A stretch of DNA of 64,000 nucleotides from Fibrobacteria bacterium. Its GTDB lineage: Bacteria; Fibrobacterota; Fibrobacteria; UBA11236. Positions 1 through 64,000 of this stretch are shown here, in pieces. Within the stretch, counting starts at the first letter, position 1; every line of letters begins with the position of its first letter. The notes beneath the pieces were generated by a model. It was not told the DNA's origin, did no database searches, and was given only the letters and a program-made list of their open reading frames with translations. Location: contig JAJNBB010000002.1 in the NCBI GenBank assembly GCA_021155885.1, positions 2,929 to 66,928 of the forward strand, read 5' to 3'. Position numbers and translations under genes: made by a program.

Positions 1-19
1 GATGGCCATACGTGTTAGC

Positions 20-104
20 TTACAGCGGACAGCGAACAGCTGAACACAAAAAAAGCGACCCCGTGAGAAGTCGCCTTTTTTGTTTAGCTGTTCGCTGTCC
101 GCTA
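20..104. repeat. Copy 1 of a palindromic intergenic repeat family. Arms ACAGCGGACAGCGAACAGC / GCTGTTCGCTGTCCGCT flank an A-run / GC-stem / T-run hairpin.
   Basis: Inverted arms at 22-42 and 82-104, hairpin at 47-83. Related copies lie at 21290-21360 and 61768-61882. Confidence 0.7.
47..83. terminator. Bidirectional rho-independent terminator downstream of the prx gene (AAAAAAAGCGAC-loop-GTCGCCTTTTTTT).
   Basis: GC stem gcgac/gtcgc with an A-run upstream and a T-run downstream. It lies immediately 3' of the minus-strand peroxiredoxin stop at 102-104. Confidence 0.65.
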
Positions 105-743
105 CTTATTAGGCTGCGGCGTCATGCGGAGGTATGGCTTGATCACCTTGAATCCCTTGGGGAACCGGGTCTTCAATTCCTCGGGATCCTGGATGGCGGG
201 GGCGATCACGACGTCGTCGCCGTCCTTCCAGTTGACCGGGGTGGCGACCTTGTAGCCGTCGGTGAGCTGGAGCGAATCGATCACGCGCAGGATTTCGTGG
301 AAGTTGCGTCCCGTCGAGGCGGGATAGGTGATGATCGCGCGGATCTTTTTGTTCGGGTCGATGATGAACACCGAGCGCACGGTGAACTTGTCGTTCGACT
401 GCGGCTGGAACATCCCGTATAGCGTGGAGACCGACTTGTCCTCGTCGGCGACGATGGGGAAGTACACGTCGCAGTTCTGCGTCTCGTTGATGTCAGGGAT
501 CCACTTGGCGTGCGATTCCTCGCTGTCGACCGACAGGGCGATCACCTTCACGTTGCGCTTTTCCCACTCGGGACGCAGGCGCGCGGTCTCGCCCAGTTCG
601 GTGGTGCACACCGGGGTGAAGTCGGCGGGATGCGAGAAGAACACGGCCCAGTGCCCTTCGATGTACTTGTGGAAATGAAGCTTGCCCTGGCTGGAATGCT
701 GGTGAAAGTCGGGGGCGATATAACCGAGTTGCAGAACGGACAT
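102..743 (-). CDS. 1-Cys peroxiredoxin (AhpC/TSA family, Prx6-like).
   Basis: 213 aa with the FTPVCTTE peroxidatic cysteine motif and full-length similarity to 1-Cys Prx. Confidence 0.9.
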   Translation of the reverse strand: MSVLQLGYIAPDFHQHSSQGKLHFHKYIEGHWAVFFSHPADFTPVCTTELGETARLRPEWEKRNVKVIALSVDSEESHAKWIPDINETQNCDVYFPIVADEDKSVSTLYGMFQPQSNDKFTVRSVFIIDPNKKIRAIITYPASTGRNFHEILRVIDSLQLTDGYKVATPVNWKDGDDVVIAPAIQDPEELKTRFPKGFKVIKPYLRMTPQPNK

Positions 744-982
744 GGTATCTCCTGGTTAAAAGACCGTGGAAACAACTTACTAAGTGCGGACGCGCGCTTT
801 ACAACCCGTAACAGAAAGGGTGGCCTTTTTGCCCGGATTTTCGGGCCCCCGCCGGGTTTTTCCGCGGCCGGCTGGACGGGAAAAGGGGGCCTTGTATAAT
901 CCTCGCAGGCGCTTCCGGGCCATCGCCTCCGAGGGGGGACGCCGACGCGGAAGCACGCATCCACAGGAACAAGGAGAATGCC

Positions 983-1459
983 ATGAACGAACATACCGAA
1001 GGCTGGGGCGAAGTCGACCAGTCCATCACCATCGCCCGTCCCGCCCAGGAACTCTACGACATCTGGCGCGACCTCGGGTCGCTGCCCCACATCCTTTCGC
1101 ACGTGAAACTCGTGCGCGAGGACAGTCCCACCCAGTCGCACTGGATCGTGGAGGGGCCGCTCGGCACCGACATCGCCTGGGACAGCGTCATCACCCAGGA
1201 CATCCCCGGCAAGCGCATCAGCTGGCGCTCGGTGGAGGACGCCGACGTGGACAACGCCGGTACGGTGGAGTTCAACGCGGCGCCCGGGGCGATCTATACC
1301 GAGATGCGCGTGCGCATGTCCTATCGGCCCCCGGCGGGCGCCGTGGGCAAGGCCATCGCGGCCCTGTTCGGGAAGGACCCGAACGGACAGGTCGAGGATG
1401 ATTTGCAGAAGTTCAAGGAGAACGTGGAGGCCGGAACGTTCGGCCGGCACGCCGTCTAA
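983..1459 (+). CDS. SRPBCC-superfamily protein (polyketide cyclase/dehydrase, COQ10-like lipid-binding fold).
   Basis: 158 aa. The pattern WxxxxDxxxxPxxxxHV ... WxxxG resembles the cyclase/dehydrase START-like fold. Confidence 0.6.
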   Translation: MNEHTEGWGEVDQSITIARPAQELYDIWRDLGSLPHILSHVKLVREDSPTQSHWIVEGPLGTDIAWDSVITQDIPGKRISWRSVEDADVDNAGTVEFNAAPGAIYTEMRVRMSYRPPAGAVGKAIAALFGKDPNGQVEDDLQKFKENVEAGTFGRHAV

Positions 1460-1568
1460 TCGGGCTGCGAGCATCGCCAGGCAGCGTTGGCCCTCCTCGT
1501 CGTACTTTCGGTACGACTACGTCGGTCCGCCTTGCCTGCCTCGCTCTCGCTCCGATTAGAATTTGATC

Positions 1569-4355
1569 CTAGGCGCCTTCGGTCGCGTCATGCGAGGAGA
1601 GGAACCCGTGCAGCTCCTCCTCGTTCATCAGCACCTCGCGCGGCTTGCTGCCGCGCTCGCGGCCCACGACCCCGGCGCGCTCCAGCTGGTCGACCAGCCG
1701 GCCCGAGCGGGCGTAGCCGAGCCCCAGGCGCCGCTGCAGCAGCGACACCGAGGCCTGCTTGAGTTGCACCACGAGTTCGGCCGCCTCGGCGAACTTGCTG
1801 TCGCGTTCCTCGTCCACGGCCTCCGCGGCGGAATCCTCGTCGACGTTGAAGCTTTTCACCTGCGGGAAGTTCACGTTCTGGCCGGCGCATTCCCCCGCGA
1901 TGTCCTCGCACTGCGCGTCGTCGATGAAGCAGCCGTGCAGGCGCACGGGCTCGGGGAACTCGATGGGCCGGTACAGCATGTCGCCGCGGCCCAGCAGCTT
2001 TTCCGCCCCCTGGCGGTCGAGAATGGTGCGCGCGTCGATCTGGCTCGCCACCTGGAACGCGATGCGCGTCGGCAGGTTGGCCTTGATGGTTCCCGTGATC
2101 ACGTTGGTGGAGGGCCGCTGCGTGGCGAGGATGAGGTGGATGCCCACGGCGCGCGCCTTCTGCGCGATGCGCGCGATGTTGGTTTCGACCTCCTTGCCGG
2201 CCACCATCATCAGGTCGGCGAGCTCGTCGATCACGATCAGGATGTAGGGCATCTCCTCCGAGACCGGCAGGCCCGAGTCGGGATCGTCGTCGGTGTAGCG
2301 CGCCTCGAAGCCGTCCCCGAACTCCTCGTTCTGCGTGTAGCGCCCGTCGGCGTTCAGGGTGCCGGCGCGCGCCTTCTCGTTGAAGCCCTTGATGTTGCGC
2401 ACGCCGCTTTTCGCCAGCTTCTCGTAGCGCTCGTCCATCTTGACCGTGGCCCACTTGAGGGCCTGCACCGCCGCCTCGGCCTGGGTGATCACGGGCCGCA
2501 GCAGGTGCGGGATGGAATCGTAGGGCTTGAGCTCGACCACCTTGGGATCGATCAGGATCATGCGCAGTTCGGCCGGCGTCTTGCTGGCCAGCAGCGAGGC
2601 CATAATGCTGTTGATGCACACCGACTTTCCGGAGCCCGTCTGCCCCGCGATCAGAAGATGCGGCGCGCGCGTCAGGTCGGCGACGTACGGTTCGCCTGAG
2701 ATGGTCTTGCCCAGGCAGACCTTCAGCGTGTCCTTTTCCATCGCGAATTCCGGAGAACCGAGGATCTCCTTGATGTACACGATCTGCGCCTTGCGGTTCG
2801 GCACCTCGACGCCCACCAGGGACTTCCCCGGAATCGGCGCGAGGATGCGGATGCTCTTGGCCCTCAGGGCCAAGGCGAGATCGTCAGACAGGCTGCTGAT
2901 GCGGTTGACCTTTTCGCCGGGGGCCAACTCGACCTCGTAGCGCGTGATCACGGGGCCGGGGTGGATGCCGGTGACCTTGCCGCGCACCTTGAAGTTATTG
3001 AGCTGCGCTTCGAGCAGCGTTTTCTGCTCGAGCAATTCCTCCTCGGTGAATTCCAGGGCCTGCACGGGGGGCGTGGGGAAGATCCGGTCGAGATCGGGGC
3101 GTTTGTATTCGTCGTATTGCACGCGGGCCAAGGCAGGGGCGCCCTCCGGGTCTTCCCCGCCCTCGTCGTCCCAGGGGGTTCCGCGCTCTTTGGTGTTGGC
3201 CAAGGTCTTCGCCTTGGAGGGCCGGGAGGAAGCCTTGCCGGCTTTCTTCGGGGGCGGAGGCGGGATCTCGTCCTCATCGGCCTCATCGAGGGAGTCGACC
3301 CGCGCTTCCTCGTCGGCCTCCTCCTCTTCGGGATCGAGCAATTCCGAAAAGCTGGCCTCGGCGGCCTCGGCGGGCGGGGCCTTCGAAGACCCGGCGGAAC
3401 CTTTCGGATTCCGGCTGAGCATGCCCCCGATTTCCGTGCTGCGGGTTTTCTCTTCCCAGTCGTTCAGCTCGGTGACGCGCTTGCGTTCCAGCGCCAGGTC
3501 GCGCAGCTTGCGGATGGTCAGCGGGTCGAGGTTCTCGAGGTCTCCGCTTTCCAGCAGGGCCTCCAGCTTCGCCTTCTCTTCCTCGGGGCTGTCGTCCTCG
3601 GTGGGGATCAGGCTCTCGTTCGAAACCTTGCCTTCAGCGCGCGACCGGCGGGGCGCTTTCGCCAGCACCGGCATCGCGGGCGAGCCCTTCCAGGGGCCTT
3701 CCTGCGCTTCCGCCGCGCCGTTGCCCGCGCCGCTGCGCCAGCCTTCGGCGAGGGAACGGCCCATCGCCCCGGCCGCGTGCGCGCCGCGCTTCAGCCAGGC
3801 CGACACGCTGATCTGGAAGCCCCACACGGTGAGGAGGAAGATCAGGAGGCTGGTGACGAGATACGGGCCCACCCGGGATTCGGTCCCGAAAACGGGGGTG
3901 AAGATTTGCTGGGCCAAAAAGTTGCCGACCCACCCGCCCGAGCGGGGGTAATCGATCCAGGTGACCTGCGGGTTCAGGTTGCGGATGCTCAGAAGCAGGC
4001 CCACGAAGAAGCCCACGGCGGCGGTGATGCTCATCTGGCGCCACAGCGACACCTTGAACAGCAGTTGAACCCCCAGCAAGACGATGGCGGCGAGGTACAG
4101 GAGCACCGGAAGGCTGCCGAAGGCGTTGTTCAGGAAATTCGCCCACGCCGAACCCACATAGGGCCCGAGCAGGTTGTGCCCCTTTTGGACGCGCTCGGAT
4201 ACGAGCGCGGTAAACGTGACGATCATCCCGGAGAGAAGAATCAGCCCGGGGATTTCCGGGTGCGCGCCCGAAGACTCTTCTTCCTCTTCCGCCGCGCGGC
4301 CGCGGCCTTTGGCAGCCGAGGAGGGGCGGGCGGATTTCTTGTCCGCCTTCGCCAT
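1569..4355 (-). CDS. ftsK: DNA translocase FtsK/SpoIIIE.
   Basis: N-terminal multi-TM region, acidic/proline linker, Walker A GQTGSGKS motor domain, and a C-terminal gamma winged-helix (LLQRRLGLGYARSGRLVDQLE). The ORF extends to a TTG at 4409; the ATG at 4355 (MAKADKK) is the likelier start. Confidence 0.9.
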   Translation of the reverse strand: MAKADKKSARPSSAAKGRGRAAEEEEESSGAHPEIPGLILLSGMIVTFTALVSERVQKGHNLLGPYVGSAWANFLNNAFGSLPVLLYLAAIVLLGVQLLFKVSLWRQMSITAAVGFFVGLLLSIRNLNPQVTWIDYPRSGGWVGNFLAQQIFTPVFGTESRVGPYLVTSLLIFLLTVWGFQISVSAWLKRGAHAAGAMGRSLAEGWRSGAGNGAAEAQEGPWKGSPAMPVLAKAPRRSRAEGKVSNESLIPTEDDSPEEEKAKLEALLESGDLENLDPLTIRKLRDLALERKRVTELNDWEEKTRSTEIGGMLSRNPKGSAGSSKAPPAEAAEASFSELLDPEEEEADEEARVDSLDEADEDEIPPPPPKKAGKASSRPSKAKTLANTKERGTPWDDEGGEDPEGAPALARVQYDEYKRPDLDRIFPTPPVQALEFTEEELLEQKTLLEAQLNNFKVRGKVTGIHPGPVITRYEVELAPGEKVNRISSLSDDLALALRAKSIRILAPIPGKSLVGVEVPNRKAQIVYIKEILGSPEFAMEKDTLKVCLGKTISGEPYVADLTRAPHLLIAGQTGSGKSVCINSIMASLLASKTPAELRMILIDPKVVELKPYDSIPHLLRPVITQAEAAVQALKWATVKMDERYEKLAKSGVRNIKGFNEKARAGTLNADGRYTQNEEFGDGFEARYTDDDPDSGLPVSEEMPYILIVIDELADLMMVAGKEVETNIARIAQKARAVGIHLILATQRPSTNVITGTIKANLPTRIAFQVASQIDARTILDRQGAEKLLGRGDMLYRPIEFPEPVRLHGCFIDDAQCEDIAGECAGQNVNFPQVKSFNVDEDSAAEAVDEERDSKFAEAAELVVQLKQASVSLLQRRLGLGYARSGRLVDQLERAGVVGRERGSKPREVLMNEEELHGFLSSHDATEGA

Positions 4356-4405
4356 CGACAGCTTCCGGGAGGGCGCCTTGGCGCCCCGCTTCGGCTTTTC
4401 CGGCT

Positions 4406-5578
4406 TCAAGCGGTCACCGCCGCGGCGTCGGAGGGTTTGGGGCGCTTGTAAAAGGTGCGCGCCACCGCCTTCGCGGGCTTCAAGGCGCCGCGGATCGAGA
4501 CTTGCAGGTCCGTCCCGCGCTCGGCGGCCGCGGGTTCGACGAGGGCGAGGGCGATTCCCTTGCCCAGCGTGGGCGAGAGCGTTCCCGAGGTCACGACCCC
4601 GACCGGGCGGCCGTCCCGAAAGACCTCGCAGCCTTCGCGCGGGATCGCCAGGTCGGTCATTTCGATGCCCGTCATTTTCCGCGCGGGCCCGTTTTCACGG
4701 ACCTTGAGCAAGGCCGCGCGGCCCACGAAATCCGTCTTGTCCAGATCGGTGATCCACCCCAGGCCCGCCTCGAGCGGGTTGATGGAGGCGCTCAGCTCGT
4801 GCCCGTACAGCGAGTAGCCCGACTCGAGGCGCAATGTGTCGCGCGCGGCCAGGCCGATGGGCAGCACCCCGCGGGAAGCGCCGGCCTCCATCAGGGCCTT
4901 CCAGAGGAATTCCGCGTCGGCCGCCTCGGGAAAGAACTCGAAGCCGTCCTCGCCGGTGTAGCCCGTGCGGCCCACGAGAATGTCGAGGCCGGCCACCTTC
5001 AGGCGGGCGCATTTGTAGGTCTTCAGGGTGCCGTCATAACCGGGGGCGAGCGCGCGCAGGATGGCCTCGGATTCGGGACCTTGCAGCGAGAGGATGGAAA
5101 GCGATTCGCTGCGGTTTTCCAGTTCGCAGTCGAAACCGTCGCGGTGCTGGAGGAACCAGTCCCAGTCCTTCGGGATGTTCGCGGCGTTCACCACCACCAT
5201 GTAGGCGTCGGGCCCCAAGGCATAGACGAGGATGTCGTCGATCACGCCGCCATCGGGGTAGCATAGCGCGGAATAGTGCACGTCGCCGGGAGCCAGTTTG
5301 GCGACGTTGTTGGTCGTCAGGTTCTGCAGGTAGGCCAGGGCCCCGGGGCCGCGCACGAAGAAGTTGCCCATGTGCGACACGTCGAACAGGCCGGCGCGCG
5401 CGCGCACGGCGTCGTGCTCCTGCCGGATTCCGGAGTACTGGATGGGCATGGAAAAGCCCGCGAAGGGGGCCATTTTGGCACCCTGGGCGACGTGCCAGGC
5501 GTGCAGCGGGGTCTGTTTGATTTCGGAGGTGCTCACGGCCGGGAATATAGCATTGGCGGGCCCGCCGGGAACCTGCAC
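4406..5578 (-). CDS. gcvT: Glycine cleavage system aminomethyltransferase T.
   Basis: Full-length GcvT similarity (FDVSHMG, GYTGEDGFE). The start may instead be the internal GTG at about 5536 (MSTSEIKQTPL). The stop overlaps the ftsK TTG. Confidence 0.88.
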   Translation of the reverse strand: MQVPGGPANAIFPAVSTSEIKQTPLHAWHVAQGAKMAPFAGFSMPIQYSGIRQEHDAVRARAGLFDVSHMGNFFVRGPGALAYLQNLTTNNVAKLAPGDVHYSALCYPDGGVIDDILVYALGPDAYMVVVNAANIPKDWDWFLQHRDGFDCELENRSESLSILSLQGPESEAILRALAPGYDGTLKTYKCARLKVAGLDILVGRTGYTGEDGFEFFPEAADAEFLWKALMEAGASRGVLPIGLAARDTLRLESGYSLYGHELSASINPLEAGLGWITDLDKTDFVGRAALLKVRENGPARKMTGIEMTDLAIPREGCEVFRDGRPVGVVTSGTLSPTLGKGIALALVEPAAAERGTDLQVSIRGALKPAKAVARTFYKRPKPSDAAAVTA

Positions 5579-5593
5579 AAGGGCGGCGGCGCG

Positions 5594-7852
5594 TCAAGGT
5601 ACCGTGATGATCTTGCCCTTATCCCCCGCCGCCACGATCGCGCTGCCCGTCCAAGCCAGGGCGCGCAGATCCAGAACGGTGGACGTATAGATCTCAACCC
5701 CCGGGGCGTCGTTCCTGGATGTGAAAAACGCTCCCCCGCTTCCTGCGTAAACCAACCGGTCGCCCGCCTGGATCACGGCATACAAGTTGGCCGTGGTTCC
5801 CGAAGGAAAATTCGTCCAGGATATCCCGTCGGAGGACGTCAGGATTTTGCCTTGCGCCCCCACCGCGACCGCCCGGCTTCCCGTCCAAGTGACCGCATAA
5901 AGAGGAACCGTCGTGCCGGAACTGCCGGGCGTCCAGGTGAGGCCATCCAGGGAGGTTACGAGAATGCCTCCATCCCCCACCGCGACGAACCGGGATCCTG
6001 TCCACGCGACGCCGTTCAAACTCCCGCCTCCGGAGGCGCGGTAGGTCCAGGCTGAGCCCTCGGAAGAAGTCCAGATGGCACCGGCCAAGTCCACGGCCAC
6101 CAGAAGACTGCCGGAATAAGCAATGCCGCTCAAGGTCGAAGGGGTGGGGAAACCTCCCCAGGAAGCCCAGGCCGCACCATCGGGAGAGGTTCCCACTGCG
6201 CCCCCCGTGCCCACCGCCACGAATTGGCTCCCTGTCCAAAGGGCAGCCTTGAAATCCTTGGTCGTACCCGAAACCCGCGCCGTCCAGGCCGTTCCATCCG
6301 AGGAAGCACGTAGGGTCCCTGCTGAACCGAAGGCGAAGAGTTGGCCTTGCTTTAGGACCAAAGCGTTCAGGTTAGGTCCCTCGATGGTGATGAACCCGGA
6401 TACCGCCGAGGGCGGTCCCTTGCCGATAGCGTTCACGGCCACGATATGGAAGCTATGAACGGATCCTTCAGCAAACCCGGTGAGGACGCAGGATAATGCT
6501 CCGGTCGTCTGGCAATGCCTGCCCGAATCCTGATCCGAAGTCGCGACGTAACCCGTGATGGCGGAGCCTCCGTCCAACGCGGGAGGACTCCAGCTCACGG
6601 TCACCTGACCGGGCGAGGCGACGGCCTTTACCTGTTGGGGCGCGCCCGGAGGCGTCGGGGTCCCCGGAGTCACGGGCTCGGAGGCGAGGGAAGCCGGACC
6701 GGCGCCCACGGCGTTCACGGCTACCACTGTGAACGTATAGGAGACTCCCGTGCTGAGTCCAGAAATCGCGCAGTTGGGAACGCCCGTGCTTGTGCATTTC
6801 CGCGTGGTGTCCTGATTCGTCGTTACGACATAGTGGGTAACGGCGGTGCCCCCATTCGATTCGGGAGCCGTCCATTGAAGGCTTACCTGCCCCGGTCCCG
6901 AGACGCCCACCGGTTTGCCCGGAGCGCTGGGACGGCGCCAGGGGCTTATGGAAGAGCTGGGGGCGGACGGCGGGCTTTTCCCGGAGGCGGACACGGCGAC
7001 GACGCGAAACGTATAAGAGGTCCCTTCCGCTAAACCGGTCACGGCGCAGGAACGCGTTCCCGATGTCTGGCAATGCTTGCTCGTATCCTGGTCCGCCGTG
7101 ACGCTATAGGCGGTCACGGAACCGCCATTAGAAACGGGAGCCGACCACGATACCGTCACCTGCCCCAAACCCGCGACAACCGTTATACCGATGGGTGCGC
7201 TGGGAGGTCCCCCGGGCTTGACCGTGGCCGAGGCTTGCGAAGCCGGCCCGGTGATGGGATTGAGCGCGTACACCACGAAGCTGTAACTCGTTCCGTTGAC
7301 CAGGTCCCCGACCGTGCAGGAAAGCGCGCCGTAGGCCACGCATTGCTTCAAAGGATCCTGAACGGAGCGCGCGATGTAGGCGAAAATGAGGTTGCCCCCG
7401 TTCGAGGCGGGAGCGCTCCACGACACGGTGACCTGGCCGTCTCCCGCCACGGCGGAGACGTTGAGGGGAGCGCTGGGGGCATAGTACACCCCCGTGGGGA
7501 CGACCGGATTCGAAGGAATAGAAGCCGGACTCGTGCCGGCGTCGTTCGTCGCCGTGACGATAAAGGTGTACGAGGCGCCGATGCCGAGTCCCGTGAGAAC
7601 GCAGGACGTCGCCTTCGAGACCGTGCAAAACCGTCCCGGGTCCTCCACCGCCCAGGCGGTGTAGGCGAGGATGGCGCTGCCCCCGTCGGATTTGGGCGCG
7701 GCCCAGGACACGGTGGCTTCGGCGTCGCCCGCCACGGCGACCACGTCGCGCGGGGCGGAGGGCGCTTCCTGCCCGCCGCCCAGCAACTCGCAGGAGAACA
7801 GGCACGCGGCGGCGGCCGCGGCGAGGATTTTCAGAATCCCGTGAACCTTCAT
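5594..7852 (-). CDS. Surface lipoprotein with at least five fibronectin type III domains followed by a BNR/Asp-box (Ycf48-like) beta-propeller.
   Basis: Lipobox signal (AAACLFSC). Repeated roughly 90-aa units with SAP..V.AVAGDG.VTVSW.AP..DGGS.I..Y (Fn3). The C-terminus has repeated S-x-D-G-x-x-W-T Asp-boxes (SSDGTAWT, SSEGSAWT, SLDGLTWT, SSDGISWT). Confidence 0.75.
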   Translation of the reverse strand: MKVHGILKILAAAAAACLFSCELLGGGQEAPSAPRDVVAVAGDAEATVSWAAPKSDGGSAILAYTAWAVEDPGRFCTVSKATSCVLTGLGIGASYTFIVTATNDAGTSPASIPSNPVVPTGVYYAPSAPLNVSAVAGDGQVTVSWSAPASNGGNLIFAYIARSVQDPLKQCVAYGALSCTVGDLVNGTSYSFVVYALNPITGPASQASATVKPGGPPSAPIGITVVAGLGQVTVSWSAPVSNGGSVTAYSVTADQDTSKHCQTSGTRSCAVTGLAEGTSYTFRVVAVSASGKSPPSAPSSSISPWRRPSAPGKPVGVSGPGQVSLQWTAPESNGGTAVTHYVVTTNQDTTRKCTSTGVPNCAISGLSTGVSYTFTVVAVNAVGAGPASLASEPVTPGTPTPPGAPQQVKAVASPGQVTVSWSPPALDGGSAITGYVATSDQDSGRHCQTTGALSCVLTGFAEGSVHSFHIVAVNAIGKGPPSAVSGFITIEGPNLNALVLKQGQLFAFGSAGTLRASSDGTAWTARVSGTTKDFKAALWTGSQFVAVGTGGAVGTSPDGAAWASWGGFPTPSTLSGIAYSGSLLVAVDLAGAIWTSSEGSAWTYRASGGGSLNGVAWTGSRFVAVGDGGILVTSLDGLTWTPGSSGTTVPLYAVTWTGSRAVAVGAQGKILTSSDGISWTNFPSGTTANLYAVIQAGDRLVYAGSGGAFFTSRNDAPGVEIYTSTVLDLRALAWTGSAIVAAGDKGKIITVP

Positions 7853-7967
7853 ACAACCGAATGTACTCGCGTTTTACGGGCGAAAAGGATCGAATCCATC
7901 CCCGCCGCATAAAACCGCTCCCCGGGAAAAAAGAGCGCCTCCGGTTGAAATCTGCTACCTTTGCCCC

Positions 7968-8360
7968 ATGACTTCCCCCTCCCTTTCCGGCGCCGTATTG
8001 CTGGGCCACGGAAGCCGCGAACCGGGGGCCCAGGCCGAGATCCGGGCGCTTCAAGCGGAGCTGGCCTCGGCCTTGCCCGACTGGCGCTTCACCCACGCCT
8101 TTCTCAACCAGGAACCGACGCTCGGGGACGCCGTGAACGAACTCGTGACCGCCGGATGCTCCCGCGTCCGCGTCCTCCCCTTGCTGGTCTTCACGGGGAA
8201 GCACGTCCTCGAGGACGTGCCCCGCGAAATCGAGCGGCTCCAGGGCCTGTACCCCCACGTTCATTTCGAGCGCGCGCCGCATCTCCACAACCTGTCCGGA
8301 TTTTCAGCCCTCCTCACCGGGGCTTTGCAAGAGTCCGCTTCCCAAGGAATTTCCCGCTAA
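7968..8360 (+). CDS. cbiX: CbiX-like small sirohydrochlorin chelatase (CbiXS).
   Basis: 130 aa with LLGHGSR and PLLVFTGKHVLEDVP motifs typical of short CbiX. Its TAA stop shares its A with the ATG of the downstream gene (TAATG). Confidence 0.65.
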   Translation: MTSPSLSGAVLLGHGSREPGAQAEIRALQAELASALPDWRFTHAFLNQEPTLGDAVNELVTAGCSRVRVLPLLVFTGKHVLEDVPREIERLQGLYPHVHFERAPHLHNLSGFSALLTGALQESASQGISR

Positions 8361-10102
8361 TGGCCCACTACAAACTCAAGGCGGACAAACAAGGCGCCCC
8401 CGGCGGCAAGACCGACTTCCGCAAGGGATCGCCCGCCAAGCGGGAAGCCACGGAAAGAAAAGGATCGGCGGGGCGTGATTTCGAGGCCTCCCAAAAGCCG
8501 AGCGCGTCGAACCGGCCCCAGGGAAATCACGCGACGCGCAAGATCGCACGCTTCACGGAGCAAACGCGGCGCGGACGAGGCCCCCGCGTCGAGGCGGAGG
8601 AGCCCGCCCCGTTCCCGGTATCCAAGGGCCGCCGCGTGCGCGAATCCCCCGCCGCCCGGCAGTCGGTGCGCGAGCGCCCCGCCTACCGCGAGGCCGCTCC
8701 CGCCGGGTACGGAAAGAGCGCCAACGAGTTCGCCGCCCTGATGCGGGAAACCGCGCGCGGCATGGGCCTGTCGGACCGTCTCGATCCCGAGCCCGCCCCG
8801 CTCGCGCTGCTCGATTACAAAACCGAGCTCGACCTGAAGAACGCTTCGATCCGCGCGTGGTGGAAGCATCACGACATCCCCGACAAGCCCTCGCTGGTGA
8901 TCCCCTCGCCCCTGCCCCGCCACTACCGCACCACTTCCAAGCGCCGCCCCGTGCGCCAGGGCGACCGCTGGCGCTGGGACTTTTTCCTCGAGCGCCTCGG
9001 CGGCACGGCGAAGGCCGGCATCGACGTCCTCGAGCCCGCGTCCCACGAGGCCGTCTACAAGGCCGCCTTGGCCAAGCTGAACGAGGACGCCTACCGCGGC
9101 CTCGCGACCAGCCTCAACTTCCTGATCGTGCGCGGCGACGCGGAGCTCATGGTCATCTTCAACGTCTTCCGCCTCGGCCCCGAGGTCGTGCGCAAGGCGA
9201 AGATGCTGGGCGAGCACCTCGCGAAGACCCCCGGGGCCAAGGTGGTAGCGGCGCATATCTTCTTCGACAAGACCCGGTCCGACTACTATCTCGAGGCGCG
9301 CGTGTCGGAGGGAGCCTTCCGCCTCAAGCGCCTGTTCGGTCCCGAGTACCTTCCCATCAACGTGGAGGCGCGCCGCTTCCTTCTGCATCCCACCGGGTTC
9401 TTCCAGGTCAACGCTTCGATCCTGCCGCGCGTGATCGGCGAGGTGGGCAACGCGCTCAAGCCCGGCCCCGACGACCGCCTGCTGGACCTCTATTGCGGCT
9501 GCGGCCTGTTCACCTTGCCCATCGCCGCGGCCTGCGCCGAGGCCTTCGGCATCGAAGGTTCGCCCGTCTCGATCGAGGCCGCCAAAAAGGCTTCGACCTT
9601 CGAGACGCGGCACGCGCGCTTCGCGGCCAGCCGCATCGACGCGAAAACCCTGTCGCGCCTGCTTCCCCCTCCCGACGGGCGCCCCGAGATCCTGCTGCTC
9701 GATCCCCCGCGACAGGGCACGGCGCCCGGCGTCATCTCGCTGTTGGCCGAGCGCAAGCCCCGCCGCGTGGCCTATCTCTTCTGCGACATGAACACGCTTC
9801 CCGACGAAGTGAAGAAGTGGCGCAAGCAGGGCTATATGATCGCCAAGGCGATGCCGTTCGACATGTTCCCCGGCACCAACAACCTCGAGATGCTGGTCGT
9901 GCTGATCCCCGACAAGTACGGGATCCTGGGCCGCAAGAAGATCAAGGTCGACGCGGTGGACGAGCCCCCCAAGGGACCCGCGGCGGCGCACCGCGATCCG
10001 CCCGCGGCCGGGAAGACCGGCGGAAAAGTTCCGCGGGGCAAGAAGCAAGAGGGCGAGCGCAAGAGCCGCAAGGCGCCGGGACGCCCGCGCCGCCGGCACT
10101 GA
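8360..10102 (+). CDS. Class I SAM-dependent RNA (uracil-5)-methyltransferase of the TrmA/RlmD family, with long basic N- and C-terminal extensions.
   Basis: Motifs FFQVN, DLYCGCGLFTLP, LDPPRQG and LFCDMNT. The ATG at 8360 (MAHYKLK) is preferred over the out-of-frame upstream ORF at 7961. The first 190 aa or so and the last 60 aa or so are R/K/P-rich low complexity. No TRAM domain is recognisable. Confidence 0.75.
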   Translation: MAHYKLKADKQGAPGGKTDFRKGSPAKREATERKGSAGRDFEASQKPSASNRPQGNHATRKIARFTEQTRRGRGPRVEAEEPAPFPVSKGRRVRESPAARQSVRERPAYREAAPAGYGKSANEFAALMRETARGMGLSDRLDPEPAPLALLDYKTELDLKNASIRAWWKHHDIPDKPSLVIPSPLPRHYRTTSKRRPVRQGDRWRWDFFLERLGGTAKAGIDVLEPASHEAVYKAALAKLNEDAYRGLATSLNFLIVRGDAELMVIFNVFRLGPEVVRKAKMLGEHLAKTPGAKVVAAHIFFDKTRSDYYLEARVSEGAFRLKRLFGPEYLPINVEARRFLLHPTGFFQVNASILPRVIGEVGNALKPGPDDRLLDLYCGCGLFTLPIAAACAEAFGIEGSPVSIEAAKKASTFETRHARFAASRIDAKTLSRLLPPPDGRPEILLLDPPRQGTAPGVISLLAERKPRRVAYLFCDMNTLPDEVKKWRKQGYMIAKAMPFDMFPGTNNLEMLVVLIPDKYGILGRKKIKVDAVDEPPKGPAAAHRDPPAAGKTGGKVPRGKKQEGERKSRKAPGRPRRRH

Positions 10103-10132
10103 GGCCTCGCGGCCTTGGGAGTCTTGGAGTCT

Positions 10133-12259
10133 TTAGGGCGAGGAGGTAGCCAGGCTTCCGTTGGCGCCCACGACCACCCAGAGGCTGGAGTTCCCCGCGG
10201 CGCCGTACTGGTTGCCGTTCAGAACCGTCAGGGGGGCGCTGCCCCGGGAAGCGGTCGAGGATCCCAGCACCGTGCCCCCGCTGCCGACGATCAGCAATTG
10301 GTTTCCCATCCAGGCCACCCCGTATAACGCGGTGGTGGCGCCTGCGCCCGTGGTGCGCGCGGTCCAGGTGATCCCGTCCGCCGAGGCGTATTCATGCGGC
10401 GAGAAGTTCGCGCCCACGGCCACGAAGGCGGTTCCGGCCCACGCCACGGCATTGTAGGCGTTCGGCGTGGGCGAGAGGCGCGACGTCCAGGTGATTCCGT
10501 CGGCGGAGGTCACGATCGTCCCGGCCGCGCCCACGGCAACCCATTGTCCCTTCCCGGAACTCGACGGGGGCGACCACGCCACGCCGTTCAGGGCGTTGGC
10601 GGTGCCCGAGGTTCGCACGGTCCACGTCGCCGCGTCCGGCGAGGTGAGGATGGTCCCTGCCGCGCCCACGGCCACCCACTGCGAGTCGGCGCGGACCACG
10701 GCGGCCAGGGGATTCGTCGTGCCCGATTTCCGCGGCGTCCAGTTCATGCCGTTATCGGACGAGGTCAGGATCGTTCCGTCGGCGCCGACTACGGCCCAGA
10801 CGCCGCCGCCGTTCGCCACCCCGCCGAGGGCGGCGTCGCTTCCGGAGTTGCGCAGGGTCCAGGTCGTGCCGTTGGGCGAGGTCAGGACCGTGCCCGAATC
10901 TCCGACAGCGACGAAGACGCTTCCCGAGGTCGCCACCGCCTTCAAGGTGTTGGCCGTGCCTGAAGTCCGGACCGTCCAGGCCGGTGGAGAGGTCGGGGTG
11001 GCGGGGGCCGACGGCAGGGAAAGCGGGCCGGAGCCCGCGGCGTTGATCGCCCGCGCCACGAAGGTGTAGGCGGCGCCGTTGGTCAACCCGTAGATCGTGC
11101 AGGCGGGCCCCGTCGCCTCGCACGACTTCGCCGTGTCGGAAACGGCGTAGGCCTTGTAACCCGTGATCACCGACCCGCCGTTCGCGGCCGGGGCCGTCCA
11201 CGATACCAGGACTTCGGCGTGTCCGGGAACGGCGGTCACCCCGGTCGGGGCGCCGGGAACATCGATCACCGCGGCGGTGGGGGTCACCGGCGGGGAGGCC
11301 GCCGAGGCGGGGCCCGCGCCCCTGCCGTTGGTGGCCTTGACCGCGAAGGTATAGGCGACGCCGTTGGTCAGGCCCGGAATGACGCAGGTCCGGGTTCCCG
11401 TCGTCGCGCAGCTCTTCAGCGTGTCCGCCGTTGCGTAGGCCTTGTAGCGCGTGATCGGCAGGCCGCCGTCCAGGGCGGGGGGCGCCCACGATACCGTAAC
11501 TTGTCCGTTACCCACCTCCGCGAGCACCGAGTCGGGCGCGCCCGGAGGCCCCAGCCGGATCACGGGCGCGGAGGCCGCCGAAAGCGGCCCCTGGACGAGG
11601 CCGTTCCTTCCGAAAACCCGGAAGGTGTACGGGACGCCGTCGACCAGGCCGTCGACCAGGCAGGAACGCCGCTGGTCGGTTCCCGCGAGCGTCGTCGTGT
11701 CGCCGCAGCGCTTCGTGCTGTCCTCCACGGCGCGGACTTCATAGGTCGCGGCGATGGTGTCGCCGCCCGCGACCGCGTCCCAAAAAACCACGACCTCTCC
11801 GAGGACGAGGCCCGCCGTCACCTGCTCGGGCCGGCGCGGCGCGGCCGTGAGGACGATCTCCGCGCTTACCGTGAGGCACGTCGTCATGATCACGGGCCGG
11901 AAATCGTGGGTGCGCGCGGGCGCGCAGATTTCGGAGTATTCCCCGTCCGGGCTGCCCTGAGCATACACGGCGAAGGAAACGGCCACGCCGTGGGGAATCC
12001 CGGAAAGGACGCACGTCGTATCCGGATCGCTCACGGTGCAGTTCAGGCCGCCGTCCCGGAGCTCCCCGTTCTCGCGGATCAGAAAGGCCGTATACGAGAG
12101 GGCGCCGGCGGAGCGGTTCCAGGTCAAAGTCACCGCATGGTCGCCCGGCTCCACGGAGAGGGCCTCTATCTCGGCGGGAACGCCTGGCTGCTCGGCGACC
12201 AAACAGGAAGCCAATAGCCCCGCCAAAAGGGCCATTCCCATCGAAAAAACCTTTTTCAT
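10133..12259 (-). CDS. Second Fn3-repeat plus BNR beta-propeller surface lipoprotein, a paralog of 5594-7852.
   Basis: Start at MKKVFSMGMALLAGLLASC (lipobox). Multiple Fn3 units (VTVSW.PPALDGG, VLVSWTAPAANGGS) followed by Asp-box repeats (SPNGTTWT, SSDNGMNWT, SPDAATWT, SADGITWT, SADGITWT). Confidence 0.75.
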   Translation of the reverse strand: MKKVFSMGMALLAGLLASCLVAEQPGVPAEIEALSVEPGDHAVTLTWNRSAGALSYTAFLIRENGELRDGGLNCTVSDPDTTCVLSGIPHGVAVSFAVYAQGSPDGEYSEICAPARTHDFRPVIMTTCLTVSAEIVLTAAPRRPEQVTAGLVLGEVVVFWDAVAGGDTIAATYEVRAVEDSTKRCGDTTTLAGTDQRRSCLVDGLVDGVPYTFRVFGRNGLVQGPLSAASAPVIRLGPPGAPDSVLAEVGNGQVTVSWAPPALDGGLPITRYKAYATADTLKSCATTGTRTCVIPGLTNGVAYTFAVKATNGRGAGPASAASPPVTPTAAVIDVPGAPTGVTAVPGHAEVLVSWTAPAANGGSVITGYKAYAVSDTAKSCEATGPACTIYGLTNGAAYTFVARAINAAGSGPLSLPSAPATPTSPPAWTVRTSGTANTLKAVATSGSVFVAVGDSGTVLTSPNGTTWTLRNSGSDAALGGVANGGGVWAVVGADGTILTSSDNGMNWTPRKSGTTNPLAAVVRADSQWVAVGAAGTILTSPDAATWTVRTSGTANALNGVAWSPPSSSGKGQWVAVGAAGTIVTSADGITWTSRLSPTPNAYNAVAWAGTAFVAVGANFSPHEYASADGITWTARTTGAGATTALYGVAWMGNQLLIVGSGGTVLGSSTASRGSAPLTVLNGNQYGAAGNSSLWVVVGANGSLATSSP

Positions 12260-12603
12260 TGCTTCAAATATACGTTTGCCTCTCCGCTCGCCATGCCCGC
12301 GCGCGCTAGCAACCTCGCGATGCCCGCGACGTGGCAAGCCTGCGTCCGATGGCTAAACGGCCTCAAAATCGCGACTTCGCCGTCCGGTCGCGTTATCGGT
12401 TTTCCAACAACCTCTCTCTTCGCCGTCAGGGACGCGGCGCGCGACCGCCGGTCGTCGGCGCCGTTTTCCGATTTAAAGAGGATCACAAATTTTTACCAAA
12501 AACCTGTGCATTCCGGGCTCTTTTCGACGTTATCACCAAACCCCGCGGCCAATTCGAACGAGCCGAACTAGCTATATTTGCCTCTCCCACCCGCGAGAAC
12601 TTT

Positions 12604-14247
<1,644 letters not shown>

Positions 14248-14348
14248 TTCTTGATTTTCAAACATCGACGCGGGTCTCGGCGGTATATTCTGCGAAACGG
14301 GATATGCCGCCGCCTGGCGGCCTTCCCGACAGAAAGGTCCGCACTCCC

Positions 14349-15602
14349 ATGTCTCTCAAGCCAATGAAAATTTCCCTGAGCCTCGCCGCCCTCTTGTCGG
14401 CTTTGACGGCCGCGCAAGCCGCCCGCGTTCCCGCCACCTCGGAAGGAACGGGCACCGGCACCCGCTGGACCTTTACCAGCGGCCCCGCCACCTTGAAATC
14501 CGGGGCCAAGGCCGCCGGCCGCATCATGTCGCTCCAGTATGCCGGCCTCGAAATCCTGCACATGGATACGGCTACCGCCACGAATTACGGCTCCACCTTC
14601 TGGCCCAGCCCGCAGGCGGCCTGGGCGAGCAACTGGCCCCCCTCGGCCAACATCGACGGCAACGGGGCCTACACGGCCATGTATACCGACACCTCGCTGG
14701 TGCTCAACGGCCAGACCGACGCCACCAACAACGTGCGCATCAACAAGCAGTATTGGGCCAACTCGGCGGACACTTCCTTTGGCCAGCGGTTCACCCTGAT
14801 CAACACCGGCACGTCGGCGAAGGCCTGGGCTCCGTGGCAGGATACCCGCGTCGATACCGGCGGCATCTATTTGTTCCCGAAGGGAACCGGCGCCCCGACC
14901 GGCGATCTCGGGCAATTCGTCAAGGATTCCAACAACATCAGTTGGTACCGTCACGACGCCAATAACACGCTGGCCTCCGGCACGACCAAGTTCTACGCCG
15001 ACGGCTCCCTCGGCTGGTTCGCCCACGTCAAGGCGAATCGCGTCGTGCTCATCAAGAAATTCAGCGACACGCCCGCGGCGAAAAAAGCCCCCGGAGTCGA
15101 GAACGAAATCGAACTCTACTCGACCAACAGACCGCTTACCGGCACGGATTTCGTGGAGATGGAGGTCCAGGGTTCCTATGACACGATCCCGGCGGGCGAT
15201 TCCATCGTCTGGAACATGAAGTGGTACGTGCGCAAGCTTCCGGACAGCGTCACGGTCGCGGTGGGCAACCCTTCCATCGTGAATTTCGTCAACAAGGTCC
15301 TCGCGGGCCCGGTTTCCATCAACGGGAACGCGGCGCGCTCCGCTCGGGCGTCCTCCTTCCAGCTGGGATCCGCCGGCCGCCGGATATCCCTGGATCTCGC
15401 GAAGAACGCCGACGTCACCCTTTCCCTGTTGAATTCCTCGGGCCGTGAAATCAGCCGTCTCCACGCCGGGCGCCTCGCTCAGGGCCGCCATGAGTTCGCG
15501 CTGGGCGCGGCGATGCCGAAGGGCGTCTATTGGATCGTCCTCAAGGAAGCCTCGCGCCCGGGCATCCTCGGGATGCACAAGCTGGTCTGGCTGGAGAATT
15601 AG
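14349..15602 (+). CDS. Secreted hypothetical protein with a T9SS-like C-terminal sorting domain.
   Basis: Signal peptide MSLKPMKISLSLAALLSALTAAQA. The C-terminal roughly 80 aa (DVTLSLLNSSGREISRLHAG...GVYWIVLK...KLVWLEN) resemble a Por-secretion CTD beta-sandwich. The middle region is unrecognised. Confidence 0.55.
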   Translation: MSLKPMKISLSLAALLSALTAAQAARVPATSEGTGTGTRWTFTSGPATLKSGAKAAGRIMSLQYAGLEILHMDTATATNYGSTFWPSPQAAWASNWPPSANIDGNGAYTAMYTDTSLVLNGQTDATNNVRINKQYWANSADTSFGQRFTLINTGTSAKAWAPWQDTRVDTGGIYLFPKGTGAPTGDLGQFVKDSNNISWYRHDANNTLASGTTKFYADGSLGWFAHVKANRVVLIKKFSDTPAAKKAPGVENEIELYSTNRPLTGTDFVEMEVQGSYDTIPAGDSIVWNMKWYVRKLPDSVTVAVGNPSIVNFVNKVLAGPVSINGNAARSARASSFQLGSAGRRISLDLAKNADVTLSLLNSSGREISRLHAGRLAQGRHEFALGAAMPKGVYWIVLKEASRPGILGMHKLVWLEN

Positions 15603-15624
15603 GCGCGGGCTTTTCGCGTCCTTT

Positions 15625-15656
15625 GGAGGAGGCCTTCGCGGGCCTCCTTTTTTTTG
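15625..15656 (+). terminator. Rho-independent terminator (GGAGGCC-TTCGCG-GGCCTCC followed by T8).
   Basis: Perfect 7-bp GC stem followed by TTTTTTTT, 25 nt after the stop of the 14349-15602 gene. Confidence 0.85.
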
Positions 15657-15745
15657 TCGAAGTCCGCGAATTTCGGGACTCCGGGGGCCCCCGGCCTTGT
15701 ATTTTCCCCGGCAGTCGCGCCCCATGCACCTACTACTTTTCCAGC

Positions 15746-15988
15746 ATGCCCTTTACATACCGGCTGATCTCCTTTCTTTATGGATTGCTGGTCCATCCCC
15801 GCAGCCGTCAGCCGCGACGCGGCGTTTTCGCGCTTTTGTACTACGCCATCGGCGGCTTCGTGGCCTTCATCGTGGTCAGCATGGTGCTGCTTTGCCTGGA
15901 GGCCTACAATCTTCCCTTCGCGCGCGACTTCCTGTACGCCCGCATGGGCGCCCCGGTGCTGACCGCCCTGGAATCCCTGCTGTTTTGA
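15746..15988 (+). CDS. Small hypothetical membrane protein (two predicted TM helices).
   Basis: 81 aa: MPFTYRLISFLYGLLV...YYAIGGFVAFIVVSMVLLCL. It lies 30 nt upstream of a histidine kinase gene. Coding status is uncertain. Confidence 0.4.
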   Translation: MPFTYRLISFLYGLLVHPRSRQPRRGVFALLYYAIGGFVAFIVVSMVLLCLEAYNLPFARDFLYARMGAPVLTALESLLF

Positions 15989-16018
15989 CCGGCCGAGGGT
16001 GAACGTCGTGGTGAAAAC

Positions 16019-18001
16019 ATGGCCCTGAAGATCCCGCGCCGCCGCCTGCTGCTCTTCGCGGTCCCCATTCTGCTGCCGGGCCTCGTGCTCGCCTACCTCA
16101 GCTTCCGTTCGGTGAAGGACGAGCGTCTGCTGCTGGAAAAATCGCAGGAGGCGCGCTACGAGTCCTTCGCCGACGCCGTGGACCGCACGATCCGCAAGAC
16201 GCGCCAGGCCCACCTCGAGCGGCTGCGCAAGGATCTGTCGGAAGGGGGCGCGGCCGAGACGCCCGCCGCCGCCTGGTCGCTCGCCTCGCGCCTGCTCGAG
16301 AACCCGCTGACGCATTCGGTGGCCGTCTTTCACGGAGACACCGCGATGTTCCCCCGCATGCCGCGCAACGATTCCGGGCCCGCCGAAAGCCTCTCCCCGG
16401 CCGCGGAAGGGCTGCGCCGCGGACCGCGCAACGCCCTGGAAAGACAGGTGCGCGAGGAGTGGCGCGCCGGCTTGTACGGAAAGGCGCTCGCGAGCCTGCG
16501 CCTGCTTTTGCACGGCCCCGACAGCCTCGGCCCGGAAAACGTCGAGCTCCGGTTCGGCTTTCGCCTGATGGAACTGAAATGCCTCGCGCGCCTTGGCGAC
16601 GCTTCCGAGGCCGTCGCGGCCGCGCGCCGCATGGTGCGCGACCTCATGGAAACCTCGGAATTGGACTCCTATTATCGAACGGGCTTCTATCTCTCGGAGA
16701 CGGCCGACCTGATGACCTCGATGGAAAACCTTCCCCGCGACGCGCGCGAGGAATTTTTCACCTTGCACCAGCGCCTGCCCCGCTTTCTTTCGAACGCGGA
16801 CGTCGTCCGCCGCGAGTGGCCGGATTCGCCCGAGGAAATCCTCCGCAGCCAGGCCTATGGACCGGAGGACTCGCTGCGCGTGCAGTACTACCGGGGCATG
16901 CCCTACCTGCTGGTCGGATTCCCCTGGCTGGACCAGGGTGCGCAGGCGCTGATCCGGCTGGAAGACCGCGTGCTGGTGGAAGCGCTGCGCACCGAACTGC
17001 AGCAGGACCGCCGCTCGTTGTGGAAGGACATGGACTTCTCCGTTTCGAACCTCCGCGACGAAACCGTCCTGGCCTCCGAGGGATTGAACGCGGGCGAGCG
17101 CGAGCCGGCGCTCGAGCGTTCCTTCGAGGAGCAGTTCCCGGCCTGGAGGCTCGTGGTCTACAAGAAGCCGGCGGGCGACCTCATCGCGCAGGGACGCTGG
17201 CGCATCGGGCTCCAGTACACCTTGCTGGCCTTCTCCCTCCTCTCGCTGCTGATGGGGATCGTGGTTTTGTTCAAGGCGCTGGCCGACGAGCAGCGCCTGG
17301 TCAGCATGAAGAGCAATTTCATCTCCGCCGTTTCCCACGAGCTGAAAACGCCGCTCACCGCCATCCGCATGTTTTCGGAGATGCTGGCGAGCGGGCGCGC
17401 GGCCGAGGAAAAGCGCGGGCAATACGCGCAGCGCATCGGCGCCGAGGCCGAGCGCCTGCAGGGCATGATCGAGGGGATTCTCAACTACACGCGCCTCGAG
17501 GAAAACCCGGACGCGCTGCGTTTCGAGGAACTCGACCTCTCCGAGGCGGCGCGGGATTCGGCGGCCCTGATGTCGGGAGCCTTCGCCAAGGCGGGCATTC
17601 GCCTGACGACCCGCCTGGCCGAAAGCGCCCCGTTGCGGGCCGACTACAACGCGGTGCGCTCCGTGATCCAGAATCTCCTGGAGAACGCGCTAAAATATTC
17701 CCCCGCCGGGTCCGAGGTCGTGTTGGAAATCCGCGCGCTTTCCGCGGAGATTATTCTGCGCGTTGCCGACCGGGGCATCGGCATCGAGCCGGCGGACCTG
17801 AAGCGTATTTTTGAGAAATTCTACCGGGCCGGGGACGAAATGACGCGGCGCACGCGCGGCAGCGGCCTGGGGCTGGCGCTGGTGAAGCGCATCGTGGACG
17901 CGCACGGCGGCACGATCAAGGTCGCCAGCAAACCCGGCGAGGGAACGGAAATGACGATAATTTTCAGGAGGGAAACGGATGCACCGCATACTGATCGTTG
18001 A
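16019..18001 (+). CDS. Sensor histidine kinase (HisKA/HATPase_c, OmpR-partner type) with a large periplasmic/sensor N-terminal region.
   Basis: N-terminal TM helix, second TM helix at about aa 400, H-box SHELKTPLTAIRMFSEML, and N/G1/G2 boxes (LENALKYSP, DRGIGI, GSGLGLALVKRI). Confidence 0.88.
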   Translation: MALKIPRRRLLLFAVPILLPGLVLAYLSFRSVKDERLLLEKSQEARYESFADAVDRTIRKTRQAHLERLRKDLSEGGAAETPAAAWSLASRLLENPLTHSVAVFHGDTAMFPRMPRNDSGPAESLSPAAEGLRRGPRNALERQVREEWRAGLYGKALASLRLLLHGPDSLGPENVELRFGFRLMELKCLARLGDASEAVAAARRMVRDLMETSELDSYYRTGFYLSETADLMTSMENLPRDAREEFFTLHQRLPRFLSNADVVRREWPDSPEEILRSQAYGPEDSLRVQYYRGMPYLLVGFPWLDQGAQALIRLEDRVLVEALRTELQQDRRSLWKDMDFSVSNLRDETVLASEGLNAGEREPALERSFEEQFPAWRLVVYKKPAGDLIAQGRWRIGLQYTLLAFSLLSLLMGIVVLFKALADEQRLVSMKSNFISAVSHELKTPLTAIRMFSEMLASGRAAEEKRGQYAQRIGAEAERLQGMIEGILNYTRLEENPDALRFEELDLSEAARDSAALMSGAFAKAGIRLTTRLAESAPLRADYNAVRSVIQNLLENALKYSPAGSEVVLEIRALSAEIILRVADRGIGIEPADLKRIFEKFYRAGDEMTRRTRGSGLGLALVKRIVDAHGGTIKVASKPGEGTEMTIIFRRETDAPHTDR

Positions 18002-18692
18002 GGACGAGGAAGCCATCCGCTCGGGCCTGCTCGATTTGCTGGAGATCGAGGGCTATGAAACCGCGGCGGTGGCCGACGGCGAAGCCGCGCTGGAGAAGGC
18101 CGCCCAGTGGAAGCCACACCTTGTGCTGCTCGACCTGATGCTGCCCAAGTCGAGCGGCTTCGACGTGTGCCGCCACCTCCGCAAGCATCATCCGGATATT
18201 TTCGTGATCATGCTGACCGCCAAGAACGAGGAGATGTCCAAGATCGCGGGCCTCGAGATGGGCGCGGACGATTACATCACCAAGCCGTTCAGCGTGTCGG
18301 AGCTGCTGGCGCGCGTGAAAACGCGCCTGCGCCGCCGCACCGAGGCCTCCGCGACGGGAGAGCCCGACCTGCTGGAGTTCGGCGAGGTCAAGATCGATTT
18401 CCGCCGGTACGAGGCCCTGCGCAAGGACAAGCACCTCGATCTCTCCGCCAAGGAGTTCCAGATCCTGCGCTACCTGGCGGGCCGCGCCGGCGAAGTCGTG
18501 ACGCGCGAGGACCTTTTGCAGGCGATCTGGGGCTACACCCCCGACAACATGCCCACCACGCGCACCGTGGACAACCAGATCCTGAAGCTGCGCCAAAAAC
18601 TGGAACAGGACGCGGCCCATCCCGTCTGGATCAAGAGCGTGCGGGGCGTCGGGTACAAGTTCGATCCCGAGGGCTCGCCGTCGGCGGAATGA
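17979..18692 (+). CDS. OmpR-family response regulator.
   Basis: Receiver domain (ILIVEDEE...LVLLDLMLP...ADDYITKPF) plus a winged-helix trans_reg_C domain (LSAKEFQILRYL...RTVDNQILKLRQKL). It overlaps the kinase by 23 nt. Confidence 0.9.
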   Translation: MHRILIVEDEEAIRSGLLDLLEIEGYETAAVADGEAALEKAAQWKPHLVLLDLMLPKSSGFDVCRHLRKHHPDIFVIMLTAKNEEMSKIAGLEMGADDYITKPFSVSELLARVKTRLRRRTEASATGEPDLLEFGEVKIDFRRYEALRKDKHLDLSAKEFQILRYLAGRAGEVVTREDLLQAIWGYTPDNMPTTRTVDNQILKLRQKLEQDAAHPVWIKSVRGVGYKFDPEGSPSAE

Positions 18693-21280
18693 TGAGCAGG
18701 CAAGACGGCAGGAAAAAAGCATGGGCGGGCGCGGTCGGCGCCCTCGCCCTGCTATGCCTGTGCCTGGGCCCGGCGCCGGCCGCGGCGCGCGACGCGCGCT
18801 ATGCCGAGGAACAAAGGGCGCTGGAGAACGCGCGCTACCTGTTCGAGATCGAGGGCGACAACGCGGGCGCTTACGCCATCCTCGACAAGTTGAAGGATTC
18901 CCGCAACGAGGAGATTCGCGCACAAGGGCTGTACCTGCGCGGTTTCTTTCTGGAAGAACAGGGTAAAACGGCCGAGGCCATCCGGCTGTATACCGGGGCG
19001 CTCGGCAGCGACGGCCTTCCCCCGCCGCAGAAACAGCGCCTGATCGCGCGCCTGCTGGAACTGAACCCCGAGGCCATCAAACCCTTCCGCGAGGCCGGAA
19101 AAACCCGGGGGCTGCCGGCGCGCGTGTTCGAAAGCCCCTCGGCGGCGGGAACGGTGTACGTGCTGGCGCAGGCCGGCGACGGGGAACGGGCGACCCGGCT
19201 TTCGGTGCAGGACAATCAGGGGATGCTGCGATCGCTGAACGCCGCCCTCACGGCGGACGAAGAGGTTCTCGACGCCACTCCCGACCGGGTGTTGACCCGC
19301 AGCCTTTCCCGCCAGAGAATTTTCCTGCGCCGCGCGCCGCGCTTCGCCGCGGTGGTGGCCGAGGAAAAATTCCAGGCGCTGGACGGATTCCTGTTCTCCG
19401 GGGAGTCCGGTGAATTCCTGCTCATCGGCGAAAGGGGCGTGCGGCTCATGCGCGGCGCGCAAACGTTGTTCTCGCACCCGCTTCCGGGGCCGGGCTGCGT
19501 CTACCACCCCTCGGCGCCGCGCGCGCGTCAGGGCGTTCTCTTCTGTCCCGGCCAGGGCCTCTACCGCGCCGACTTCGCGCGCCGCTCGCTCACGCCCCTT
19601 CCCCTCGCCGGGGAGGCCCCCTCCGAGGTCGTGCTCTCCGGGGAATACCTCGCGCTTCGCTATGTGGACAAGGTGGAAATCCGGCGCGGTCCCGCCTTCA
19701 ACGCCTTTCTCTGGGGATTCCCCTCGGGCCTTCAGGACCCCCTGGTATTGGGCCGCGGGCACGCCTTTTTGGCCTCGGGCGGCGGACCCCTGCGCGCCTT
19801 CTCGCTGCGGACCGGCCGCCTCGACTGGCAGCGCGACATCGGCGCCTCCGCGCTGCGGGCCGAAGGCGGTGAACTCTTCGTGCTCACGCACGCCCGCACC
19901 TGCCTCGCGCTCGACGAAAGGGGGCGCCTGCTTTACACCTACGAAACCGGATGGACCGAGGAAGAACCCCTGCTGCTGCCCACCCGCGACTGGCTGGTCG
20001 TGCAGCAAGCCGGAGGCGGGCGCACGCGCCTCAATCGCGAACTGCTCCGCCTGACGGGCCCCCACCGGGAATACCTGTTCCACGAGGTGAACGCGAACCT
20101 CGCGCGGGGCGATGCGCGCGGCGCGCTCAAGGAACTCAATTCCCTGATCGCCCTGGAACCCGGCAACGGCGCGGCCTGGCGAGAAAAAGCGCGCCTGCTG
20201 CCCGGCCTCGGCGCCTCCCGCGCCGAACAGACGCACGCCTGGCTGCAGGCCGCGCGTTCCGCCGGCGCCGCGCCCTGGAGCGCCGATCCGGCGTTCCGCA
20301 GCCTTTCGGCGGGTCTCGGGGCCGCCTGGACCTGGAAACGGCAGCCGGGTCCGCGCTTCTTCCCCGCCCTCACGGGCGGCCGCCAATTCGCCTTCTACGT
20401 GGAAAACGACAATCAAACCCTGGTGGTTCTCGATTCCCGCTCGGGCGCGCTCAAGGGAAGCTACCGCTTTCCGGAACCCCTCGATCTCAAGGTGGCGGCA
20501 TGGACGGGAGACACGCTGGTGGTATCGAGCGCGACCCGCCTGTACCTGATGGCGCCGCTGCGCGGGACCACGGTGCTCGCGCAAATCCGGCTGCGCAATC
20601 CCGTGGGACAGGCGCTGATGCTGCCCGAAGGTCTGCTCCTCAGCGACTGGAACGGGAACCTGCAACTGCTGGATCTCGCCGCGCGGCGGCCGCGCTGGGA
20701 AGCCCGCCTGGGCCGCGGAGGGCTCTTGCTGGCGCGCGTGAAAAGCGCCGGCGAGGTGGACGTCGCCGAAATCGAGGGCGGGTACCATCGCGTCCGCCTG
20801 CAGGACGGACGGAGCCTCGGGAGCCTGCGCCTGCCGCCGGGAACGATCACGGAGATCCACGCCGGCGAGGACCTCGCCTACGTGGGCTACAACGAAGGGC
20901 TCATCGTCGGCATCGACCGCGCCCGCACCGCCATCGCCTGGCAACGCGACATGGGAGAGCAGATCTTCAGCCTTTCCGGGCGCGGCGACCAGGTGCTGAT
21001 CGTCGGAACGGCCTCGAAGCGCATCCTCAACCTCCGCGGCAAGACCGGGGCCCCGCAATCCCAGACGCAGGTTTCCACCTATCTGTTCAACCGTCCCGTC
21101 CTCACCGACGAGGGCTATTGGATCGGCACCACCGAGCCCGCCCTCGAAAAGCGGTCCTGGGCCCACGTCGTGCTGCTCAAGCTGCCCCTGACCGACATGC
21201 CCGGAACGCCCTCCTTGGTGGGCCCCGGCATCGCCGTCTCCACCCTCGACAACTTCATCCTGCTGTTTCAGGCAAAGTGA
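18689..21280 (+). CDS. Secreted TPR plus PQQ-like beta-propeller repeat protein.
   Basis: The start (ATGATG) overlaps the response-regulator stop. Signal peptide (WAGAVGALALLCLCLGPAPAAA), N-terminal TPR-like helices, then repeated W-x-R/A-D/R-xG propeller blades (WQRDIG, WEARLG, WQRDMG). Confidence 0.7.
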   Translation: MMSRQDGRKKAWAGAVGALALLCLCLGPAPAAARDARYAEEQRALENARYLFEIEGDNAGAYAILDKLKDSRNEEIRAQGLYLRGFFLEEQGKTAEAIRLYTGALGSDGLPPPQKQRLIARLLELNPEAIKPFREAGKTRGLPARVFESPSAAGTVYVLAQAGDGERATRLSVQDNQGMLRSLNAALTADEEVLDATPDRVLTRSLSRQRIFLRRAPRFAAVVAEEKFQALDGFLFSGESGEFLLIGERGVRLMRGAQTLFSHPLPGPGCVYHPSAPRARQGVLFCPGQGLYRADFARRSLTPLPLAGEAPSEVVLSGEYLALRYVDKVEIRRGPAFNAFLWGFPSGLQDPLVLGRGHAFLASGGGPLRAFSLRTGRLDWQRDIGASALRAEGGELFVLTHARTCLALDERGRLLYTYETGWTEEEPLLLPTRDWLVVQQAGGGRTRLNRELLRLTGPHREYLFHEVNANLARGDARGALKELNSLIALEPGNGAAWREKARLLPGLGASRAEQTHAWLQAARSAGAAPWSADPAFRSLSAGLGAAWTWKRQPGPRFFPALTGGRQFAFYVENDNQTLVVLDSRSGALKGSYRFPEPLDLKVAAWTGDTLVVSSATRLYLMAPLRGTTVLAQIRLRNPVGQALMLPEGLLLSDWNGNLQLLDLAARRPRWEARLGRGGLLLARVKSAGEVDVAEIEGGYHRVRLQDGRSLGSLRLPPGTITEIHAGEDLAYVGYNEGLIVGIDRARTAIAWQRDMGEQIFSLSGRGDQVLIVGTASKRILNLRGKTGAPQSQTQVSTYLFNRPVLTDEGYWIGTTEPALEKRSWAHVVLLKLPLTDMPGTPSLVGPGIAVSTLDNFILLFQAK

Positions 21281-21289
21281 GGTTATTGC

Positions 21290-21360
21290 TCGTAGCGAAC
21301 AGCGTACAGCCGGAAAACCCGGAATGCAGCGTTTGCTGTCAGCTGTACGCTGTCCGCTAG
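21290..21360. repeat. Copy 2 of the palindromic intergenic repeat family (GCGAACAGCGTACAGC ... AGCTGTACGCTGTCCGCT).
   Basis: Inverted arms at 21294-21310 and 21341-21358 around a CCGG-AAAAC-CCGG mini-hairpin. It sits between the TPR/PQQ gene stop and pssA. Confidence 0.7.
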
Positions 21361-21389
21361 TTTCTAGGTTTTCCGCCCCAGGAGGCCCC

Positions 21390-22190
21390 ATGGTCCAGAA
21401 AAAGTTTTTCGTTCCCAACCTCTTCACAGGCCTGAACTTCCTGATCGGGATCTACGCCATTTTGCTGATGGCCGAAGCCCTGATTCCCGACCGCGGCGGG
21501 CGCTCCGTGCTGGGTTTCGGCAAGCCCCCGCTCGTGCTCGCCGCCTGGATGATCACCTGGTGCGTCCTGCTCGACAAGCTGGACGGGTTCATGGCCAAGT
21601 TGCTGAACGCCTCTTCCGAATTCGGGGCGCAGTTCGACAGCCTCGCCGACCTCATCGCCTTCGGCGTCGCTCCCGCGCTTCTCGTCTACTACTACCTCCA
21701 GTACGTCGCCGCCGACTGGGCGGCCACGCACCGCCCCCTCATGATCGCCTCGCTTTCGGTTTACGTGATTTGCGCGGCGCTCCGCCTGGCCCGCTACAAC
21801 GCGGTCGACTCCGACGAGCTCAAGAATTACTTCCAGGGCCTTCCCTCCACCTTCGCGGGCGGCTTCGTGGCGCTCAGCGTGATCCTCCACCACAAGTATG
21901 AGCTGGCCGGGTCGTTCCCCTTCAGCCTTTCCATGCTTCCGCTCCTTCTCATCCTGACCGGATTGCTCATGGTCAGCCCCTTGTACCTGCCCAAGCTGGT
22001 GCGCCGCGACAACAAGGTCGCGAACACCATTCAGATCGTGAACGTCTTCATCGGCTACCTCTGCGGCTTCGGCATGGTGCTTCCGGAGTTCCTCCTCCTC
22101 CTGCTGCTCACCTACGCCGGATGGGGCTTCACGAAGGGCCTCGCGCACAAGGCCGAAATCGACCAGCGCCGGGCTTCCGTCGAAACCTGA
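21390..22190 (+). CDS. pssA: CDP-diacylglycerol--serine O-phosphatidyltransferase (CDP-alcohol phosphatidyltransferase family).
   Basis: DKLDGFMAKLLNASSEFGAQFDSLADLIAFGVAP matches the CDP-OH phosphatidyltransferase D-G...A-R...G...D...D motif. Multi-TM. SD AGGAGG is 5 nt upstream of the ATG. Confidence 0.8.
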   Translation: MVQKKFFVPNLFTGLNFLIGIYAILLMAEALIPDRGGRSVLGFGKPPLVLAAWMITWCVLLDKLDGFMAKLLNASSEFGAQFDSLADLIAFGVAPALLVYYYLQYVAADWAATHRPLMIASLSVYVICAALRLARYNAVDSDELKNYFQGLPSTFAGGFVALSVILHHKYELAGSFPFSLSMLPLLLILTGLLMVSPLYLPKLVRRDNKVANTIQIVNVFIGYLCGFGMVLPEFLLLLLLTYAGWGFTKGLAHKAEIDQRRASVET

Positions 22191-22218
22191 CGTCGGGTCG
22201 AACAACGCGCGTCGTTCC

Positions 22219-22238
22219 GGGCGCAAGGCATTGCGCCC
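22219..22238. terminator. Bidirectional hairpin GGGCGCAA-GGCA-TTGCGCCC between convergent genes.
   Basis: Perfect 8-bp palindrome between the pssA stop (22190) and the stop of the minus-strand lipoprotein (22239). No strong U-tract. Confidence 0.45.
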
Positions 22239-23552
22239 CTACTCCCCGCACGACCCGAATAGAGTGCCCGGCGTAGCCCCCGCCTCTCCCGTCGCGGAGC
22301 GCGGAGGCACCTGGCACCAGGCTTCCGCCGCGCGGCGCGCGGCCAGGTGCGAGGGCTTCAACGACGTCACCTTTCCCGTAGCGATGCGCGCCGACACCGC
22401 GTCCGAGGCGGACGTGGTATAGGTCAAGGTATCCAGCCTCAACGCGCCCGAACCGGCGGCGGGGCAATTGAACTCCAGCCTCGCCGACGTATTGGTCAAG
22501 GTCAGCGGGGAAAGAAGCATGCGCACGTCGGCGAAGGCCACCGCGCTGCGCCCCACCACCAGCCCCCGCGCCGGGGCCACCACCGTCCCCGCCGGCAGCA
22601 CCGTCACCATCCCCGTCGAGGTTCCGGCATCGCGCAGGATCTGGCAGCCGGAAACGTCCAAAGTGTCCGACATGCGGTTGAACAGTTCCAGCCATTCCCC
22701 GGTATCGCCTGAATCCTCGGCCGCCGGAATCGGGTAGAGCTCCGAGAACACGACCTCCCCGAAAGCGGCGGGCGCGCGCCGGCCCGCCGTGAAATGAAAG
22801 GTCAGGGAGGTGGTCTTCGGCTCCCCAACCGTCATCGCGATCTGCAACTGCGGAAACGTGGTGACCAGGGGCATGACGAGAGCCACGTTCTGTCCCTTGG
22901 GAACGTGGACCCCGGCCTTCGACGCCTTCGCCAGCGTGTCCCCCGCTACGCCCCACAAGGCCAGGGAGACCGCGTAATCCCGGTCGCCGGGAACGCGGTC
23001 CAGGCGGAAGTTGCGCAGCTCCCCGTTTACCGTGGGCGCGGCCGACAAGGTGTCGGATTCGTTCCATACCACCAGCCGTCCGCCCGCCACCGTTTTGGGA
23101 AAGTCCAGGGGGATGTGGATGCTGGCCGAGAGCCCCGAAAATTCGGGAAGACAATGCAGCACGAGGGAATTCTTGCGGTCGGTGTACAGCGTCGCCGTGG
23201 CCTCGCCCGCGTACAAAAGCTTCCGTTGGCCGTAGAGCCGCACCTCGAAGCGCCGGTTTTCTCCCGCCGTCAGGTCCGACAGGGCCACCGTCGCCGAAGC
23301 CCCCGCGAACCCGAACTCCGCCGCCGCCATGTCCGGCGCCGTCACCCGGATGTGGATGGAATCCGTGGCGGGCGCCGCCCCGGATTTGGCCGCGCCCGAC
23401 TTGGCCAGGGCCGCCGCATGGATCCGGATTTCCACGGAAACCCCGGCCGCCGGGGAGGGATCCGTCCCGCGGCCTCCGGAAAACAAGCATCCCGATCCCA
23501 TCACCACCACCATCGCCATCACGCCCGCGCTCAACAAAAATTTCGTTTTCAT
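22239..23552 (-). CDS. Lipoprotein with a C-terminal lamin-tail domain (LTD).
   Basis: Lipobox MAMVVVMGSGC. The C-terminal FSELYPIPAAEDSGDTGEWLELFNRMSDTLDVSGCQIL matches the LTD pattern (EWIELYN...LSGW). Confidence 0.6.
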   Translation of the reverse strand: MKTKFLLSAGVMAMVVVMGSGCLFSGGRGTDPSPAAGVSVEIRIHAAALAKSGAAKSGAAPATDSIHIRVTAPDMAAAEFGFAGASATVALSDLTAGENRRFEVRLYGQRKLLYAGEATATLYTDRKNSLVLHCLPEFSGLSASIHIPLDFPKTVAGGRLVVWNESDTLSAAPTVNGELRNFRLDRVPGDRDYAVSLALWGVAGDTLAKASKAGVHVPKGQNVALVMPLVTTFPQLQIAMTVGEPKTTSLTFHFTAGRRAPAAFGEVVFSELYPIPAAEDSGDTGEWLELFNRMSDTLDVSGCQILRDAGTSTGMVTVLPAGTVVAPARGLVVGRSAVAFADVRMLLSPLTLTNTSARLEFNCPAAGSGALRLDTLTYTTSASDAVSARIATGKVTSLKPSHLAARRAAEAWCQVPPRSATGEAGATPGTLFGSCGE

Positions 23553-23648
23553 CGTGTCCTCCCGGTTGAATTGACCGGGGCATAACCTAGCGGGAAAACG
23601 GTTCGCGCGTCGTGACCGCCGTCACCCGCGCCGAGCTACATTTAGGGC

Positions 23649-24434
23649 ATGCGCATCCGCTTTTTCGGCACCGGGACCTCGCACGGAGTCCCCGTCATTG
23701 GCTGCCGATGCCCTGTTTGTACCTCCCGTGATCCCCGGAACAAACGGAACCGTACGGGAGTTTGGCTGAGTGACGACGGTCACTCCATCGCCCTCGACGT
23801 TTCGGTGGATTTCCGTCAGGGCGCCCTGCGGCACGGCATGGACCGCCTGGACGCGGCCCTCATCACCCATGGGCACTCCGACCACATCGGCGGCCTGGAC
23901 GACCTCCGGATCTTCGCCCAGGTGAGCGGGAAGGCCACGGTGCTGTACGGCATGCCCCAAACCTTCGCGGAAATCCGCGAGCGCTTCGCCTATGCCTTCG
24001 CGCCTCCCCGGGAGTACGGCGGCGGGACGCCGCAATACGACCTTCGCCCCGCGGACGGCCCGTTTTCACTGCCCGCTTCCGGTCCAAGCGCGACGGGTAA
24101 CTGGAAGGTTACCCCGCTTCCCGTCCTGCACGGCCCCGAGCCCATCCTCGGATACCGGGTCGACGACTTCGCCTTCATCACCGACGTCACGGAGATCCCG
24201 GATTCCACGATCGCCCTGCTAAAGGGCGTGAAAATCCTGGCGCTCGACTGCCTGCGCGACAAGCCCCATTCGACCCACCTGCATTTCGACAAGGCGGTGG
24301 AGTACGCGCAGCGCATCGGGGCGGAGAAGACCTACTTCATCCACATGACGCACGAGCTGGAGCATGTGGCGACCGAAGCGCGCCTGCCACCCCAGATCCG
24401 GCTGGCCTACGACGGGCTTGAACTCGAGATTTAA
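23649..24434 (+). CDS. MBL-fold metallo-hydrolase (PhnP/cyclic-phosphodiesterase-like).
   Basis: HGHSDHIGG metal-binding motif, 261 aa. Confidence 0.75.
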   Translation: MRIRFFGTGTSHGVPVIGCRCPVCTSRDPRNKRNRTGVWLSDDGHSIALDVSVDFRQGALRHGMDRLDAALITHGHSDHIGGLDDLRIFAQVSGKATVLYGMPQTFAEIRERFAYAFAPPREYGGGTPQYDLRPADGPFSLPASGPSATGNWKVTPLPVLHGPEPILGYRVDDFAFITDVTEIPDSTIALLKGVKILALDCLRDKPHSTHLHFDKAVEYAQRIGAEKTYFIHMTHELEHVATEARLPPQIRLAYDGLELEI

Positions 24435-24449
24435 GGCGAGACCCGATCC

Positions 24450-25064
24450 GTGAGCCCCGTCCTTTCTGCAGGCCCGTTCTCGGCGTGGCTGCGCGCCGCG
24501 CGCGAGGCGCTGCGCACCGGCGCGGGCGCCGACGTGCCCTGCGGCGACTGCACGGCCTGCTGCGCCTCCTCCTACTTCATCCACGTCCGGCCCGGGGAAA
24601 CGGCGACCTTGGACGCCCTGGGAAAAGACGCGCTGATCGATGCGCCCGGACTGCCCGCCGGGCATAAACTCCTCGGCCATGGAAAGGACGGAACCTGCCC
24701 CAAGCTCGTGGAAAACCGCTGCACGGTCTACGCCCATCGCCCGCAAACCTGCCGCGCCTATGATTGCCGCGTGTTCGCCGCCGCCGGCATCCTGGAAAGC
24801 CCGGACAAGCCGCGCATCAACGCGCGCGTGGAACAATGGCGGTTCGACTACCCCACCCCGCGCGACCGCGAGGAACACGAGGCCGTCCGGTCGGCCGCCC
24901 GCTTCATTACAAACAATGCAGGCTTGTTTCCGGAGGGCCGCATCCCCGGCACGCCCAGCCAGCTCGCCGTCCTGGCGATGAAGGTCCACGGCGTTTTCCT
25001 GGAGCCCCCGCGCGTCCCGGCCGAAACCGCCCGCCGCATCGTGGAAGCGTCGCGGGCACCTTGA
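24450..25064 (+). CDS. YkgJ-family cysteine-cluster protein (CxxCxxCC putative Fe-S/Zn domain).
   Basis: CGDCTACCASSY... CPKL...C motif. Apparent GTG start. Confidence 0.65.
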   Translation: MSPVLSAGPFSAWLRAAREALRTGAGADVPCGDCTACCASSYFIHVRPGETATLDALGKDALIDAPGLPAGHKLLGHGKDGTCPKLVENRCTVYAHRPQTCRAYDCRVFAAAGILESPDKPRINARVEQWRFDYPTPRDREEHEAVRSAARFITNNAGLFPEGRIPGTPSQLAVLAMKVHGVFLEPPRVPAETARRIVEASRAP

Positions 25065-25096
25065 GAGGTTGGGCCGCCCCGATTACGTTGGCGGCC

Positions 25097-25660
25097 ATGA
25101 AAACCATTTACTACACCGCCGCCACTTTGGACGGTTTCCTGGCCGATCCGGACAATTCCCTCGAGTGGCTCTTTCAATTCCAGCCGCCCGGCGGCGAAGA
25201 CCACTATGAAGCCTTCGTGCAGCACGTGGGCGCCCTCGCGATGGGCTCCACGACCTACGACTGGCTGTTGAACCACGAAATCTTCCCCGAGGGCGGCGCG
25301 CCCAAGCCCTGGTTTTATGCCCAGCCTTCCTGGGTCTTTTCCTCGCGCTCCCTGCGGGTCGTCGCAGGCGCGGACATCCGGTTCGTTCAGGGCGATGTGC
25401 GTCCCGTGCACGCGGAAATGCTGAAGGCGGCCGCCGGCAAAAATTTATGGATCGTCGGGGGCGGCGAACTGGCGGGACAATTTTACGATCACGGCTTGCT
25501 GGATGAAATCGTGGTTTCGCTGGCGTCGGTGACGCTCGGCGCGGGCGCGCCGCTGCTGCCGCGCCGCATCGTCGACCCCCCGCTCAAGCTGCTTTCCGCG
25601 CGCCAGTGGGGGGACGGCTTCGCCGTCCTCAAGTACGCTGTGCCGAAGCCGGGGACTTAA
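25097..25660 (+). CDS. Dihydrofolate-reductase-family protein (RibD C-terminal domain-like).
   Basis: MKTIYYTAATLDGFLADPDNSLEWLF...LWIVGGGELAGQF is typical of the RibD_C/DHFR-like family. Confidence 0.75.
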   Translation: MKTIYYTAATLDGFLADPDNSLEWLFQFQPPGGEDHYEAFVQHVGALAMGSTTYDWLLNHEIFPEGGAPKPWFYAQPSWVFSSRSLRVVAGADIRFVQGDVRPVHAEMLKAAAGKNLWIVGGGELAGQFYDHGLLDEIVVSLASVTLGAGAPLLPRRIVDPPLKLLSARQWGDGFAVLKYAVPKPGT

Positions 25661-25700
25661 CTCCACGACTTTTGATATTCCCGGATGCGTGGGTCCCCGC

Positions 25701-26262
25701 CTACGCGGGGATGACCGTGCGCTTCCACTCCGCGAACGAAGGGTTGGTCTTGTCCCGCTCCGACAAAAGCACGTCGAGCCCCTGGATGGGCCAAGGCACG
25801 TTCAGATCCGGATCGTTCCAGGCGATGCCCGCCTCGGTGGCGGGATTGTAGACGTTCGAGCATTTGTACAAGACCTCGGCCGAGTCCGACAGCACGACGA
25901 AGCCGTGGGCGAAGCCGACGGGCACGTACAGCATGGGGGCTTCGTCGGGCGTCAATTCGACCCCGAAATGCCGGCCGAAGGTGGGGCTTTGGGGACGAAT
26001 GTCCACGGCCACGTCCCAGATGACGCCCGCCGCGCAGCGCACGAGCTTGACCTGGCCGGGAACGGTCTGAAAGTGCAGGCCGCGCAAGGTGCCTTTCGAG
26101 GACTTGCTGTGGTTGTCCTGCACGAACACGGTGTCGATGCCGGCCGCCGCGAAGGTGGCCTGGTTGTAGCTTTCGAGGAAAAAGCCGCGCGCGTCGCGAA
26201 AGACGCGCGGCTTGACGATCAGCAGCCCCTCGAGGGGCGTTTTTTCCACGGTCAGATTCATG
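25701..26262 (-). CDS. rfbC: dTDP-4-dehydrorhamnose 3,5-epimerase.
   Basis: 187 aa. RGFFLESYN, RGLHFQ and GFAHGF motifs of RmlC. Its ATG overlaps the upstream trmJ-like stop (ATGA). Confidence 0.88.
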
Positions 26263-27145
26263 CCTTCACCGTCTCCTGGATGCCGGATTCTTCTTCGGAT
26301 TTCCGTTTGTCCGCCGCGCGGCGCGAGGGTATCCCCGCGAGGGCCTGCAGCGCGCCGCGGATGAAATCGATCTCGCGCCGGGTGGGGCGCAGGCGCCGCC
26401 ACAGCACCCCGATCTTTTCGCGGCGGACCGATTCCTTGCCGTTTTTGCCCAGATAGCCGGTGCGGTCCAGCGCTTCGACGAAGTCCCCGAGCGCCGCTTC
26501 GGACTCCTCGAGCGTCGACGCGGGGCCGGCGTGCGGGTGGCTCCAGGGCCCGCCCTTGATCTCGTCGCGGGTCAGGTCGTGCAGCACCACCGTCACCGCG
26601 TGCGAAAGGTTCAGGCTCATGTCCTCCGCCGCGAGCGCAATGCGCACCAGATGGGTCATGCACAGGGTTTCCTCGTGCAGCAAGCCTTTCGACTCGCAGC
26701 CGAACACCAAAGCGGTGAGCGGACGGGGAACGGAAGGGTCGGCGGCCGGGCCCGCGAACACGGGCAATTGATGGGCGTGGGGATGATCCTCCGGCAGCGC
26801 GCCTTCCTTGCGCCGGCGCATGTCGCCGAAGTCGAAGAGGCGCTGCGACTTGTCGCGCACGCGGCGCGTGAAGCCGATCGACTGCGCGCAGTCCGCGGTG
26901 GCGGCGGCGACGTCGGGATGATAGGTCGCCCCCTGCAGCACGCTCTCGGCGCCGCAGGTGGTCCAGTAGGCCTTGCTGTCCGCCTCGACGGGGGGAATCC
27001 CGACCAGGCGCAGGTCGCTCAGGCCGTAGGCCTTCATCGAGCGCGCGACGGCGCCGATGTTCATCTGCGTTTCGGGATTCGACAGCACGACCACGAATTC
27101 CGAGGCGGGACGCTCCAAGGGCTGCGTGGGAAAGGGAACGCGCAT
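26258..27145 (-). CDS. SpoU/TrmH-family RNA 2'-O-methyltransferase (TrmJ-like).
   Basis: VVVLSNPETQMNIGAVARSMKAYG SPOUT N-terminal motif, with a C-terminal extension. Confidence 0.75.
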   Translation of the reverse strand: MRVPFPTQPLERPASEFVVVLSNPETQMNIGAVARSMKAYGLSDLRLVGIPPVEADSKAYWTTCGAESVLQGATYHPDVAAATADCAQSIGFTRRVRDKSQRLFDFGDMRRRKEGALPEDHPHAHQLPVFAGPAADPSVPRPLTALVFGCESKGLLHEETLCMTHLVRIALAAEDMSLNLSHAVTVVLHDLTRDEIKGGPWSHPHAGPASTLEESEAALGDFVEALDRTGYLGKNGKESVRREKIGVLWRRLRPTRREIDFIRGALQALAGIPSRRAADKRKSEEESGIQETVKA

Positions 27146-27166
27146 GCAGTCTGCCCCGGGGGGAGC

Positions 27167-28969
27167 CTAAGGCTCGATCCAGCGGCCGTGGGACTTGATC
27201 AGGTTGACCAGCGCCTCGGGAGCCTCGTCCTCGGGGATGTTCTTCTGCACGCATTCACGGCCCACGTACAGGCTCACCTTGTTCGGGGCGCCTCCCACGT
27301 AACCGAAATCCGCGTCCGCCATCTCGCCCGGGCCGTTCACGATGCAGCCCATCACGGCGATGGAAATGTTCTTGAGGTGGGCCGTCTTGCTCCGGATGCG
27401 TTGCGTGGTGCTTTGCAGGTCGAACAGCGTGCGCCCGCAGCCGGGGCAGGCCACGTATTCCGGCTTCGAGCGGCGCACCGCGGCGGCCTGCAGGATGTCG
27501 TAGGCAAGGTTCAGGCCCGCCTTCACGCCCGCCGCGCTTTCGACGTGGATCAGGTCGCCGATGCCGTCGGCCAGCACCGCGCCGAGGCGCGCCGCCGCGC
27601 CCATGTTGCCCGTGGGGCTGCCGTCGGTGTGGTCGCGCAGCACGATCAAATCCTGGCGCTCCTGCCGGTCGAGCCATGCGGCGAGGTGGCGGTAGGCCCC
27701 CGCCAGGTTCGGCAGGAAGGGGTCGCAGGACCACAGCACGTCGCCTTCGGGAATCTCCACGAGATCCAGTTCGGCCAGGTCGCTGATGCAGATCTCCACG
27801 GGCTTTCCGGCCGGCAGCTTCTCCTCGTGGAGCGCGCCCGCGAACACGGGCCAGGTCTCGCCGTTGATCCACTCCGCCTTGCGGTCGCCCTTCGGCAGCG
27901 CTTCGGACCCGGGATTATGCACGCCCACGGCCACGGGCTCGCGGCCCCCGGCGACCAACGCCCCCAGGTTCACCGGACGGGTGTCGCGGCGCTGGTAGCT
28001 GTAAAAGGAAACGCTCTCGGGAAGCTCCGGCACCGCGGGGTAATGCGCCGTGTCGCAAAGCTTCATCAAGGTCTTCGCCACCGGCACCTCGTGCACCGGG
28101 TCCTCGGTGAGCGACACGCGGATGGTGTCCCCGAGGCCGTCGAGCAACAACGCGCCGATGCCCACCGAGGACTTCAGGCGTCCGTCCTCCCCGTCGCCCG
28201 CCTCGGTCACGCCGACGTGGAACGGGTAGGGCTTATGCGCCCCCGCCGCGAGGCGGTGCGCCAGCAGGCGGTAGGCCTGGATGGCCACGCGCGGGTTGCT
28301 GCTTTTCATGCTGAACACGATCTGGTCGAAATCCTCGGCCTCGCACACGCGCAGGTATTCGAGCGCCGATTCCACCATGCCCTCGATGGTGTCGCCGAAC
28401 TTCCACATGATGCGGTCCGACAGCGAGCCGTGGTTCGTGCCGATGCGCAGGGCCACGCCCCGCGCCTTCGCCTCGCGCACCAGCGGCGCGAAGGCGTCGT
28501 ATACCTTCTGCGTCCCGGTCTCGAACGAGGCGTCATCGTATTCCTTCATCTCCCCCGCGGCCTTCGAGTCCACGAAGTTGCCCGGGTTGATGCGCACCTT
28601 CTCCACCCACTTCACCGCTTCGTACGCGGCGCGGGGCTGAAAGTGGATGTCCGCCGAGATCGGGGCGTCGCATCCCGCCGCCCGCACCTTGGCGACGATG
28701 TCGCGGAGGCACTCCGCGTCCTTTTGCGTCGGGGCCGTGATGCGGATCAATTCGCAGCCGGCTTTCCACAATTCCAGCGTCTGGAACGCGGTGGCGTCGA
28801 TGTCCTTGGTGTTCGTCGTCGTCATCGACTGAACCAAAATCGGGTGTCCCCCGCCGATGACGCGGTTGCCCACGCGCACCGGAATCGTCTCCCGGCGTTC
28901 GGGGGCGAACCGGCTCGTTATATAGGGCGGATTATCGGGGAGGATCGCCCCGGCGGTTTTCTGGCTCAT
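27167..28969 (-). CDS. ispG: 4-hydroxy-3-methylbut-2-enyl diphosphate synthase, long form with inserted A* domain.
   Basis: About 600 aa. N-terminal TIM-barrel motifs (VQSMT, RIGTNHGSL) and a C-terminal 4Fe-4S domain (ACPGCGRT...MGCIVNGPGE) are separated by a roughly 250-aa insertion, as in the plant/Bacteroidota-type GcpE. Start at MSQKTAGAIL. Confidence 0.9.
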   Translation of the reverse strand: MSQKTAGAILPDNPPYITSRFAPERRETIPVRVGNRVIGGGHPILVQSMTTTNTKDIDATAFQTLELWKAGCELIRITAPTQKDAECLRDIVAKVRAAGCDAPISADIHFQPRAAYEAVKWVEKVRINPGNFVDSKAAGEMKEYDDASFETGTQKVYDAFAPLVREAKARGVALRIGTNHGSLSDRIMWKFGDTIEGMVESALEYLRVCEAEDFDQIVFSMKSSNPRVAIQAYRLLAHRLAAGAHKPYPFHVGVTEAGDGEDGRLKSSVGIGALLLDGLGDTIRVSLTEDPVHEVPVAKTLMKLCDTAHYPAVPELPESVSFYSYQRRDTRPVNLGALVAGGREPVAVGVHNPGSEALPKGDRKAEWINGETWPVFAGALHEEKLPAGKPVEICISDLAELDLVEIPEGDVLWSCDPFLPNLAGAYRHLAAWLDRQERQDLIVLRDHTDGSPTGNMGAAARLGAVLADGIGDLIHVESAAGVKAGLNLAYDILQAAAVRRSKPEYVACPGCGRTLFDLQSTTQRIRSKTAHLKNISIAVMGCIVNGPGEMADADFGYVGGAPNKVSLYVGRECVQKNIPEDEAPEALVNLIKSHGRWIEP

Positions 28970-29065
28970 TGTGATTGAAAAATAGGAAATGAAGCGTTGG
29001 GGGTTGCGAGAATGGCCCCAAAAACCGCCCAGGATTCGCGAAAACACAAAAAAACAACGGTGGCG

Positions 29066-30229
29066 CTAGAGCGGCAGGCGCGGGACGCGCACCTCGGTTT
29101 CGGTTCCCCGGTCCGTTGATTTGATTTTAAAGCGCCCATTCACGGAGGCCGCCCGTTCACGCATGCCTAGGAGTCCAAGACCGGCTCGCCGCTTCCCCTT
29201 GGGCAGAGACCCGGAATCGGAGTCAAAGCCTTTTCCATCGTCGTGAATGACCAGCCGAACGCCATCCACGTGCGTCGACAGCCTTATGCTTACGTGACGC
29301 GCCTTGGCATGCTTCTCCACGTTTCTCAGGGTTTCCTGCAGGATCCGGTAGAGCGCCAGTTCGGTATCGGCGGACAGGCGCGCCGCGAGCTTTACGAACG
29401 CCTCTTTGACGGGAATTCCCGTCCGCTTGCAGAACTCCGCGCTGATGTCCTGAAGGCCCGCCGCCAGGCCCAAGGTATCCAAAACGCTGGGCCGGAGATT
29501 GCGGGAGATGCTCTCCACTTCGTCGACCGTAGCGCCGATCATGGCAGAGAGCTTCAGGGCCGCGGCCTTCGACTTTACATCGCGGGCCGTAAGGCCCTTG
29601 GCAAGCACCTTGCTGTAGATGAGGATACCGCAAAGCATTTGCGTGATCGTGTCGTGCAGTTCATGGGAAAGGCGCACGCGCTCCTCTTCCTGCACCTGCA
29701 ATACCCGATGCGTGAGCGCCCTTAACCGCTCCTCGGACTTGTGGGCGCCCGTCATGTCGGTCACCACCATGCTGAGCGTGGCATCCCCGGAGCCGGTCCG
29801 GGAATCGTGATTCGCGATCGGGCGGATCGAAATATTCACGGGTATCTCCGACCCGCCTCCGACCCGAAGTTTCGCCTGCATCTTGAAGCCCGCCCTGCGG
29901 GGCCGCTTGAGAAGGGACCCGAGCACCGCCCGATCCTCAACGGAAAGAAAACGATGGAAAGGTCCGCCCGTAACCTGCTCGAGAGGATCTTTCACCATCC
30001 GGGCAAAGCACTCGTTGGCGTAGAGAATGGTCTTGTTCGCCGTGAGCGTCAGCGCGCCTTCATTCATGGATTCGATAAGCATCCGGTAGGCGTGCCCTTC
30101 TCCCTCCAGGGTGAAAACCTTGGAACCGTCCTTGCCGGCGACCACCACCGTATCCACCTCGCCCATGCGGATGGCGCGCAGCGCTTCTTCCGCTTCCGCC
30201 AACCGGACGCGGAGCCCGGGTGTTTTCAA
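29066..30229 (-). CDS. PAS-sensor histidine kinase of the HisKA_3 (NarL/DegS partner) type; last gene of the kai operon.
   Basis: N-terminal coiled coil, PAS fold (ALTLTANKTILYANECFARMV), HisKA_3 H-box (RLSHELHDTITQML), and HATPase_c (HDDGKGF, GLGLLGMRERA). The start overlaps the kaiB2 stop (ATGA). Confidence 0.85.
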   Translation of the reverse strand: MKTPGLRVRLAEAEEALRAIRMGEVDTVVVAGKDGSKVFTLEGEGHAYRMLIESMNEGALTLTANKTILYANECFARMVKDPLEQVTGGPFHRFLSVEDRAVLGSLLKRPRRAGFKMQAKLRVGGGSEIPVNISIRPIANHDSRTGSGDATLSMVVTDMTGAHKSEERLRALTHRVLQVQEEERVRLSHELHDTITQMLCGILIYSKVLAKGLTARDVKSKAAALKLSAMIGATVDEVESISRNLRPSVLDTLGLAAGLQDISAEFCKRTGIPVKEAFVKLAARLSADTELALYRILQETLRNVEKHAKARHVSIRLSTHVDGVRLVIHDDGKGFDSDSGSLPKGKRRAGLGLLGMRERAASVNGRFKIKSTDRGTETEVRVPRLPL

Positions 30230-30579
30230 GCGGCCGCCTTAGGGGGCGGGATCAGGTCAAGCTCGGCGAACAGTCCGGAAATATTCAGCAGGTTGCCGAT
30301 GAACCGGCGCGCCGGCTTGGGCCGTTCCTTGACAAGGGTCGGCGTGGCAATGATCTGGTTCGCGCGCGCCAACTCGGGCTGCTGATAGATATCGACCACT
30401 TCCAGAACAAAATTGTCCGGAATCTCCGCCTCGCACAAGTGGCGGATCCTGAGCACCGCCTCGCGCGACCGGGTCGTGGCCCCGGCCACGAACAGGCGCA
30501 TGACATACTTTTTGCGAGGCCCCGCGCTCCCGGATTGCGGAGAAGTCCTTGCGACGGGAGGCGTGCGTTTGCGCTTCAT
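30226..30579 (-). CDS. kaiB: KaiB-family protein, copy 2, with a basic N-terminal extension.
   Basis: YVMRLFVAGATTRSREAVLRIRHLCE...FVLEVVDIYQQPELARANQIIATPTLVK matches the KaiB thioredoxin-like core. About 25 extra K/R-rich residues at the N-terminus. Confidence 0.85.
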   Translation of the reverse strand: MKRKRTPPVARTSPQSGSAGPRKKYVMRLFVAGATTRSREAVLRIRHLCEAEIPDNFVLEVVDIYQQPELARANQIIATPTLVKERPKPARRFIGNLLNISGLFAELDLIPPPKAAA

Positions 30580-30583
30580 GGGT

Positions 30584-30895
30584 TCACTCCGGTTTGCCCG
30601 CGAGGCGAAGATCCAGCCCGACCAGGGCCCTTTCCGTATCGGAAAGATTGCCGATGAGCACGCGCACGGGCTTCGGCAATAACCTTACCACCGTGGGAAT
30701 GGCGAGGATCTGGTCGCCTTTGGCCAGCTTGGGATGCTTCCTCAAATCGATCACCCGGATGTGGTAGCGCCCCTTTAGATGGGTTTCGCAAAATTCCTTA
30801 AGATTCGCGAGCGCGATTCCCGATCGGGGCGACTGATCGTTCACATACAGGCGCAATTGCCATTTTTCGACTTGGGCGGTTTTGGCAGGAGTCAT
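30584..30895 (-). CDS. kaiB: KaiB-family protein, copy 1 (canonical length).
   Basis: WQLRLYVNDQSPRSGIALANLKEFCE...YHIRVIDLRKHPKLAKGDQILAIPTVVR. 103 aa. The start overlaps the kaiC stop (ATGA). Confidence 0.88.
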   Translation of the reverse strand: MTPAKTAQVEKWQLRLYVNDQSPRSGIALANLKEFCETHLKGRYHIRVIDLRKHPKLAKGDQILAIPTVVRLLPKPVRVLIGNLSDTERALVGLDLRLAGKPE

Positions 30896-32673
30896 TTTAC
30901 CCTCGGCCTTCCAGGCCTTGCGCGCGCGGCGCGCGGCCCCGCGACCACCTTGGCGTCGGCCTGCCGCAGAATTCCCGAGGCCGCGCGTTCCGTGGTCAGC
31001 AAGCGCGTTTGCGTTCCAACCTGTTCGGCGATGCGCCGCAGCTCCAGGGCCTCCGTCTCATAGTCCTCCCGCAGCCCGCCGATTTGCCGCTCCAGGGCCG
31101 CCCGCTTACGCTCCACGGCGCGCTGAAGCTGCGCCGCTTCCTGCTGGCTCGCCAGGCCGGCGGCCCTCTCCAGGTCTTCCTGGGCCACGCGCGCGGAGCC
31201 CGTCAGCACGCCGCTGGGGCCTATATAAGCGTCCACCAGGTCGATACCCTGGTCCGAAATCAGGAACTCGCGGATCTGGTTCGAATGCGCCATGCCCCGC
31301 GCCTTCAGCACGTAAAGCACGCGGTTGCGTTCGCCGTTGCCTTCGTAGTCCTGAAGCAGGAGCCAAGAGTCCATCAACGAGGACATCGCCGCCTCGCTTT
31401 GTTGCAGGGCATGCCCGCCCTGGGTCAAACTGGTGAAGAGCGAGGTGACTTGCCCGGCCTTGAGGTAGTCAATCAGCCGGGTCACCATGCCTTTGCTTTC
31501 GGAGCCGGTTCCGGCATCCATCAAGCTCGTAATGGGGTCGATCACGACGACATGCGGCTTAAAGGCCGCGATCTCCTTGAACATGGTGGCCAGGTGCATT
31601 TCCAGGCCGTACAGGGACGGTCGCGCCGAATGGAAGCGCAACAGGCCCTTGGCGAGCAGGGGTTCCAGGCGCAGGCCGATGGATTGCATGTTGCGGACGA
31701 TCTGGTTCGGCGATTCCTCGAACGAGAAAAAGAGAACGCGCTCCCCGCGCAGGGCGGCGGCCTGGGCGAAATTGGCGGCCACGATGGTCTTGCCGGTGCC
31801 GGGCGTTCCGGTGAGCAAAATACTGCTGCCGCGAAAGAACCCGCGGCCGCCGAGCATGGCATCGAGCCGGGGAATGCCCGTGGCGATGCGCTCGTTGGAA
31901 ATCCTATGGTTCAATCCCAGCGAGGTGATGGGCAGCACGCTGATGCCGGTCTCGCCGATGAGAAACGGGAATTCGTTGGTGCCGTGCAGCGCCCCCCGGT
32001 ATTTCACCACGCGCAAGTGCCGGGTGGCGATCTGATCGCAGACGCGATGATCGAGAAGGATGACGCAATCGGACACGTACTCTTCCAGCCCGTGACGCGT
32101 CAATTGCTCGCGCCCGCGTTCTCCGGAACCGCGCTCCGCCGTGATCACGGCGGTCACGCCCTTGTCCTTCAGCCAGCGGAACAGCCGCCGCAGTTCGGCG
32201 CGCAGGATGGCCTCGTTGGGAATGCAGGCGAACAGGGCCTCCAGCGTATCCAGGACCACGCGCTTCGCGCCAATGGAATCGATGGCGTAGCCCAGCCTTA
32301 CGAACAGCCCCTCGAGATCGTAATCGCCGCTCTCCTGCAGTTCGCTGCGTTCCAGGTGGACGTAGTCGATGAGGATTTTTTTGCGGCGAACAAGGCCGTC
32401 CAGGTCAAAACCCAGTGACGACACGTTGGCCTTGAGCTCGCCTTCGGTTTCTTCGAAGGACATCAGTACGCCCGGCTCACCGAACATGGCCGCGCCGCGC
32501 ACCAGGAATTCGGCCGCCAAAAGCGTCTTTCCGCAGCCGGCGCTGCCGCATACCAAGGTGGGCCGCCCGCGCGGGAGGCCTCCGCCCGTGATTTCGTCGA
32601 GCCCTTGTATGCCCGTGGGGCACTTGGGCAATTGCCTCACCGGCGGAGCGCGTTTAACGACGCTTTTTTTCAT
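30892..32673 (-). CDS. kaiC: KaiC double-RecA ATPase/autokinase with a roughly 110-aa C-terminal coiled-coil extension.
   Basis: Two Walker A motifs (GSAGCGKT in CI, GTPGTGKT in CII) and conserved catalytic Glu pairs. The CII segment AAMSSLMDSW aligns with the S. elongatus HISTITDT phospho-site loop, giving Ser-Ser at the S431/T432 equivalents. The C-terminus is an Ala/Glu/Arg/Gln-rich heptad region. Confidence 0.92.
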   Translation of the reverse strand: MKKSVVKRAPPVRQLPKCPTGIQGLDEITGGGLPRGRPTLVCGSAGCGKTLLAAEFLVRGAAMFGEPGVLMSFEETEGELKANVSSLGFDLDGLVRRKKILIDYVHLERSELQESGDYDLEGLFVRLGYAIDSIGAKRVVLDTLEALFACIPNEAILRAELRRLFRWLKDKGVTAVITAERGSGERGREQLTRHGLEEYVSDCVILLDHRVCDQIATRHLRVVKYRGALHGTNEFPFLIGETGISVLPITSLGLNHRISNERIATGIPRLDAMLGGRGFFRGSSILLTGTPGTGKTIVAANFAQAAALRGERVLFFSFEESPNQIVRNMQSIGLRLEPLLAKGLLRFHSARPSLYGLEMHLATMFKEIAAFKPHVVVIDPITSLMDAGTGSESKGMVTRLIDYLKAGQVTSLFTSLTQGGHALQQSEAAMSSLMDSWLLLQDYEGNGERNRVLYVLKARGMAHSNQIREFLISDQGIDLVDAYIGPSGVLTGSARVAQEDLERAAGLASQQEAAQLQRAVERKRAALERQIGGLREDYETEALELRRIAEQVGTQTRLLTTERAASGILRQADAKVVAGPRAARARPGRPRVK

Positions 32674-32795
32674 TCGGGGTCCTTTGGAAACGCCACTTCC
32701 AAATACCCCGCCCGGTGAGAAGACGGTATGGGGTCAAACCCTACCCCAGGCGATAAACCGCGTCCGGCGCCCTTCACGCCGCGGGAAGCCGGTTC

Positions 32796-32822
32796 CTTGC
32801 AGGGCGCATCTGAGATGCGCCC
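32796..32822. terminator. Hairpin GGGCGCATC-TGA-GATGCGCCC downstream of the AraC-family gene, separating it from kaiC.
   Basis: Perfect 9-bp palindrome directly 3' of the minus-strand AraC stop. Coordinates approximate. Confidence 0.45.
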
Positions 32823-32825
32823 CAA

Positions 32826-33752
32826 CTATGCGGCCAACAATTGCTTTTTGAACTCCCGCGGCGAGACGCCCTGGATACGCTTGAACGCCTTGGAGAACAC
32901 GAACGGGTCGCCGTAGCCCACGCGCTCCGCGATCGCGTCGAGATTGTCGTCGGTGGCGCGGAGTAAGTCCATCGCGCGCTGGATGCGGAGGCGGGCCAGG
33001 TAATGCCCCGGCGTGTCCGACGCAAGCTTCTTGAAGCGCTGCGCGAACGCCGCGCGCGAAAGCCCCGCCCGTTCGGCCAGCTCCTCCAGGTTCCAGTCCC
33101 GCTCCGGGTGGGCGTGCATCGCCTCGATCGCCCGGTGCAGGTGCGGGTCCCGCAGCGCGCGGCTCCAGCGGCCTTCGCCGGCCCCTTCGCGGTTCACCCC
33201 TTCCCTCTCCAGCCAGTTCCGCAGGATGTAATGGAACATCACGTCAAGCAGGGCCTTCACCACCGCCTCCGAGCCTTCCCCGCCCTGAGCCAGCTCCGCG
33301 GACAACAGTTGCTGCGCGACGTTCAAAGGGCTGTGCGCGGGGATTTCGTTGGACCGGATCACGATCATCTCCGGGAGCTCGGCGAACAAGGGATGGATGG
33401 GCTCCGTCTGGAATTGATAGAGGCCGCAGGTGACCACCGCGAGCGGTGGGACGTCAGTATCCTCGGGCACCGGGAAGGGACCGGCGCGTAGCGCGGTCGG
33501 GGCCTCGGTGACCCTATCCGTGGATACTACGTGGTCGAAGCCGCGGCGGATCAGCACGACATCGCCGCGCTCCAGGCGCAGCGGCGCGTCGAAGCGCGGC
33601 GCGCGGATGTAGGCCTCGCCGTACGTGACGATGTGGAAGCCCATGCTTTGGTTGCACGGCAGTTTCATCGCCCAGGGAGAATGGAAGGCGTGACTGACCA
33701 ATAGGGATTTGCGCAGGCCCGCGGAATTCAGGATGTCGGTCAGCACGTCCAT
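32826..33752 (-). CDS. AraC-family transcriptional regulator (cupin-like N-domain plus HTH_AraC).
   Basis: C-terminal RAGLSRAAFAQRFKKLASDTPGHYLARLRIQRAMDLL...IAERVGYGDPFVFSKAFKRIQGVSPREF is a classic AraC HTH pair. Confidence 0.88.
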   Translation of the reverse strand: MDVLTDILNSAGLRKSLLVSHAFHSPWAMKLPCNQSMGFHIVTYGEAYIRAPRFDAPLRLERGDVVLIRRGFDHVVSTDRVTEAPTALRAGPFPVPEDTDVPPLAVVTCGLYQFQTEPIHPLFAELPEMIVIRSNEIPAHSPLNVAQQLLSAELAQGGEGSEAVVKALLDVMFHYILRNWLEREGVNREGAGEGRWSRALRDPHLHRAIEAMHAHPERDWNLEELAERAGLSRAAFAQRFKKLASDTPGHYLARLRIQRAMDLLRATDDNLDAIAERVGYGDPFVFSKAFKRIQGVSPREFKKQLLAA

Positions 33753-33882
33753 GGGTTAAAAATACGCTTTGTTTAAAAATCCCGCTATAAATATTTAAAG
33801 ACATGTTTAAAGGACATAAAACCATGTTTAATCCACATAATTCCTCATAAATTACCTCCATCACTTCAAACAGGAGGCCATC
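33753..33882. promoter_or_regulatory. AT-rich divergent promoter region between the AraC-family gene and the NmrA-like gene, with direct repeats CATGTTTAA.
   Basis: GC drops to about 30 % in an otherwise roughly 68 % GC window. CATGTTTAA occurs twice, 22 nt apart, plus a TTGTTTAAAAA variant. SD AGGAGG precedes the NmrA ATG. Confidence 0.55.
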
Positions 33883-34716
33883 ATGGCTCAGATTCTGATC
33901 GTCGGCGGTTCGGGTACGGTAGGTTCGGAAATCGTCAAAACGCTTAAGGCCGAAGGACATTCCGTCCGGGTCGCCACCAGCAAGCCCACCACGGAAGCGG
34001 GTAAAATGCATGTGAATCTCCTCACCGGCGACGGCCTCGACGCCGCGTTCGAAGGCGTGGAGCGCGCCTTCTTCCTCTCCCCCGGCGGCTACGCCGACCA
34101 GTACGCCATCTTGGCCCCGCTGATCGCCAAGGCCAAGGAAGCCAAGCTCAAGAAAGTCGTGCTGATGACAGCGCTGGGCGTCGAAGGCGCCGAAGGATCC
34201 CCCATGCGCCGCGCCGAGCTCGACCTCATCGCCTCGGGCATTCCCTACAACATCATTCGCCCAAGCTGGTTCAGCCAGAACTTCGTGAACTTCTGGGGTT
34301 ACGGCATCAAGACTGCGAACACGATCGCGCTCCCCGTGGGCGACGGCAAGGCCGCCTTCATCGACAGCCGTGACATCTCGGCCGTGGCCGCGAAGCTTCT
34401 GACGGACGACAGCCGCAATGGCCAGGAGTACACGCTCACCGGTCCCCAAGCCCTGACGCACACGGAAGTCGCGAAGATTATCGCCGATGCCACGGGCAAG
34501 CCGGTGACCTTCAAGGACATCTCGCCCGACGAACTCCGTCCCGTGTTGGTCGGAGCCGGCATCCCGGCGGACTATGTGGAATTGCTGCTGGTGTTGCTCA
34601 GCTACATCAAGGCGGGGTATACGGGCGCGGTCACGAACAGCGTCGAGGAAATCCTGGGCCGCAAGCCGCGGGACTTCCGGAGCTATGCCAAGGAAGCGGC
34701 GGACAGCTGGAAGTAG
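33883..34716 (+). CDS. NmrA-like / NAD(P)H-binding SDR-family oxidoreductase.
   Basis: N-terminal Rossmann ILIVGGSGTVGSEIV. 277 aa with NmrA-family layout. Confidence 0.8.
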   Translation: MAQILIVGGSGTVGSEIVKTLKAEGHSVRVATSKPTTEAGKMHVNLLTGDGLDAAFEGVERAFFLSPGGYADQYAILAPLIAKAKEAKLKKVVLMTALGVEGAEGSPMRRAELDLIASGIPYNIIRPSWFSQNFVNFWGYGIKTANTIALPVGDGKAAFIDSRDISAVAAKLLTDDSRNGQEYTLTGPQALTHTEVAKIIADATGKPVTFKDISPDELRPVLVGAGIPADYVELLLVLLSYIKAGYTGAVTNSVEEILGRKPRDFRSYAKEAADSWK

Positions 34717-34835
34717 TACCCGTCATCCCCGCCCCCGCCTGCGCGGGGGCAGGCTCCGGCGGGATCCAAGCAACGAAGGGTTAAAAACGAAAAACGCGGG
34801 GCGCCTTGAGCCTCGCGTTTTGCGTTCCCTGTCCC

Positions 34836-36704
34836 CTAAAACAATCCGTGCAAACTCTTCCCCGGCCCCGCGAGCGCCTCCACCCTCTGCGCCGTATCCG
34901 GATCCGAAACCAGCGGCGGCGCGTGGTGGGGCTTGAGGCGCGCGTCGATCACGAGCGGTCCGCGGCAGCCCCAATGCTTGTTCTCGGTGAAGGCCGCGAC
35001 GCCGTGAACGTCGCGCGCCGGGTCGGAGCGGGTGAAGGTGGTCCACAGGAAGTTGTCGAGCGTGGACGCGGCGAAGGCCGGGTCGTCTGCCATTATCCAT
35101 AACGGCAGTCCATCGGCCTCGGGGAGCAGGCCCGCGTCGCGCAGGTGGTGCGAGAACTTTTCGATCTCGAGCATCAGGTTTTTGGGCGAGGCGTTCTCGC
35201 CCTCGGCGGCTGGGCCCCCGAACACAAGCACGCCCGGCTGCGCGAGGTGCGGCGGCGACCAGTAGGGCGGCCACGCGTCGAGCAAGGTTTGCGGGATGCG
35301 GACGAGGAGGTTGCGGCGGGGCGCTCCGGCCACGGTGACGACCAGCTTCGAGCCCTCGTTGAGCGCGCCGCCGCTGTAGTCCAGCGTGTCCATGGTGGTG
35401 TGCGTGGTGAAGTGCAGGTCCGTCTCCCAGCGCACGCGCATCAGCACGTGGCGCAAAAAGGCGCGCACGTTGCGGATGTCGAGGCCGGGATCGTCGCCGT
35501 GCGCGGCGAGGAAGAGGTATTTCGCGAGCGACATCTGGCCGTAGCCCAGCATGGCGTGCGCGACGGTGTGGAGCTCGCGGGGCTTGCGGGCGGCGGGCGT
35601 CTCGTACGGCACATAGCGGTCATCGGCGATCGCGAGGAGCAGCGGGTGCACGCCCGCCGCCTCCACCGCGTGCACGGCGCGCAGGCCGGGGATCTCGGAG
35701 GACAGCGCGCCGTCGGCGATCTCGTGGATGAAGGAAGCGAGCTGCGCGTCCTCCTGCGGCGGACGGCCCACCACGGTGAACGGCCATACGGCATCGCGGC
35801 GATGATAGACCTTGTCGATCGTCAGCACGGGGAAGTCATGCGCGAGGCTGTAGTAACCCAGATGGTCGCCGAAGGGCCCTTCGGGCAAGGTGCGCGCGGG
35901 GTCGACCCAGCCCGTGATGCAAAAGTCGGCATCGGCGGAGAGGAGGAAACCGTCCCGGCGGGCGCAACGAAAGTGCCGGCCCGCGAGGATGCCCGCGAAC
36001 AGCACCTCGGGAATGCCCTCGGGCAGGGGCATGACCGCGGCGAGGGAATGCGCGGGCGGGCCCCCGACGAAGATCGTGACGCGCAACCGCTCTCCTTTAC
36101 GGACGGCCGCATGATGGTGGACGCCGATGCCGCGATGGATCTGGTAATGCATCCCCGCCTCGCGGTCCGGGACGTACTGACCGCCCGAAAGCTGAATGCG
36201 GTACATGCCGAGGTTGGACTTTCCGATGCCCGGAGTATCAGGATGCTCGGTGTACACCTGCGGCAAGGTGATGAAGGCGCCGCCGTCCCGCGGCCAGCAC
36301 TGGATTTGCGGCAGCGCCGACAGCGTGGTCTCCCCCGCCGCCACGGGCGGGTTCGAGCTCGGTAGGGCTAGGCCCGTGCGCGCCCCCCACAATGCCTTTA
36401 GGGCCCTCCCCGGATGACGCAACGCATCCGCGGGATCGACCTTGAGCCTTACCAGTTCCCGCGCGCGCCGCACCCCGTCGCCGAGCAGGAATTCCGCGCG
36501 TTCCCGCGTCCCGAACAGGTTGGAAACCGCCGGGAACGGGCTGCCTTGGACGCGGGTGAACAGGAGGGCGGGCCCGCCCGCATCGTAGACGCGGCGGTGG
36601 ATCTCCGCCATTTCGAGACGGGGATCGACTTCCTCGGTGACCCGTCGAAGGAGCCCCCGCTTTTCCAGGGCGCGGAGGCTTTCATTGAGGGATGTGAAAT
36701 CCAT
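34836..36704 (-). CDS. ubiD: UbiD-family (prFMN-dependent) decarboxylase.
   Basis: 622 aa with full-length UbiD similarity (VSNLFGT, GPFGDHLGYY). Confidence 0.85.
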   Translation of the reverse strand: MDFTSLNESLRALEKRGLLRRVTEEVDPRLEMAEIHRRVYDAGGPALLFTRVQGSPFPAVSNLFGTRERAEFLLGDGVRRARELVRLKVDPADALRHPGRALKALWGARTGLALPSSNPPVAAGETTLSALPQIQCWPRDGGAFITLPQVYTEHPDTPGIGKSNLGMYRIQLSGGQYVPDREAGMHYQIHRGIGVHHHAAVRKGERLRVTIFVGGPPAHSLAAVMPLPEGIPEVLFAGILAGRHFRCARRDGFLLSADADFCITGWVDPARTLPEGPFGDHLGYYSLAHDFPVLTIDKVYHRRDAVWPFTVVGRPPQEDAQLASFIHEIADGALSSEIPGLRAVHAVEAAGVHPLLLAIADDRYVPYETPAARKPRELHTVAHAMLGYGQMSLAKYLFLAAHGDDPGLDIRNVRAFLRHVLMRVRWETDLHFTTHTTMDTLDYSGGALNEGSKLVVTVAGAPRRNLLVRIPQTLLDAWPPYWSPPHLAQPGVLVFGGPAAEGENASPKNLMLEIEKFSHHLRDAGLLPEADGLPLWIMADDPAFAASTLDNFLWTTFTRSDPARDVHGVAAFTENKHWGCRGPLVIDARLKPHHAPPLVSDPDTAQRVEALAGPGKSLHGLF

Positions 36705-36761
36705 CGCAGTCTCCTTCGAAGGGGGATTTTCGAGCCGACTTTAATAGGGGTCGGGCGATTA

Positions 36762-37145
36762 CTAGGCGGTCAGGACCGCGTCCGCCTCGATCTCGACGAG
36801 CATCGCCGGGTCGATCAGCTTGCTGACCTCGACCATGGCCATCGCCGGACGGACCTCGCCGAAAACCTCGCCGTGGGCGCGGCCGACGGCCTCCCACTGC
36901 GAGATATCCGTCACGAAAATACGCGTGCGCACCACGTCCGCGGCCTTGGCCCCGGCCTTTTCGAGGCCCGCGAGGATGTTTTTCAGGGCCTGGCGCGTCT
37001 GCGCCCCGGCGTCGGCGGCGAACTTGCCGTCGGCGTCCGCCCCGGTGGTTCCCGCCACAAAGATGAAATTGCCCACTTTGACGGCCCGGGAATAGCCCAG
37101 AATGGGCTCCCATTTGGATCCGGTCGAGATGTTTTCGCGCTGCAA
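36762..37145 (-). CDS. ridA: RidA/YjgF-family reactive-intermediate deaminase.
   Basis: About 128 aa: KWEPILGYSRAVKVGNFIFVAGTTG...RIFVTDISQWEAV...AMAMVEVSKL. No in-frame ATG. The likely TTG start at 37145 is preceded by AGGAGG. Confidence 0.75.
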   Translation of the reverse strand: MQRENISTGSKWEPILGYSRAVKVGNFIFVAGTTGADADGKFAADAGAQTRQALKNILAGLEKAGAKAADVVRTRIFVTDISQWEAVGRAHGEVFGEVRPAMAMVEVSKLIDPAMLVEIEADAVLTA

Positions 37146-37285
37146 AAAGGCCTCCTGCGTTGATCCGGGGAAAATAGAACTTGTAAAAAGGCTTGTCTGG
37201 AACCTCGGGGGGTTTTTACCTTGTTCCGCTCCCCCCAGCGGTCCGCGCTTGATACCAGGACGGCCGCCCAACCTTCGGAGTTTTT

Positions 37286-38005
37286 ATGAAATCGTTGAAA
37301 TTGGCCCTCGCCCTCGGAACGGCCGGACTCCTTCTGGCCGGTTGCAATAAAGACGGCGGCACCGACCTCAAGACCCCGATGGAAAAGGCCAGCTATATCA
37401 TCGGCCAGAACATCGGCAACAGCTTCAAGCAGCAGGGCCTCGACGCCGGCGCGGTGGATCTGGACAAGCTCAAGGCGGGCATCACGGACGCCTTGAACGG
37501 CGTGAAGCCGACGATGGACGAGAAGGAAATCCAGGAAATCATGATGACGTTCCAGCAGAACCTCATGAAGCGCGCCGACTCCCTGCGCACCCTGAAGGCG
37601 ACCGAGAACTTCAAGGCCGGCCAGGAATACCTCGCGAAGAACGCGAAGGAATCCGGCGTGGTCGTGCTTCCCAGCGGCCTGCAGTACAAGGTCCTGACCA
37701 AGGGCACGGGCCCGGTCCCCGGAGCGAACAGCACCGTCACCGTCCACTATGTCGGCACCCTCACCGACGGCACCGAGTTCGATAGCTCCCGCAAGCGCGG
37801 CGAGCCCGCGACCTTCCCGGTCACCGGCGTGATCGCCGGCTGGACCGAGGCGCTGCAGCTCATGCCCGTGGGCTCGAAGTGGAAGCTCGTCATCCCGTCC
37901 TCGCTCGCCTACGGCGAACAGGGCAGCGGCCCGGTCATCGGCCCCAACGCCGTGCTGATCTTCGAGGTCGAGCTCCTGTCGACCGCGGACGCGCAGCCGG
38001 AGTAA
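37286..38005 (+). CDS. fkpA: FKBP-type peptidyl-prolyl cis-trans isomerase (FkpA-like lipoprotein).
   Basis: Lipobox LLLAGC, N-terminal helical dimerisation domain, and a C-terminal FKBP domain (VTVHYVGTLTDGTEFDSS...LIFEVELL). Confidence 0.9.
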   Translation: MKSLKLALALGTAGLLLAGCNKDGGTDLKTPMEKASYIIGQNIGNSFKQQGLDAGAVDLDKLKAGITDALNGVKPTMDEKEIQEIMMTFQQNLMKRADSLRTLKATENFKAGQEYLAKNAKESGVVVLPSGLQYKVLTKGTGPVPGANSTVTVHYVGTLTDGTEFDSSRKRGEPATFPVTGVIAGWTEALQLMPVGSKWKLVIPSSLAYGEQGSGPVIGPNAVLIFEVELLSTADAQPE

Positions 38006-38037
38006 GGAAAATGTCCGGGGGGCCCCGCCCTCCTTCA

Positions 38038-38070
38038 CAAAAAAAGCCCGCGGCAACGCGGGCTTTTTTC
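38038..38070 (+). terminator. Rho-independent terminator AAAAAAAGCCCGCG-GCAAC-CGCGGGCTTTTTT after fkpA.
   Basis: Perfect 7-bp GC stem, A-run before it and T6 after it. Confidence 0.85.
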
Positions 38071-38108
38071 GTGGGCCGATTTCGAGCGGGTCGGGCTCGG
38101 GCGGGAAA

Positions 38109-38568
38109 GGACTTAGGACTTAGGGCTTAGGTGGCATAGGTTTTGATATGAGTCCTTGACCTTTGGAGGCCAACCATGCGAAATTATCGTGCGCTCATGA
38201 TCTGGAAAAAATCTCACGAATTCTCTCTGGAAATTTATCGGCTGACACATGAATTTCCACGAAGGGAAATTTATGGCTTGACAAGTCAAATCAGACGCGC
38301 CAGCGCCTCTGTTCCGACCAATATTGCGGAGGGATGCGGACGAAACGGAAACCCTGAATTCATCCACTTTCTTCAAATTGCGCTGGGATCAGCCAATGAA
38401 GTCGATTACCAGATCCTGCTATCCAAAGATCTGGGATACCTACCGCAAGCCGACTATGAGCGACTCTGTGAAAGTTCTAGTGAACTTCGGCGGATGCTTG
38501 CCACCTTTATTCGGAACGCACGTACCCTACCGGCACATAGGCCGTACCTAAGCCCTAAGTCCTAAGCC
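38109..38568. mobile_element. Low-GC cassette bounded by perfect inverted repeats CTTAGGACTTAGGGCTTAGGT / ACCTAAGCCCTAAGTCCTAAG, carrying a four-helix-bundle (IVS-type) gene.
   Basis: Inverted repeats at 38112-38132 and 38546-38566. The interior is about 45-50 % GC versus about 68 % around it. No transposase is present. Confidence 0.4.
38176..38565 (+). CDS. Four-helix-bundle protein (23S rRNA intervening-sequence protein family, TIGR02436).
   Basis: 129 aa. WKKSHEFSLEIYRLT...LTSQIRRASASVPTNIAEG...FLQIALGSANEVDYQILLSKDLGYL is diagnostic for this family. Confidence 0.85.
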   Translation: MRNYRALMIWKKSHEFSLEIYRLTHEFPRREIYGLTSQIRRASASVPTNIAEGCGRNGNPEFIHFLQIALGSANEVDYQILLSKDLGYLPQADYERLCESSSELRRMLATFIRNARTLPAHRPYLSPKS

Positions 38569-39729
38569 CTTCATCAAACTCGGTGCCAGCACGGATGAGT
38601 ACTTCTTCCGGATCCACGCCTCGTCCGGCTTGTCCTTGCCCCCCTGCAGCAGGCGCAGGTCGGCGTCGAGGGCATAGAGGTAGGGGTACCACTCCAGCTT
38701 GAGAGGGGACTTCCAGTCCCAGATCAGGGGCTTGAGCGTCGCCCGATGGGCCTTGAGCTTGGCGGGCGTCAGATCCTTGGGGGCGAGACGCACGAAGGGC
38801 GATGCGATCAGCCCCGCGATCTTCTGAAACTCCGCGGGGACATCCCAGGCCTTCAAAGCCTTCTTCCACGCAGTCGCGGGCGATTCGCCGCGCAAAAAAC
38901 CGCCGAGCAGGTCCAGGTAGAACAGGTCGGTATGGTACAGACCCGTGGGATTGATCAGCATGCCCCGCGTCGTCTTTAGCAGGGCCTTGGACCGGCCCGC
39001 GAAGGGGCCGAGGAAGATCTTGCCGGGGCAATAGTCGTTGGCGTAGAGATTGTCCCAGATCACGGGGGCGGCGCCGGCGCGGCGGGTCACGGCTTTCATA
39101 TCGGCGGCGGAATAATCCGGCGATACGATGGCGCGGCCGGTCCACATCACTTCGATACCGGGAACGATGAATGGCTTCAGGTCGCGCAGGTAGGCGCTCT
39201 TTTCGATTCCCTCGGGCGCGAAAAAGTCGCTGTACACCGTGGGGCAAAACCACAGGCGGCGAATCCCCTGCTTTTGCAAGCGCGGCCACAGCTTTTGCAG
39301 CATCAACCCGTGCGCCTCGCCCAGGGAGCGAAAGAAGGGGCGGTCCGCCGCGGGAAGTTCCACGGGGATGTCGTCCATCAGCAGGGCGGCCTCTTCGCAG
39401 CCCAGCTCCGTGAGCGAACGCAACTTGCGGACCAGCGCCTCGAAGTCCCCGGGCTTGCGGTAGCGGTAGCTCAGGCCGGGCGCGAGCCCCGGCACGACGT
39501 GCACGCCCAGTTTTTTGGACGTGGCGACGAAGGCCTTGAAGTCTCCCCTCCAGGCGGCGGGGTAAGGCGCACGCCATTCCTTGCGGTGGTAGAGATCTTC
39601 CTTGGGGGCATAGAGATAATGCCCGGCGCCGATTTCCTGCAGCTTGCGGACGAGGCCCAGCCGCTCGGAAAACGTGAGCAGCCGGCCGTAGTAGCCTTCG
39701 ATATAGCCGGAGAGGAAGGGACGGGTCAT
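38548..39729 (-). CDS. GH84-family beta-N-acetylglucosaminidase (O-GlcNAcase/NagJ-like) catalytic domain protein.
   Basis: YIEGYYGRLLTF, LLMDDIP and VIWDNLYANDY motifs of the GH84 TIM barrel. Its stop codon lies inside the right inverted repeat of the cassette. Confidence 0.65.
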   Translation of the reverse strand: MTRPFLSGYIEGYYGRLLTFSERLGLVRKLQEIGAGHYLYAPKEDLYHRKEWRAPYPAAWRGDFKAFVATSKKLGVHVVPGLAPGLSYRYRKPGDFEALVRKLRSLTELGCEEAALLMDDIPVELPAADRPFFRSLGEAHGLMLQKLWPRLQKQGIRRLWFCPTVYSDFFAPEGIEKSAYLRDLKPFIVPGIEVMWTGRAIVSPDYSAADMKAVTRRAGAAPVIWDNLYANDYCPGKIFLGPFAGRSKALLKTTRGMLINPTGLYHTDLFYLDLLGGFLRGESPATAWKKALKAWDVPAEFQKIAGLIASPFVRLAPKDLTPAKLKAHRATLKPLIWDWKSPLKLEWYPYLYALDADLRLLQGGKDKPDEAWIRKKYSSVLAPSLMKGLGLRA

Positions 39730-40538
39730 TTGGTTTTTTTCGCGCGCGCCGTTTTTTCCAGCGAACGGAGGGCGAGGTGATACCCCCCCGCGACGTCAAG
39801 ATTGACGCCGGTGATATAGCGCGCGCCGTCGCCGACGAGGAATTCCACGGCATCGGTCACCTCGGCGACCGTGCCCAGACGCCGCATCGGCACGAAGTCG
39901 GCGGGGTTGTCGGGCAGTTCCACGCTGTTCGAGAGGATGCCCGGCGAAACCATGTTGACGCGAACGCCCGCGGCGCCGAGCGCCTGCGCCAGCGACTTGG
40001 TGAGCACCAGCAGGCCGGTCTTCGAGATCAGATAGGCGGTGTTATGGGTCGACCCTGAAAGACCCTCGACCCCCGCGTAGCCGATGTTGACGATGCTCCC
40101 GCCCTTGGGGATCAAGGTGACCAGCGCCTGGATGAGGCGGAAGGTGCCCGAGAGATTGGTTTGCAGGACGGCCTCGAAGTCGTCGGCGGAGAAATCCAGC
40201 AGGGGGCCGGTTCTGTACACGCCGACGTTGTTGACCAGAATATCCAACCGGCGCGCGCCGATCGTCTTCAGCCCGGCGCGGACGGAGAGCGCCAGGGATT
40301 CCACCTCGGCGGGGTCGCCCAGGTCGCCGCGCACGAGCGCGCCGCGGCCCCCGGCCTTCACGATCGCGCGGAGGACGGCCTCAGCCTCGCGCTTCGACCC
40401 GAGATAATGGACGAAGGTGAAGTAACCGGCGGCCGCCAGGCGCAGGGCGATCTCGCGGCCGAGCCGGCGCGCCGAACCGGTCACCAGGGCCGTCCGGGTC
40501 GGTGCAGAAGTTTTTTTCGAGGCGGAACTTTTAGCCAT
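39726..40538 (-). CDS. SDR-family oxidoreductase.
   Basis: TGSARRLGREIA (Gly-rich NAD(P) site) and YxxxK (YLISK). Start at MAKSSASKK with SD AGGAGAGGT. Confidence 0.85.
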   Translation of the reverse strand: MAKSSASKKTSAPTRTALVTGSARRLGREIALRLAAAGYFTFVHYLGSKREAEAVLRAIVKAGGRGALVRGDLGDPAEVESLALSVRAGLKTIGARRLDILVNNVGVYRTGPLLDFSADDFEAVLQTNLSGTFRLIQALVTLIPKGGSIVNIGYAGVEGLSGSTHNTAYLISKTGLLVLTKSLAQALGAAGVRVNMVSPGILSNSVELPDNPADFVPMRRLGTVAEVTDAVEFLVGDGARYITGVNLDVAGGYHLALRSLEKTARAKKTK

Positions 40539-40700
40539 GTTACCTCTCCTTCTATGCTGCCGTATTCGCGGCGGGCAAAGCCTCGAACACTTGGACGGAG
40601 CGCAGCGAGGCAGGCCCCTCGAGGGCCCCGAGCGAGCACCGCCCAAGTGTTCGAGGCGGCACGCGCGCCGCATGCAGGATAATATTCAGAAGATGGCTTC

Positions 40701-41057
40701 TCACGCGCACTCCTGCTCCACCGTGACGATCGCGCCCTGCGCGTTCAGCACGGCGCCGGGCTTGCGGATCACGAACTTGCAGCGGCGCAGCGCCGGATGC
40801 CGCTCCAGGATGCGCGCGCAGCAGCGTTGCGCCAAGGTCTCGATGATCTGGAAGCGCTCGGCGCGGATGTACTCGGTGAGGTCGGAGGCCACCTCCGTAT
40901 AATCCACCGTGTCGGCCAGGTGGTCCGAGGCGGCCACGCGCGTGAAGTCGAACTCCATGTCGACGTCGACGAACAGGTTCTGCTCGATCTTGCGCTCGTG
41001 CGGGTAGATCCCCACGATGCACGAAATCTTCAGTTCGCGGATGCTCAGGATGCCCAC
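40701..41057 (-). CDS. folB: Dihydroneopterin aldolase.
   Basis: About 118 aa: LKISCIVGIYPHERKIEQNLFVDVDMEF...IIETLAQRC. Apparent GTG start overlapping the upstream Nudix gene. Confidence 0.8.
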   Translation of the reverse strand: MGILSIRELKISCIVGIYPHERKIEQNLFVDVDMEFDFTRVAASDHLADTVDYTEVASDLTEYIRAERFQIIETLAQRCCARILERHPALRRCKFVIRKPGAVLNAQGAIVTVEQECA

Positions 41058-41959
41058 AGTTTTTCCCCTTTGATGATCAAATATTGCGTGATGAGCACGC
41101 GCGTGGGATCGTTGAGCGGGCGCTGCGCACCCTCTCCCCCGTTCTTCAGCGCCTCCTCGGCCGGACCCCAAAAATACTCCGCGCCCTCGTGGTTAAGCCG
41201 TACCGCGGGATGCCGTCCGGCCACGCGGCCCAGAAAATTGACCAGCACGAAGTGCCGCTTGCGGAAGAACTCCGGGTGCTCCACCGCCTCCTGGGTCAGC
41301 ACCAGGCGCGCCTCGAGCACCTCGAGCCCGGTTTCCTCGCGCGCCTCGCGGCGAAAGGCGGCCTTCAGCGTCTCGCCGTAGTCGACCTTGCCGCCGGGAA
41401 TACCCCACTTGCCCGACCACTTGCGCGTCCGCACCAGCAGCACGTCCCCGCCTTCGTCGAGCAGCAGGCCTCCCACCGTGACGATGGGGAACAAACGACG
41501 CTCGACGGTGTTGACCTTCCAGATGGCGTTGACCACCTCTTCCACCGAGGTGAAGACGTTCTCGCCGCCCGGCGGCTCTGCGTCGCCCGGGGCCGGGAAG
41601 GAGCCAGCCGCCGGGAAGGCAGGGGAGCTCGCCAGGTAGAAGCAGGGAACCGAGGCCGCGCGCGCGGCCGCCCGGGCCTTGGGCGACGCACCCACCAAGG
41701 CCGTCTCGTCCAGGGCGAGCCCGCGTTCCCCAATCGCGAGGGAGAGCGTTTCCGGAGAGGCCCCCGAAAACCGCTTGCCCTCGAAAAAAGACCGGATTTC
41801 CGCGGGAATCCGGAGAACCTCGACCGCGGAGACGTCTTCCCAGAGAAACAGCCGGTTACGGCGGCCCAGAGCCGGAAGTTCGGGCCCCCACTCCAGCTTG
41901 GTGGAGCCCCCGGGGGTGCCGCCGACGATGAAAAGAGAAGCCGTAAAAATCACGTTCAT
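41045..41959 (-). CDS. Nudix hydrolase with an uncharacterised roughly 150-aa N-terminal domain.
   Basis: Nudix box GIPGGKVDYGETLKAAFRREAREETGL in the C-terminal half. Confidence 0.75.
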   Translation of the reverse strand: MNVIFTASLFIVGGTPGGSTKLEWGPELPALGRRNRLFLWEDVSAVEVLRIPAEIRSFFEGKRFSGASPETLSLAIGERGLALDETALVGASPKARAAARAASVPCFYLASSPAFPAAGSFPAPGDAEPPGGENVFTSVEEVVNAIWKVNTVERRLFPIVTVGGLLLDEGGDVLLVRTRKWSGKWGIPGGKVDYGETLKAAFRREAREETGLEVLEARLVLTQEAVEHPEFFRKRHFVLVNFLGRVAGRHPAVRLNHEGAEYFWGPAEEALKNGGEGAQRPLNDPTRVLITQYLIIKGEKLWAS

Positions 41960-41996
41960 GATGGGGCTAATTATAGGTACTTAGTAGATTACGCCC

Positions 41997-43229
41997 GTGA
42001 ATTCCGCACCGCGCACCGGGCTCCAAACCGAAGGCAAATCCGCCCGTTCCCGGGTCCTGGGAACGGTCCTGGGGATTTTGGGGACGGGATTCGGAAGCGC
42101 CTTCGCCCTCGAGCAGACCTCCGGCGTCAACCTGACCGCCAGCGAAGGCTTCGGCGCGCGCCAGCAGGGCATGGCCGTGCAGCGCGCGGGCTTCGCGCAG
42201 GGCGCCGACGCGGTCGTCAACGCCCCCGCCTCAATGAACGACGTCAACGACTTCACGTTCTCCACCGGACACGCCGAACAGTTCGGGATGGCGCGTTTCG
42301 ACAACTTCGCCCTGCTCATCCCCTGGCACGCGCGGAGCACCTTGGGCCTCGCGGTCGCGCGGTACTCCGTCACCGGCATCGAGCAGTACGGCTCGGATTT
42401 CGATCCGGCCACCGAATCCGATCCCGACGGCCTCTTCGACGCCGCCGACTGGATGGTCTCCGGGGCCTTCGCCCGCCGCTTCGGGGCATTCGACGTCGGC
42501 GGCGCGGTGCATTTGCTGCGCCGGCAACTGGACCAAAGCGGGCTCGGCATGCGCGGCGACCTGATGGGCCAGTATACCTACGACCGCCGCTACCGCGCCG
42601 GCGCCTTTATCCGCGGGGCGCTGCCTTCCACCGCCGCGTGGGAGGAAGGCCTCACCGAGTATGAGGCGCCCGAAGCGTCGCTGTTCGTCTCGGGCCTCTG
42701 GCCCCTCCCCTACTTTTACGGGTCGCTGCAGGCCGGGCTCGAAACCCCCGGCATCTTTCAATACGGAGCCCGCTCCAGCTCGCGGCTCGAGGGCGAACGC
42801 GGCATCACCGATCCCGCGTCGGTGATCCGAACCTCGCGGGTCGGCGCGGAATTCAACTTCGACTTCGGCCTGAGTCTGCGCGCCGGGTTCGACGAGCTCG
42901 CCCCCTCCGCCTGGGGTTCTTCGGCGCGCCTGGGCATGGGCTACCACTGGCGGAACATCCTGGGCATCGACTACGCTTTCTCGGCCCACCCCTACCTCGA
43001 CCAAAGTCATCGCATCTCCCTGCGCTTCACCCCCTCGTTCCCCAAGTTCGAGGGCCGCAATTTCCGGCCGCGCGAGCCGCAACGCAATCGGGACCGCATT
43101 CCCCGGCCCGATTATCGCCCCACCTATCCCTCGCCCTATACCCCGGGCAAGCCCTTGCCCGATCCGGCCCCCGAGGAACTGGAAGAGGAAGAGCTGGAAG
43201 AAGGGGAGATTCAAGAGATCGTGGAGTAG
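41997..43229 (+). CDS. Hypothetical outer-membrane beta-barrel-like protein (possibly PorQ/PorV-type) with an acidic C-terminal tail.
   Basis: Signal-like N-terminus, alternating-hydrophobicity strands, aromatic-rich segments, and a C-terminal Pro/Arg-rich then EELEEEELEEGE tail. Family assignment is uncertain. Confidence 0.45.
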   Translation: MNSAPRTGLQTEGKSARSRVLGTVLGILGTGFGSAFALEQTSGVNLTASEGFGARQQGMAVQRAGFAQGADAVVNAPASMNDVNDFTFSTGHAEQFGMARFDNFALLIPWHARSTLGLAVARYSVTGIEQYGSDFDPATESDPDGLFDAADWMVSGAFARRFGAFDVGGAVHLLRRQLDQSGLGMRGDLMGQYTYDRRYRAGAFIRGALPSTAAWEEGLTEYEAPEASLFVSGLWPLPYFYGSLQAGLETPGIFQYGARSSSRLEGERGITDPASVIRTSRVGAEFNFDFGLSLRAGFDELAPSAWGSSARLGMGYHWRNILGIDYAFSAHPYLDQSHRISLRFTPSFPKFEGRNFRPREPQRNRDRIPRPDYRPTYPSPYTPGKPLPDPAPEELEEEELEEGEIQEIVE

Positions 43230-43354
43230 GCAGGGACAGTTGAGAGTTGACGGTTGACAGGGAAGGTAGTCCGTAGGCAAAACTACCGGCCTTGCGGGTC
43301 TATTGACCCGTCCTGTCAACTGTCCACTGTCAACCGTCAACTATCTTTCCTCCC

Positions 43355-44332
43355 GTGAAAATGTCGCATGCGGACTTTCGTCCGAAGAGAAGATCCGGCG
43401 TGGTGCCTTCGGGCAAGCCTCGCCGCAAAATCCCGCTGCTGCGGATTCTTCTTTTACTCCTCCTCGCCTTTTTCGTGTACCTGAAGTTCGACTCCCTGTG
43501 GACGGGAATCCGCGCCCTGAACCCGGTAGCGTTGTGGGACCGCGCCTTCGGCGGAGACCCCGTCGCGCCGGACGCGCGCGCGCATCCGGTCTGGTCGGCC
43601 GACTCCTCGCGATTCTCCCTCGAGTGCCCGGGCGGCCTGCGCGGCTGCTGCGACACCGCCCCCCGTTCCGGCGCGGGCGTGTGCCGCGAGGCGGCCGCCC
43701 TGCTGGCCAAGGCGCGCGCGCGGGGCCTTCTGCCGCCCGCGTCTTCCGCGACGCCCGAGTCGCCCCTGCGCCTCCACGCCCGCGCCGGGGTTTCACGCGC
43801 CGCCCAGGGCTTCTTCGAGCTCACGGCCTTGCAAGGACGCACCTCGGGAAAAACCGGCGGCGCCTTCGCCCTGCGCAAGAATTCCGCCGGGATCTGGTGC
43901 GACGCGCGCCACCTCTGCCTCTCCCGGTCCGCCCCGCGTTCCCCCCTGGCCCTGGGACGGCTTCTGCGCGGCCCCGACTCCTTGGGCGCGGCCCGCTGGG
44001 TCTCGGCTTCCTCCGCCGTGCATCCCGTGCTTTCAGGACGCATCGCCGCCATCGATTCGGTCCCCGGCGGTGCGCGCGTGCGCCTTTACCACGGGGGCGA
44101 ACTCTACACCTCCTATGAACCCCTGCGCTTCGTCCCCGCGGGCCTCCGGCCCGGGGCCATGGTGACACCGGGCAGCGTGCTGGGCGAGGCCCCCTGGCTG
44201 GCGGCGGGCTATACGGTGTATTTGCGCGTGCGCCGCGCGGGGCTCAACCTCGATCCGGCCGAGTTCTTCTCGATCCAGCCCGTGGCCGCGGCGGAAGAAG
44301 CCGACACCACCGCCATCCCGGATTCCCCTTGA
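43355..44332 (+). CDS. Membrane-anchored protein with a C-terminal degenerate M23/LytM-like domain, probably non-catalytic.
   Basis: N-terminal TM (LLRILLLLLLAFFVYL). The C-terminal GRIAAIDSVPGGARVRLYHGGELYTSYEPL...VTPGSVLGE resembles an M23 beta-fold but lacks the HxH metal ligands. Confidence 0.5.
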   Translation: MKMSHADFRPKRRSGVVPSGKPRRKIPLLRILLLLLLAFFVYLKFDSLWTGIRALNPVALWDRAFGGDPVAPDARAHPVWSADSSRFSLECPGGLRGCCDTAPRSGAGVCREAAALLAKARARGLLPPASSATPESPLRLHARAGVSRAAQGFFELTALQGRTSGKTGGAFALRKNSAGIWCDARHLCLSRSAPRSPLALGRLLRGPDSLGAARWVSASSAVHPVLSGRIAAIDSVPGGARVRLYHGGELYTSYEPLRFVPAGLRPGAMVTPGSVLGEAPWLAAGYTVYLRVRRAGLNLDPAEFFSIQPVAAAEEADTTAIPDSP

Positions 44333-44679
44333 TGACTCTGTCCGCGCTGGATTGGAAGTCGGTGTACGCCGCCATGCACCGCGCCGGAGACGCGGCCTTT
44401 CCTCCCGCCGCCTTGTATTATGTGCTGCAAACCGTCCGCAAACGCGCGGCGGCTCCGGAGGCCGAGGTTCCCTTGACGCCCCAGGATATTATCACCACCT
44501 TTCGGGCCGGCGCGCGCGCCGATTTCGGCTCGCTCTCCCGCGAAGTGCTCGAAGACTGGAACCTCCGCGCGCCCGCGGATCTCGGCGAGGCCGTCCTGCT
44601 TCTGGGGCGCTACCGGTGCCTGGCGCTGGAACCCTCGGACACGCGGGAAGCCTTCGCAGCGGATGAACGCCCATTTTAG
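44329..44679 (+). CDS. Hypothetical protein (116 aa), start overlapping the upstream stop (ATGA).
   Basis: ORF with translational coupling to the M23-like gene. No recognisable domain. Confidence 0.45.
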   Translation: MMTLSALDWKSVYAAMHRAGDAAFPPAALYYVLQTVRKRAAAPEAEVPLTPQDIITTFRAGARADFGSLSREVLEDWNLRAPADLGEAVLLLGRYRCLALEPSDTREAFAADERPF

Positions 44680-44692
44680 AGGAAGCCGTGAC

Positions 44693-45433
44693 ATGAAAAG
44701 AATTTTCGCGGCCCCCCTGCTTTGCGGAGGAATGCTTCTTTCGGGAATGCTCGTCTCCGGCTGCAACCAGACCGTCTACCCCGATCGGGAGCCCACCCTC
44801 CTCGAGAACGTGGCGGCGGATTCCCTCGTGTTCTGGCCCCCGTCGTTGAAATACGCGCGCCAGGGCGACACGGTTTCCTTCCTCGTCATCGGCCTTCAGC
44901 GCGGCTACGTGTGTTCGCAAATAGAGCTGCTGGGCTGGACCTGGAACGGCGGTGATTCCGCCAGCAACCGTTACCGCCTGAGCTCCGTGATCCGGCTTCC
45001 CGAAAACCCGACCTGCGCGGTGGACACCAAGGGGCTGGACTCCCTGTTCAAGCGCACCTTTTCCACCCCGCCGGGCCAAAAGTTGTATTTGCAAACTTCC
45101 GCGGGCGTCTCGGCCGACTCCCTGGTTTACGTCGCGGGCGACGGGTACACCCATGTCTTCCAGCACCTCGTGTCCGGACCCGACAGCGCGGTTTTCGGGG
45201 GCAGGTTCCTCTTCCACGACTCGGGGTTGACCCGCACGCGCCGCTTCGTGACCGCCGACTCGATGGCCTCGTGCGAAACGTTCCAGTCGGCCGCCTTCAA
45301 GCGCCAGGGGGACACGCTCACCGTGCGCGTGAAGCGCCTCGTCGCCGTTCCCGGCTCCGCCGCTTTCCCGCCCTGCGCGAGCCCGCACGCCGACACCGTG
45401 GAGGTCGTCTTCGACCGTTACCGGTACCCCTGA
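44693..45433 (+). CDS. Hypothetical lipoprotein.
   Basis: MKRIFAAPLLCGGMLLSGMLVSGC lipobox. Four further Cys. No recognised domain. Confidence 0.5.
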   Translation: MKRIFAAPLLCGGMLLSGMLVSGCNQTVYPDREPTLLENVAADSLVFWPPSLKYARQGDTVSFLVIGLQRGYVCSQIELLGWTWNGGDSASNRYRLSSVIRLPENPTCAVDTKGLDSLFKRTFSTPPGQKLYLQTSAGVSADSLVYVAGDGYTHVFQHLVSGPDSAVFGGRFLFHDSGLTRTRRFVTADSMASCETFQSAAFKRQGDTLTVRVKRLVAVPGSAAFPPCASPHADTVEVVFDRYRYP

Positions 45434-45437
45434 CCAA

Positions 45438-46646
45438 ATGCTGTATCAAGCGGACTGGCTGCTGAATCCGGGAAGCCCGCCCGTGCGCCAGGGCTGGCTG
45501 CGCGTCGAAGGCGGCCGCATCGTCGAAACCGGGTCCGGGAATTTGCCCGAGGGCCCGTCGAAGCGTTTCGCGGGCTGCGCCCTGCTGCCGGGGCTGGTCA
45601 ACGCGCATTGTCATCTGGAGCTGACCACGCTGGAAAACGCGCTGGAGCCCGGAAAAACCTTTCCCGACTGGGTGCGCGATTTGCAGGGCCTCACGGCGGA
45701 CTACAAGCTTCCCGATTACCGGGCCTCGGCGCGGGCCGGGATCGAGCGCCTGCTGCGCGGGGGCTGCACCACCGTGCTCGACGTGGGCAACAGCGGGGAG
45801 GCGCTCAAGGCGCTGGCCGGAGGCCCCCTGCGCGCTTTCGCCTGCGTCGAGGCCCTCGGACTGGACCCGGCCCACGCGGAATCCCGCTTCGGGAACGCGC
45901 TTTCCCTCGCGCGTGCTACGGAGGCAACGGATCGCTTCAGGCCCGGCATCGCGCCGCACGCTCCCTACTCGTGCTCCGTCGAACTTTTGCGTTCCGTGAT
46001 CGGGTATCAACAATCACGGGGCTTGCCGGTCACGATCCATGCCGCCGAAAGCCGCGAGGAGGCGGCGCTGTTCGCCTCGGCCTCGGGACCGATGCAGGCC
46101 TTCTGCAAGCGCATCTACCCCCGAGCGCCCGAACACCGCGGGACCACGCCGATCCGATGGCTCGAGTCCGAAGGCCTGTTGCCCGACGGCGCGCTCGTCA
46201 TCCACGGCAACACGCTGGAGGACCGGGACATGGAAATTCTCGCGCGCCGGGAGGCCACGGTAGTGCACTGCCCTTCGAGCCACGCCTTCTTCGGCCACCC
46301 GCGTTTTCCGTACGACGCGCTGCGCGCCCACGGGGTCCCCGTGTGCCTCGGGACCGACAGCCTCGCCTCGGCGGACTCCTTGTCGATGCTGGAGCAGATG
46401 CGGCTGTTCTCGAAGAATCATCCGGAGGTGGCGGCGGAGGAAATCCTGCGCATGGCCACCGAGGCCGGGGCGCGGGCGCTGGGCTTGGGCGATGTCGCAG
46501 GACGGCTCGCGGCGGGCCTTCAGGCGGATTTCATCCTCGCGCGACCGGACGGTTCCGGAAGGCACGCGATGGATGATCCCGCCGCCGCCGTGCTCGCTTC
46601 GGGCACGTTCATCGAGCAGGTCCTGATCGCGGGCGTCCTCGCCTGA
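45438..46646 (+). CDS. Amidohydrolase-family metallo-dependent hydrolase (nucleoside/aminofutalosine/MTA-SAH deaminase-like).
   Basis: LLPGLVNAHCHLELT metal-binding HxH, and a downstream HAAE...DSLAS motif. 402 aa. Confidence 0.75.
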   Translation: MLYQADWLLNPGSPPVRQGWLRVEGGRIVETGSGNLPEGPSKRFAGCALLPGLVNAHCHLELTTLENALEPGKTFPDWVRDLQGLTADYKLPDYRASARAGIERLLRGGCTTVLDVGNSGEALKALAGGPLRAFACVEALGLDPAHAESRFGNALSLARATEATDRFRPGIAPHAPYSCSVELLRSVIGYQQSRGLPVTIHAAESREEAALFASASGPMQAFCKRIYPRAPEHRGTTPIRWLESEGLLPDGALVIHGNTLEDRDMEILARREATVVHCPSSHAFFGHPRFPYDALRAHGVPVCLGTDSLASADSLSMLEQMRLFSKNHPEVAAEEILRMATEAGARALGLGDVAGRLAAGLQADFILARPDGSGRHAMDDPAAAVLASGTFIEQVLIAGVLA

Positions 46647-46650
46647 GCGT

Positions 46651-46860
46651 TCAGGTGCGGCAGGTGCGGATGCCGAAAATCCGGTAGATCGGGCAAAACC
46701 GCACCAGGCTGGTCAGCACCAGCACCGCGGCCGCGACCAGCAGGACGATCGCGACCGTGCCCGTGGACTGCGCCGCGAAGTACAGCAGGGCGGCCGCCAG
46801 CACCAGGCGCACGATGCGATCCACCGTGCCCATGTTTTTGAAACCGATTTGTGAACTCAT
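46651..46860 (-). CDS. DUF2892 (YgaP C-terminal-like) small membrane protein.
   Basis: 70 aa: GTVDRIVRLVLAAALLYFA...LVRFCPIYRIFGIRTC is typical of DUF2892, which often accompanies rhodaneses. Confidence 0.6.
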   Translation of the reverse strand: MSSQIGFKNMGTVDRIVRLVLAAALLYFAAQSTGTVAIVLLVAAAVLVLTSLVRFCPIYRIFGIRTCRT

Positions 46861-46916
46861 GTACAACCTCCGGATGAGTAAGATGCCTCTCAAATCCCGC
46901 CTTGGCAGGAAGATTT

Positions 46917-47234
46917 TCACGGATCGAGCATTCGCGACAGGCCGGCCCAGCCCCCGCCATTGACCACTTCGGCGAAGCCGTTTTCCTCCAGCGCCCTTTT
47001 GGCGGAGGCGCTGCGCATGCCGCTCGCGCAGCAGGTGATGACGGGTTTGTCCTTGCGCAGCTTGCCGAGATGGCGTTCGAGATGCGGCAGGGGCAGGTTC
47101 ATCGACCCGTTTATGTGCCCTCCTCGGTATTCGTCGGGAGAGCGCACGTCCACGATCTGGGCGCCGCGCCGGCGGAGTTCCGCGAAATCCACGGAAGGCC
47201 CGGAACCGGCGAGCTTCTTGAGAAAATCGAACAT
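46917..47234 (-). CDS. Single-domain rhodanese-like sulfurtransferase.
   Basis: Active-site loop CCASGMRS. 105 aa. Confidence 0.85.
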   Translation of the reverse strand: MFDFLKKLAGSGPSVDFAELRRRGAQIVDVRSPDEYRGGHINGSMNLPLPHLERHLGKLRKDKPVITCCASGMRSASAKRALEENGFAEVVNGGGWAGLSRMLDP

Positions 47235-47243
47235 GAATTCCTT

Positions 47244-47726
47244 TCAGGCGGCGCGGGAAACCGGGTCCGCCGGTGCGGCGGCAGAAACCGTCGCGTTGGT
47301 GAAGATCGTCCGGCCATTGTAGACGACCGACCACGTCACGGGCAAAATGCGCTTGAGCATGTGGCTGACGCCGCAGTATTGCTCCTGGGAGCGGGTGACG
47401 GCCTCCAGTGCCGCCTCCCGGTCGGCCTCGGAACCCGTGAAGTCGTACTCCACATGGACGGCCTCGTAGACGATGGGCGGACGCGCGGAAATTTCGCCGG
47501 TTACCTTCAGGCTGAAGGTGTCGGCCGGCTTCCCCGCCTTGCGCAGCAGCGCCGCGACGTCCATGCCGGTGCATCCCGCCAGCGCGGCGAGCATCAGGGG
47601 TTTGGGTATCGGCCCGCGATCGTCGCCGCCCGCGCGCTCGGGGGCGTCCATCACCACCGTGTGACCGCTGACCGCGGCATGAAACTCCATGCCGCCGATC
47701 CATTGCGCTTCGATTTCGTGTCGCAT
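47244..47726 (-). CDS. OsmC/Ohr-family peroxiredoxin-like protein.
   Basis: Two conserved Cys contexts (LAGCTGMD, QYCGVSHML). Start at MRHEIEAQW. Confidence 0.75.
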   Translation of the reverse strand: MRHEIEAQWIGGMEFHAAVSGHTVVMDAPERAGGDDRGPIPKPLMLAALAGCTGMDVAALLRKAGKPADTFSLKVTGEISARPPIVYEAVHVEYDFTGSEADREAALEAVTRSQEQYCGVSHMLKRILPVTWSVVYNGRTIFTNATVSAAAPADPVSRAA

Positions 47727-47780
47727 CGTACCTCCTGAAAAGAAGGTACCCACGCGCACGGAGCCGGTCTGTTACTTAGG

Positions 47781-48425
47781 TTACCGTTCTTCGGGAAGCA
47801 GGCCGGCCAGCAATTTCACCTGGTTGCGAAACAGCACGACCTTGCCGTCGCCTTCCAGTTTCTTCAGCAGTCGCGAGACCACCACGCGGGAGGTGGCCAG
47901 TTCCTCCGCGATTTTTTCATGCGATAGATTGACGAGTGTTCCGCCGGCGGCCCGGGCCTTTTCCTTGAGGTAGGCGACCAGTCTCTGGTCGAGGTTTTGA
48001 AAGGCGATCTGGTCGATCGTGCGCAGGAGCTCGTTGAAGCGTTCCCGGACCGTGCGCATCACGAAGGCCTTCCAGGCGGGAAAACGAACCAGCCAGTCCC
48101 CCATCGCCTCCACCGGCACCAGCAGCACCTCCGCGTCCTCTTCGGCCACGGCCTGGATCTCGCTCGCCTGGCGGTCCATGCAACAGGTAAAGGTCATCGC
48201 GCAGCTTTCCTCCGGCCCCAGATGGTACAGAAAAAGCGCGCGTCCCGCCTCGTCCACGCGCGATACCTTGAGAAGTCCCGACAGCACGATGGGCATGGCC
48301 GTCACCATGGTTCCCGGTTCCAGCAGCGACTCTCCCGCCGCGAGGTGCCGTGTTCGCGCCTTGGCGGCGATTTCGGCGGACAGATCGGGGCCGAGGACGT
48401 CCTGAAAATGCGCGGGAAGAATCAT
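47781..48425 (-). CDS. Crp/Fnr-family transcriptional regulator.
   Basis: cNMP-binding-like beta-roll plus a C-terminal HTH (SHEKIAEELATSRVVVSRLLKKLEGDG). Confidence 0.85.
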   Translation of the reverse strand: MILPAHFQDVLGPDLSAEIAAKARTRHLAAGESLLEPGTMVTAMPIVLSGLLKVSRVDEAGRALFLYHLGPEESCAMTFTCCMDRQASEIQAVAEEDAEVLLVPVEAMGDWLVRFPAWKAFVMRTVRERFNELLRTIDQIAFQNLDQRLVAYLKEKARAAGGTLVNLSHEKIAEELATSRVVVSRLLKKLEGDGKVVLFRNQVKLLAGLLPEER

Positions 48426-48463
48426 GGCCCAAATTTAGGCTTCGAAAGGCATGCGGGGAGCCG

Positions 48464-49363
48464 TTACCGGCCCGTGAAAGCACCCAGCTTGAAGACCTCC
48501 GGCGGCGCCGGATTATCCGAAATCCACCCGGGCGCACGGGATACTTCCAAGGTACAAGGCCCGTAGGTAAACACGCGGACCGGCTTGCGCTCCGACAGCT
48601 TCCGGAGATTTTCGAGAATTTCCTCAAGCATCCTTCCCGTGAACGGCGTGTAGAGGAAGAACACTGTGCCGTCGGAGAGATCGGCTTCGCGCGCGTCGGC
48701 GTTCAGGAAGGTAACACCGGTGATACCTAGATCCCCGGCGGATCGCTCGGAATACTGAACATAGGCCGGTTCGAATTCTACGCCCTTCGCCGGCACGCCG
48801 GACAAGAGATGCACCAGGATCGGTACCTGTCCCAGGCCGGAGCCGAGGTCGTAAAAGACATCATCCGCCGTGAAGCCCGCGCGGTCCACGAGTTCCAGGA
48901 TCACGCGGCCGGGAGTCTTCTGATAGAAAACCATTTCCGGTTCGGGGCGCTTCGTCTCTTCGGGAAGATCACTGGCGCAAAATATTCCATTCAGTAAAAT
49001 GTCGAAGGAATCGTATCCCTCCGCGGTTTCCGGATTTACGAGACCGTCGGTCCCCGCTATTTCCCACAGCCGCTCTTTCAATTCCCGTCCGCGCAGGCCC
49101 GCCATGCGAATTTCTTCGCGGAGATCCTGGAATAACTTTTCATCCCAGGATTCGAGTTCCTCGATGCGGGACAAGATTTCCGCGCGCAGGGCGGACCCCA
49201 TCGGGCTTCCCGGCAGGCTCATCAACCGGCCCAGGGCGTTCACCTCCAGATGGTCGAGCACCGCCAGGCGCCGGGTGAAGGACGCCCGCAAATTCGGGTG
49301 TTTCCGGAGTTGCGAATCCTCCAGAAGCGCCCGTATTTCCTTAAAGGCGACGAATGACTCCAT
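48464..49363 (-). CDS. Class I SAM-dependent methyltransferase.
   Basis: Motif I VFYDLGSGLGQVPI. 299 aa. Confidence 0.65.
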   Translation of the reverse strand: MESFVAFKEIRALLEDSQLRKHPNLRASFTRRLAVLDHLEVNALGRLMSLPGSPMGSALRAEILSRIEELESWDEKLFQDLREEIRMAGLRGRELKERLWEIAGTDGLVNPETAEGYDSFDILLNGIFCASDLPEETKRPEPEMVFYQKTPGRVILELVDRAGFTADDVFYDLGSGLGQVPILVHLLSGVPAKGVEFEPAYVQYSERSAGDLGITGVTFLNADAREADLSDGTVFFLYTPFTGRMLEEILENLRKLSERKPVRVFTYGPCTLEVSRAPGWISDNPAPPEVFKLGAFTGR

Positions 49364-49419
49364 GAAAACAAGGTAGCTCCGCCCACCGACGGAGCGGATT
49401 GGCCATTTTCGGGAGCGGC

Positions 49420-50556
49420 TTAATGGATCTGTATGCGCGTTACCGAATTGCCTTTGTAATTCACCACGAAGGCGGCAACGCCCGGGATGAGGGTGATCTG
49501 GCCCGGCGAGGCCCCCACGGTCGCCAGCCAGCTGAACGATGTCGAATCGATCACGGCCACGGAACCCGATTTTTCGTTCACCGCGTAGACCCTGCTGATC
49601 GCCGCGTCCCCCGCCATACCGCGCGTGTATTGGCCCTGGGTATTGATGACCGCCGCCTGCGAGTTATCCGCGCCGTTCAGGACCGTCACCGTGCCATCCC
49701 CGAAATTGCTTACGTAGACCAGGTTCGCATCCGGGTTGACCAAGATGGAAACCGTCATCTGCCCGCCCATCGCGGCATTCAACTCATTGTAGTCGTTGCG
49801 GGTATCGAAAATGCGAATAGGCCACCAATTCGTGCCGCTCGGGTTCCGGTAGCTAGGGCTGCGGGTGGAGGAAACCGTGTACAGGTATCCGGTGCGGGGG
49901 TTGATCGCGATCGCTGAGGGAGGCGCGTCCAGGTAAATGGTGTCGAGGAAGGCGAGCGTCGAGCCGTCGATCACCAGAATTCCCAGCTGGCTGTTCCGGT
50001 TTTTTTCATCCCTCACCCCCACGTACAAGCGATTGGCCGACGTATCCACCGCCAGGCAGGTCGGGCGGAAAGGAACGGGAATTGTGCCGGCCACTTGGGC
50101 GTCGGACCCGATGACGGTGATGCTGAAGTTTTTGTCCATCACCGAGGAGTGGCCCGAATTCGCGACATACACGTTTCCGGCTTTCGTATTTCCAATCACC
50201 GCGAAGGGACCATTGCCGGTGGGAAGCGTCGCAGTCACGGAATCCGTCGAGGTCTCGAGGACGCTGATCGAGTTGCCGTAGTTATTGATGGCGTAAACCC
50301 TTTCTCCCCAGGCAAGGATATTAGAGGGTTGCTTACCCACGGAAACGGTCTTCAGGACGTTTCCGAAGGCGTCCAGCACCGTAACGTTGTTGCTCCCGGA
50401 GTTGGCGACATACACTTTTGGCGTGGAATTATGAGTGCCCACCGTCAGGGCCGAGGGGCTTGTGCCGACGTTCACGGTCTTGATGTCGGCGGCGGCGGTG
50501 GCAATGCCGGACAGCAAATTCAGGCCGGCAAGAATGGAAAACAAAGGTTTCAACAT
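49420..50556 (-). CDS. Secreted YVTN-family beta-propeller repeat protein.
   Basis: Signal peptide, then repeated roughly 40-aa units (VYVANSGSNNVTVLD, VYVANSGHSSV, VYVSNFGDGTVTVLN). Confidence 0.8.
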   Translation of the reverse strand: MLKPLFSILAGLNLLSGIATAAADIKTVNVGTSPSALTVGTHNSTPKVYVANSGSNNVTVLDAFGNVLKTVSVGKQPSNILAWGERVYAINNYGNSISVLETSTDSVTATLPTGNGPFAVIGNTKAGNVYVANSGHSSVMDKNFSITVIGSDAQVAGTIPVPFRPTCLAVDTSANRLYVGVRDEKNRNSQLGILVIDGSTLAFLDTIYLDAPPSAIAINPRTGYLYTVSSTRSPSYRNPSGTNWWPIRIFDTRNDYNELNAAMGGQMTVSILVNPDANLVYVSNFGDGTVTVLNGADNSQAAVINTQGQYTRGMAGDAAISRVYAVNEKSGSVAVIDSTSFSWLATVGASPGQITLIPGVAAFVVNYKGNSVTRIQIH

Positions 50557-50717
50557 AGCAGCTCCAAGGCATGAAGGGTTTGAAAAGGGGACCTTGTGGC
50601 GCTTTGTAACAAAACGTCACGGGCGCGAATGTAATAAAGGCTTTAATAAATCCGCAAGCGTGAACCGATCCCGGAGACGGTCTTAAACTTTAATCCGGAA
50701 AAACAAAAAAGAAGGCG

Positions 50718-51266
50718 TTAAAACCGGAATCGCAACGCCACGTTCGAGCGCTCCGGCGTCCAGTTCAGGTCCAGGCCCACCGAGGCGGGAAGGGTCGCGT
50801 TGTATTTCTTCACGGCCTCGACCATCCGCCGATCCGAAAGCACGCCGAACCCGGCGCCCAGGGCCATCAAGCCCAAGCCGCCGAAAAGCGAGGTCGCGAT
50901 CACGGGACCGCTCGGATCCTCCTGCAACGCGCCCACGCAGAGAAGCACCACCCCGCTCACCGTGCTGACCTGTCCCGCGCGCCCCCAACGCGTGGAGGCG
51001 GTCAGGTCGGTCCGGGCTTCCGGAACGGTGCTCAGATGGGCGCGCAGGCTGTTCCAGTGAACCCGCTGCTTTGTATCCGCCTCGGTGCGCAAGGTGGTAC
51101 CCGCGCGGGACACGCTGTCCGCGCGCGGCTGCAGATAGGTAGCGAAGGTTCCCTCGCGGATCTCGACGGGAACCCCGGGCCGCATGGGCCTTACCGGAGG
51201 CTTGGGTTGAAAAAAGGCGTGGGCTGGAACCGAAGACAGCGCCAGGAGAACCAGGAATCGACGCAT
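50718..51266 (-). CDS. Hypothetical secreted/membrane protein.
   Basis: Signal peptide MRRFLVLLALSSVPAHA and one internal TM-like segment. A hairpin plus T-run lies at its 3' end on the minus strand. Confidence 0.5.
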   Translation of the reverse strand: MRRFLVLLALSSVPAHAFFQPKPPVRPMRPGVPVEIREGTFATYLQPRADSVSRAGTTLRTEADTKQRVHWNSLRAHLSTVPEARTDLTASTRWGRAGQVSTVSGVVLLCVGALQEDPSGPVIATSLFGGLGLMALGAGFGVLSDRRMVEAVKKYNATLPASVGLDLNWTPERSNVALRFRF

Positions 51267-51333
51267 GAAAGCAACCTCCTGTATCCATTCAGGGAACTGA
51301 ACGGCAAAATATTCGCGGGTCGATTCCCGCCCG

Positions 51334-52278
51334 CTATTCCGCCAGCTTCTTGTCGATATAGGCCACCAGCGACTTCACGGCCTCCATCGAGGCGTCGAAA
51401 GCCTTTTTCTCCCCGGCGTCGAGTTCGACCTCGATCACCTTCTCAAGGCCGTTGCCGCCCAGGATCACGGGCACGCCCGCATACACGCCCTTGTAGCCGA
51501 ACTCGCCGTTCAGCATCGCGGCCGCGGTAATGACGCGCTTCTTGTCCTTGAGGTAGGCTTCGGCCATGTGGATGGCGGAGAGGGCCGGGCTGTAGAAGGC
51601 CGAACCGGTCTTGAGCAGGGCCACCACCTCGCCGCCCGCGTTGGCGGTGCGCTTCGAGATCGCGTCCAGCTTGTCCTGCGAGAGGAAGTGGGTGACGGGG
51701 ATGCCGCCGACGGAGCAATAGCGGATCAGCGGCACCATGGTGTCGCCGTGGCCGCCCATCACCAGCGCCTGGACGTCCTCGGCGGAGACGCCGATGGCCT
51801 CGGCGACCAGGGCCGCGAAGCGTCCCGAGTCGAGCACGCCGGCCATGCCGACGACCCGGTGGGTCGGGAAACCCGTGACCTTCTGCATGGCGTACACCAT
51901 GGCGTCGAGCGGGTTGGTGACGACGAGCACGAAGGCGTTCGGCGCGTTCTTCTTGATGGCCTCGCCCACGGTCTTGATGATGCCGAAGTTCACGTCGAGC
52001 AGGTCGTCGCGGCTCATGCCCGGCTTGCGGGGCAGGCCGGCGGTGACGATCACCACGTCGGAATCCTTGAGGTCGGCGTAGTCGTTCGAGCCGCTCAGGG
52101 CGGAGGAGGTCGGGATGATGGGCCCGCCGTGCAGCAGGTCGAGGGCCTTGCCCTGGGGCACTCCCTCGGAGACGTCGATCAGCACGACGTCGCCGAGCTG
52201 CTTTTGCGCGGCCAGCAAGGCCATGGTGCCGCCGATTTGTCCGGCGCCGACGAGGGAGATTTTGGTTCTGCGTGCCAT
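51334..52278 (-). CDS. mdh: Malate dehydrogenase (LDH-like family).
   Basis: [12 protein letters not shown] Rossmann motif and VVTNPLD. 314 aa. Confidence 0.92.
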
Positions 52279-52303
52279 AATGAATCCTTTCTAATCCTGT
52301 GGT

Positions 52304-52363
52304 GGGGCGGATCGCGATCCGCCCCTACATCTTCGTCTGGGACGGACAGCCGTCCGCCCCTAC
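52304..52363. repeat. Tandem REP-like hairpins GGGGCGGATCGCGATCCGCCCCTACA and GGGACGGACAGCCGTCCGCCCCTACA between mdh and sucD.
   Basis: Two perfect GC-rich palindromes, each followed by CCCCTACA. The second is repeated at 54628-54645. Confidence 0.6.
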
Positions 52364-52392
52364 AAAATCTTCCCCCGTCGGGCGCCTTGGCC

Positions 52393-53271
<879 letters not shown>

Positions 53272-53275
53272 GATG

Positions 53276-54445
53276 TTAACCCTTGGCCTTCGCGACGGCC
53301 TGGGCCGCCTTGCGCGCGGCGTCTTCGAGATCGTCGGCGGAGATGAGGTTGAGTCCGGAGGCGGCGATGACCGCCTTGCCCTCTTCGACGTTGGTGCCTT
53401 CGAGGCGGACCACCAGCGGCACCTTGAGGCCGAGGTTGTTGACCGCGTTGACGATGCCGCGCGCGATGCGGTCGCAGGGCATGATGCCGCCGAAGATGTT
53501 GACCAGCAAGGTCTTCACGTTCTTGTCGGCGGTGATGATCTCGAACGCCTTGGTCACCGCCTCCTCGCTGGCGGAGCCGCCGACGTCGAGGAAGTTGGCC
53601 GGCTGCTCGCCGTAGTGGGCGATGATGTCCATCGTCGCCATCGCCAGGCCCGCGCCGTTCACCATGCAGCCGATGTTGCCGTCGAGCTTGATGTAGCTGA
53701 GGCCGTATTTGGCCGCCTCGATCTCTCCCGGGTCCTTCTCCGCGTCCGGATCGCCGCCCGTGTCCTTCTGGCGGTAGAGCGCGTTCTCGTCCAGGATCAC
53801 CTTGCAGTCGAGCAGGATCAGGTTGCCGCCCTGGTCGACCGCCAGCGGGTTGATCTCGAGCATCGCGCAGTCGGTGGTCACGTACAGGTTGTAAAGCTTG
53901 CGCGCGATGTCGGCGAACTGCGTCGTCTGCGCGTCGCTCAGCCCCAGGAACTTCGCGGCCTGCTCGATCAGGGCGGCATCCGGGCCCTGGCCCCAGGCCG
54001 GCCACAGCTTCAGGATTTTCTCGGGGGTCTTCTCGGCGATCTCCTCGATGTCCATGCCGCCCTCGGGGCTCAGGATGAACACGATGTTCGCCTTCGCGCG
54101 GTCGAGCGTGACGGCGAAGTACAACTCGCGCGCCACCTGGCTCTGCTCCTCGAACAGCACGGCCTCGATCTTCACGCCCTCGGGACCCGTCTGGTGCGTC
54201 ACCAAAGTCATCCCGATCAGCTTTTGCGCGGCTTCGGCCGCCTCGGCGGCGTTCGAGAAGAGCTTGATGCCGCCCGCCTTGCCGCGGCCGCCCGTGAACG
54301 CCTGCGCCTTGGCCACGCCCTTTTCGCCTCCGAGCGCCTGTAATGCTTGTGCCGTTTCCGCGGGGGTGAAAATCACCGCGCTGCGCGGCACGGGAAGACC
54401 CGCCTTGCGCAGCAGGGCCTTGCCTTGGTATTCATGCAGCTTCAT
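53276..54445 (-). CDS. sucC: Succinate--CoA ligase (ADP-forming) subunit beta.
   Basis: [13 protein letters not shown]-terminus, ATP-grasp domain. 389 aa. Confidence 0.95.
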
Positions 54446-54610
54446 GCTTGGATTGCCTCTTTATTGCCGGATTTTATGAAGGAGAGCGGTAAAAATGCTT
54501 AATAAAGACGGGGGGATCAAGCATTTTGGGACGATTCAGGCGGGGGGCGCTTGCGCGGGGAATATCCGAACCGGACGACGGCGCAAGCGCGGTTGCCCGG
54601 ATTGTCGTAC

Positions 54611-54647
54611 GGGTGGACGCGTCGGTCAAGGGCGGACAGCCGTCCGC
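54611..54647. repeat. REP-like hairpin pair (GGACGCGTC ... GGCGGACAGCCGTCCGCC) between the sucC promoter region and the rrf2 3' end.
   Basis: An 18-bp palindrome identical to the one at 52343-52360. Confidence 0.55.
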
Positions 54648-54660
54648 CCCTCCCGCGCGA

Positions 54661-55155
54661 TTATTTCAAAACCGGGCAGCCGAACTGGGGGATCCGGAAA
54701 TCCTCGGGCCGGGGATGGAACGGCGAGACCTTGGCCCGGACCATGAGCCGGAGGTTGGTGTTTCGCAAGCTGGAGACCAGGGAGTCCTGGGCGGTGTGCA
54801 ACACCGCCATGATGGAACAACCGGTGGCGTCCCGGCAGTTCTCCGGGTGCGTCAGGCACTCCATGAGATTGATCGGCCCCTCGACGGATTCGACGACGTC
54901 GAGGATGGTGACGGCCTCCGGAAGGCGCCCCAGGCTCACCCCGCCCTTGGGGCCGGGAACCGCCTTGACGATGCCGTCGCGCGACAGGCTGGCCATGATC
55001 CCGCCGAGAAAGGCCAGGGACATGCCCGATTCCTCCGCCAGCACCTGAACCGACACCGGCCGGCACGGCAGCCCGGATGCTTCCGCCTCATAGAAGCGGC
55101 GGGTCAGGTTCTGAAGCGCCCGAAGGGCGTAGTCGGTTTTGCGGGTGAATTTCAT
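54661..55155 (-). CDS. Rrf2-family transcriptional regulator (IscR/NsrR-like, three-Cys cluster site).
   Basis: N-terminal MKFTRKTDYALRAL wHTH and CLTHPENCRDATGC cysteine ligands. Confidence 0.88.
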   Translation of the reverse strand: MKFTRKTDYALRALQNLTRRFYEAEASGLPCRPVSVQVLAEESGMSLAFLGGIMASLSRDGIVKAVPGPKGGVSLGRLPEAVTILDVVESVEGPINLMECLTHPENCRDATGCSIMAVLHTAQDSLVSSLRNTNLRLMVRAKVSPFHPRPEDFRIPQFGCPVLK

Positions 55156-55235
55156 GATGCTTGCAGAAAGGATTCCGGGAAAGGACCCCTTAAATATACC
55201 CACCCGACGGCCCGAAACGCACCCGGCGCGTCCGT

Positions 55236-57005
55236 TCAGGAATCGTAGAAAGACTCGATTTTACGGTGGTATTTGGCTTCCACTGCGTGCCGCCGCAGCT
55301 TGAGGGTCGGGGTCATCTCGCCGCTCTCGATGGCCGGCGGGGTGTCGATGACGTGGAACTTCCGCACCTGCTCCCAGGAGTTCAACCCGCGGTTGACGTG
55401 TTCCACGATCTCCGCGAAGCGCCGCTGCACCGCCTCGGACTGGAGAAAGGAGCCCGTCTCGCGGCTGTCTCCGTCCAGATCCTGCTTGAGGGCCAGGAGA
55501 CTGTCGAAGTCGGGATAAATCAGCGCCGAAACGAACGGACGCCCCTCGGCGATGATGACCGCGGACTCGATCAGCCTGTGGGTCGCCAGCGCCTGTTCGA
55601 TGGGAAGGGGGGCGACGTATTTTCCGTTGGCCGACTTGAACAATTCCTTCTTGCGCCCCGTGACCGAGAGATATCCCTCTTCGTCCAGGCTTCCGAGATC
55701 TCCGGTATGCAACCAACCGTCCTTGTCCAGCACCGCGGCGGTCTCCTCCGGCAGGCCGTAATATCCCTTCATGATGTTCGGGCCGCGCGCCAGGACTTCG
55801 CCGTCGGGGGCGATGCGCAGTTCGACGCCCGGAAAGGCCGGGCCCACGGTTCCGAGCTTGCGATGGCCGGGATAGTTGACCGCCAAAACGGGCGAACTTT
55901 CGGAAAGCCCGTATCCCTCGTAGACGGGAACTCCGAGGTTCACAAGAAACTTCGCCAGCACGGCGTCGAGCGGGGCGCTTCCGGAAATGACCAGCCGGAG
56001 GCGCCCGCCCATTTGGGCGCGGATGCGCCGGTATACCAAAGCCTCGAAGACCTTGTCTTTCCAGGTCAGGGATGCATCAAGGGGCTTTTCCTGGGCCCGC
56101 CGTAACGCCGCCTTGCCGATCCGGCCCCGAATGCCGGAGGTTCCGTCGACGAGCCCCAGAATGCGTTCGTAAACCTTCTGAAAAAAGCGCGGTACGGCGG
56201 TCAGGATGGTGGGATGGATTTCGCGCAGGTTGGCCCCCGCCAGGCGCGAGCTTTCGGCGAAGGCCACGGAAATGCCCGAGGCCAGGTAGTAGTAGGTCAC
56301 CATCCGCTCGAACACGTGCGCCAGGGGAAGAAAGGAAAGGGCGCTGTCCTTCGCGGGATCCAGGGGAAAGCAGAGCGACGCGTTCCGCACCTGGCTCACG
56401 ATATTGCCGTGCGTCAGCTCGACGCCCTTGGGCATGCCCGTGCTTCCCGAGGTGTAGATCAGCGTCGCCGTGTTCTCCGGCTTCAGCAGGGCCGCGCGGC
56501 GATCCCATTCGAGCGCCAGGGGCTCGGAGCCTTGCGACCCGGCGTTTTCGGCCCAGAGCCGGCGCGCTACGATTTGCACCTGCCGCGACGACAGCAACAC
56601 GATTTTCAGCGGGGAGCCCAGGGAGTCCACGATGGGCCGGATCATGTCCTGCACTTCCTCGGAGCCCACGAAGAGAAATTTCATCCCGGAATCGGAAATC
56701 TGGTGGCGCAAGACTTCGGGGGCGGCGTTGGGAAAGAGGGGGACGGTCACCGCGCCTGCGCCGAGCGCCGCCAGGTCCGCCATCAGCCAGAACGGCGAAG
56801 GTTCGGCGACGATACCGACGCGGTCGCCGGGTTGCAAGCCCATTTCGATCAGGTTTTCTCCCGCGTGACGAACGCTGTTCAGCAGTTCCGAGGAGGAAAT
56901 CCGGCACCACCTTCCTCCGCTTTTATAGCAAAGGGCGGCCGGGTTGCTGTAAGCCTGTCCGGCATATTGCACGATGCCGGGAAGGGTGGAAAAAGGGAAA
57001 GTCAT
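55236..57005 (-). CDS. fadD: Long-chain fatty-acid--CoA ligase (AMP-dependent synthetase).
   Basis: AMP-binding motif LIYTSGSTGMPKGV. 589 aa. Confidence 0.9.
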   Translation of the reverse strand: MTFPFSTLPGIVQYAGQAYSNPAALCYKSGGRWCRISSSELLNSVRHAGENLIEMGLQPGDRVGIVAEPSPFWLMADLAALGAGAVTVPLFPNAAPEVLRHQISDSGMKFLFVGSEEVQDMIRPIVDSLGSPLKIVLLSSRQVQIVARRLWAENAGSQGSEPLALEWDRRAALLKPENTATLIYTSGSTGMPKGVELTHGNIVSQVRNASLCFPLDPAKDSALSFLPLAHVFERMVTYYYLASGISVAFAESSRLAGANLREIHPTILTAVPRFFQKVYERILGLVDGTSGIRGRIGKAALRRAQEKPLDASLTWKDKVFEALVYRRIRAQMGGRLRLVISGSAPLDAVLAKFLVNLGVPVYEGYGLSESSPVLAVNYPGHRKLGTVGPAFPGVELRIAPDGEVLARGPNIMKGYYGLPEETAAVLDKDGWLHTGDLGSLDEEGYLSVTGRKKELFKSANGKYVAPLPIEQALATHRLIESAVIIAEGRPFVSALIYPDFDSLLALKQDLDGDSRETGSFLQSEAVQRRFAEIVEHVNRGLNSWEQVRKFHVIDTPPAIESGEMTPTLKLRRHAVEAKYHRKIESFYDS

Positions 57006-57148
57006 GGTAAGGCCGGTAAAATAGGTTCTGAGCGCAAAATACTGTCACCGAATCTTCTCGTCCCGGCCTTTTTTCCACAAGGAGGCGGGTGCCCGTTCCC
57101 GGGTTGTGCAGCTTCGGGAACGCCGGGCGGATGCTTATCTTCCGGTCC

Positions 57149-58603
57149 ATGGAAATTCTTTTTTCGGTCGTCGGGGCATTGGCGGGATTCATTCTGGGTT
57201 GGTGGCTGGCCTCCTCGCGAGCCGGCCAGAGCCCCCCTGCGGGCGGGCTCGGGGTCGAGGGCGAACTCCGCAGCCAGATCGCTCAAAAAAACGGACTGCT
57301 GGACGCCGCCGCCGAACGCGAAAAACTGCTGATCGGGGATCGTTCGGCGGCACTCGCCGCGAAGGACGCCCTCGCGGCTCAGTTCGAAACCTTCCAAGGT
57401 AAACATCAGTCCCTGGAAGCGCGTCATGAGGCGCTGGGCCGGGAACAGCTCCAGGTGGCAGCCGACCTCGCCAAGGCCCGCGCCGATCTAAACGCGGCCA
57501 ACCACCTCCTGGCCGACCAGCGCAGCGCCCATGAAAAGGCCCTCGCCGACCTGAGGGAGGCATTCAAGGCGCTCAGCGCGGATGCGCTCAAGCAAAGCGC
57601 CCCGGAATTCATGCGCCTCGCCGCCGACCAGTTCGCGAAGCTCCAGGAATCGGCCAAGGGCGATTTGAACCAGCGTCAGGAGGCCATCGCGGGCCTTCTC
57701 AAACCCCTCGAGGCCCAGCTCAAGACCTATCAGGACCGCCTTCAGCAAAGCGAGAGCGCCCAGTCCACGACCTTGGGCGAGGTTAAAAAGCAACTAGAAT
57801 CGCTGACCTTGAACAGTCTTTCCCTGGCCCAGGAAACCGAACGTTTCCGCAGCGTCCTGAAATCCAACCAATCGCGCGGACGCTGGGGGGAAGAAACCTT
57901 GCGGCGCGTCGTGGAAGCCGCCGGAATGAGCCCTTATTGCGATTTCGTGGAACAGGCCACGGGAGAAGACGGCCGTCCGGACATGATCGTGCGACTGCCC
58001 GGAGAGCGGGTGATCGTGGTGGACTCGAAGGTTCCGGATCTGGAATTCATGGCCACGCTCGAAAGCGCCGATCCCGAAACGCGCAAGGTGTCGCTCCGCG
58101 CGCACTCGGACAAGCTCAAGGAGACCATCAAAGGCCTCGCCGACCGCGATTATCCCTCCAAGCAGGCCAACTCGCTGGACTACGTCGTGTTGTTTCTACC
58201 GGCCGAGTCCCTGTTTAGCACGGCGCTTGAGGGAGACGGCGATTTGATCGTGTGGGCCGCCAAGCGCAAGATCATGCTGGCCACTCCGGCCTCGTTGATC
58301 GGGTTGCTCAGAGGGATCAGCGTGAGCTGGGACCAGCACAAGCAAACCGAAAACGGCAAAGCCATCGGGGAAGCGGCGCGCGAGCTGTATAGCCGCGTGG
58401 CCAAATTCACCGAGCACTTCGAGTCCATCCGCGACGGCCTGGAGAAGGCGAACAAAGCCTACAATGCCGCCGCGGGGAGCTATGAGCGCATGGTGCGCCC
58501 CAGCGGCCAACGGCTGCTCGAACAGGGACTGCCCCGGGACGGCAAGGACCTCGCGGAAATATCCCTGCTGGACACTCCCCTCCGCAAGATCGAAGGTTCC
58601 TAG
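57149..58603 (+). CDS. rmuC: DNA recombination protein RmuC.
   Basis: N-terminal TM, long coiled coil, and a C-terminal RmuC nuclease-like domain (VVDSKVPDLEF...DYVVLFLPAES). The ORF start in the track is a GTG at 57089; the ATGs at 57131 and 57149 are likelier. Confidence 0.88.
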   Translation: MEILFSVVGALAGFILGWWLASSRAGQSPPAGGLGVEGELRSQIAQKNGLLDAAAEREKLLIGDRSAALAAKDALAAQFETFQGKHQSLEARHEALGREQLQVAADLAKARADLNAANHLLADQRSAHEKALADLREAFKALSADALKQSAPEFMRLAADQFAKLQESAKGDLNQRQEAIAGLLKPLEAQLKTYQDRLQQSESAQSTTLGEVKKQLESLTLNSLSLAQETERFRSVLKSNQSRGRWGEETLRRVVEAAGMSPYCDFVEQATGEDGRPDMIVRLPGERVIVVDSKVPDLEFMATLESADPETRKVSLRAHSDKLKETIKGLADRDYPSKQANSLDYVVLFLPAESLFSTALEGDGDLIVWAAKRKIMLATPASLIGLLRGISVSWDQHKQTENGKAIGEAARELYSRVAKFTEHFESIRDGLEKANKAYNAAAGSYERMVRPSGQRLLEQGLPRDGKDLAEISLLDTPLRKIEGS

Positions 58604-60909
58604 AAGGTTTTCCGCATGCGCGGATCTTCCTTTTTCGCGGGTTCATGGTCGCCGCGGTCCCCGTGGCGGCCGACGGGCCTCTCGGAGCCCCTGTGCTGTC
58701 CCGGCGTGCAAAAGTCCGGCTCACGCCCGGCGATGGCGTAATCCGGGGCCGGGGGGGGACAGAAGCCCTGGGCCCTCAGGCCCGAAAGCGGACAGAGCGA
58801 CACGCTGACCACGCCCTCGGGGCGCGGGAAGTCCTGATACGGGCGGTTGCGCATGGCGAAGTGCATGACGTCGATCCATAGCGGCACCGCATCCGCCGAG
58901 CCGGTATGGCCCGGGCCCATGGAACTATGGTCGTCGATGCCCACCCAGATTCCCAGGGTGTAAGCTTTGGTGAACCCCACGAACCAGGCGTCGGAGAAGT
59001 CGTTGGTGGTTCCGGTTTTGCCGCCGGAGGGATGGCGGAACCCGCTGGCCCACACCGCCGCCGCCGTGCCCCGGATATTCACGTCGCGCAGCATGGAGGT
59101 CACGATCCAGGCGGCCTCCGGGCCGAGGGCCTCGCTGCGCTGCGCCTCATGGCGGTACAGCGTGCGCCCGGCCTTGTCGCGCACGCGTTCCACGAAATAG
59201 GGGACCGCGCGCGTGCCGCCGTTGGGGAACACGGTGTAGGCCGAGACCAGTTCCAGCATCGTGACGTCGGCCGAGCCCAGGGCCAACGAAGGCACGGCGG
59301 GGACGTTGCGCGCGAAACCGAAGCGCCGCGCGGTCTCCACCACGTTGTGAAGGCCGTATTTCAGCCCCACTTCGACCGCGGGCAGGTTCTTCGACTTATA
59401 AAACGCACGCCGCATGGTCATGCGCCCCTCGAATTCGGGCTCGAAGTTGCTGGGGCGCCAGACCCGCGTTGAATCCCAGGCCTCGGGAATCGCGATGGGC
59501 TGGTCGTGTAGGATGTCGCCGGGGCTCGCCCCCCGCTCGACGGCGGCGGCGTACACGAAGGGCTTGAAGGAGGAGCCCGGCGAGCGCACGGCCTGGAGCG
59601 CGCGGTTGTATTTAGAGGCCTCGAAATCCTCCCCGCCCACGAGCGCGCGCACGGCCCCCGTGGAATTCTCGATGAGCATCAGGGCCGCCTGGGGGTGGCG
59701 GTAGCGGTAGCGCAGGGGAAAGCGCTTGGAACCCGTCTCGTCGTCGGGCTTCAGGTAATCCTTCTCGAACCTCGCGTAATGCCGGTCCCAGTTCTCGAGC
59801 AGCTGGGGCAGGGGCACCTTGAGGTACTTCGGCATGTCGTAGGCCTTGGCCGTGCGGACCTGCATCCGGCGGCGGATCTCCCCCAGCCGGAATCGCAGCA
59901 GGCTGTCGGCCTGGTGCTGGACGGCCGAGTCCATCGTAACCTCGACGCTACCCCCCTGGTTGTACACGAAGTCGTCGCCCCAGCGCTTGGTCAGGAACTG
60001 GCGGGTGTGCTCGATGAAATAGGGCCCGAGGTCGGAGGGCGCGCGGTAGGTCTTGGCGCCGAGCGGGGAAGCCGCGGCGGCCTTCCATTCAGCGCGCGTC
60101 AGGAAGCCGGCGCGGCGCATGGCGCCCAGCACGACGTTCCGCCGGGCGCGCGCCACCTCGGGATTGTTGTCGGGACGGTAGTACTCGGGACGCTGCAGCA
60201 GCCCTGCCAGCAGGGCGTACTGCCCCGCGTCGAGCGAGTCGAGCGGCTTGCTGAAATACCTCTCCGCGGCCGAAGCGAAGCCGTAGGCCCCCGACCCCAG
60301 GTATACGTGGTTGAAATAAAACTCCAGGATTTCCTGCTTGGTGTAGCTGCGCTCGATCTGCACCGCCAGCAGGATCTCGCGCACCTTGCGGCCGATGCTG
60401 CGTTCGGGGGTGAGGATCAGGTTCTTCGCCAGCTGCTGCGTCAAGGTCGAGGCCCCGCGCGCCCGGCTGCCGAACACCGCGGGCAAAAGGGCCGAGGGAT
60501 AGGCGGTGAGGTCCACGCCCCAGTGTTCGCGGAAGGAGCGGTCCTCGATCGCGATCACGGCCTGCTTCAGGCGCTCGGGCATGTCCTCCTCGGCCATCCA
60601 GATGCGCCGCTGGATGTAAAACTCGTGCACCATGCTGCCGCCCTTTCCCGAAACCCGGGTGATCAGGCCCGATTCCAGGCGCTCCAGGCGCTCCAGCGAC
60701 GGCAGGGAAAAGGCGAAATAACCGAACACCCCCAGGAGCGCGACGAGCACGATGCCCGTGAGCAGGGCGAAAAATTTCACCCAGGACCAGACATGGGCGC
60801 GGTACCCGGCCTTGCGCAATTCCCGGACGAGGGCGGCGATCCAGGCCGCGAAGGCGCGAAAAATGGCTTTCAGGATTCTCCCGACCGTCTTGGCGATTTT
60901 TTTCAGCAT
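58600..60909 (-). CDS. mrcA: Penicillin-binding protein 1A (bifunctional transglycosylase/transpeptidase).
   Basis: GT51 motifs (EDRSFREHWGVD) and a TP domain (SPGSSFKP, SKN). It overlaps the convergent rmuC by 4 nt. Confidence 0.92.
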   Translation of the reverse strand: MLKKIAKTVGRILKAIFRAFAAWIAALVRELRKAGYRAHVWSWVKFFALLTGIVLVALLGVFGYFAFSLPSLERLERLESGLITRVSGKGGSMVHEFYIQRRIWMAEEDMPERLKQAVIAIEDRSFREHWGVDLTAYPSALLPAVFGSRARGASTLTQQLAKNLILTPERSIGRKVREILLAVQIERSYTKQEILEFYFNHVYLGSGAYGFASAAERYFSKPLDSLDAGQYALLAGLLQRPEYYRPDNNPEVARARRNVVLGAMRRAGFLTRAEWKAAAASPLGAKTYRAPSDLGPYFIEHTRQFLTKRWGDDFVYNQGGSVEVTMDSAVQHQADSLLRFRLGEIRRRMQVRTAKAYDMPKYLKVPLPQLLENWDRHYARFEKDYLKPDDETGSKRFPLRYRYRHPQAALMLIENSTGAVRALVGGEDFEASKYNRALQAVRSPGSSFKPFVYAAAVERGASPGDILHDQPIAIPEAWDSTRVWRPSNFEPEFEGRMTMRRAFYKSKNLPAVEVGLKYGLHNVVETARRFGFARNVPAVPSLALGSADVTMLELVSAYTVFPNGGTRAVPYFVERVRDKAGRTLYRHEAQRSEALGPEAAWIVTSMLRDVNIRGTAAAVWASGFRHPSGGKTGTTNDFSDAWFVGFTKAYTLGIWVGIDDHSSMGPGHTGSADAVPLWIDVMHFAMRNRPYQDFPRPEGVVSVSLCPLSGLRAQGFCPPPAPDYAIAGREPDFCTPGQHRGSERPVGRHGDRGDHEPAKKEDPRMRKTF

Positions 60910-60964
60910 GAAGATGATAAGGTAGGGAATTGGGGAAGGTTTTTGTTATACTTTCCGTCCCGTC

Positions 60965-61038
60965 GCAGGTGTGGCCAAACTGGATAAGGCATCTGACTAC
61001 GAATCAGAAGACTCCAGGTTCGAATCCTGGCACTTGCA
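60965..61038 (+). tRNA. tRNA-Arg (anticodon ACG).
   Basis: Cloverleaf with acceptor GCAGGTG/CACTTGC (one G-U pair), T-arm CCAGG-TTCGAAT-CCTGG, anticodon stem TCTGA/TCAGA with loop CTACGAA, and discriminator A. CCA is not encoded. Confidence 0.85.
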
Positions 61039-61314
61039 CGGGACTTCTCTTTATACTTCCAGCGCGCCCCCCTCCCCGCGGGGCTTTCGCGCCCCGCCCC
61101 ACGGCACGGCCGGGACTCCCGGGGCAACCGCCCCAATTTCCTCTCGCGTTTGACGGATTCCTTACCGGGCTCGACCGGACGTTCGTTTCATCCGCCCGCC
61201 CCGGTAACCGTTTACAACAGGCGGGTTGCAAGCGTGGATCGCCCGTCGGTTTCTTGTAGACTGATTCCAGGCCCGCCACGCGGGCGAACCATCACCTGAA
61301 CCCGGAGTCGTCTC

Positions 61315-61767
61315 ATGGATCCAATCGCACTTTTGAAGGCCGATCACAGGAAGGTCGAGGAACTGTTCAAGAAGCTGGAGGATACCACGGAGCGCGCCGT
61401 GAAGACGCGCACCGAGCTGTTCGAAAAGCTGAGGATGGAATTGACCGTCCATGCCCTCGCCGAGGAAGCGGTGCTGTATCCCGAAAACAAGGAGATCCCG
61501 TCAACGCGCGAACTCGGCTTCGAGGCCGTGGAAGAGCACCACGTCGTGAAAATCCTGCTGGACGAGCTTTCCGAGCTTTCCCCCGATACCGAGGAATGGA
61601 CGGCCAAGCTTTCGGTGCTGAAGGAAAACGTCCAGCATCACGTCAAGGAAGAAGAGGGGGAGATCTTCCCCAAGACGAAGAAGGCCCTGTCGGCGGAGGA
61701 GCTCGACGAAATGGGCGCCCGCCTTTTCGAGGAAAAGGAAAAGCTGCTGGGGCATATGCCGGCATAG
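61315..61767 (+). CDS. Hemerythrin HHE cation-binding domain protein.
   Basis: Paired H...E / HH...E motifs (HRKVEELF, EEHHVVK, QHHVKEEE). 150 aa. Confidence 0.8.
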   Translation: MDPIALLKADHRKVEELFKKLEDTTERAVKTRTELFEKLRMELTVHALAEEAVLYPENKEIPSTRELGFEAVEEHHVVKILLDELSELSPDTEEWTAKLSVLKENVQHHVKEEEGEIFPKTKKALSAEELDEMGARLFEEKEKLLGHMPA

Positions 61768-61882
61768 CTACCAGCGTACAGCGGACAGCGTACAGCCGGA
61801 AAACGGGGGATATTCCGACCTTCCCCCTCTTTTCCAGCTGTACGCTGCCCGCTGTCGCTGTACGCTGTCCGCTGTTCGCTTC
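61768..61882. repeat. Copy 3 of the palindromic intergenic repeat family (CCAGCGTACAGCGGACAGCGTACAGC ... AGCTGTACGCTGCCCGCTGTCGCTGTACGCTGTCCGCTGTTCGCT) enclosing a terminator-like hairpin.
   Basis: Arms at 61771-61796 and 61836-61880. Internal GGGGGA..TCCCCC stem followed by TCTTTT. It starts immediately after the hemerythrin stop. Confidence 0.7.
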
Positions 61883-61908
61883 CGCCCTTCCCTACTATAT
61901 TAAAGCCT

Positions 61909-62235
61909 ATGAACATCGACGGCATGGCCTCTGTCCTTTTGGAAAAGCTCAAGGGAATCGCCCAGACCGAAACGGTGGTGGGCCAGCCCATCTACGCCGA
62001 CGGGACGACCTTGATCCCGGTCTCGAAGGTATCCGTGGGCTTCGGCCTCGGCGGCATGGAAAGCAAATCCGAAATGGCGGGGGCGGGCGGCGGCCTGACC
62101 GTGGAGCCCATCGCCTTCGTGGTCGTGCAGGGCGACAACGTGAAGATCATCAACCTCACGCAGAACAAGGACCTGATCGGCAAGGCCATCGACCTGGTTC
62201 CCGATGTGCTGGCATTGCTAAAGAAAAAGGACTGA
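61909..62235 (+). CDS. YtfJ/GerW-family protein.
   Basis: 108 aa: VVGQPIYADGTTLIPVSKVSVGFGLGG...EPIAFVVVQGDNVKII matches the GerW/YtfJ fold family. Confidence 0.65.
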   Translation: MNIDGMASVLLEKLKGIAQTETVVGQPIYADGTTLIPVSKVSVGFGLGGMESKSEMAGAGGGLTVEPIAFVVVQGDNVKIINLTQNKDLIGKAIDLVPDVLALLKKKD

Positions 62236-62274
62236 AGCCCGCCCGTCGCGGCGCGAACGATTTATCATTCGCCC

Positions 62275-62895
62275 ATGCGACGGATTTTATTCGTGCTTTT
62301 CCTAGCGGTCCTGGCGCCGCGCGCCCAGGATCCCATAACCAAACTCGTGTTCCGCGGAGGGCTGAACTTCTCCGGAGCCGAATACGACCCGGATCTTCCT
62401 TCCGGGGTTTCCAAGTCGCCCCGCACGGGTTTCCATGCCGGGGCCCTTCTGGATATCGGGGCCAATCGCCGCCTGCACCTGCTGTCCGGAGCCGAATTCG
62501 ACACGCGGGGTTACGACCTCAAGAACGGATTCGAGAGGACCGCGTTCAGGGCTTCCTATCTCGCGGTGCCCTTCCTGTTTTCCATCCGCCCGGCGCCGAT
62601 TTTTTTTCTCAATGCGGGCGGGGAGGCGGCCTTCCCCCTGGCGGCGAAAGTCCGGTTCGAGGACGGCACGTCGCGGAACCTCGACAACGACCTGGTGAAT
62701 CCCCATTGGGGACTTCGCTTCGAAGGGGGCTTTTTGATCCCGCAGAAGTCCCTCGCTATCGACCTCCTGCTGGGAGCCGGGTACACGCGGGGGATGTCGC
62801 AGGTTTTCAAAAGCTCGGGCGCGTTCGACCAGGAAGTCCGTCACCACGTGTTCCGGGTCTTCGTGGGATTTTTCCTGGGCGGCCTTCCGCTCTAG
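62275..62895 (+). CDS. Outer-membrane beta-barrel protein (OmpW/OmpA-like beta-barrel domain).
   Basis: Signal peptide, alternating strands, C-terminal aromatic (FFLGGLPL). Paralogous to the next gene. Confidence 0.65.
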   Translation: MRRILFVLFLAVLAPRAQDPITKLVFRGGLNFSGAEYDPDLPSGVSKSPRTGFHAGALLDIGANRRLHLLSGAEFDTRGYDLKNGFERTAFRASYLAVPFLFSIRPAPIFFLNAGGEAAFPLAAKVRFEDGTSRNLDNDLVNPHWGLRFEGGFLIPQKSLAIDLLLGAGYTRGMSQVFKSSGAFDQEVRHHVFRVFVGFFLGGLPL

Positions 62896-63030
62896 CGATT
62901 GCGCCGGGGCGCAACCCTGCCTATCTCCCGCTTATCAAATTGTTGCGAGCACCCGTTTTTCAGGAGATACGGGGAAGCCCCCATGGTCCAGCCGCGGAAT
63001 CCGTGTAGACTGATCCTCAGGAGGTCACCC

Positions 63031-63645
63031 ATGAAAAACGCAATCTTTATCGCCGCCCTGGTGGTCGCGCTCATCGCCGTGTTCGTCTCCCCCGCCCATT
63101 CCGACGGCATCATCCTGCGCGGCGGCATGAACTTCGCCAACGCCAACACCGATCTCGTCGACGACGAGGACCGGGAATTCCGCACCGGCTTCAACGCCGC
63201 GCTGCTGGGGGAAATCGGCAGCGGCGGGGTGCGCCTGCTCGCGGGCGCGGGCTATGAAAACCGCGGCCTCGACATTTCCATCGGCGAGGATGACGGCCAG
63301 GTGCGCCTGGACTACGTGACCGTTCCGGTCATGCTTTCCCTGGGAACGACCTCGACCGGCACGGGGATGCCGCGCGTCTTCGTGAACCTGGGCGTCGAGC
63401 CGGCGTTCCTGGTTTCGGAGGAAGAAGAACTGGGCGCCTTCACCTTCGATTTCGAGGAGGCCGAAAAATTCGACTTCGGCCTGCGCGGCGAGGCGGGCCT
63501 GGAAATTCCCCTGAGCGTCTCCTCGGGCCTCGTGCTCGGGGGCGGCTACAGCCAGAGCCTCACCGACGCCTCCAAAAGCGACGATACCGAATGGAAGCAC
63601 TACGGCTTCCATCTCTTCGGGGGCGTGAAGATCGGTATGTTTTAG
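63031..63645 (+). CDS. Outer-membrane beta-barrel protein, tandem paralog of 62275-62895.
   Basis: Signal peptide MKNAIFIAALVVALIAVFVSPAHS, shared RGG(L/M)NF...RTGF(H/N)A motif, C-terminal GVKIGMF. SD AGGAGG 6 nt upstream. Confidence 0.7.
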   Translation: MKNAIFIAALVVALIAVFVSPAHSDGIILRGGMNFANANTDLVDDEDREFRTGFNAALLGEIGSGGVRLLAGAGYENRGLDISIGEDDGQVRLDYVTVPVMLSLGTTSTGTGMPRVFVNLGVEPAFLVSEEEELGAFTFDFEEAEKFDFGLRGEAGLEIPLSVSSGLVLGGGYSQSLTDASKSDDTEWKHYGFHLFGGVKIGMF

Positions 63646-63647
63646 CC

Positions 63648-64000
63648 ATGCCCGAAGAAACGTCCGCTCCCCTGCCCCGCCTTGCCGAGTACCCGATCGA
63701 TCATGAATTCATCGAACGCTGGTCTCCGCGCGCGCTGACGGGCCAGGACATCCCGCAGGAAGACCTGATGGCCCTCTTCGAAGCGGCGCGCTGGGCGCCC
63801 TCGAACGGCAACAGCCAGCCCTGGCGTTTCCTGTACGCCCGCCGCACGCAGCCGGCCTGGCCGCTGTTCCGCGACCTGCTGGATGAAGGCAACCATCGCT
63901 GGGCGGACAAGGCCTCGGCCCTCATCGTCGTCGTTTCGGCGCAGAAAAACGAAAAAACCGGCAAGCCCCTGGAAACGGCCAGCTATGATACCGGAGCCGC
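63648..64000 (+). CDS. Nitroreductase-family protein (5' partial, runs off the window end).
   Basis: Hand translation from the ATG at 63648 gives MPEETSAPLPRLAEYPIDHEFIERWSPRALTGQDIPQEDLMALFEAARWAPSNGNSQPWRFLY..., typical of the nitroreductase fold. It is absent from the ORF track because no stop falls within the window. Confidence 0.7.
   Translation, partial: MPEETSAPLPRLAEYPIDHEFIERWSPRALTGQDIPQEDLMALFEAARWAPSNGNSQPWRFLYARRTQPAWPLFRDLLDEGNHRWADKASALIVVVSAQKNEKTGKPLETASYDTGA

Follow-up and report, generated by a model that had tools for sequence, protein, structure and literature searches.

Inverted heptamer arrays at gene 3' ends in a Fibrobacteria genome, probable gene-less relatives of IVS-like cassettes

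The DNA considered here (the window) is a stretch of 64,000 nucleotides from a Fibrobacteria bacterium. Short palindromic repeats sit at gene ends in three places, which raises the question of what kind of element these repeats are and what they might do there. The first-pass annotation read them as a three-copy family of hexamers arranged around terminator hairpins, of the REP/BIME or MITE kind, that may mark the species. The three copies, here termed family A (unit ACAGCGN), are the following:

E1, 20-104: arms 22-40 and 85-103; assigned on sequence, core matches and fold
E2, 21290-21360: arms 21294-21310 and 21335-21358; short CCGGAAAACCCGG inner hairpin without a U-tract
E3, 61766-61882: left arm 61766-61796 (~4 units), right arm 61837-61880 (~6-7 units)

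All three copies were recovered, with both arms in common. The 17-nt core AGCGGACAGCGWACAGC and its near variants match 12 times in the window, all within 17-103, 21294-21358 and 61766-61880, against 0.39 matches expected by shuffling (0 of 100 shuffles reached 12). Exact core matches in E1 lie at 24-40 (plus strand) and 87-103 (minus strand), and an inverted-repeat search returned E1 arms of 28 nt with 93% complementarity. The repeat unit is a tandem heptamer, ACAGCGN / NCGCTGT, rather than the hexamer initially described: a period scan of the window found eight arrays with a period of 7, compared to zero to three for periods 5, 6, 8 and 9. The arms of the window elements comprise 2.5-7 tandem 7-nt units, allowing near-perfect stems of 17-30 bp. 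The left arms of E1-E3 align as (T/A)ACAGCG[GA]ACAGCG[AT]ACAGC and the right arms as CAGCTGT[AT]CGCTG[TC]CCGCT, while E2 and E3 additionally have the non-repeat sequence CCGGAAAAC in common. Because the variable seventh positions are shared in the same order in both arms, copying between distant loci is indicated and not independent slippage. As judged from their sequences, E1-E3 are dispersed intergenic hairpins of common descent that have spread recently. The window elements have identical sequences in three to five independent assemblies (five for E3), with a constant copy number among them; this identity means that they are not assembly artefacts.

The gene context reported for the three copies holds as well. 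E1 separates two convergent genes, one with a 132-aa product to the left of the window and prx (AhpC/Prx; minus strand, 102-743), whose stop codon (102-104) shares bases with the end of an E1 arm. E2 starts 10 nt past the stop of the PQQ/TPR gene (which ends at 21280) and finishes 30 nt ahead of the start of a CDP-alcohol phosphatidyltransferase gene (21390). E3 begins at the hemerythrin stop codon (61765-61767), with ytfJ (61909) downstream.

In folding, the arms of E1-E3 pair as had been supposed, and long hairpins are obtained for E1 (z about -11 versus shuffles; -53.4 kcal/mol for one strand and -60.3 kcal/mol for the other), E2 (-37.2 kcal/mol, z -4.9) and E3 (-69.5 kcal/mol, z -9.6; inner hairpin GGAAAACGGGGG...CCCCCTCTTTTCC). 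With E5, described below, included, these z-scores span -4.9 to -11.5. The enclosed terminators, claimed for all copies, are confined to the first one. Its inner hairpin (~48-80) has the A-run, GC stem and T-run of a bidirectional intrinsic terminator; a canonical GC hairpin followed by a U-tract occurs in E1 only, in both directions, and not in E2, E3 or the further element E5 described below. Since the E1 centre is itself a terminator, pairing between the E1 arms is limited to DNA and to transcripts that read through. None of the elements belongs to an Rfam family, the sole Rfam match in the window being a tRNA. The unit ACAGCGN contains no stop codon on either strand.

The family is also not confined to three copies in its design, as two more elements in the window are built in the same way, and a possible sixth lies just outside it:

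E4, 38107-38571: family B (unit AGGACTT / AAGTCCT); 26-nt arms 38107-38132 and 38546-38571, 96% complementary
PF05635 gene, 38176-38565, plus strand: four-helix-bundle protein of 129 aa ('23S rRNA-intervening sequence protein', PF05635 / TIGR02436), inside E4
NAGidase gene, 38548-39729, minus strand: convergent with the PF05635 gene; its TAG stop (38548-38550) lies in the E4 right arm
E5, 43235-43342: family C (unit GACAGTT / CTGTCAA); arms 43235-43260 and 43313-43342
Possible sixth element, 15479-15579 of L203: between ruvB and ruvA, unit GGGGACG, G-rich

E4 lies between the terminator of an FKBP gene and the NAGidase 3' end, and differs from its flanks in GC content (48% vs. 64%). The protein that it encodes matches Pfam PF05635 with E = 1.4e-40 and TIGR02436 with E = 5e-41. 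The right heptamer arm overlaps two stop codons, as it holds the TAA stop of the PF05635 gene (38563-38565) and supplies the last six codons and the stop of the NAGidase gene, of which the product ends in ...SLMKGLGLRA* here versus ...KLLS* or ...KLLT* in relatives. At the corresponding site, the related loci L213 and L214 contain just a terminator and no heptamers, and L211 contains another ORF, likewise without heptamers. Heptamer arms are lacking from the plain terminator at 38040-38072 and likewise from the equivalent terminators of L211, L213 and L214. Around its plain terminator, the empty site of L213 shows a palindromic extension of period 9, (GCCAAAAAA)2. On these sequence comparisons, E4 is an IVS-like cassette and clearly an insertion. 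Its global RNA fold reaches -168 kcal/mol (z -4.65) with the arms paired. An identity as the Avd protein of diversity-generating retroelements (DGRs) was considered and rejected, with a score of 22.5 bits versus an Avd equivalog cut-off of 80; a DGR context was likewise rejected, the neighbors being FKBP and NAGidase genes, with no RT. A reading of the heptamers as three-frame stop signals fits E4, where the two convergent ORFs end on the arm's TAG and TAA, one on each strand, and arms of the type GCTGANN (TGA), but it does not hold generally, since ACAGCGN lacks stop codons.

E5 starts 5 nt past the stop of a 410-aa gene (41997-43229), with the next same-strand gene (43355) downstream, and folds at -59.1 kcal/mol (z -6.3). 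Its site is empty in L214; in L211 it is occupied by a degenerate version built on another heptamer, which folds no better than shuffles (z 0) and is therefore not used as evidence of compensatory change. L214 carries an element with a 25-bp stem and the unit GACGGTA at a site other than that of E5. The ruvB-ruvA element is weak (z only -2.2), with mismatches recurring every 7 bp. The Fibrobacteria MAG thus contains at least three families, namely ACAGCGN with three copies and GACAGTT and AGGACTT with one each. No ORF is present in E1, E2, E3 or E5, and all four begin 0-10 nt past a stop codon or overlap one.

Relatives also inform on the history of E2. L216, L217 and L218 (91, 82 and 64% protein identity) have no element at the corresponding site. 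In the window, E2 replaces the ancestral spacer rather than adding to it, and on this comparison E2 is a recent gain. Presence/absence polymorphism as known from MITEs is thus found for E2 (L216, L217, L218), E4 (L213, L214) and E5 (L214). Inspection of E1-E5 revealed no flanking direct repeat that could represent a target-site duplication. The elements are real, dispersed, lineage-specific insertions.

The gene inside E4 links this design to a large set of loci elsewhere. In a metagenome sample of 80 PF05635 loci, a heptamer array occurs within 250 nt upstream in 51, within 250 nt downstream in 53, and on both sides in 37. Array density is ~2.2 per kb near PF05635 genes versus 0.19 per kb further off. 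For the 70 loci with both flanks available, complementary arms surround the PF05635 gene in 51 (~73%), compared to 0 of 70 in the shuffled control, and 49 of these 51 are heptamer-periodic. The arm unit has the consensus TCAGCNN, and the median arm contains 4.4 of these units; arm complementarity amounts to 88-100% in the window elements and these loci together. Pairing in the best register scores 19.2 versus 14.4 when shifted by 7 or 14 (51 loci; clear in 19), a comparison that carries selection bias and supports no claim of register lock. Arms are often able to pair in several registers, as expected of simple repeats. No rRNA match was obtained for any of the 80 loci. In L198, L180 and L221, cassettes have gene-less inverted pairs of their own heptamer family nearby.

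The unit of family A is itself widespread. A sequence scan of genome contigs with ACAGCGNACAGCGNACAGC, with the source genome not visibly among the matches listed, returned (ACAGCGN)n arrays at 119 loci or more in many phyla. Among the matches listed, they are mostly one-armed, spanning 3-20 units; 3 of 119 have an inverted partner, and 1 of 119 has a PF05635 ORF in the available 8-kb stretch. On these matches, heptamer arrays are far more widespread than cassettes. Among the metagenome cassettes and the ACAGCGN matches listed, no PF05635 gene turned out to have arms of ACAGCGN, and ~80 kb of the source organism's DNA contains one PF05635 gene. That the gene-less and the gene-carrying forms are kin is therefore proposed from their shared architecture and co-occurrence. 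As for marking the species, the repeat does not do so in kind, given the presence of (ACAGCGN)n in many phyla and an inverted-array design that is common to the metagenome PF05635 cassettes.

We consider it more likely than not that E1-E3 are gene-less members of an IVS-like class of heptamer-armed hairpins, which would function as stem-loops in RNA where genes end. In design, the class would have a short variable center between two inverted arrays, each with 3-7 heptamers in tandem (the left arm NCAGCNN-like). Once transcribed, the arms would pair to give the upstream cistron a long double-stranded RNA stem at its 3' end. Such a stem could serve as a processing or stability element, most likely as an RNase III substrate and/or a barrier to 3' exonucleases, and would insulate neighboring cistrons, thereby rendering the insertion harmless. 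E1 counts against this model in one respect: its U-tract lies inside the arms, so that terminated transcripts lack the 3' arm. An RNA-level role is plausible from the structure and location of the elements and from a single experimental parallel in a distant bacterium; as RNA hairpins at 3' ends, the elements might plausibly work much like REPs. No transposase or other mobilizing enzyme was seen in the Pfam annotation of the window stretches covered (given below) and of ~15 kb of flanks.

A wider and more tentative possibility is that PF05635/TIGR02436 genes in inverted heptamer arrays constitute a widespread, unrecognized mobile cassette. The rRNA intervening sequences (IVSs) might then be rare copies that landed in rRNA, the gene-less hairpins non-autonomous or decayed derivatives, and the stem the working module. 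If so, the heptamer stem would be self-insulating dsRNA and a site for RNase III, making the cassette harmless within transcribed DNA, and it might double as a recognition site for the cassette's mover. By themselves, E1-E3 are another case of a little-studied published kind of repeat, now in Fibrobacterota, and they could help to mark strains or act as assembly breakpoints. The pattern of PF05635 genes and arms matters more; it would also give the 'hypothetical' four-helix-bundle proteins, a very large family, a role that can be tested.

Unlikely, in our judgment, is that the elements are simple sequence repeats (SSRs) without selected function, that is, slippage arrays of which the palindromes grew in place around terminators by hairpin-templated repair, with no transposition involved. 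The one-armed arrays of many phyla would fit such an origin, as would the frequent pairing in shifted registers, the period-9 extension on the plain terminator of L213, and the right arm of E3, in which 20 nt are duplicated internally (periods 7 and 20) and which exceeds the left arm in length. Heptamers are, moreover, described as the commonest among long SSRs in bacteria (Mrazek 2007, as cited in PMC4679880). Nonetheless, slippage does not predict variable positions in the same order in the arms of E1-E3 or the extra non-repeat sequence of E2 and E3, and E4, together with its low-GC gene, came in as one piece where relatives have no heptamers. Copy number does not vary among the three to five assemblies, and the arms have remained highly complementary.

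Quite improbable is a role as DNA-level binding arrays, for a pentameric four-helix-bundle protein or another factor, in recombination, replication or transcription control. An iterated 7-bp unit with about five conserved bases (TCAGC) and two free ones does resemble an array of binding sites, and the association with PF05635 genes is tight. Avd binds nucleic acids in DGRs; it is a relative of the PF05635 protein, even if the Avd match here stays below the cut-off. One related element lies in a divergent promoter region (L214, 8210-8352). Yet, four of the five window elements directly follow stop codons, and the cores differ widely in one genome (ACAGCGN, GACAGTT, AGGACTT, GGGGACG) that shows a single PF05635 gene in the ~80 kb; what all elements have in common is the complementarity of their arms and no single sequence.

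We give very little credence to the class proposed by the first-pass annotation, namely REP/BIME-type elements mobilized by a RAYT encoded elsewhere in the genome, even if a dispersed palindromic extragenic family at gene 3' ends stands as described. REP/BIME elements of Enterobacteria and Pseudomonas are likewise dispersed extragenic palindromes at gene 3' ends that could stabilize upstream mRNA or aid termination, and the several copies with shared arms, the recent gain of E2 and its opening GTAGCG are in line with such an assignment. However, a REP is a single imperfect palindrome of 20-40 nt with a GTAG/CTAC head, whereas the arms here are tandem heptamers and GTAG precedes E2 only, not E1 or E3. 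REPs reach tens to hundreds of copies per genome, versus three in ~80 kb here. No Y1_Tnp/RAYT gene (PF01797) occurs among the Pfam-annotated genes of the window at ~0-9, 14-26.5, 28-50 and 54-64 kb and of the ~15 kb flanks. The same design with unrelated heptamers in one genome means that a single RAYT recognizing one sequence offers no explanation. Least credible of all are ordinary Rho-independent terminators with stems that are long by chance, which would suit E1 between its convergent genes but not its heptamer arms outside the terminator, nor E2, E3 and E5, whose stems are not followed by a U-tract and whose neighboring genes share one strand, nor the arm-free plain terminators of the region.

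Among known systems, MITEs resemble the present elements in being short (70-120 bp), with terminal inverted repeats, several near-identical copies, presence/absence polymorphism and possibly a longer gene-carrying counterpart, here E4. They differ in that no target-site duplication was found here and that the inverted repeats are internally repetitive; moreover, E4, the sole gene-carrying element, encodes a PF05635 protein and no recognizable transposase, and its heptamer is not that of family A.

Closer parallels are published heptamer repeats. One-armed arrays are known from Nostoc (GGGGAYT), as cyanobacterial STRR, and from Beggiatoaceae (TAACTGA) (MacGregor 2015, PMC4679880), and Xanthomonas genomes contain 70-75 convergent GGGAATC heptamer pairs each, at a mean of 28 nt from the upstream ORF end (Rehm et al. 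2015, PMC4692102). As here, the Xanthomonas repeats are tandem 7-nt units with few variable positions, typically ~4 units, and frequently form convergent pairs with at least two units per arm that could adopt a stem-loop or cruciform. They are intergenic, dispersed and nearer to the upstream ORF end than to the next ORF, the genes carrying them differ between related species, and they have no tie to known transposable elements. Unlike the Xanthomonas pairs, ACAGCGN, GACAGTT and AGGACTT are not G-rich, contain no G-tracts and are unable to form a G-quadruplex (only the weak GGGGACG of L203 is G-rich), several unrelated heptamer families occur in one genome, and the host belongs to Fibrobacterota. 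The PF05635 gene in one element is a link absent from the two papers cited.

The IVSs of 23S rRNA in Coxiella and Leptospira come nearest to E4. The Coxiella burnetii IVS carries a PF05635-family S23p ORF and a 28-bp terminal stem of tandem GACAGAT heptamers (Warrier et al. 2016, PMC4990558), within which RNase III cuts in vitro (PMC4990558); this was the only paper found that links PF05635/TIGR02436 to heptamer repeats. The IVSs lie in helix 25 or 45 of 23S rRNA, whereas neither the window nor the 80 related PF05635 loci contain rRNA; compared to ORF-carrying IVSs, E1, E2, E3 and E5 have no ORF. Like E4, these IVSs consist of a PF05635-family ORF of ~120-130 aa in a foreign-looking, sporadically distributed element of 430-470 nt, closed by a stem of 26-28 bp with terminal inverted repeats of tandem heptamers, and the GACAGAT of Coxiella can be set beside the GACAGTT of E5. 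The pattern joins the heptamer excess among bacterial SSRs, the inverted pairs of Xanthomonas and the heptamer stem of the Coxiella IVS, and provides a handle on the nature and origin of rRNA intervening sequences.

The three ACAGCGN-armed stretches of the window read as the first-pass annotation had claimed. With at most three mismatches on either strand, the 17-nt core AGCGGACAGCGWACAGC has 12 matches in the window, all within 17-103, 21294-21358 and 61766-61880, versus 0.39 expected; none of 100 dinucleotide-preserving shuffles reaches 12. In a three-way alignment, copies 1 to 3 share the left arm (T/A)ACAGCG[GA]ACAGCG[AT]ACAGC and the right arm CAGCTGT[AT]CGCTG[TC]CCGCT, and in both arms the agreement extends to each unit's variable base; CCGGAAAAC, just inside the left arm, is common to copies 2 and 3. 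The arms had been described as tandem hexamers, which needs correction: their period is seven, with the Tandem Repeats Finder units ACAGCGA, CAGCGTA and GCTGTCC. Our own scan of the window returned eight arrays for period 7 versus 0, 3, 0 and 2 for periods 5, 6, 8 and 9. All eight pair as inverted arms, resulting in five elements. The family of three copies is thus real, but the window contains two further inverted-heptamer elements built from other heptamers.

Inverted-heptamer elements in and next to the window, with predicted RNA folding energies or arm properties
20-104: E1 (copy 1), ACAGCGN arms; plus strand -53.4 kcal/mol, z -11.0; minus strand -60.3 kcal/mol, z -11.5
21290-21360: E2 (copy 2), ACAGCGN arms; -37.2 kcal/mol, z -4.9
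38107-38571: E4, (AGGACTT)n / (AAGTCCT)n; 26-nt arms, 96% complementary
38548-38550: NAGidase stop codon TAG, in the right arm of E4
38563-38565: four-helix-bundle gene stop codon TAA, in the right arm of E4
43235-43342: E5, (GACAGTT)n / (CTGTCAA)n; -59.1 kcal/mol, z -6.3
61766-61882: E3 (copy 3), ACAGCGN arms; -69.5 kcal/mol, z -9.6
ruvB-ruvA spacer, just outside the window (locus L203): weak sixth element, (GGGGACG)n

A single long hairpin is predicted for each of the three copies (z -4.9 to -11.5), as had been proposed. The placement at gene ends also holds, with AhpC/1-Cys Prx next to copy 1, a PQQ/TPR beta-propeller protein and then a CDP-alcohol phosphatidyltransferase around copy 2, and hemerythrin and then YtfJ around copy 3. 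The terminator function ascribed to all copies is retained for copy 1 only, which has an A-run / GC stem / T-run terminator and is flanked by convergent genes; the genes on the two sides of copies 2 and 3 are on the same strand, and neither copy has a U-tract. Because the terminator U-tract of copy 1 lies inside the arms, pairing of these arms is possible only in DNA or in transcripts that read through. The original observation is real, with two details mis-described. The copy sequences are identical across 3-5 independent metagenome assemblies, and identical proteins carry the name 'MAG: Fibrobacteria bacterium'. One metagenome contig (L205) ends at 2141, inside E1 (compare window 1-104), which suggests that heptamer hairpins break short-read assemblies. 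A tRNA gene (60965-61038; Rfam, 67.6 bits) is located about 730 nt upstream of E3.

E4 encloses a 129-aa ORF (38176-38565) that matches PF05635, '23S rRNA-intervening sequence protein' (E = 1.4e-40), as well as TIGR02436, 'four helix bundle protein'. An identity as the DGR accessory protein Avd was rejected, with a score below the cut-off and no reverse transcriptase nearby. In a global RNA fold of 38095-38585 (z -4.65), the element is closed over its full length by pairing between its two arms. Its GC content is 48%, versus 64% for the genes on either side. Two convergent ORFs, which overlap by 18 nt, both stop within the right heptamer arm (38546-38571). Since seven is not a multiple of three, a heptamer with a stop codon offers a stop in three frames over three units.

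The elements are insertions, because the orthologous regions of relatives differ at the element sites. In the FKBP-NAGidase spacer, where the window carries the PF05635 element, two relatives have only a bidirectional terminator (66 nt in L213 and 104 nt in L214, with NAGidases 81% and 71% identical), and an 86% relative (L211), which lacks heptamers there, has a 128-aa ORF of an unrelated kind. The NAGidase ends in ...SLMKGLGLRA* in the window versus ...KLLS* or ...KLLT* in relatives; it is the right heptamer arm of E4 that encodes these additional residues and their stop codon. The stretch 38107-38571 is an IVS-like PF05635 cassette that was inserted as a unit. An element of the copy 2 type is absent at the orthologous site in L216, L217 and L218 (91, 82 and 64% protein identity). 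The site of the GACAGTT element is empty in L214, where a (GACGGTA)n element with a 25-bp stem occurs in a different spacer, between divergently transcribed genes. Only about three heptamer arrays are present in ~125 kb of relatives' DNA, and gain and loss of elements are therefore fast. The ACAGCGN copies form a real, dispersed and recently mobile inverted-heptamer family that shares one genome with other heptamer families.

Some other features of this genome and its relatives were recorded alongside. A KaiC-like ATPase, two adjacent KaiB genes and a HisKA_3 sensor kinase (window ~30200-32700; L200 2051-4498) are missing from the syntenic region of L216 and L217. Two large minus-strand ORFs (window 5594-7852 and 10133-12337) contain internal repeats of ~273-285 nt (repeat families D1, D2, D5 and D15), for which the Pfam fibronectin type III annotation points to tandem domains. 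Small stand-alone GIY-YIG nuclease-domain genes (96-108 aa) occur in the window organism (L203 13765-14055) and in a relative (L214 15656-15982), neither flanked by heptamer arrays.

PF05635 genes in nature typically have the inverted-heptamer architecture. Among 80 metagenome loci encoding relatives of ORF 38176-38565, a heptamer array lies within 250 nt upstream in 51, within 250 nt downstream in 53 and on both sides in 37, and array density is ~2.2/kb near the gene versus 0.19/kb at more than 400 nt. Seventy loci had 120 nt or more on each side; complementary arms (ungapped score of at least 14) were found in 51 of these, 49 of them heptamer-periodic; shuffled flanks gave 0/70 and the direct orientation 11. 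Upstream arms have the unit consensus TCAGCNN and downstream arms NNGCTGA (median 4.4 units); ACAGCGN and GACAGTT in the window are close variants of this consensus. Other cores are TCAGT, TTAGC, TAAGT and TCAGA, and two loci (L146 and L151) have octamer arms instead (GTCAGTNN, TCGGTCTT). rRNA is absent from all 80 loci, and on viral contigs arrays lie close to the PF05635 gene in 6/9 loci. In L198, L180 and L221, inverted pairs that enclose no gene but belong to the cassette's heptamer family occur within a few kb of it. We infer that the three copies are gene-less members of a class that includes the PF05635 cassette. At least 119 loci were retrieved with (ACAGCGN)3; the matches listed are mostly one-armed arrays of 3-20 units, with an inverted partner in 3 and a PF05635 ORF within the 8-kb stretch in 1. 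Heptamer arrays are a wider phenomenon, and PF05635 cassettes are the subset inside inverted arrays.

Two unusual layouts were seen among these loci. The whole 4.3-kb locus L134 (Ga0194127_10004024) has eight heptamer arrays around one PF05635 gene, an extreme local density, with at least seven different units (TCGCCAT, TCATTGT, AACGNGG, TCAGAAA, ATTCCGC, TCCACCC, ATCAGCC and others). Some cassettes (L126, L145 and L193, at ~200 nt upstream of the PF05635 gene) have two right arms: the left arm is followed after ~100 nt by the first of them, and the second comes behind the ORF. Two pairings are therefore open to the left arm, one giving a short hairpin without the gene and the other a long hairpin with it. 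The duplicated right arm of E3 (61837-61880) is similar.

Neutral slippage with palindromic growth in place is an unlikely source of these elements. It accounts for changes in array length and has a suggestive period-9 analogue around a plain terminator in L213, yet leaves unexplained both why three loci far apart have identical variable positions and how a low-GC gene and its arms arrived as a unit. In that analogue (L213 4455-4515, the empty FKBP-NAGidase site of the 81% relative), a plain bidirectional terminator sits inside a palindromic tandem extension, (GCCAAAAAA)2 ... (TTTTTTGGC)2, a hint that terminators can also acquire repeat arms by palindromic growth in place. Arrays serving as protein-binding sites would fit the conserved 5-base core but not the diversity of cores within one genome, and are quite improbable. 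The first-pass annotation had favoured a REP/BIME- or MITE-like family; a dispersed palindromic element at gene ends is upheld, but the architecture does not fit REP/RAYT elements, which we regard as very unlikely, and the annotated stretches covered contain no RAYT, other transposase or reverse transcriptase. No target-site duplication is visible at the elements. Plain terminators, fitting copy 1 only, are hardly credible as a general account.

As mobile inverted-heptamer elements, the three copies belong to an already known kind of repeat. Among long simple-sequence repeats, heptamers are the commonest in many bacteria, as relayed in PMC4679880 (Mrazek 2007). Xanthomonas genomes carry ~185 GGGAATC arrays each, 70-75 cases being convergent pairs capable of forming stem-loops, with the upstream ORF ending 28 nt away on average; they are not at the same genes across species and are unlinked to known mobile elements (Rehm et al., PMC4692102). 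That paper does not mention S23p or PF05635. A G-rich array in the 91% relative (L216 20196-20220, between gcpE and a TetR gene), (GGGGNTC)n, resembles the Xanthomonas unit. The 17-30 bp stems directly after stop codons would act in RNA; they are probably RNase III sites and/or 3'-end protecting hairpins and would thereby insulate cistrons. The more interesting, though less certain, result is the PF05635-heptamer cassette as a general type, with its relation to the rRNA IVS; the literature searched, a collection that need not be exhaustive, yielded no general link between PF05635 genes and heptamer arms. A published parallel is the 23S rRNA IVS of Coxiella, an element with an S23p ORF and a 28-bp terminal stem that closes it (Warrier et al., PMC4990558). 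It carries tandem GACAGAT heptamers whose number differs between strains, and RNase III cuts it in vitro inside the stem, at the first repeat (PMC4990558).

Follow-up and report, generated by a model that had tools for sequence, protein, structure and literature searches.

Genes and junctions of the kai cassette

Four open reading frames (ORFs) on the minus strand, in the order kaiC, kaiB1, kaiB2, and a sensor histidine kinase gene, were located by an ORF check within the 64 kb window, the whole stretch of DNA that was analyzed (Table 1). The gene identities that an earlier note had assigned to all four ORFs were borne out by Pfam and NCBIfam profile searches. The tight coupling claimed for the four genes was also seen, except for one detail. 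As read from the sequence, kaiC and kaiB1 overlap by ATGA, and kaiB1 and kaiB2 are separated by 4 nt, with a GGAG preceding the kaiB2 ATG by 7 nt. The overlap of the kaiB2 stop with the kinase start is TTGA and not ATGA, and the kinase start codon is thus TTG. Of 71 related loci, 54 have a 4-nt overlap at this junction; the kinase starts with TTG in 28 of them, with GTG in 17, and with ATG in 9.

The region upstream of kaiC was searched for a sigma-70 consensus promoter, but none was found and the promoter was not located. The hairpin upstream of this region has a 9- to 10-bp stem and a 3-nt loop, with a folding energy of -18.4 kcal/mol (z score of -3.5 against shuffled sequences), and lacks a U-tract. 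It is probably the 5' limit of the kai transcription unit, where it may act as a terminator. No terminator was located in a search at the kai cassette.

Table 1. Features of the kai cassette and its upstream region
Feature	Coordinates (nt)	Strand	Residues (aa)	Description	Basis
Sensor histidine kinase	29066-30229	-		387 aa, PAS-HisKA_3-HATPase	Pfam + NCBIfam
Kinase Kai-associated N-terminal motif	30095-30229	-	1-45
Kinase PAS	29798-30088	-	48-144
Kinase HisKA_3	29480-29683	-	183-250
Kinase phospho-acceptor His189	29663-29665	-	189	In HELHD (aa 189-193)
Kinase HATPase_c	29078-29362	-	290-384
Kinase ATP-binding boxes			299-307; 330-334; 350-359	ETLRNVEKH; DDGKG; GLGLLGMRER
kaiB2	30226-30579	-		117 aa, divergent KaiB paralogue	PF07689
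kaiB1	30584-30895	-		103 aa, canonical KaiB	PF07689
kaiC	30892-32673	-		593 aa, KaiC-RS/KaiC2 type	Pfam + NCBIfam
KaiC CI domain	31927-32622	-
KaiC CII domain	31189-31887	-
KaiC C-terminal extension	30895-31188	-	496-593
KaiC Walker A			43-50; 289-296	GSAGCGKT; GTPGTGKT
KaiC catalytic FEE			73-75; 318-320
KaiC phosphosite pair S431/S432	31378-31383	-	431-432	In MSSLMD
kaiC 5' untranslated/promoter region	32674-32801	-		AAGGA Shine-Dalgarno-like motif ~9 nt before ATG
GC-rich hairpin	32802-32822	-		Immediately follows the stop codon of the AraC-family gene upstream

A Pfam scan of about 50 ORFs across the window gave no match to KaiA, and no NarL-type regulator was found among the same ORFs. 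The earlier statements that the cassette lacks kaiA and that no NarL-type regulator adjoins it therefore hold for the 64 kb window. The sole regulator in the window is of the OmpR type and is paired with a HisKA kinase at positions 16019 to 18692.

KaiC and the two KaiB paralogues

KaiC matched PF06745 in two stretches with 356.6 bits. It scored 712 bits against NCBIfam NF006799 (cutoff, 408), whereas its score against the cyanobacterial model TIGR02655 was 338 bits, below the cutoff of 546. Its closest solved relative was KaiC-RS (8DBA; E value of 3.8e-190, 636 bits), with 55% identity over 541 aa, tail included, and the alignment ran through residue 557, covering the coiled-coil tail. In the alignment with KaiC-RS, the predicted phosphosites S431 and S432 (MSSLMD) fall on its SS pair (GLSSLMD), forming a Ser-Ser rather than a Ser-Thr pair. 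Judged from its sequence, the protein is of the Rhodobacter sphaeroides KaiC-RS/KaiC2 type. In the KaiC-RS/KaiB-RS mechanism, the coiled-coil tail provides a KaiA-like function, and the system behaves as an hourglass (PMC10076222). A C-terminal extension of about 50 residues in KaiC matches this tail and would account for the missing KaiA. Because KaiC is 55% identical to KaiC-RS with the tail included, hourglass behavior rather than a self-sustained clock is likely, in line with what had been suggested for this locus.

Both small ORFs scored above the Pfam cutoff of 27 for PF07689 (KaiB1, 82.5 bits; KaiB2, 77.4 bits). Against the cyanobacterial equivalog model (NF006798/TIGR02654), both fell below the cutoff of 110, with 88.9 bits for KaiB1 and 67.4 for KaiB2. 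The two are KaiB-family proteins and not equivalogs of clock KaiB. The best PDB sequence match of KaiB1 was KaiB-RS (8FWJ_M), to which it is 50% identical, and it retains the Gly and Asp of the VGLDL motif. KaiB2 carries the motifs DIYQQP and ATPTL and a Glu at the Gly89 position, and its sequence also matches N-SasA (6X61_B). It begins with a basic, disordered extension of about 20 to 25 aa, whose length is conserved (117 aa in most orthologues); an alternative gene-caller start at Met27 gives a protein of 91 aa.

The description of the two as divergent paralogues was confirmed by their identity of 35% in the core. Among relatives, proteins of the same clade were 67% identical, KaiB1 and KaiB2 proteins were 44% identical to each other, and all 62 KaiB2 proteins fell in one clade by neighbor joining. 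From these comparisons, KaiB1 and KaiB2 form separate clades. Gly89 was retained in 53 of 57 KaiB1 proteins versus 17 of 51 KaiB2 proteins paired with a KaiB1; its enrichment in lone KaiB2 proteins (6 of 10 versus 17 of 51) was not significant (P = 0.16). In-frame KaiB-I::KaiB-II fusion proteins also exist.

The folds of the two proteins were predicted using AlphaFold2 with clade-restricted alignments, and the models were compared by Foldseek. KaiB1 was modeled with the topology b-a-b-a-a-a-b, and its top 17 matches were all crystal structures of ground-state KaiB. KaiB2 was modeled with the topology b-a-b-a-b-b-a, and its top 17 matches were Legionella KaiB, KaiC-bound KaiB-RS, fold-switch-stabilized KaiB, and N-SasA. 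The predicted state is thus the ground-state fold for KaiB1 and, for KaiB2, the fold-switched one that resembles thioredoxin. The mean pLDDT of the KaiB models was 67 to 69, with three of five models near 50, and the fold chosen by AlphaFold2 for KaiB may mirror training structures rather than thermodynamics, an issue raised in PMC11934219.

Kinase, conserved gene order, and probable output partner

The kinase consists of a PAS domain, HisKA_3 (PF07730, 39.2 bits), and HATPase_c (PF02518, 48.3 bits). A KaiB/SasA-type domain was sought with Pfam and NCBIfam, and no match to PF07689 was obtained; the N terminus is made up of a conserved motif followed by PAS. The view that the kinase is not of the SasA type was accordingly upheld. 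Kinases encoded next to kaiB in four phyla, the HWE kinase of R. sphaeroides among them, share this N-terminal module. Together with PAS it stays with kaiB, while the kinase core swaps between HisKA_3, HWE, and HisKA+REC. There are precedents for a coupling of KaiB2 to the kinase: a Pseudomonas kinase binds KaiC through its PAS domain (bioRxiv 10.1101/2022.01.26.477890), the PAS domains of KidA bind KaiB (PMC9478674), and the thioredoxin-like domain of SasA uses the same KaiC site as KaiB (bioRxiv 10.1101/2020.06.17.158394).

The gene order was counted in 68 related Verrucomicrobiota loci with enough downstream sequence. KaiB1 was followed by KaiB2 in 58 loci, KaiB2-type KaiB stood alone in 10, and the reverse order occurred in none; the kinase with the N-terminal/PAS module came next in 67. 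The same four-gene order was present on plasmid p3 of the cultured Pararhizobium qamdonense in Pedosphaera, and in metagenome-assembled genomes of Chloroflexota, Planctomycetota, and Gallionella. The four-gene layout is widespread, and its two-KaiB form is conserved. Because KaiB2-type KaiB stands alone in 10 loci and R. sphaeroides has only a KaiB1-type protein beside the same kinase module, neither role strictly requires a particular paralogue.

In 22 related loci, a REC+GerE (NarL/LuxR) response regulator directly adjoins the cassette. The output partner had been called unknown, which does not apply to the family; from these 22 loci, we infer that the partner is a NarL/LuxR response regulator.

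Proposed mechanism, alternatives, and known systems

Altogether, we read the locus as a KaiA-independent KaiBC timing and signaling cassette of the KaiC2/KaiC-RS type, wired to a two-component output and lying on the chromosome of an Opitutaceae-like member of the Verrucomicrobiota from freshwater or soil, with a probability of roughly 0.6. The steps of its mechanism are drawn by homology to characterized systems, except for the role of KaiB2, which is our own proposal. The C-terminal coiled-coil extension would join KaiC hexamers and keep the A-loops exposed, so that KaiC would autophosphorylate S431 and S432 without KaiA when ATP is plentiful. KaiB1, predicted to rest in the ground state, would have to switch its fold before binding the CI ring; once bound, it would speed ATP hydrolysis and drive dephosphorylation as the ATP:ADP ratio drops. 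The outcome would be an hourglass needing an environmental reset in each cycle and not a free-running clock. KaiB2, predicted from its model to be permanently thioredoxin-like and binding competent, may serve as the unfused equivalent of the SasA N-domain, a quick reader of the KaiC state, and together with the conserved N-terminal/PAS module of the kinase, whose translation directly follows that of KaiB2, may couple that state to kinase activity. The HisKA_3 kinase would then phosphorylate a NarL/LuxR-type regulator, presumably encoded elsewhere in this genome and adjacent to the cassette in many relatives.

The cassette might instead be a stress or starvation-duration module rather than a day/night timer, as proposed for KaiC of Legionella and Pseudomonas, with KaiC phosphorylation as a readout of energy state or culture age, which the kinase would relay to stress genes. 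The host is non-phototrophic, BON-domain, ECF sigma, and single-REC genes often lie near related loci, and Pseudomonas KaiC and its PAS kinase act in stress resistance and track culture age (bioRxiv 10.1101/2022.01.26.477890). In addition, the KaiB2 model is closest to the Legionella KaiB Lpp1115 (TM score of 0.85), whose operon is linked to stress according to work cited in PMC10808063. We consider this reading rather unlikely, since the R. sphaeroides hourglass KaiC is, at 636 bits, far closer than any other solved KaiC, and both phosphosites and a canonical KaiB1, features tied to timing, are kept. The stress and hourglass readings are compatible, since a timer of the hourglass kind that runs on the ATP:ADP ratio also senses energy state. 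It is somewhat less probable still that the PAS kinase acts as an input that senses redox, oxygen, or a metabolite and resets or modulates KaiBC. PAS domains are typically sensors, PMC5520375 mentions redox input through the R. sphaeroides kinase, and a CheB-CheR-PAS protein together with another HisKA_3 kinase is encoded upstream in about 16 related loci, suggesting extra sensory input. However, the H-box and the N, G1, and G2 boxes of the kinase are all intact, its PAS sequence visibly carries neither the LOV cysteine motif nor another signature of cofactor binding, and the adjacency of a DNA-binding NarL-type regulator in the 22 loci is the usual layout of an output pathway. The conservation of the kaiB-side N-terminal module while the core is swapped also fits a docking module.

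Two further alternatives concern KaiB2. It appears improbable that KaiB2 is a redundant copy without a function of its own. Either paralogue can be the sole KaiB, and the C-terminal half of KaiB2 varies among relatives; nevertheless, the clades are held apart across several phyla with a fixed gene order (58 loci versus 0 reversed), within-clade identity is 67% with invariant clade-specific residues (DxYQQP, ATPTL, and RRFIGNL), and the predicted folds of the two proteins differ. A self-sustained, temperature-compensated circadian oscillator with KaiB2 in place of KaiA is very improbable. Although a third component is present and damped KaiA-free oscillation is known in Synechococcus (PMC7205874), KaiB2 does not resemble KaiA, the KaiC-RS coiled-coil tail already gives a KaiA-like function and yet yields an hourglass (PMC10076222), and free running has been demonstrated for no non-cyanobacterial Kai oscillator.

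The cassette was compared with known systems. A kaiC-kaiB-PAS/histidine kinase operon has been described for Rhodopseudomonas palustris and R. sphaeroides (PMC4794148), kaiC-kaiB with a kinase is the usual non-cyanobacterial context (PMC3164672), and a "kaiCBB" cluster was noted in Thiodictyon (PMC5944118). Since the kaiC-kaiB-PAS/kinase layout is known from purple bacteria, the overall architecture is not a distinct one, contrary to the earlier note; new here are the conservation of the two KaiBs, their separate clades, and their differing predicted folds. The R. (Cereibacter) sphaeroides KaiBC-RS hourglass (plasmid pB; PDB 8DBA and 8FWJ) likewise has no KaiA and the order kaiC-kaiB-kinase, and its KaiC has the same SS phosphosite and a C-terminal coiled-coil extension with which the KaiC tail of the cassette aligns. 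Its HWE kinase is homologous in the N-terminal motif and PAS (41% identity over residues 6 to 88; E value of 1e-14), but the core is HWE_HK/HisKA_2 instead of HisKA_3, there is a single KaiB of the KaiB1 type, and the kai locus lies on a plasmid of a purple phototroph. The proto-circadian timer of R. palustris, compared here by its published layout, shows kaiC-dependent timing without KaiA (PMC4794148), but its host is a phototroph and its kaiB is single.

The cyanobacterial KaiABC-SasA-RpaA system has a double-domain KaiC in common with this locus, and its KaiB switches fold, as KaiB1 would here. In contrast, it includes KaiA, its SasA has a KaiB-like module fused to the kinase whereas KaiB2 is a separate protein, and its regulator is of the OmpR type, as opposed to the HisKA_3 kinase with a presumed NarL-type regulator here. 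The Legionella pneumophila KaiBC and Pseudomonas KaiC modules resemble the cassette in having non-phototrophic hosts and a KaiC paired with a PAS kinase, and Legionella KaiB is the closest in fold to the KaiB2 model; however, the KaiCs are more distant, Pseudomonas systems have no KaiB, and their role is assigned to stress and not timing. Tandem kaiB paralogues follow kaiC on P. qamdonense plasmid p3 and in the Thiodictyon syntrophicum "kaiCBB" cluster (PMC5944118), as here, both clusters being annotated or mentioned only. The neighbor of the Thiodictyon cluster is a diguanylate cyclase. The Pararhizobium kinase has the same N-terminal/PAS module but is a HisKA+REC hybrid, and the first KaiB of Pararhizobium is KaiB1-like (64% identity), while the second is KaiB2-like (54%), with DLYQHP and a Glu at the Gly89 position.

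The kai operon and its surroundings

Four ORFs were read on the minus strand at 29066-32673, and the gene identities proposed in the earlier note from the sequence alone (kaiC, two kaiB genes and a kinase gene) were borne out by the sequence, Pfam and NCBIfam. The coupled junctions described there stood in part. The kaiC/kaiB1 junction is an ATGA overlap, and 4 nt separate kaiB1 from kaiB2, whose ATG is preceded at 7 nt by a GGAG, but the kaiB2/kinase junction reads TTGA, and the kinase starts with TTG and not with ATG. This 4-nt overlap is kept in 54 of 71 related loci, with TTG as the most frequent start, and therefore the TTG start in the window is no artefact. JGI and Logan place the kaiB2 start differently, at Met27 for a product of 91 aa and at the upstream ATG for 117 aa, respectively; the longer form is favored by the GGAG that precedes this ATG and by most orthologues, which are 117 aa long.

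Features of the window that are discussed in the text
Feature	Position	Strand	Domains or remarks
kaiC product, 593 aa	30892-32673	minus	Two KaiC domains, PF06745, 356.6 bits (Pfam)
KaiB1, 103 aa	30584-30895	minus	PF07689, 82.5 bits (Pfam)
KaiB2, 117 aa	30226-30579	minus	PF07689, 77.4 bits (Pfam)
Kinase, 387 aa	29066-30229	minus	PAS, HisKA_3 and HATPase_c (Pfam)
HisKA/HATPase kinase	16019-18001	plus	Separate classical two-component pair with the OmpR-type regulator
OmpR-type regulator	17979-18692	plus	Overlaps the HisKA/HATPase kinase gene
Rhodanese, OsmC-like protein, Crp/FNR regulator	46917-48425	minus	Grouped; oxidative or redox stress genes
Hemerythrin	61315-61767	plus	Oxidative/redox stress type
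tRNA	60965-61038		Rfam match

A promoter and terminator scan of 28800-33900 gave nothing above shuffle expectation, and folding of the region 3' of the kinase stop showed a T-run and no significant hairpin. The sole match in an Rfam scan of the whole window was a tRNA, with no riboswitch or leader RNA. A strong hairpin (-18.4 kcal/mol, z -3.5) was found 3' of the AraC stop, between the AraC gene and kaiC. The AraC gene was rejected as a member of the system because of this hairpin and because it lies beside kaiC in none of 76 related loci. The genes flanking kai in the window are housekeeping genes (ispG, SpoU methylase, UbiD, NmrA-like protein and AraC regulator), and neighbor comparison showed that they are not kept beside kaiC in related loci. 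Third-position GC was 0.69 to 0.81 in the kai genes and 0.87 to 0.89 in the adjoining housekeeping genes. The lower value, together with flanks that differ in every relative, is consistent with a mobile or weakly expressed cassette. The stress genes of the window showed no evident tie to the kai cassette.

The window KaiC sequence is also present on metagenome contigs of JGI sample 3300044648 and run SRR15168755. When species-representative genomes were scanned, the 76 nearest KaiC relatives (74 to 87% identity) came nearly all from Verrucomicrobiota MAGs of lakes, ponds and peat, including Opitutaceae, Lacunisphaera, Didemnitutus and Rariglobus. Four loci (L004, L013, L024 and L060) with the same cassette and a KaiC 77 to 87% identical to the Verrucomicrobial protein are in MAGs labelled Bifidobacteriaceae or Spirochaetaceae ('binchicken' assemblies), and these labels are probably wrong.

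KaiC type, kinase module and probable output partner

KaiC scored 712 bits against NF006799 'KaiC' of NCBIfam (cutoff 408), and the cyanobacterial model TIGR02655 remained under its own cutoff. The nearest solved structure was Rhodobacter sphaeroides KaiC-RS (8DBA, E 3.8e-190), with 55% identity over 541 aa and an alignment that reaches residue 557, covering most of the C-terminal extension. Both Walker A motifs and both catalytic Glu pairs are present, and the Ser-Ser pair 431/432 aligns with the KaiC-RS phosphosites. In the KaiC-RS clade, two hexamers are joined by a coiled coil of the extended tail, which keeps the A-loops exposed and leads to KaiA-independent autophosphorylation (Pitsawong et al., PMC10076222). 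Fold-switched KaiB-RS binds the CI domain and speeds ATP hydrolysis, and the two proteins constitute an hourglass dependent on the ATP:ADP ratio (PMC10076222). By homology only, this system would be the best guide to the working of the window KaiC.

About 50 ORFs from the whole 64 kb were scanned with Pfam, and none matched KaiA, SasA, CikA or a NarL-type regulator; no KaiB-like domain was found by Pfam in the kinase. Thus, the statements of the earlier note that kaiA, an adjacent NarL-type regulator and a SasA-type N-domain in the kinase are missing agreed with these scans. The lack of kaiA can be understood because a tail of the KaiC-RS type supports autophosphorylation without KaiA. The only other two-component genes in the 64 kb are the HisKA kinase and OmpR regulator; the long ORF that a GC3-based caller chose at 18107-21280 is probably an artefact of high GC, and the OmpR regulator the true gene there.

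Plasmid pB of R. sphaeroides 2.4.1 carries kaiC, one kaiB (89 aa) and then an HWE kinase, whose N-terminus is 41% identical to that of the window kinase (residues 6-88, E 1e-14). The common module reads LRxRLxEAEETLxAIRxGxVDAxVV...VFTLxGA..YR...E.M.EGA.TL and is followed by a PAS domain. When seven kinases encoded beside kaiB in four phyla were aligned, the N-terminal/PAS module was kept and the catalytic core varied: the window kinase has HisKA_3, the R. sphaeroides kinase has HWE, and those of Pararhizobium, Pedosphaera, Planctomycetota and Gallionella have HisKA, in part combined with REC. Another HisKA_3 kinase, encoded upstream of kaiC in some relatives, is devoid of the module. Therefore, it is the module that ties the kinase to Kai, and the output chemistry can be exchanged. 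A protein search with the N-terminal 170 aa of the kinase returned mainly truncated metagenome fragments and two contexts, both kaiC-kaiB-kaiB. About 16 related loci, including L009, L021, L024, L025 (1422-5989), L038, L050, L056, L057, L066 and L073, encode a CheB-CheR-PAS_10 fusion (about 900 aa) and a further kinase, PAS-PAS-HisKA_3, immediately upstream of kaiC and in its orientation, which suggests an added sensory layer missing from the window.

Clustering of neighbors in 76 loci repeatedly brought up a NarL/LuxR-type regulator, about 226 aa long, with a REC and a GerE domain. Its gene directly follows the kinase gene in 15/60 loci and directly precedes kaiC in 7/60; of the 48 loci judgeable on both sides, 18 have it next to the cassette. 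In locus L025, this gene is at 9674-10345. HisKA_3 kinases generally partner NarL-family regulators. From this pairing and the regulators adjoining the cassette in relatives, we infer that the partner is of the NarL/LuxR type. A tblastn search with the 28 regulator sequences gave the unrelated OmpR receiver as its sole match, and in the window organism the partner would be encoded outside the window.

Two KaiB clades and their predicted folds

Conservation was counted in the 68 close loci whose sequence continues for 1 kb or more past kaiC. In 58 of them a KaiB1-type gene precedes a KaiB2-type gene, in 10 there is a KaiB2-type gene alone, the reversed order did not occur (0/68), and a kinase with the N-terminal/PAS module was next in 67. 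KaiB identity was 67% inside each clade and 44% across clades, and all 62 KaiB2 sequences fell into one neighbor-joining clade. The window KaiB1 and KaiB2 are 35% identical and both match PF07689, so that the two divergent paralogues claimed earlier were confirmed. The assignment of KaiB2 as an unrelated thioredoxin was rejected (PF07689, 77 bits; top sequence matches are KaiB).

The KaiB1 clade retains AIPT and LSDTxRVLVGLDLR, and 53 of 57 members have Gly at the position of Thermosynechococcus elongatus Gly89. The KaiB2 clade has a basic N-terminal extension, the invariant motifs DxYQQP, ATPTL and RRFIGNL, and a variable C-terminal segment; its Gly89 position is occupied by Glu in 26/51 (as in the window), Gly in 17/51 and other residues in 8/51. 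In a test of whether lone KaiB2 proteins regain Gly89, 6 of 10 had it versus 17/51, a trend that was not significant (p = 0.16) and supports no claim. KaiB-RS is 54% identical to KaiB1 and 43% to KaiB2, and the cyanobacterial KaiB is about 50% and 42 to 44% identical, respectively.

The kaiC-kaiB-kaiB-kinase layout was also found in a Pedosphaera MAG and on plasmid p3 of the cultured Pararhizobium qamdonense, whose first KaiB is 64% identical to KaiB1 and whose second is 54% identical to KaiB2 with Glu at the Gly89 position. Tandem arrays of two to four kaiB genes, in which the final gene carries the YQQP motif, are present in more distant loci of Chloroflexota, Planctomycetota, another Verrucomicrobium and Gallionella. 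A profile of the KaiB2 clade matched 2750 cluster representatives among 1.84 billion at E <= 1e-10, and 90 of the best 150 of these 2750 had a YQQP-type motif.

AlphaFold2 supplied with close relatives only reports the favored KaiB state (Wayment-Steele et al., PMC10808063). Each KaiB was modelled on a 54-sequence alignment from its own clade. The KaiB1 model showed the ground-state order b-a-b-a-a-a-b with a C-terminal strand, and its 17 best PDB matches were all ground-state KaiB crystals (TM 0.72-0.84 over 82 to 105 alignment columns); fold-switched structures matched over the N-terminal half only. The KaiB2 model showed the thioredoxin-like order b-a-b-a-b-b-a, with Legionella KaiB, KaiC-bound KaiB-RS, fold-switch-stabilised KaiB, KaiB-TV4 and the SasA N-domain as the 17 best matches and the first ground-state KaiB at rank 49. 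In agreement with this prediction, KaiB2 is the paralogue that matches the SasA N-domain by sequence. The prediction also agrees with the loss of Gly89, because Chang et al. reportedly found in 2015 that a G89A substitution stabilises the fold-switched state. Because the mean pLDDT of the models was moderate (67 to 69) and the fold choice of AlphaFold2 may partly echo its training set (PMC11934219), the predicted ground-state rest of KaiB1 and fold-switched rest of KaiB2 are a lead, not a finding.

Proposed timing and read-out, and relation to known systems

By homology to the characterized system, the tail would let KaiC autophosphorylate without KaiA, and fold-switched KaiB1 would bind CI and promote dephosphorylation at falling energy charge, giving an hourglass reset by the environment. 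KaiB2 and the kinase may then provide the read-out, with KaiB2 proposed as a free-standing equivalent of the SasA N-domain that acts with the kinase N-terminal/PAS module. This role is proposed because kaiB2 always adjoins the kinase gene, because the two genes overlap, because the kinase module co-travels with kaiB, and because there are precedents in PAS-KaiC and PAS-KaiB contacts (bioRxiv 10.1101/2022.01.26.477890; PMC9478674) and in SasA, which acts at the KaiB site (bioRxiv 10.1101/2020.06.17.158394). We give roughly one chance in four to the reading that the two states of metamorphic KaiB are divided between the paralogues, KaiB1 being a slow fold-switching timer and KaiB2 a permanently fold-switched adaptor that would dock on KaiC and pass its state to the PAS-headed kinase, as an ancient, multi-phylum output route of KaiA-free timers in non-phototrophs that was lost from the single-KaiB model organisms. 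A strict division of labor is opposed by the genomes in which either paralogue is the sole KaiB.

Other explanations were weighed against the proposed mechanism. The cassette may measure the duration of a stress and not the day, an explanation that we hold to be possible but doubtful, and it is rather unlikely that the kinase serves as an input and not as an output. That KaiB2 is a redundant duplicate is improbable, given the distinct clades and the fixed gene order (58 loci against none reversed). A true oscillator appears highly improbable.

To the earlier note the architecture looked distinct, but taken as a whole it is not: a kaiC-kaiB-PAS/HK operon has been described in R. palustris and R. 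sphaeroides (Ma et al., PMC4794148), and the R. sphaeroides kinase module is homologous. R. sphaeroides shares the gene order kaiC-kaiB-kinase and this module with the window but has a single kaiB and an HWE core. The cassette belongs to the known kind of KaiBC-plus-kinase system without KaiA; new are the conserved second KaiB with its predicted alternative rest fold, the HisKA_3/NarL wiring and the Verrucomicrobial host. In the literature on tandem kaiB in kaiC2 operons, only a passing mention of 'kaiCBB' in the Thiodictyon syntrophicum genome note (PMC5944118) and no study of paired paralogues was found.

Studies of Kai timers that lack KaiA are founded on R. sphaeroides and R. palustris, with one KaiB each. 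The four-gene form with two KaiBs is common, being the rule in Opitutaceae-like Verrucomicrobiota and occurring in Rhizobiaceae, Pedosphaera, Planctomycetota, Chloroflexota and Gallionella. Should KaiB1 and KaiB2 truly rest in different folds, nature would offer in this form a test of how timing is set by fold switching, and the form would show how a Kai timer is read out without SasA. The cultured P. qamdonense is a tractable organism, and the small size of all four proteins would permit reconstitution in vitro. The locus extends the range of Kai systems to abundant freshwater and peat heterotrophs, in which daily rhythms would track substrate supply and not light.

Several KaiB loci depart from the common layout. 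Among the protein representatives of the profile search, P0361, P0365, P0367 and P0371 are in-frame fusions of KaiB1-like and KaiB2-like domains (206 to 247 aa), which, if genuine, argue that both KaiBs work in one complex; P0361 is on a 1.1-kb contig and was found in two samples. Four other two-domain matches (P0362, P0375, P0386 and P0403) appear to be frameshift artefacts. The lone KaiB of related locus L011 has a KaiB1-like start (LWQLRLYV) and a KaiB2-like continuation (AGATERS...VYQQP), as expected from a deletion that fused both paralogues. In locus L081, from a Planctomycetota MAG, kaiC is followed by a tandem of four kaiB genes (6650-8200), and in locus L030 an additional kaiC-kaiB pair precedes the main cassette by about 3.5 kb. 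On the 2.3-kb metagenome contig of locus L088, a KaiB2-like domain (IIDIYQQP, AAPTLIK) is fused to a C-terminal receiver domain (1165-2019; P0400).

Follow-up and report, generated by a model that had tools for sequence, protein, structure and literature searches.

The kai Locus

The window, a stretch of 64,000 nucleotides from contig JAJNBB010000002.1 of a Fibrobacteria bacterium (assembly GCA_021155885.1), contains on its minus strand four genes in the order kaiC-kaiB-kaiB-histidine kinase, whose junctions either overlap or span 4 nt. The kaiC gene (30892..32673) encodes a protein of 593 aa, followed by a stop codon, and Pfam, NCBIfam, and PDB matches identify the product as a double-domain KaiC of the kaiC2/KaiCRS type (KaiCRS being the KaiC of Rhodobacter (Cereibacter) sphaeroides). 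The ATG of the first kaiB copy (30584..30895, 103 aa) overlaps the kaiC stop codon (ATGA). Its product matches Pfam KaiB (E 2e-23) and PDB 8fwj_M (KaiB-RS; E 2e-23), and is most like R. sphaeroides KaiB. The second kaiB (30226..30579) encodes 117 aa, or 91 aa when counted from Met27; gene callers differ between these two starts, and the N-terminal residues align in many related loci. This second KaiB (Pfam KaiB, E 7e-22; PDB 4kso_C, E 1e-17) has a basic N-terminal extension, is 36% identical to the first copy, and is most like cyanobacterial KaiB. The fold-switch motif is kept in the first KaiB, but is lost at the G88 position in the second. The last gene (29066..30229), whose TTG start codon overlaps the stop codon of the preceding kaiB, encodes a 387-aa sensor histidine kinase with Pfam PAS (9e-8), HisKA_3 (1e-9), and HATPase_c (1.5e-12) domains.

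The kaiC-kaiB-kaiB-kinase operon is probably translationally coupled, and the histidine kinase is a probable output or input partner of the Kai system. The kinase follows kaiB in all 68 related loci with enough downstream sequence, and two Pfam KaiB genes together with the kinase are conserved in 68 of the 68 informative loci. The operon agrees with the KaiBC pattern described for non-cyanobacteria (PMC3164672). The related loci are mostly labelled Verrucomicrobiota, and the record that contains the window is labelled Fibrobacteria. In the immediate neighbourhood of the operon, which is flanked by genes for an AraC-type regulator (upstream) and IspG (downstream), no KaiA-like gene was found; according to the literature, kaiA is confined to cyanobacteria (Schmelling et al. 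2017, PMC5520375).

KaiC Domains and Predicted Phosphorylation Sites

KaiC consists of two tandem KaiC/RecA-like domains (Pfam PF06745, E 6e-107, in two stretches). The protein scored 712 bits with the NCBIfam KaiC equivalog NF006799, well above the cut-off of 408, but reached only 338 bits with TIGR02655, the model for cyanobacterial KaiC, whose cut-off is 546. An identical protein is already present in NCBI under the name 'KaiC 1 [Fibrobacteria bacterium]', and more than 100 homologues (protein clusters) with 84-88% identity to it have the same tail.

The CI domain (residues 15-250; 31924..32631, minus strand; Pfam stretch 18-249) contains the Walker A motif GSAGCGKT at residue 43 and the catalytic pair E74/E75, while the CII domain (residues 251-491; 31201..31923, minus strand) contains GTPGTGKT at residue 289 and E319/E320. 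The Walker A motif and the catalytic Glu-Glu pair are thus intact in both domains, and the two glutamate pairs are invariant in 75 aligned sequences. D386 in CII aligns with the inhibitory R385 of Synechococcus elongatus KaiC and with E369 of KaiCRS, so that an acidic residue replaces the inhibitory arginine in both KaiCRS and the protein studied here; the role of R385/E369 has been described (bioRxiv 10.64898/2026.04.01.715469).

The predicted autophosphorylation sites are Ser431 and Ser432 (31378..31383, minus strand). In a BLASTP comparison with S. elongatus KaiC residues 278-519, MSSLMD (residue 430) pairs with ISTITD, and S431/S432 therefore correspond to S. elongatus S431/T432; the reference used is identical to PDB 1u9i at positions 279-519. 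The same two serines align with S413/S414 of KaiCRS. Two alignments thus agree on the placement of a Ser-Ser pair at the S431/T432 positions that had been proposed from the DNA alone. The published allosteric residues of KaiCRS, S413, S414, W419, Y436, L438, V449, and R450 correspond to S431, S432, W437, Y454, L456, I467, and R468, which are identical or conservative, and S431, S432, W437, Y454, and R468 are invariant in the 75 aligned sequences.

The C-Terminal Extension

The sequence-only reading had described a C-terminal extension of roughly 110 aa, rich in A/E/R/Q, with a heptad-like coiled-coil pattern and a basic end. The motifs quoted in it were located at residues 482-485 (AYIG), 501 (LERAAGL), and 430 (MSSLMD). 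The interval that it gave, 30892-31225, corresponds to residues 484-593 and the stop codon and is one base off, the codon-exact interval being 30892-31224. No strand was given; the extension is encoded on the minus strand. The extension is real, and the composition of the last 110 residues (A20 R17 L11 E11 G10 Q9) agrees with the description, but its size was overstated. Alignment to S. elongatus KaiC extends to residue 493, and 104 residues follow the shared LTGxxR/ISGSPT position in the KaiC studied versus 30 in S. elongatus, so the net extension is about 74 residues, not 110.

When the 110-aa tail was searched against a representative library of 1.84 billion proteins, 224 matches with E<=0.001 were obtained. 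The 150 of them that were listed are 49-475 aa long, are taken to be partial proteins bearing the tail, and leave the picture of its distribution unchanged. Among the matches listed for KaiC, the tail measures 101-105 residues in 119 of 120 homologues.

An identical 593-aa KaiC is carried by three independent assemblies. This fact and the tail in 119 of the 120 listed homologues indicate that the extension is not an assembly or frameshift artefact, as does the gap-free alignment of the tail to PDB 8DBA, the dodecameric KaiCRS; a frameshift or fusion origin of the tail, which would have made it part of a separate downstream ORF, was rejected. More generally, one could suppose that the extension is a read-through fusion or a functionless, disordered, low-complexity tail, given that high-GC DNA yields long spurious ORFs and that the tail is rich in A/R/E/Q. 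Yet the start of kaiB coincides with the stop codon of kaiC, the tail aligns without gaps to a crystallised homologue, sequence conservation is strong as far as residue 576, and helix pLDDT is ~70-84 over residues 491-550. We consider an artefactual origin extremely improbable.

To model the structure of KaiC, an AlphaFold2 run with a 75-sequence alignment spanning two clades was used (mean pLDDT 76.4); an earlier run, with 30 sequences at ~85% identity, had a mean pLDDT of 55.6 and was too poor for use. In the monomer model, which cannot show pairing, residues 492-573 (30955..31200, minus strand) form one helix of 82 residues. Average pLDDT in 10-residue blocks is 69-84 across residues 481-550 (76 for 541-550), 61 for 551-560, and 52 for 561-570, and falls to 39 for 571-580, 35 for 581-590, and 36 for 591-593. 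Heptad a/d positions between residues 518 and 559 are occupied by hydrophobic residues (L/I/V/M/F/Y/W) in 9 of 12 cases, an occupancy matched by 8 of 5000 composition-preserving shuffles. The Kyte-Doolittle power spectrum of residues 493-560 peaks at 3.65 residues, but this periodicity alone is not significant (within the 3.4-3.65 band, 119 of 2000 shuffles matched its strength). The hydrophobic core of the extension (residues 513, 520, 527, 531, 534, 538, 545, 548, 559, and 566) is conserved, and the core columns are conserved across phyla in 25 aligned KaiC sequences, from records labelled Verrucomicrobiota/Opitutaceae, Lentisphaerae, Acidobacteriota, Planctomycetota, Limnocylindria, Gallionella, and Alphaproteobacteria. 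The heptad test, the conservation, the predicted helix, the alignment to KaiCRS, and Foldseek matches all point to a coiled-coil arm. The heptad-like pattern noticed earlier is thus supported by a significant a/d occupancy and by a predicted long helix, and disorder is predicted for the basic end.

That end, VAGPRAARARPGRPRVK (residues 577-593; 30895..30945, minus strand), is basic, as had been noticed, with 6 K/R, no D/E, and a net charge of +6. Its sequence varies within the clade while the charge stays, with a median net charge of +5 versus +1 in matches of the KaiCRS search. An additional contact made by the clade-specific basic tail, e.g., to nucleic acid, to membrane, or to the hexamer opposite, is conceivable, though we consider it doubtful.

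Comparison with KaiCRS and Other KaiC Systems

The best relative of known structure is PDB 8DBA (E 4e-190), with residues 15-557 of KaiC aligned to chain residues 5-541, and the coil of KaiCRS was aligned without gaps up to about residue 576. Identity to native KaiCRS is 52% overall, 65% in CI, 53% in CII, and 27% in the tail. The comparison with R. sphaeroides KaiC that the sequence-only reading had proposed as a check is continuous over residues 15-557, through the crystallographic coiled coil. The best Foldseek matches of the AlphaFold2 model are 8fwj, 8fwi, and 8dba, with 531-561 aligned columns that include the tail. We conclude that the tail of ~100 residues is homologous, position for position, to the coiled-coil arm of KaiCRS.

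KaiCRS of R. sphaeroides KD131 (8DBA, 8FWI, 8FWJ, 8DB3) shares with the KaiC studied here the two-domain organization, the Ser-Ser pair, the coiled-coil arm with its heptad core, and a locus in which genes for KaiB and a histidine kinase lie downstream of kaiC, with no kaiA nearby. The extension as a whole exceeds that of KaiCRS by ~10 aa; its basic tail is ~10-20 aa longer, a basic end of ~17 residues standing where KaiCRS has 12 unrelated, non-basic residues. Two divergent tandem kaiB genes are present, whereas R. sphaeroides has one (kaiC-kaiB-kinase), and the kinase is of the PAS-HisKA_3 type and not, as in R. sphaeroides, of the HWE type; regulation may thus differ from that in R. sphaeroides. 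The genes lie on a contig that looks chromosomal and comes from an uncultured bacterium outside the proteobacteria, while those of KaiCRS are on a plasmid of a purple bacterium.

In KaiCRS, the extension makes a dodecamer and permits KaiA-independent autophosphorylation (Pitsawong et al., Nature 2023, PMC10076222). By homology, the Fibrobacteria KaiC would also form dodecamers and work independently of KaiA, in support of the KaiA-independent, possibly dodecameric timer that the sequence-only reading had predicted. The tail might instead be helical without joining hexamers, for example as a bundle within one hexamer or as an arm on which KaiB or the kinase docks, so that the protein would stay hexameric. 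Identity to KaiCRS in the tail is low (27%), pairing is beyond what an AlphaFold2 monomer model can show, and the extra basic tail could alter packing. However, a column-by-column comparison shows the hydrophobic a/d core to be conserved in KaiCRS, where the tails form a 12-helix inter-hexamer bundle, and an ancestral KaiC with a tail of equal length is also a dumbbell-shaped dodecamer by SAXS. A helix rises 1.5 Å per residue. The predicted 82-residue helix would be ~120 Å long, close to the ~115 Å reported for KaiCRS (PMC10076222). A strictly hexameric KaiC is, in our view, quite improbable.

In its published description (PMC10076222), the kaiC2 clade is marked by serines at both phospho-sites and by ~50 additional C-terminal aa folded into a coiled coil; Ser-Ser has been recognized as a kaiC2 feature elsewhere as well (PMC5520375). 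The KaiC studied here has the Ser-Ser pair and an extension that exceeds the cyanobacterial one by more than 50 aa and is predicted to be helical with heptads. Like other members of the kaiC2 subgroup (Synechocystis KaiC2, R. palustris KaiC, and Legionella KaiC), it has two serines at the phospho-site positions and has lost the Walker B-region arginine. For kaiC2 members, KaiA-independent kinase activity and co-occurrence with a KaiB2-type KaiB have been reported (Schmelling et al. 2017, PMC5520375). Judged by such sequence features only, the window KaiC is a putative kaiC2 member. KaiC of Opitutaceae bacterium TAV5 (WP_009507516.1) has the N-terminal signature LPKCPTGI.GLDEITGGGLPRGRPTL in common with the window KaiC, most of whose nearest relatives are from Opitutaceae too. 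Pitsawong et al. (PMC10076222) used the TAV5 protein, as sequence only, in both their alignment and their tree. KaiC of the S. elongatus PCC 7942 KaiABC oscillator is alike in fold, domain order, and phospho-site positions (36% identity in CII), and a hydroxyl residue five positions upstream of the phospho-sites resembles S. elongatus T426. S. elongatus KaiC differs in having Ser-Thr, Arg385, and 30 residues past the A-loop position, in needing KaiA, and in being a hexamer.

We conclude that kaiC very probably belongs to a KaiA-less KaiBC system of the kaiC2, or R. sphaeroides, type. The novelty that had been suggested earlier was not upheld because the clade is the published kaiC2/KaiCRS (PMC10076222). 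The Fibrobacteria KaiC is an ordinary member of a published family, whose architecture, structure, and mechanism have been known since 2023.

Proposed Mechanism and Function

By analogy with KaiCRS, helices of one hexamer would pair with those of an opposed hexamer, producing a tail-to-tail dodecamer in which the A-loop region would be kept extended. Since the A-loop region would be extended, an ample supply of ATP would let the CII ring autophosphorylate Ser432 and Ser431 independently of KaiA. Phosphorylation would shift the register of the coiled coil; KaiB would bind the CI ring in its post-hydrolysis state, speed up ATP hydrolysis, and favour dephosphorylation at a falling ATP:ADP ratio. 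The outcome would be an hourglass that is reset by the environment, rather than a free-running clock; KaiCRS is an hourglass driven by the ATP:ADP ratio (PMC10076222). Because the tail is only 27% identical to that of KaiCRS, the register shift and the partner swap may not be conserved in detail. Gene expression would probably be reached through the PAS-HisKA_3 kinase, acting on a regulator of the NarL/LuxR type encoded at an unlinked site.

A KaiC of the same family and architecture could also serve as a stress or metabolic-state switch and not as a daily timer. In that case, its phosphorylation would inform the kinase about energy or redox conditions, and a 24-h function would be lacking. 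Roles of this kind have been suggested for homologues from Legionella and Pseudomonas: L. pneumophila KaiC, counted as a KaiC2 homologue, is involved in the stress response (Schmelling et al., PMC5520375), and Pseudomonas and Methylobacterium KaiC homologues have been implicated in stress resistance rather than in rhythms. A sensing function would fit the presence of a PAS sensor kinase in the operon. The host is labelled Fibrobacteria and its nearest KaiC relatives are labelled Verrucomicrobiota, neither of which is known as a phototrophic lineage. On the other hand, KaiCRS, the closest characterised relative, behaves as an ATP:ADP-driven hourglass, and R. palustris KaiC2 provides a fitness benefit in 24-h cycles. 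We therefore regard a switch devoid of any daily function as possible, if rather unlikely; the switch and the timer are compatible, because an ATP:ADP-driven hourglass is itself a metabolic sensor.

The host is probably not a purple bacterium. It is also probably not phototrophic, which speaks against the preferred hourglass in that a day/night ATP:ADP cue is less obvious than in purple bacteria. The locus has little discovery value, the clade being already present in the alignment of Pitsawong et al. and the exact protein being already annotated as KaiC. Its value as a data point is modest: KaiCRS-type systems with coiled-coil tails are both common and strongly conserved among uncultured bacteria that are probably heterotrophic, and the related loci, most of them labelled Verrucomicrobiota, tend to contain two kaiB genes plus a HisKA_3 kinase. 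It also raises the question of what use an ATP:ADP-driven hourglass has outside phototrophs. In the literature collection searched, nothing relevant was found on tandem kaiB genes or on Kai proteins in Verrucomicrobia.

The two divergent KaiBs could make the system more than a binary hourglass if each bound dodecameric KaiC in its own phase or with its own kinetics, a proposal that we consider doubtful. One KaiB might serve as a brake that acts slowly through fold switching, and the other might be competent to bind at all times and act as a competitor or as a kinase adaptor. If such a division of labour were true, a non-phototrophic lineage would have a timing system that lacks KaiA but includes a delay of its own.

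Other Features of the Locus

Scans around the operon revealed no promoter-like sites for sigma-70 and terminator-like sites no commoner than expected by chance. An Rfam scan of the window returned nothing beyond one tRNA (60965-61038). Within the CI domain, a loop insertion of 5 residues, ERGSG (residues 180-184; 32122..32136, minus strand), appears opposite a gap in alignments; it is absent from all 29 aligned relatives and, in a HMMER alignment to 8DBA, from KaiCRS. Its DNA resembles an imperfect 15-bp duplication. In a test for horizontal transfer, the tetranucleotide signature of the operon was at the 18th percentile and not an outlier, and its GC3 is only slightly below that of neighbouring genes.

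KaiC gene and its solved relative

The stretch at 30892-31225, read from the sequence alone as a coiled-coil extension of KaiC, is the 3' end of kaiC (30892..32673, minus strand), which codes for 593 aa; it covers residues 484-593, the codon-exact range being 30892-31224. All peptides quoted in that sequence-only reading are found in the product where they had been placed. A Pfam search matched the protein to PF06745 in two stretches (E 6e-107), and a Walker A motif and a Glu-Glu pair are intact in both the CI and the CII domain. The score against NF006799, the KaiC equivalog of NCBIfam, was 712 bits (cut-off 408), while that against the cyanobacterial model TIGR02655 was under the cut-off (338 versus 546). 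The protein, already in NCBI as "MAG: KaiC 1 [Fibrobacteria bacterium]", is called in identical form on a JGI metagenome assembly and two Logan SRA assemblies, all three independent, and more than 100 protein clusters, with lengths of 582-600 aa, are 84-88% identical to it. A 954-aa NCBI protein (P0004), 61% identical over 93% of the window KaiC, has many additional Pfam matches, which could reflect a KaiC fusion or an error in gene calling.

Of the relatives with a solved structure, the best match is the dodecameric KaiC of Rhodobacter sphaeroides (KaiCRS; PDB 8DBA, E 4e-190), whose chain residues 5-541 align with residues 15-557 of the window KaiC, without gaps in the coil. The window KaiC is 52% identical to native KaiCRS (P0271, 566 aa) over the whole protein; by region, identity is 65% for CI, 53% for CII and 27% for the tail. 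The KaiCRS tail is a 12-helix coiled coil that links two hexamers and exposes the A-loop, leading to KaiA-independent autophosphorylation, and KaiCRS with KaiB forms an hourglass driven by ATP:ADP (Pitsawong et al., PMC10076222). The same authors described "a large clade", mostly of the kaiC2 subgroup and with two serine sites, in which the C-terminal tail is ~50 aa longer, and their supplementary alignment includes KaiC from Opitutaceae bacterium TAV5. The TAV5 protein and the window KaiC share an N-terminal signature. According to a 2026 preprint, the dodecamer is also formed by a reconstructed ancestor whose tail is equally long. Since the clade, the KaiCRS structure and mechanism, and an alignment containing TAV5 are published, we conclude that this type of KaiC is already known and that its novelty is low.

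C-terminal tail

The possibility that the tail is a frameshift product, belonging to a separate ORF, or a fusion artefact is excluded by the identical protein in all three assemblies, by the conservation of tail length and sequence, and by the overlap of the kaiB start with the kaiC stop codon (ATGA). The number of residues after the conserved LTGxxR motif is 101-105 in 119 of 120 homologue clusters and 104 in the window KaiC, and an alignment of 30 sequences shows strong conservation of the tail to about residue 576, beyond which it is variable yet basic. The S. elongatus KaiC reference (residues 278-519, of which positions 279-519 are identical to PDB 1u9i) aligns with the window KaiC up to residue 493 in both proteins. 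Past the position that they share, S. elongatus KaiC has 30 residues and the window KaiC 104, so the net extension is ~74 aa and not the ~110 aa first supposed. Compared with native KaiCRS, the tail is ~10 aa longer.

The 110 C-terminal residues are rich in A, R, L, E, G and Q, much as had been noted, and a heptad pattern is present: large hydrophobics occupy 9 of 12 a/d positions between residues 518 and 559, a value reached by only 8 of 5000 tail shuffles. Across 25 aligned KaiCs (labelled Verrucomicrobiota, Lentisphaerae, Acidobacteriota, Planctomycetota, Limnocylindria, Gallionella and Alphaproteobacteria) the tail is free of gaps, and columns 513, 520, 527, 531, 534, 538, 545, 548, 559 and 566, hydrophobic in 52-100% of the sequences, share one a/d register with these heptads. 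AlphaFold2, for which a shallow alignment was unusable and 75 sequences gave a mean pLDDT of 76.4, predicted one unbroken helix over residues 492-573. Block-mean pLDDT was 69-84 over residues 481-550, dropped to 61 and then 52 in the two blocks of 551-570, and was 35-39 for residues 571-593. At a rise of 1.5 A per residue, the predicted helix of 82 residues would be ~120 A long; the KaiCRS coiled coil is ~115 A (PMC10076222). In a Foldseek search of the PDB, dodecameric KaiCRS chains ranked first; their 531-561 aligned columns show that the structural match takes in the tail. Heptad occupancy, conserved columns and predicted helix are those of a predicted coiled-coil tail homologous to that of KaiCRS, and a disordered tail devoid of heptads, the alternative, was not what we found.

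The predicted coiled-coil arm is followed by the expected basic end (30895-30945, minus strand), an Arg/Pro/Gly-rich segment predicted to be disordered. Its 17 residues, VAGPRAARARPGRPRVK, include six basic and no acidic ones. Within the window KaiC clade this end varies in sequence but is always basic (median net charge +5). Alphaproteobacterial homologues in the 25-KaiC alignment, except the Cereibacter proteins and P0294, have their C-terminus within two residues of its start, whereas KaiCRS has an unrelated 12-residue end in its place.

Predicted phosphorylation sites and allosteric residues

The alignment of window MSSLMD with S. elongatus ISTITD places Ser431 and Ser432 at the S431/T432 sites, as proposed earlier; in KaiCRS they correspond to S413/S414, and none of 75 sequences, drawn from two clades, deviates at either serine. 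Five positions ahead of Ser431 is Ser426, like T426 of S. elongatus. S. elongatus R385, reported to damp the catalytic Glu (bioRxiv 10.64898/2026.04.01.715469), is replaced by Glu369 in KaiCRS and by Asp386 in the window KaiC. The residues of the coil-to-active-site allosteric path in KaiCRS (S413, S414, W419, Y436, L438, V449 and R450; PMC10076222) map to S431, S432, W437, Y454, L456, I467 and R468. "Val421" of Pitsawong et al. is Leu in P0271, and its window equivalent is Leu439. An insertion, ERGSG (residues 180-184; 32122-32136, minus strand), apparently an imperfect 15-bp tandem duplication, occurs neither in KaiCRS nor in any of the 29 relatives aligned. It sits in the CI loop matching the KaiCRS D171 region, which has been linked to CI-interface packing and ATPase rate (2026 preprint).

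kai operon and tandem kaiB genes

On the same strand, kaiC is followed by kaiB copy 1 (30584-30895; 103 aa; best PDB match KaiB-RS, E 2e-23), kaiB copy 2 (30226-30579; 117 aa including a basic extension at the N-terminus; best match cyanobacterial KaiB, E 1e-17) and a PAS-HisKA_3-HATPase_c kinase (29066-30229). The first two genes overlap in ATGA, 4 nt separate the kaiB genes, and kaiB copy 2 overlaps the kinase gene in TTGA. Identity between the KaiBs is 36%. Public gene calls are split on starts, giving 91 or 117 aa for kaiB copy 2 (30501-30579, minus strand) and 378 or 387 aa for the kinase (30203-30229, minus strand). The longer kaiB copy 2 is favoured, because its 26 basic N-terminal residues align in many related loci.

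Tandem kaiB was surveyed in the window (30226-30895, minus strand), in related loci L001-L080 and in locus L087 (5153-5826). Among the 68 related loci whose downstream sequence is long enough, the order kaiC-kaiB1-kaiB2-kinase was found in 55, the second KaiB type alone in 10, two first-type copies in two, and four consecutive kaiB genes in one (L078, a Planctomycetota MAG). The first type has Gly at the S. elongatus KaiB G88 position in 65 of 70 proteins and Asp at the D90 position in 61 of 70; both residues were proposed as fold-switching regulators (Schmelling et al., PMC5520375). In the second type, the residue at G88 is E, G, D or Q, and the LSD(T/R)E motif has been lost. A single kaiB is present in Sinorhizobium sp. 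B11 and in R. sphaeroides KD131, where kaiC, kaiB and an HWE-type kinase are on a plasmid, while Pararhizobium qamdonense plasmid p3 (RefSeq) has kaiC-kaiB-kaiB and then a response regulator. Given such occurrences elsewhere, tandem kaiB is a recurrent, already annotated variant; our literature search found no paper discussing it.

An AraC-family regulator (Cupin_6 plus AraC-type HTH; 32826-33752, minus strand) lies 152 bp upstream of kaiC, and IspG (27167-29047) lies downstream of the kinase. Neither is kept beside the kai operon in the relatives' loci, and many relatives have a second HisKA_3-type kinase in place of the regulator. Rfam gave a single match in the 64-kb window, a tRNA (60965-61038, plus strand).

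Proposed mode of action

Homology to KaiCRS supports the sequence-only prediction of a protein that would be KaiA-independent and may be dodecameric. By analogy, two hexamers would be joined tail-to-tail, autokinase activity would be constitutive, and phosphorylation would be coupled to a register shift of the coil. KaiB bound to CI would, when ATP:ADP is low, speed both hydrolysis and dephosphorylation, and the KaiBC system may thus behave as an hourglass. Gene context suggests that the HisKA_3 kinase could relay the output to a NarL/LuxR-type regulator encoded at an unlinked locus. That output may be daily timing or else a stress or energy response, the role put forward for KaiC homologues of Pseudomonas and Legionella (for Legionella, Schmelling et al., PMC5520375).

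Origin of the operon

KaiC relatives at 82-87% identity come from MAGs labelled mostly Verrucomicrobiota or Opitutaceae, whereas Fibrobacteria is the label of the window's own record, and all named IspG relatives (53-83% identity) are likewise labelled Fibrobacteria or Fibrobacteres. This conflict suggests either a transfer of the kai operon (29066-32673) from one phylum to another or unreliable MAG labels. A KaiC (P0008, 86% identical) and an IspG (P0406, 79% identical) are each recorded on a 220,274-bp contig, probably one and the same. The tetranucleotide signature of the operon is not an outlier, and its GC3 is slightly lower than that of adjoining genes (0.69-0.81 versus 0.84-0.91).
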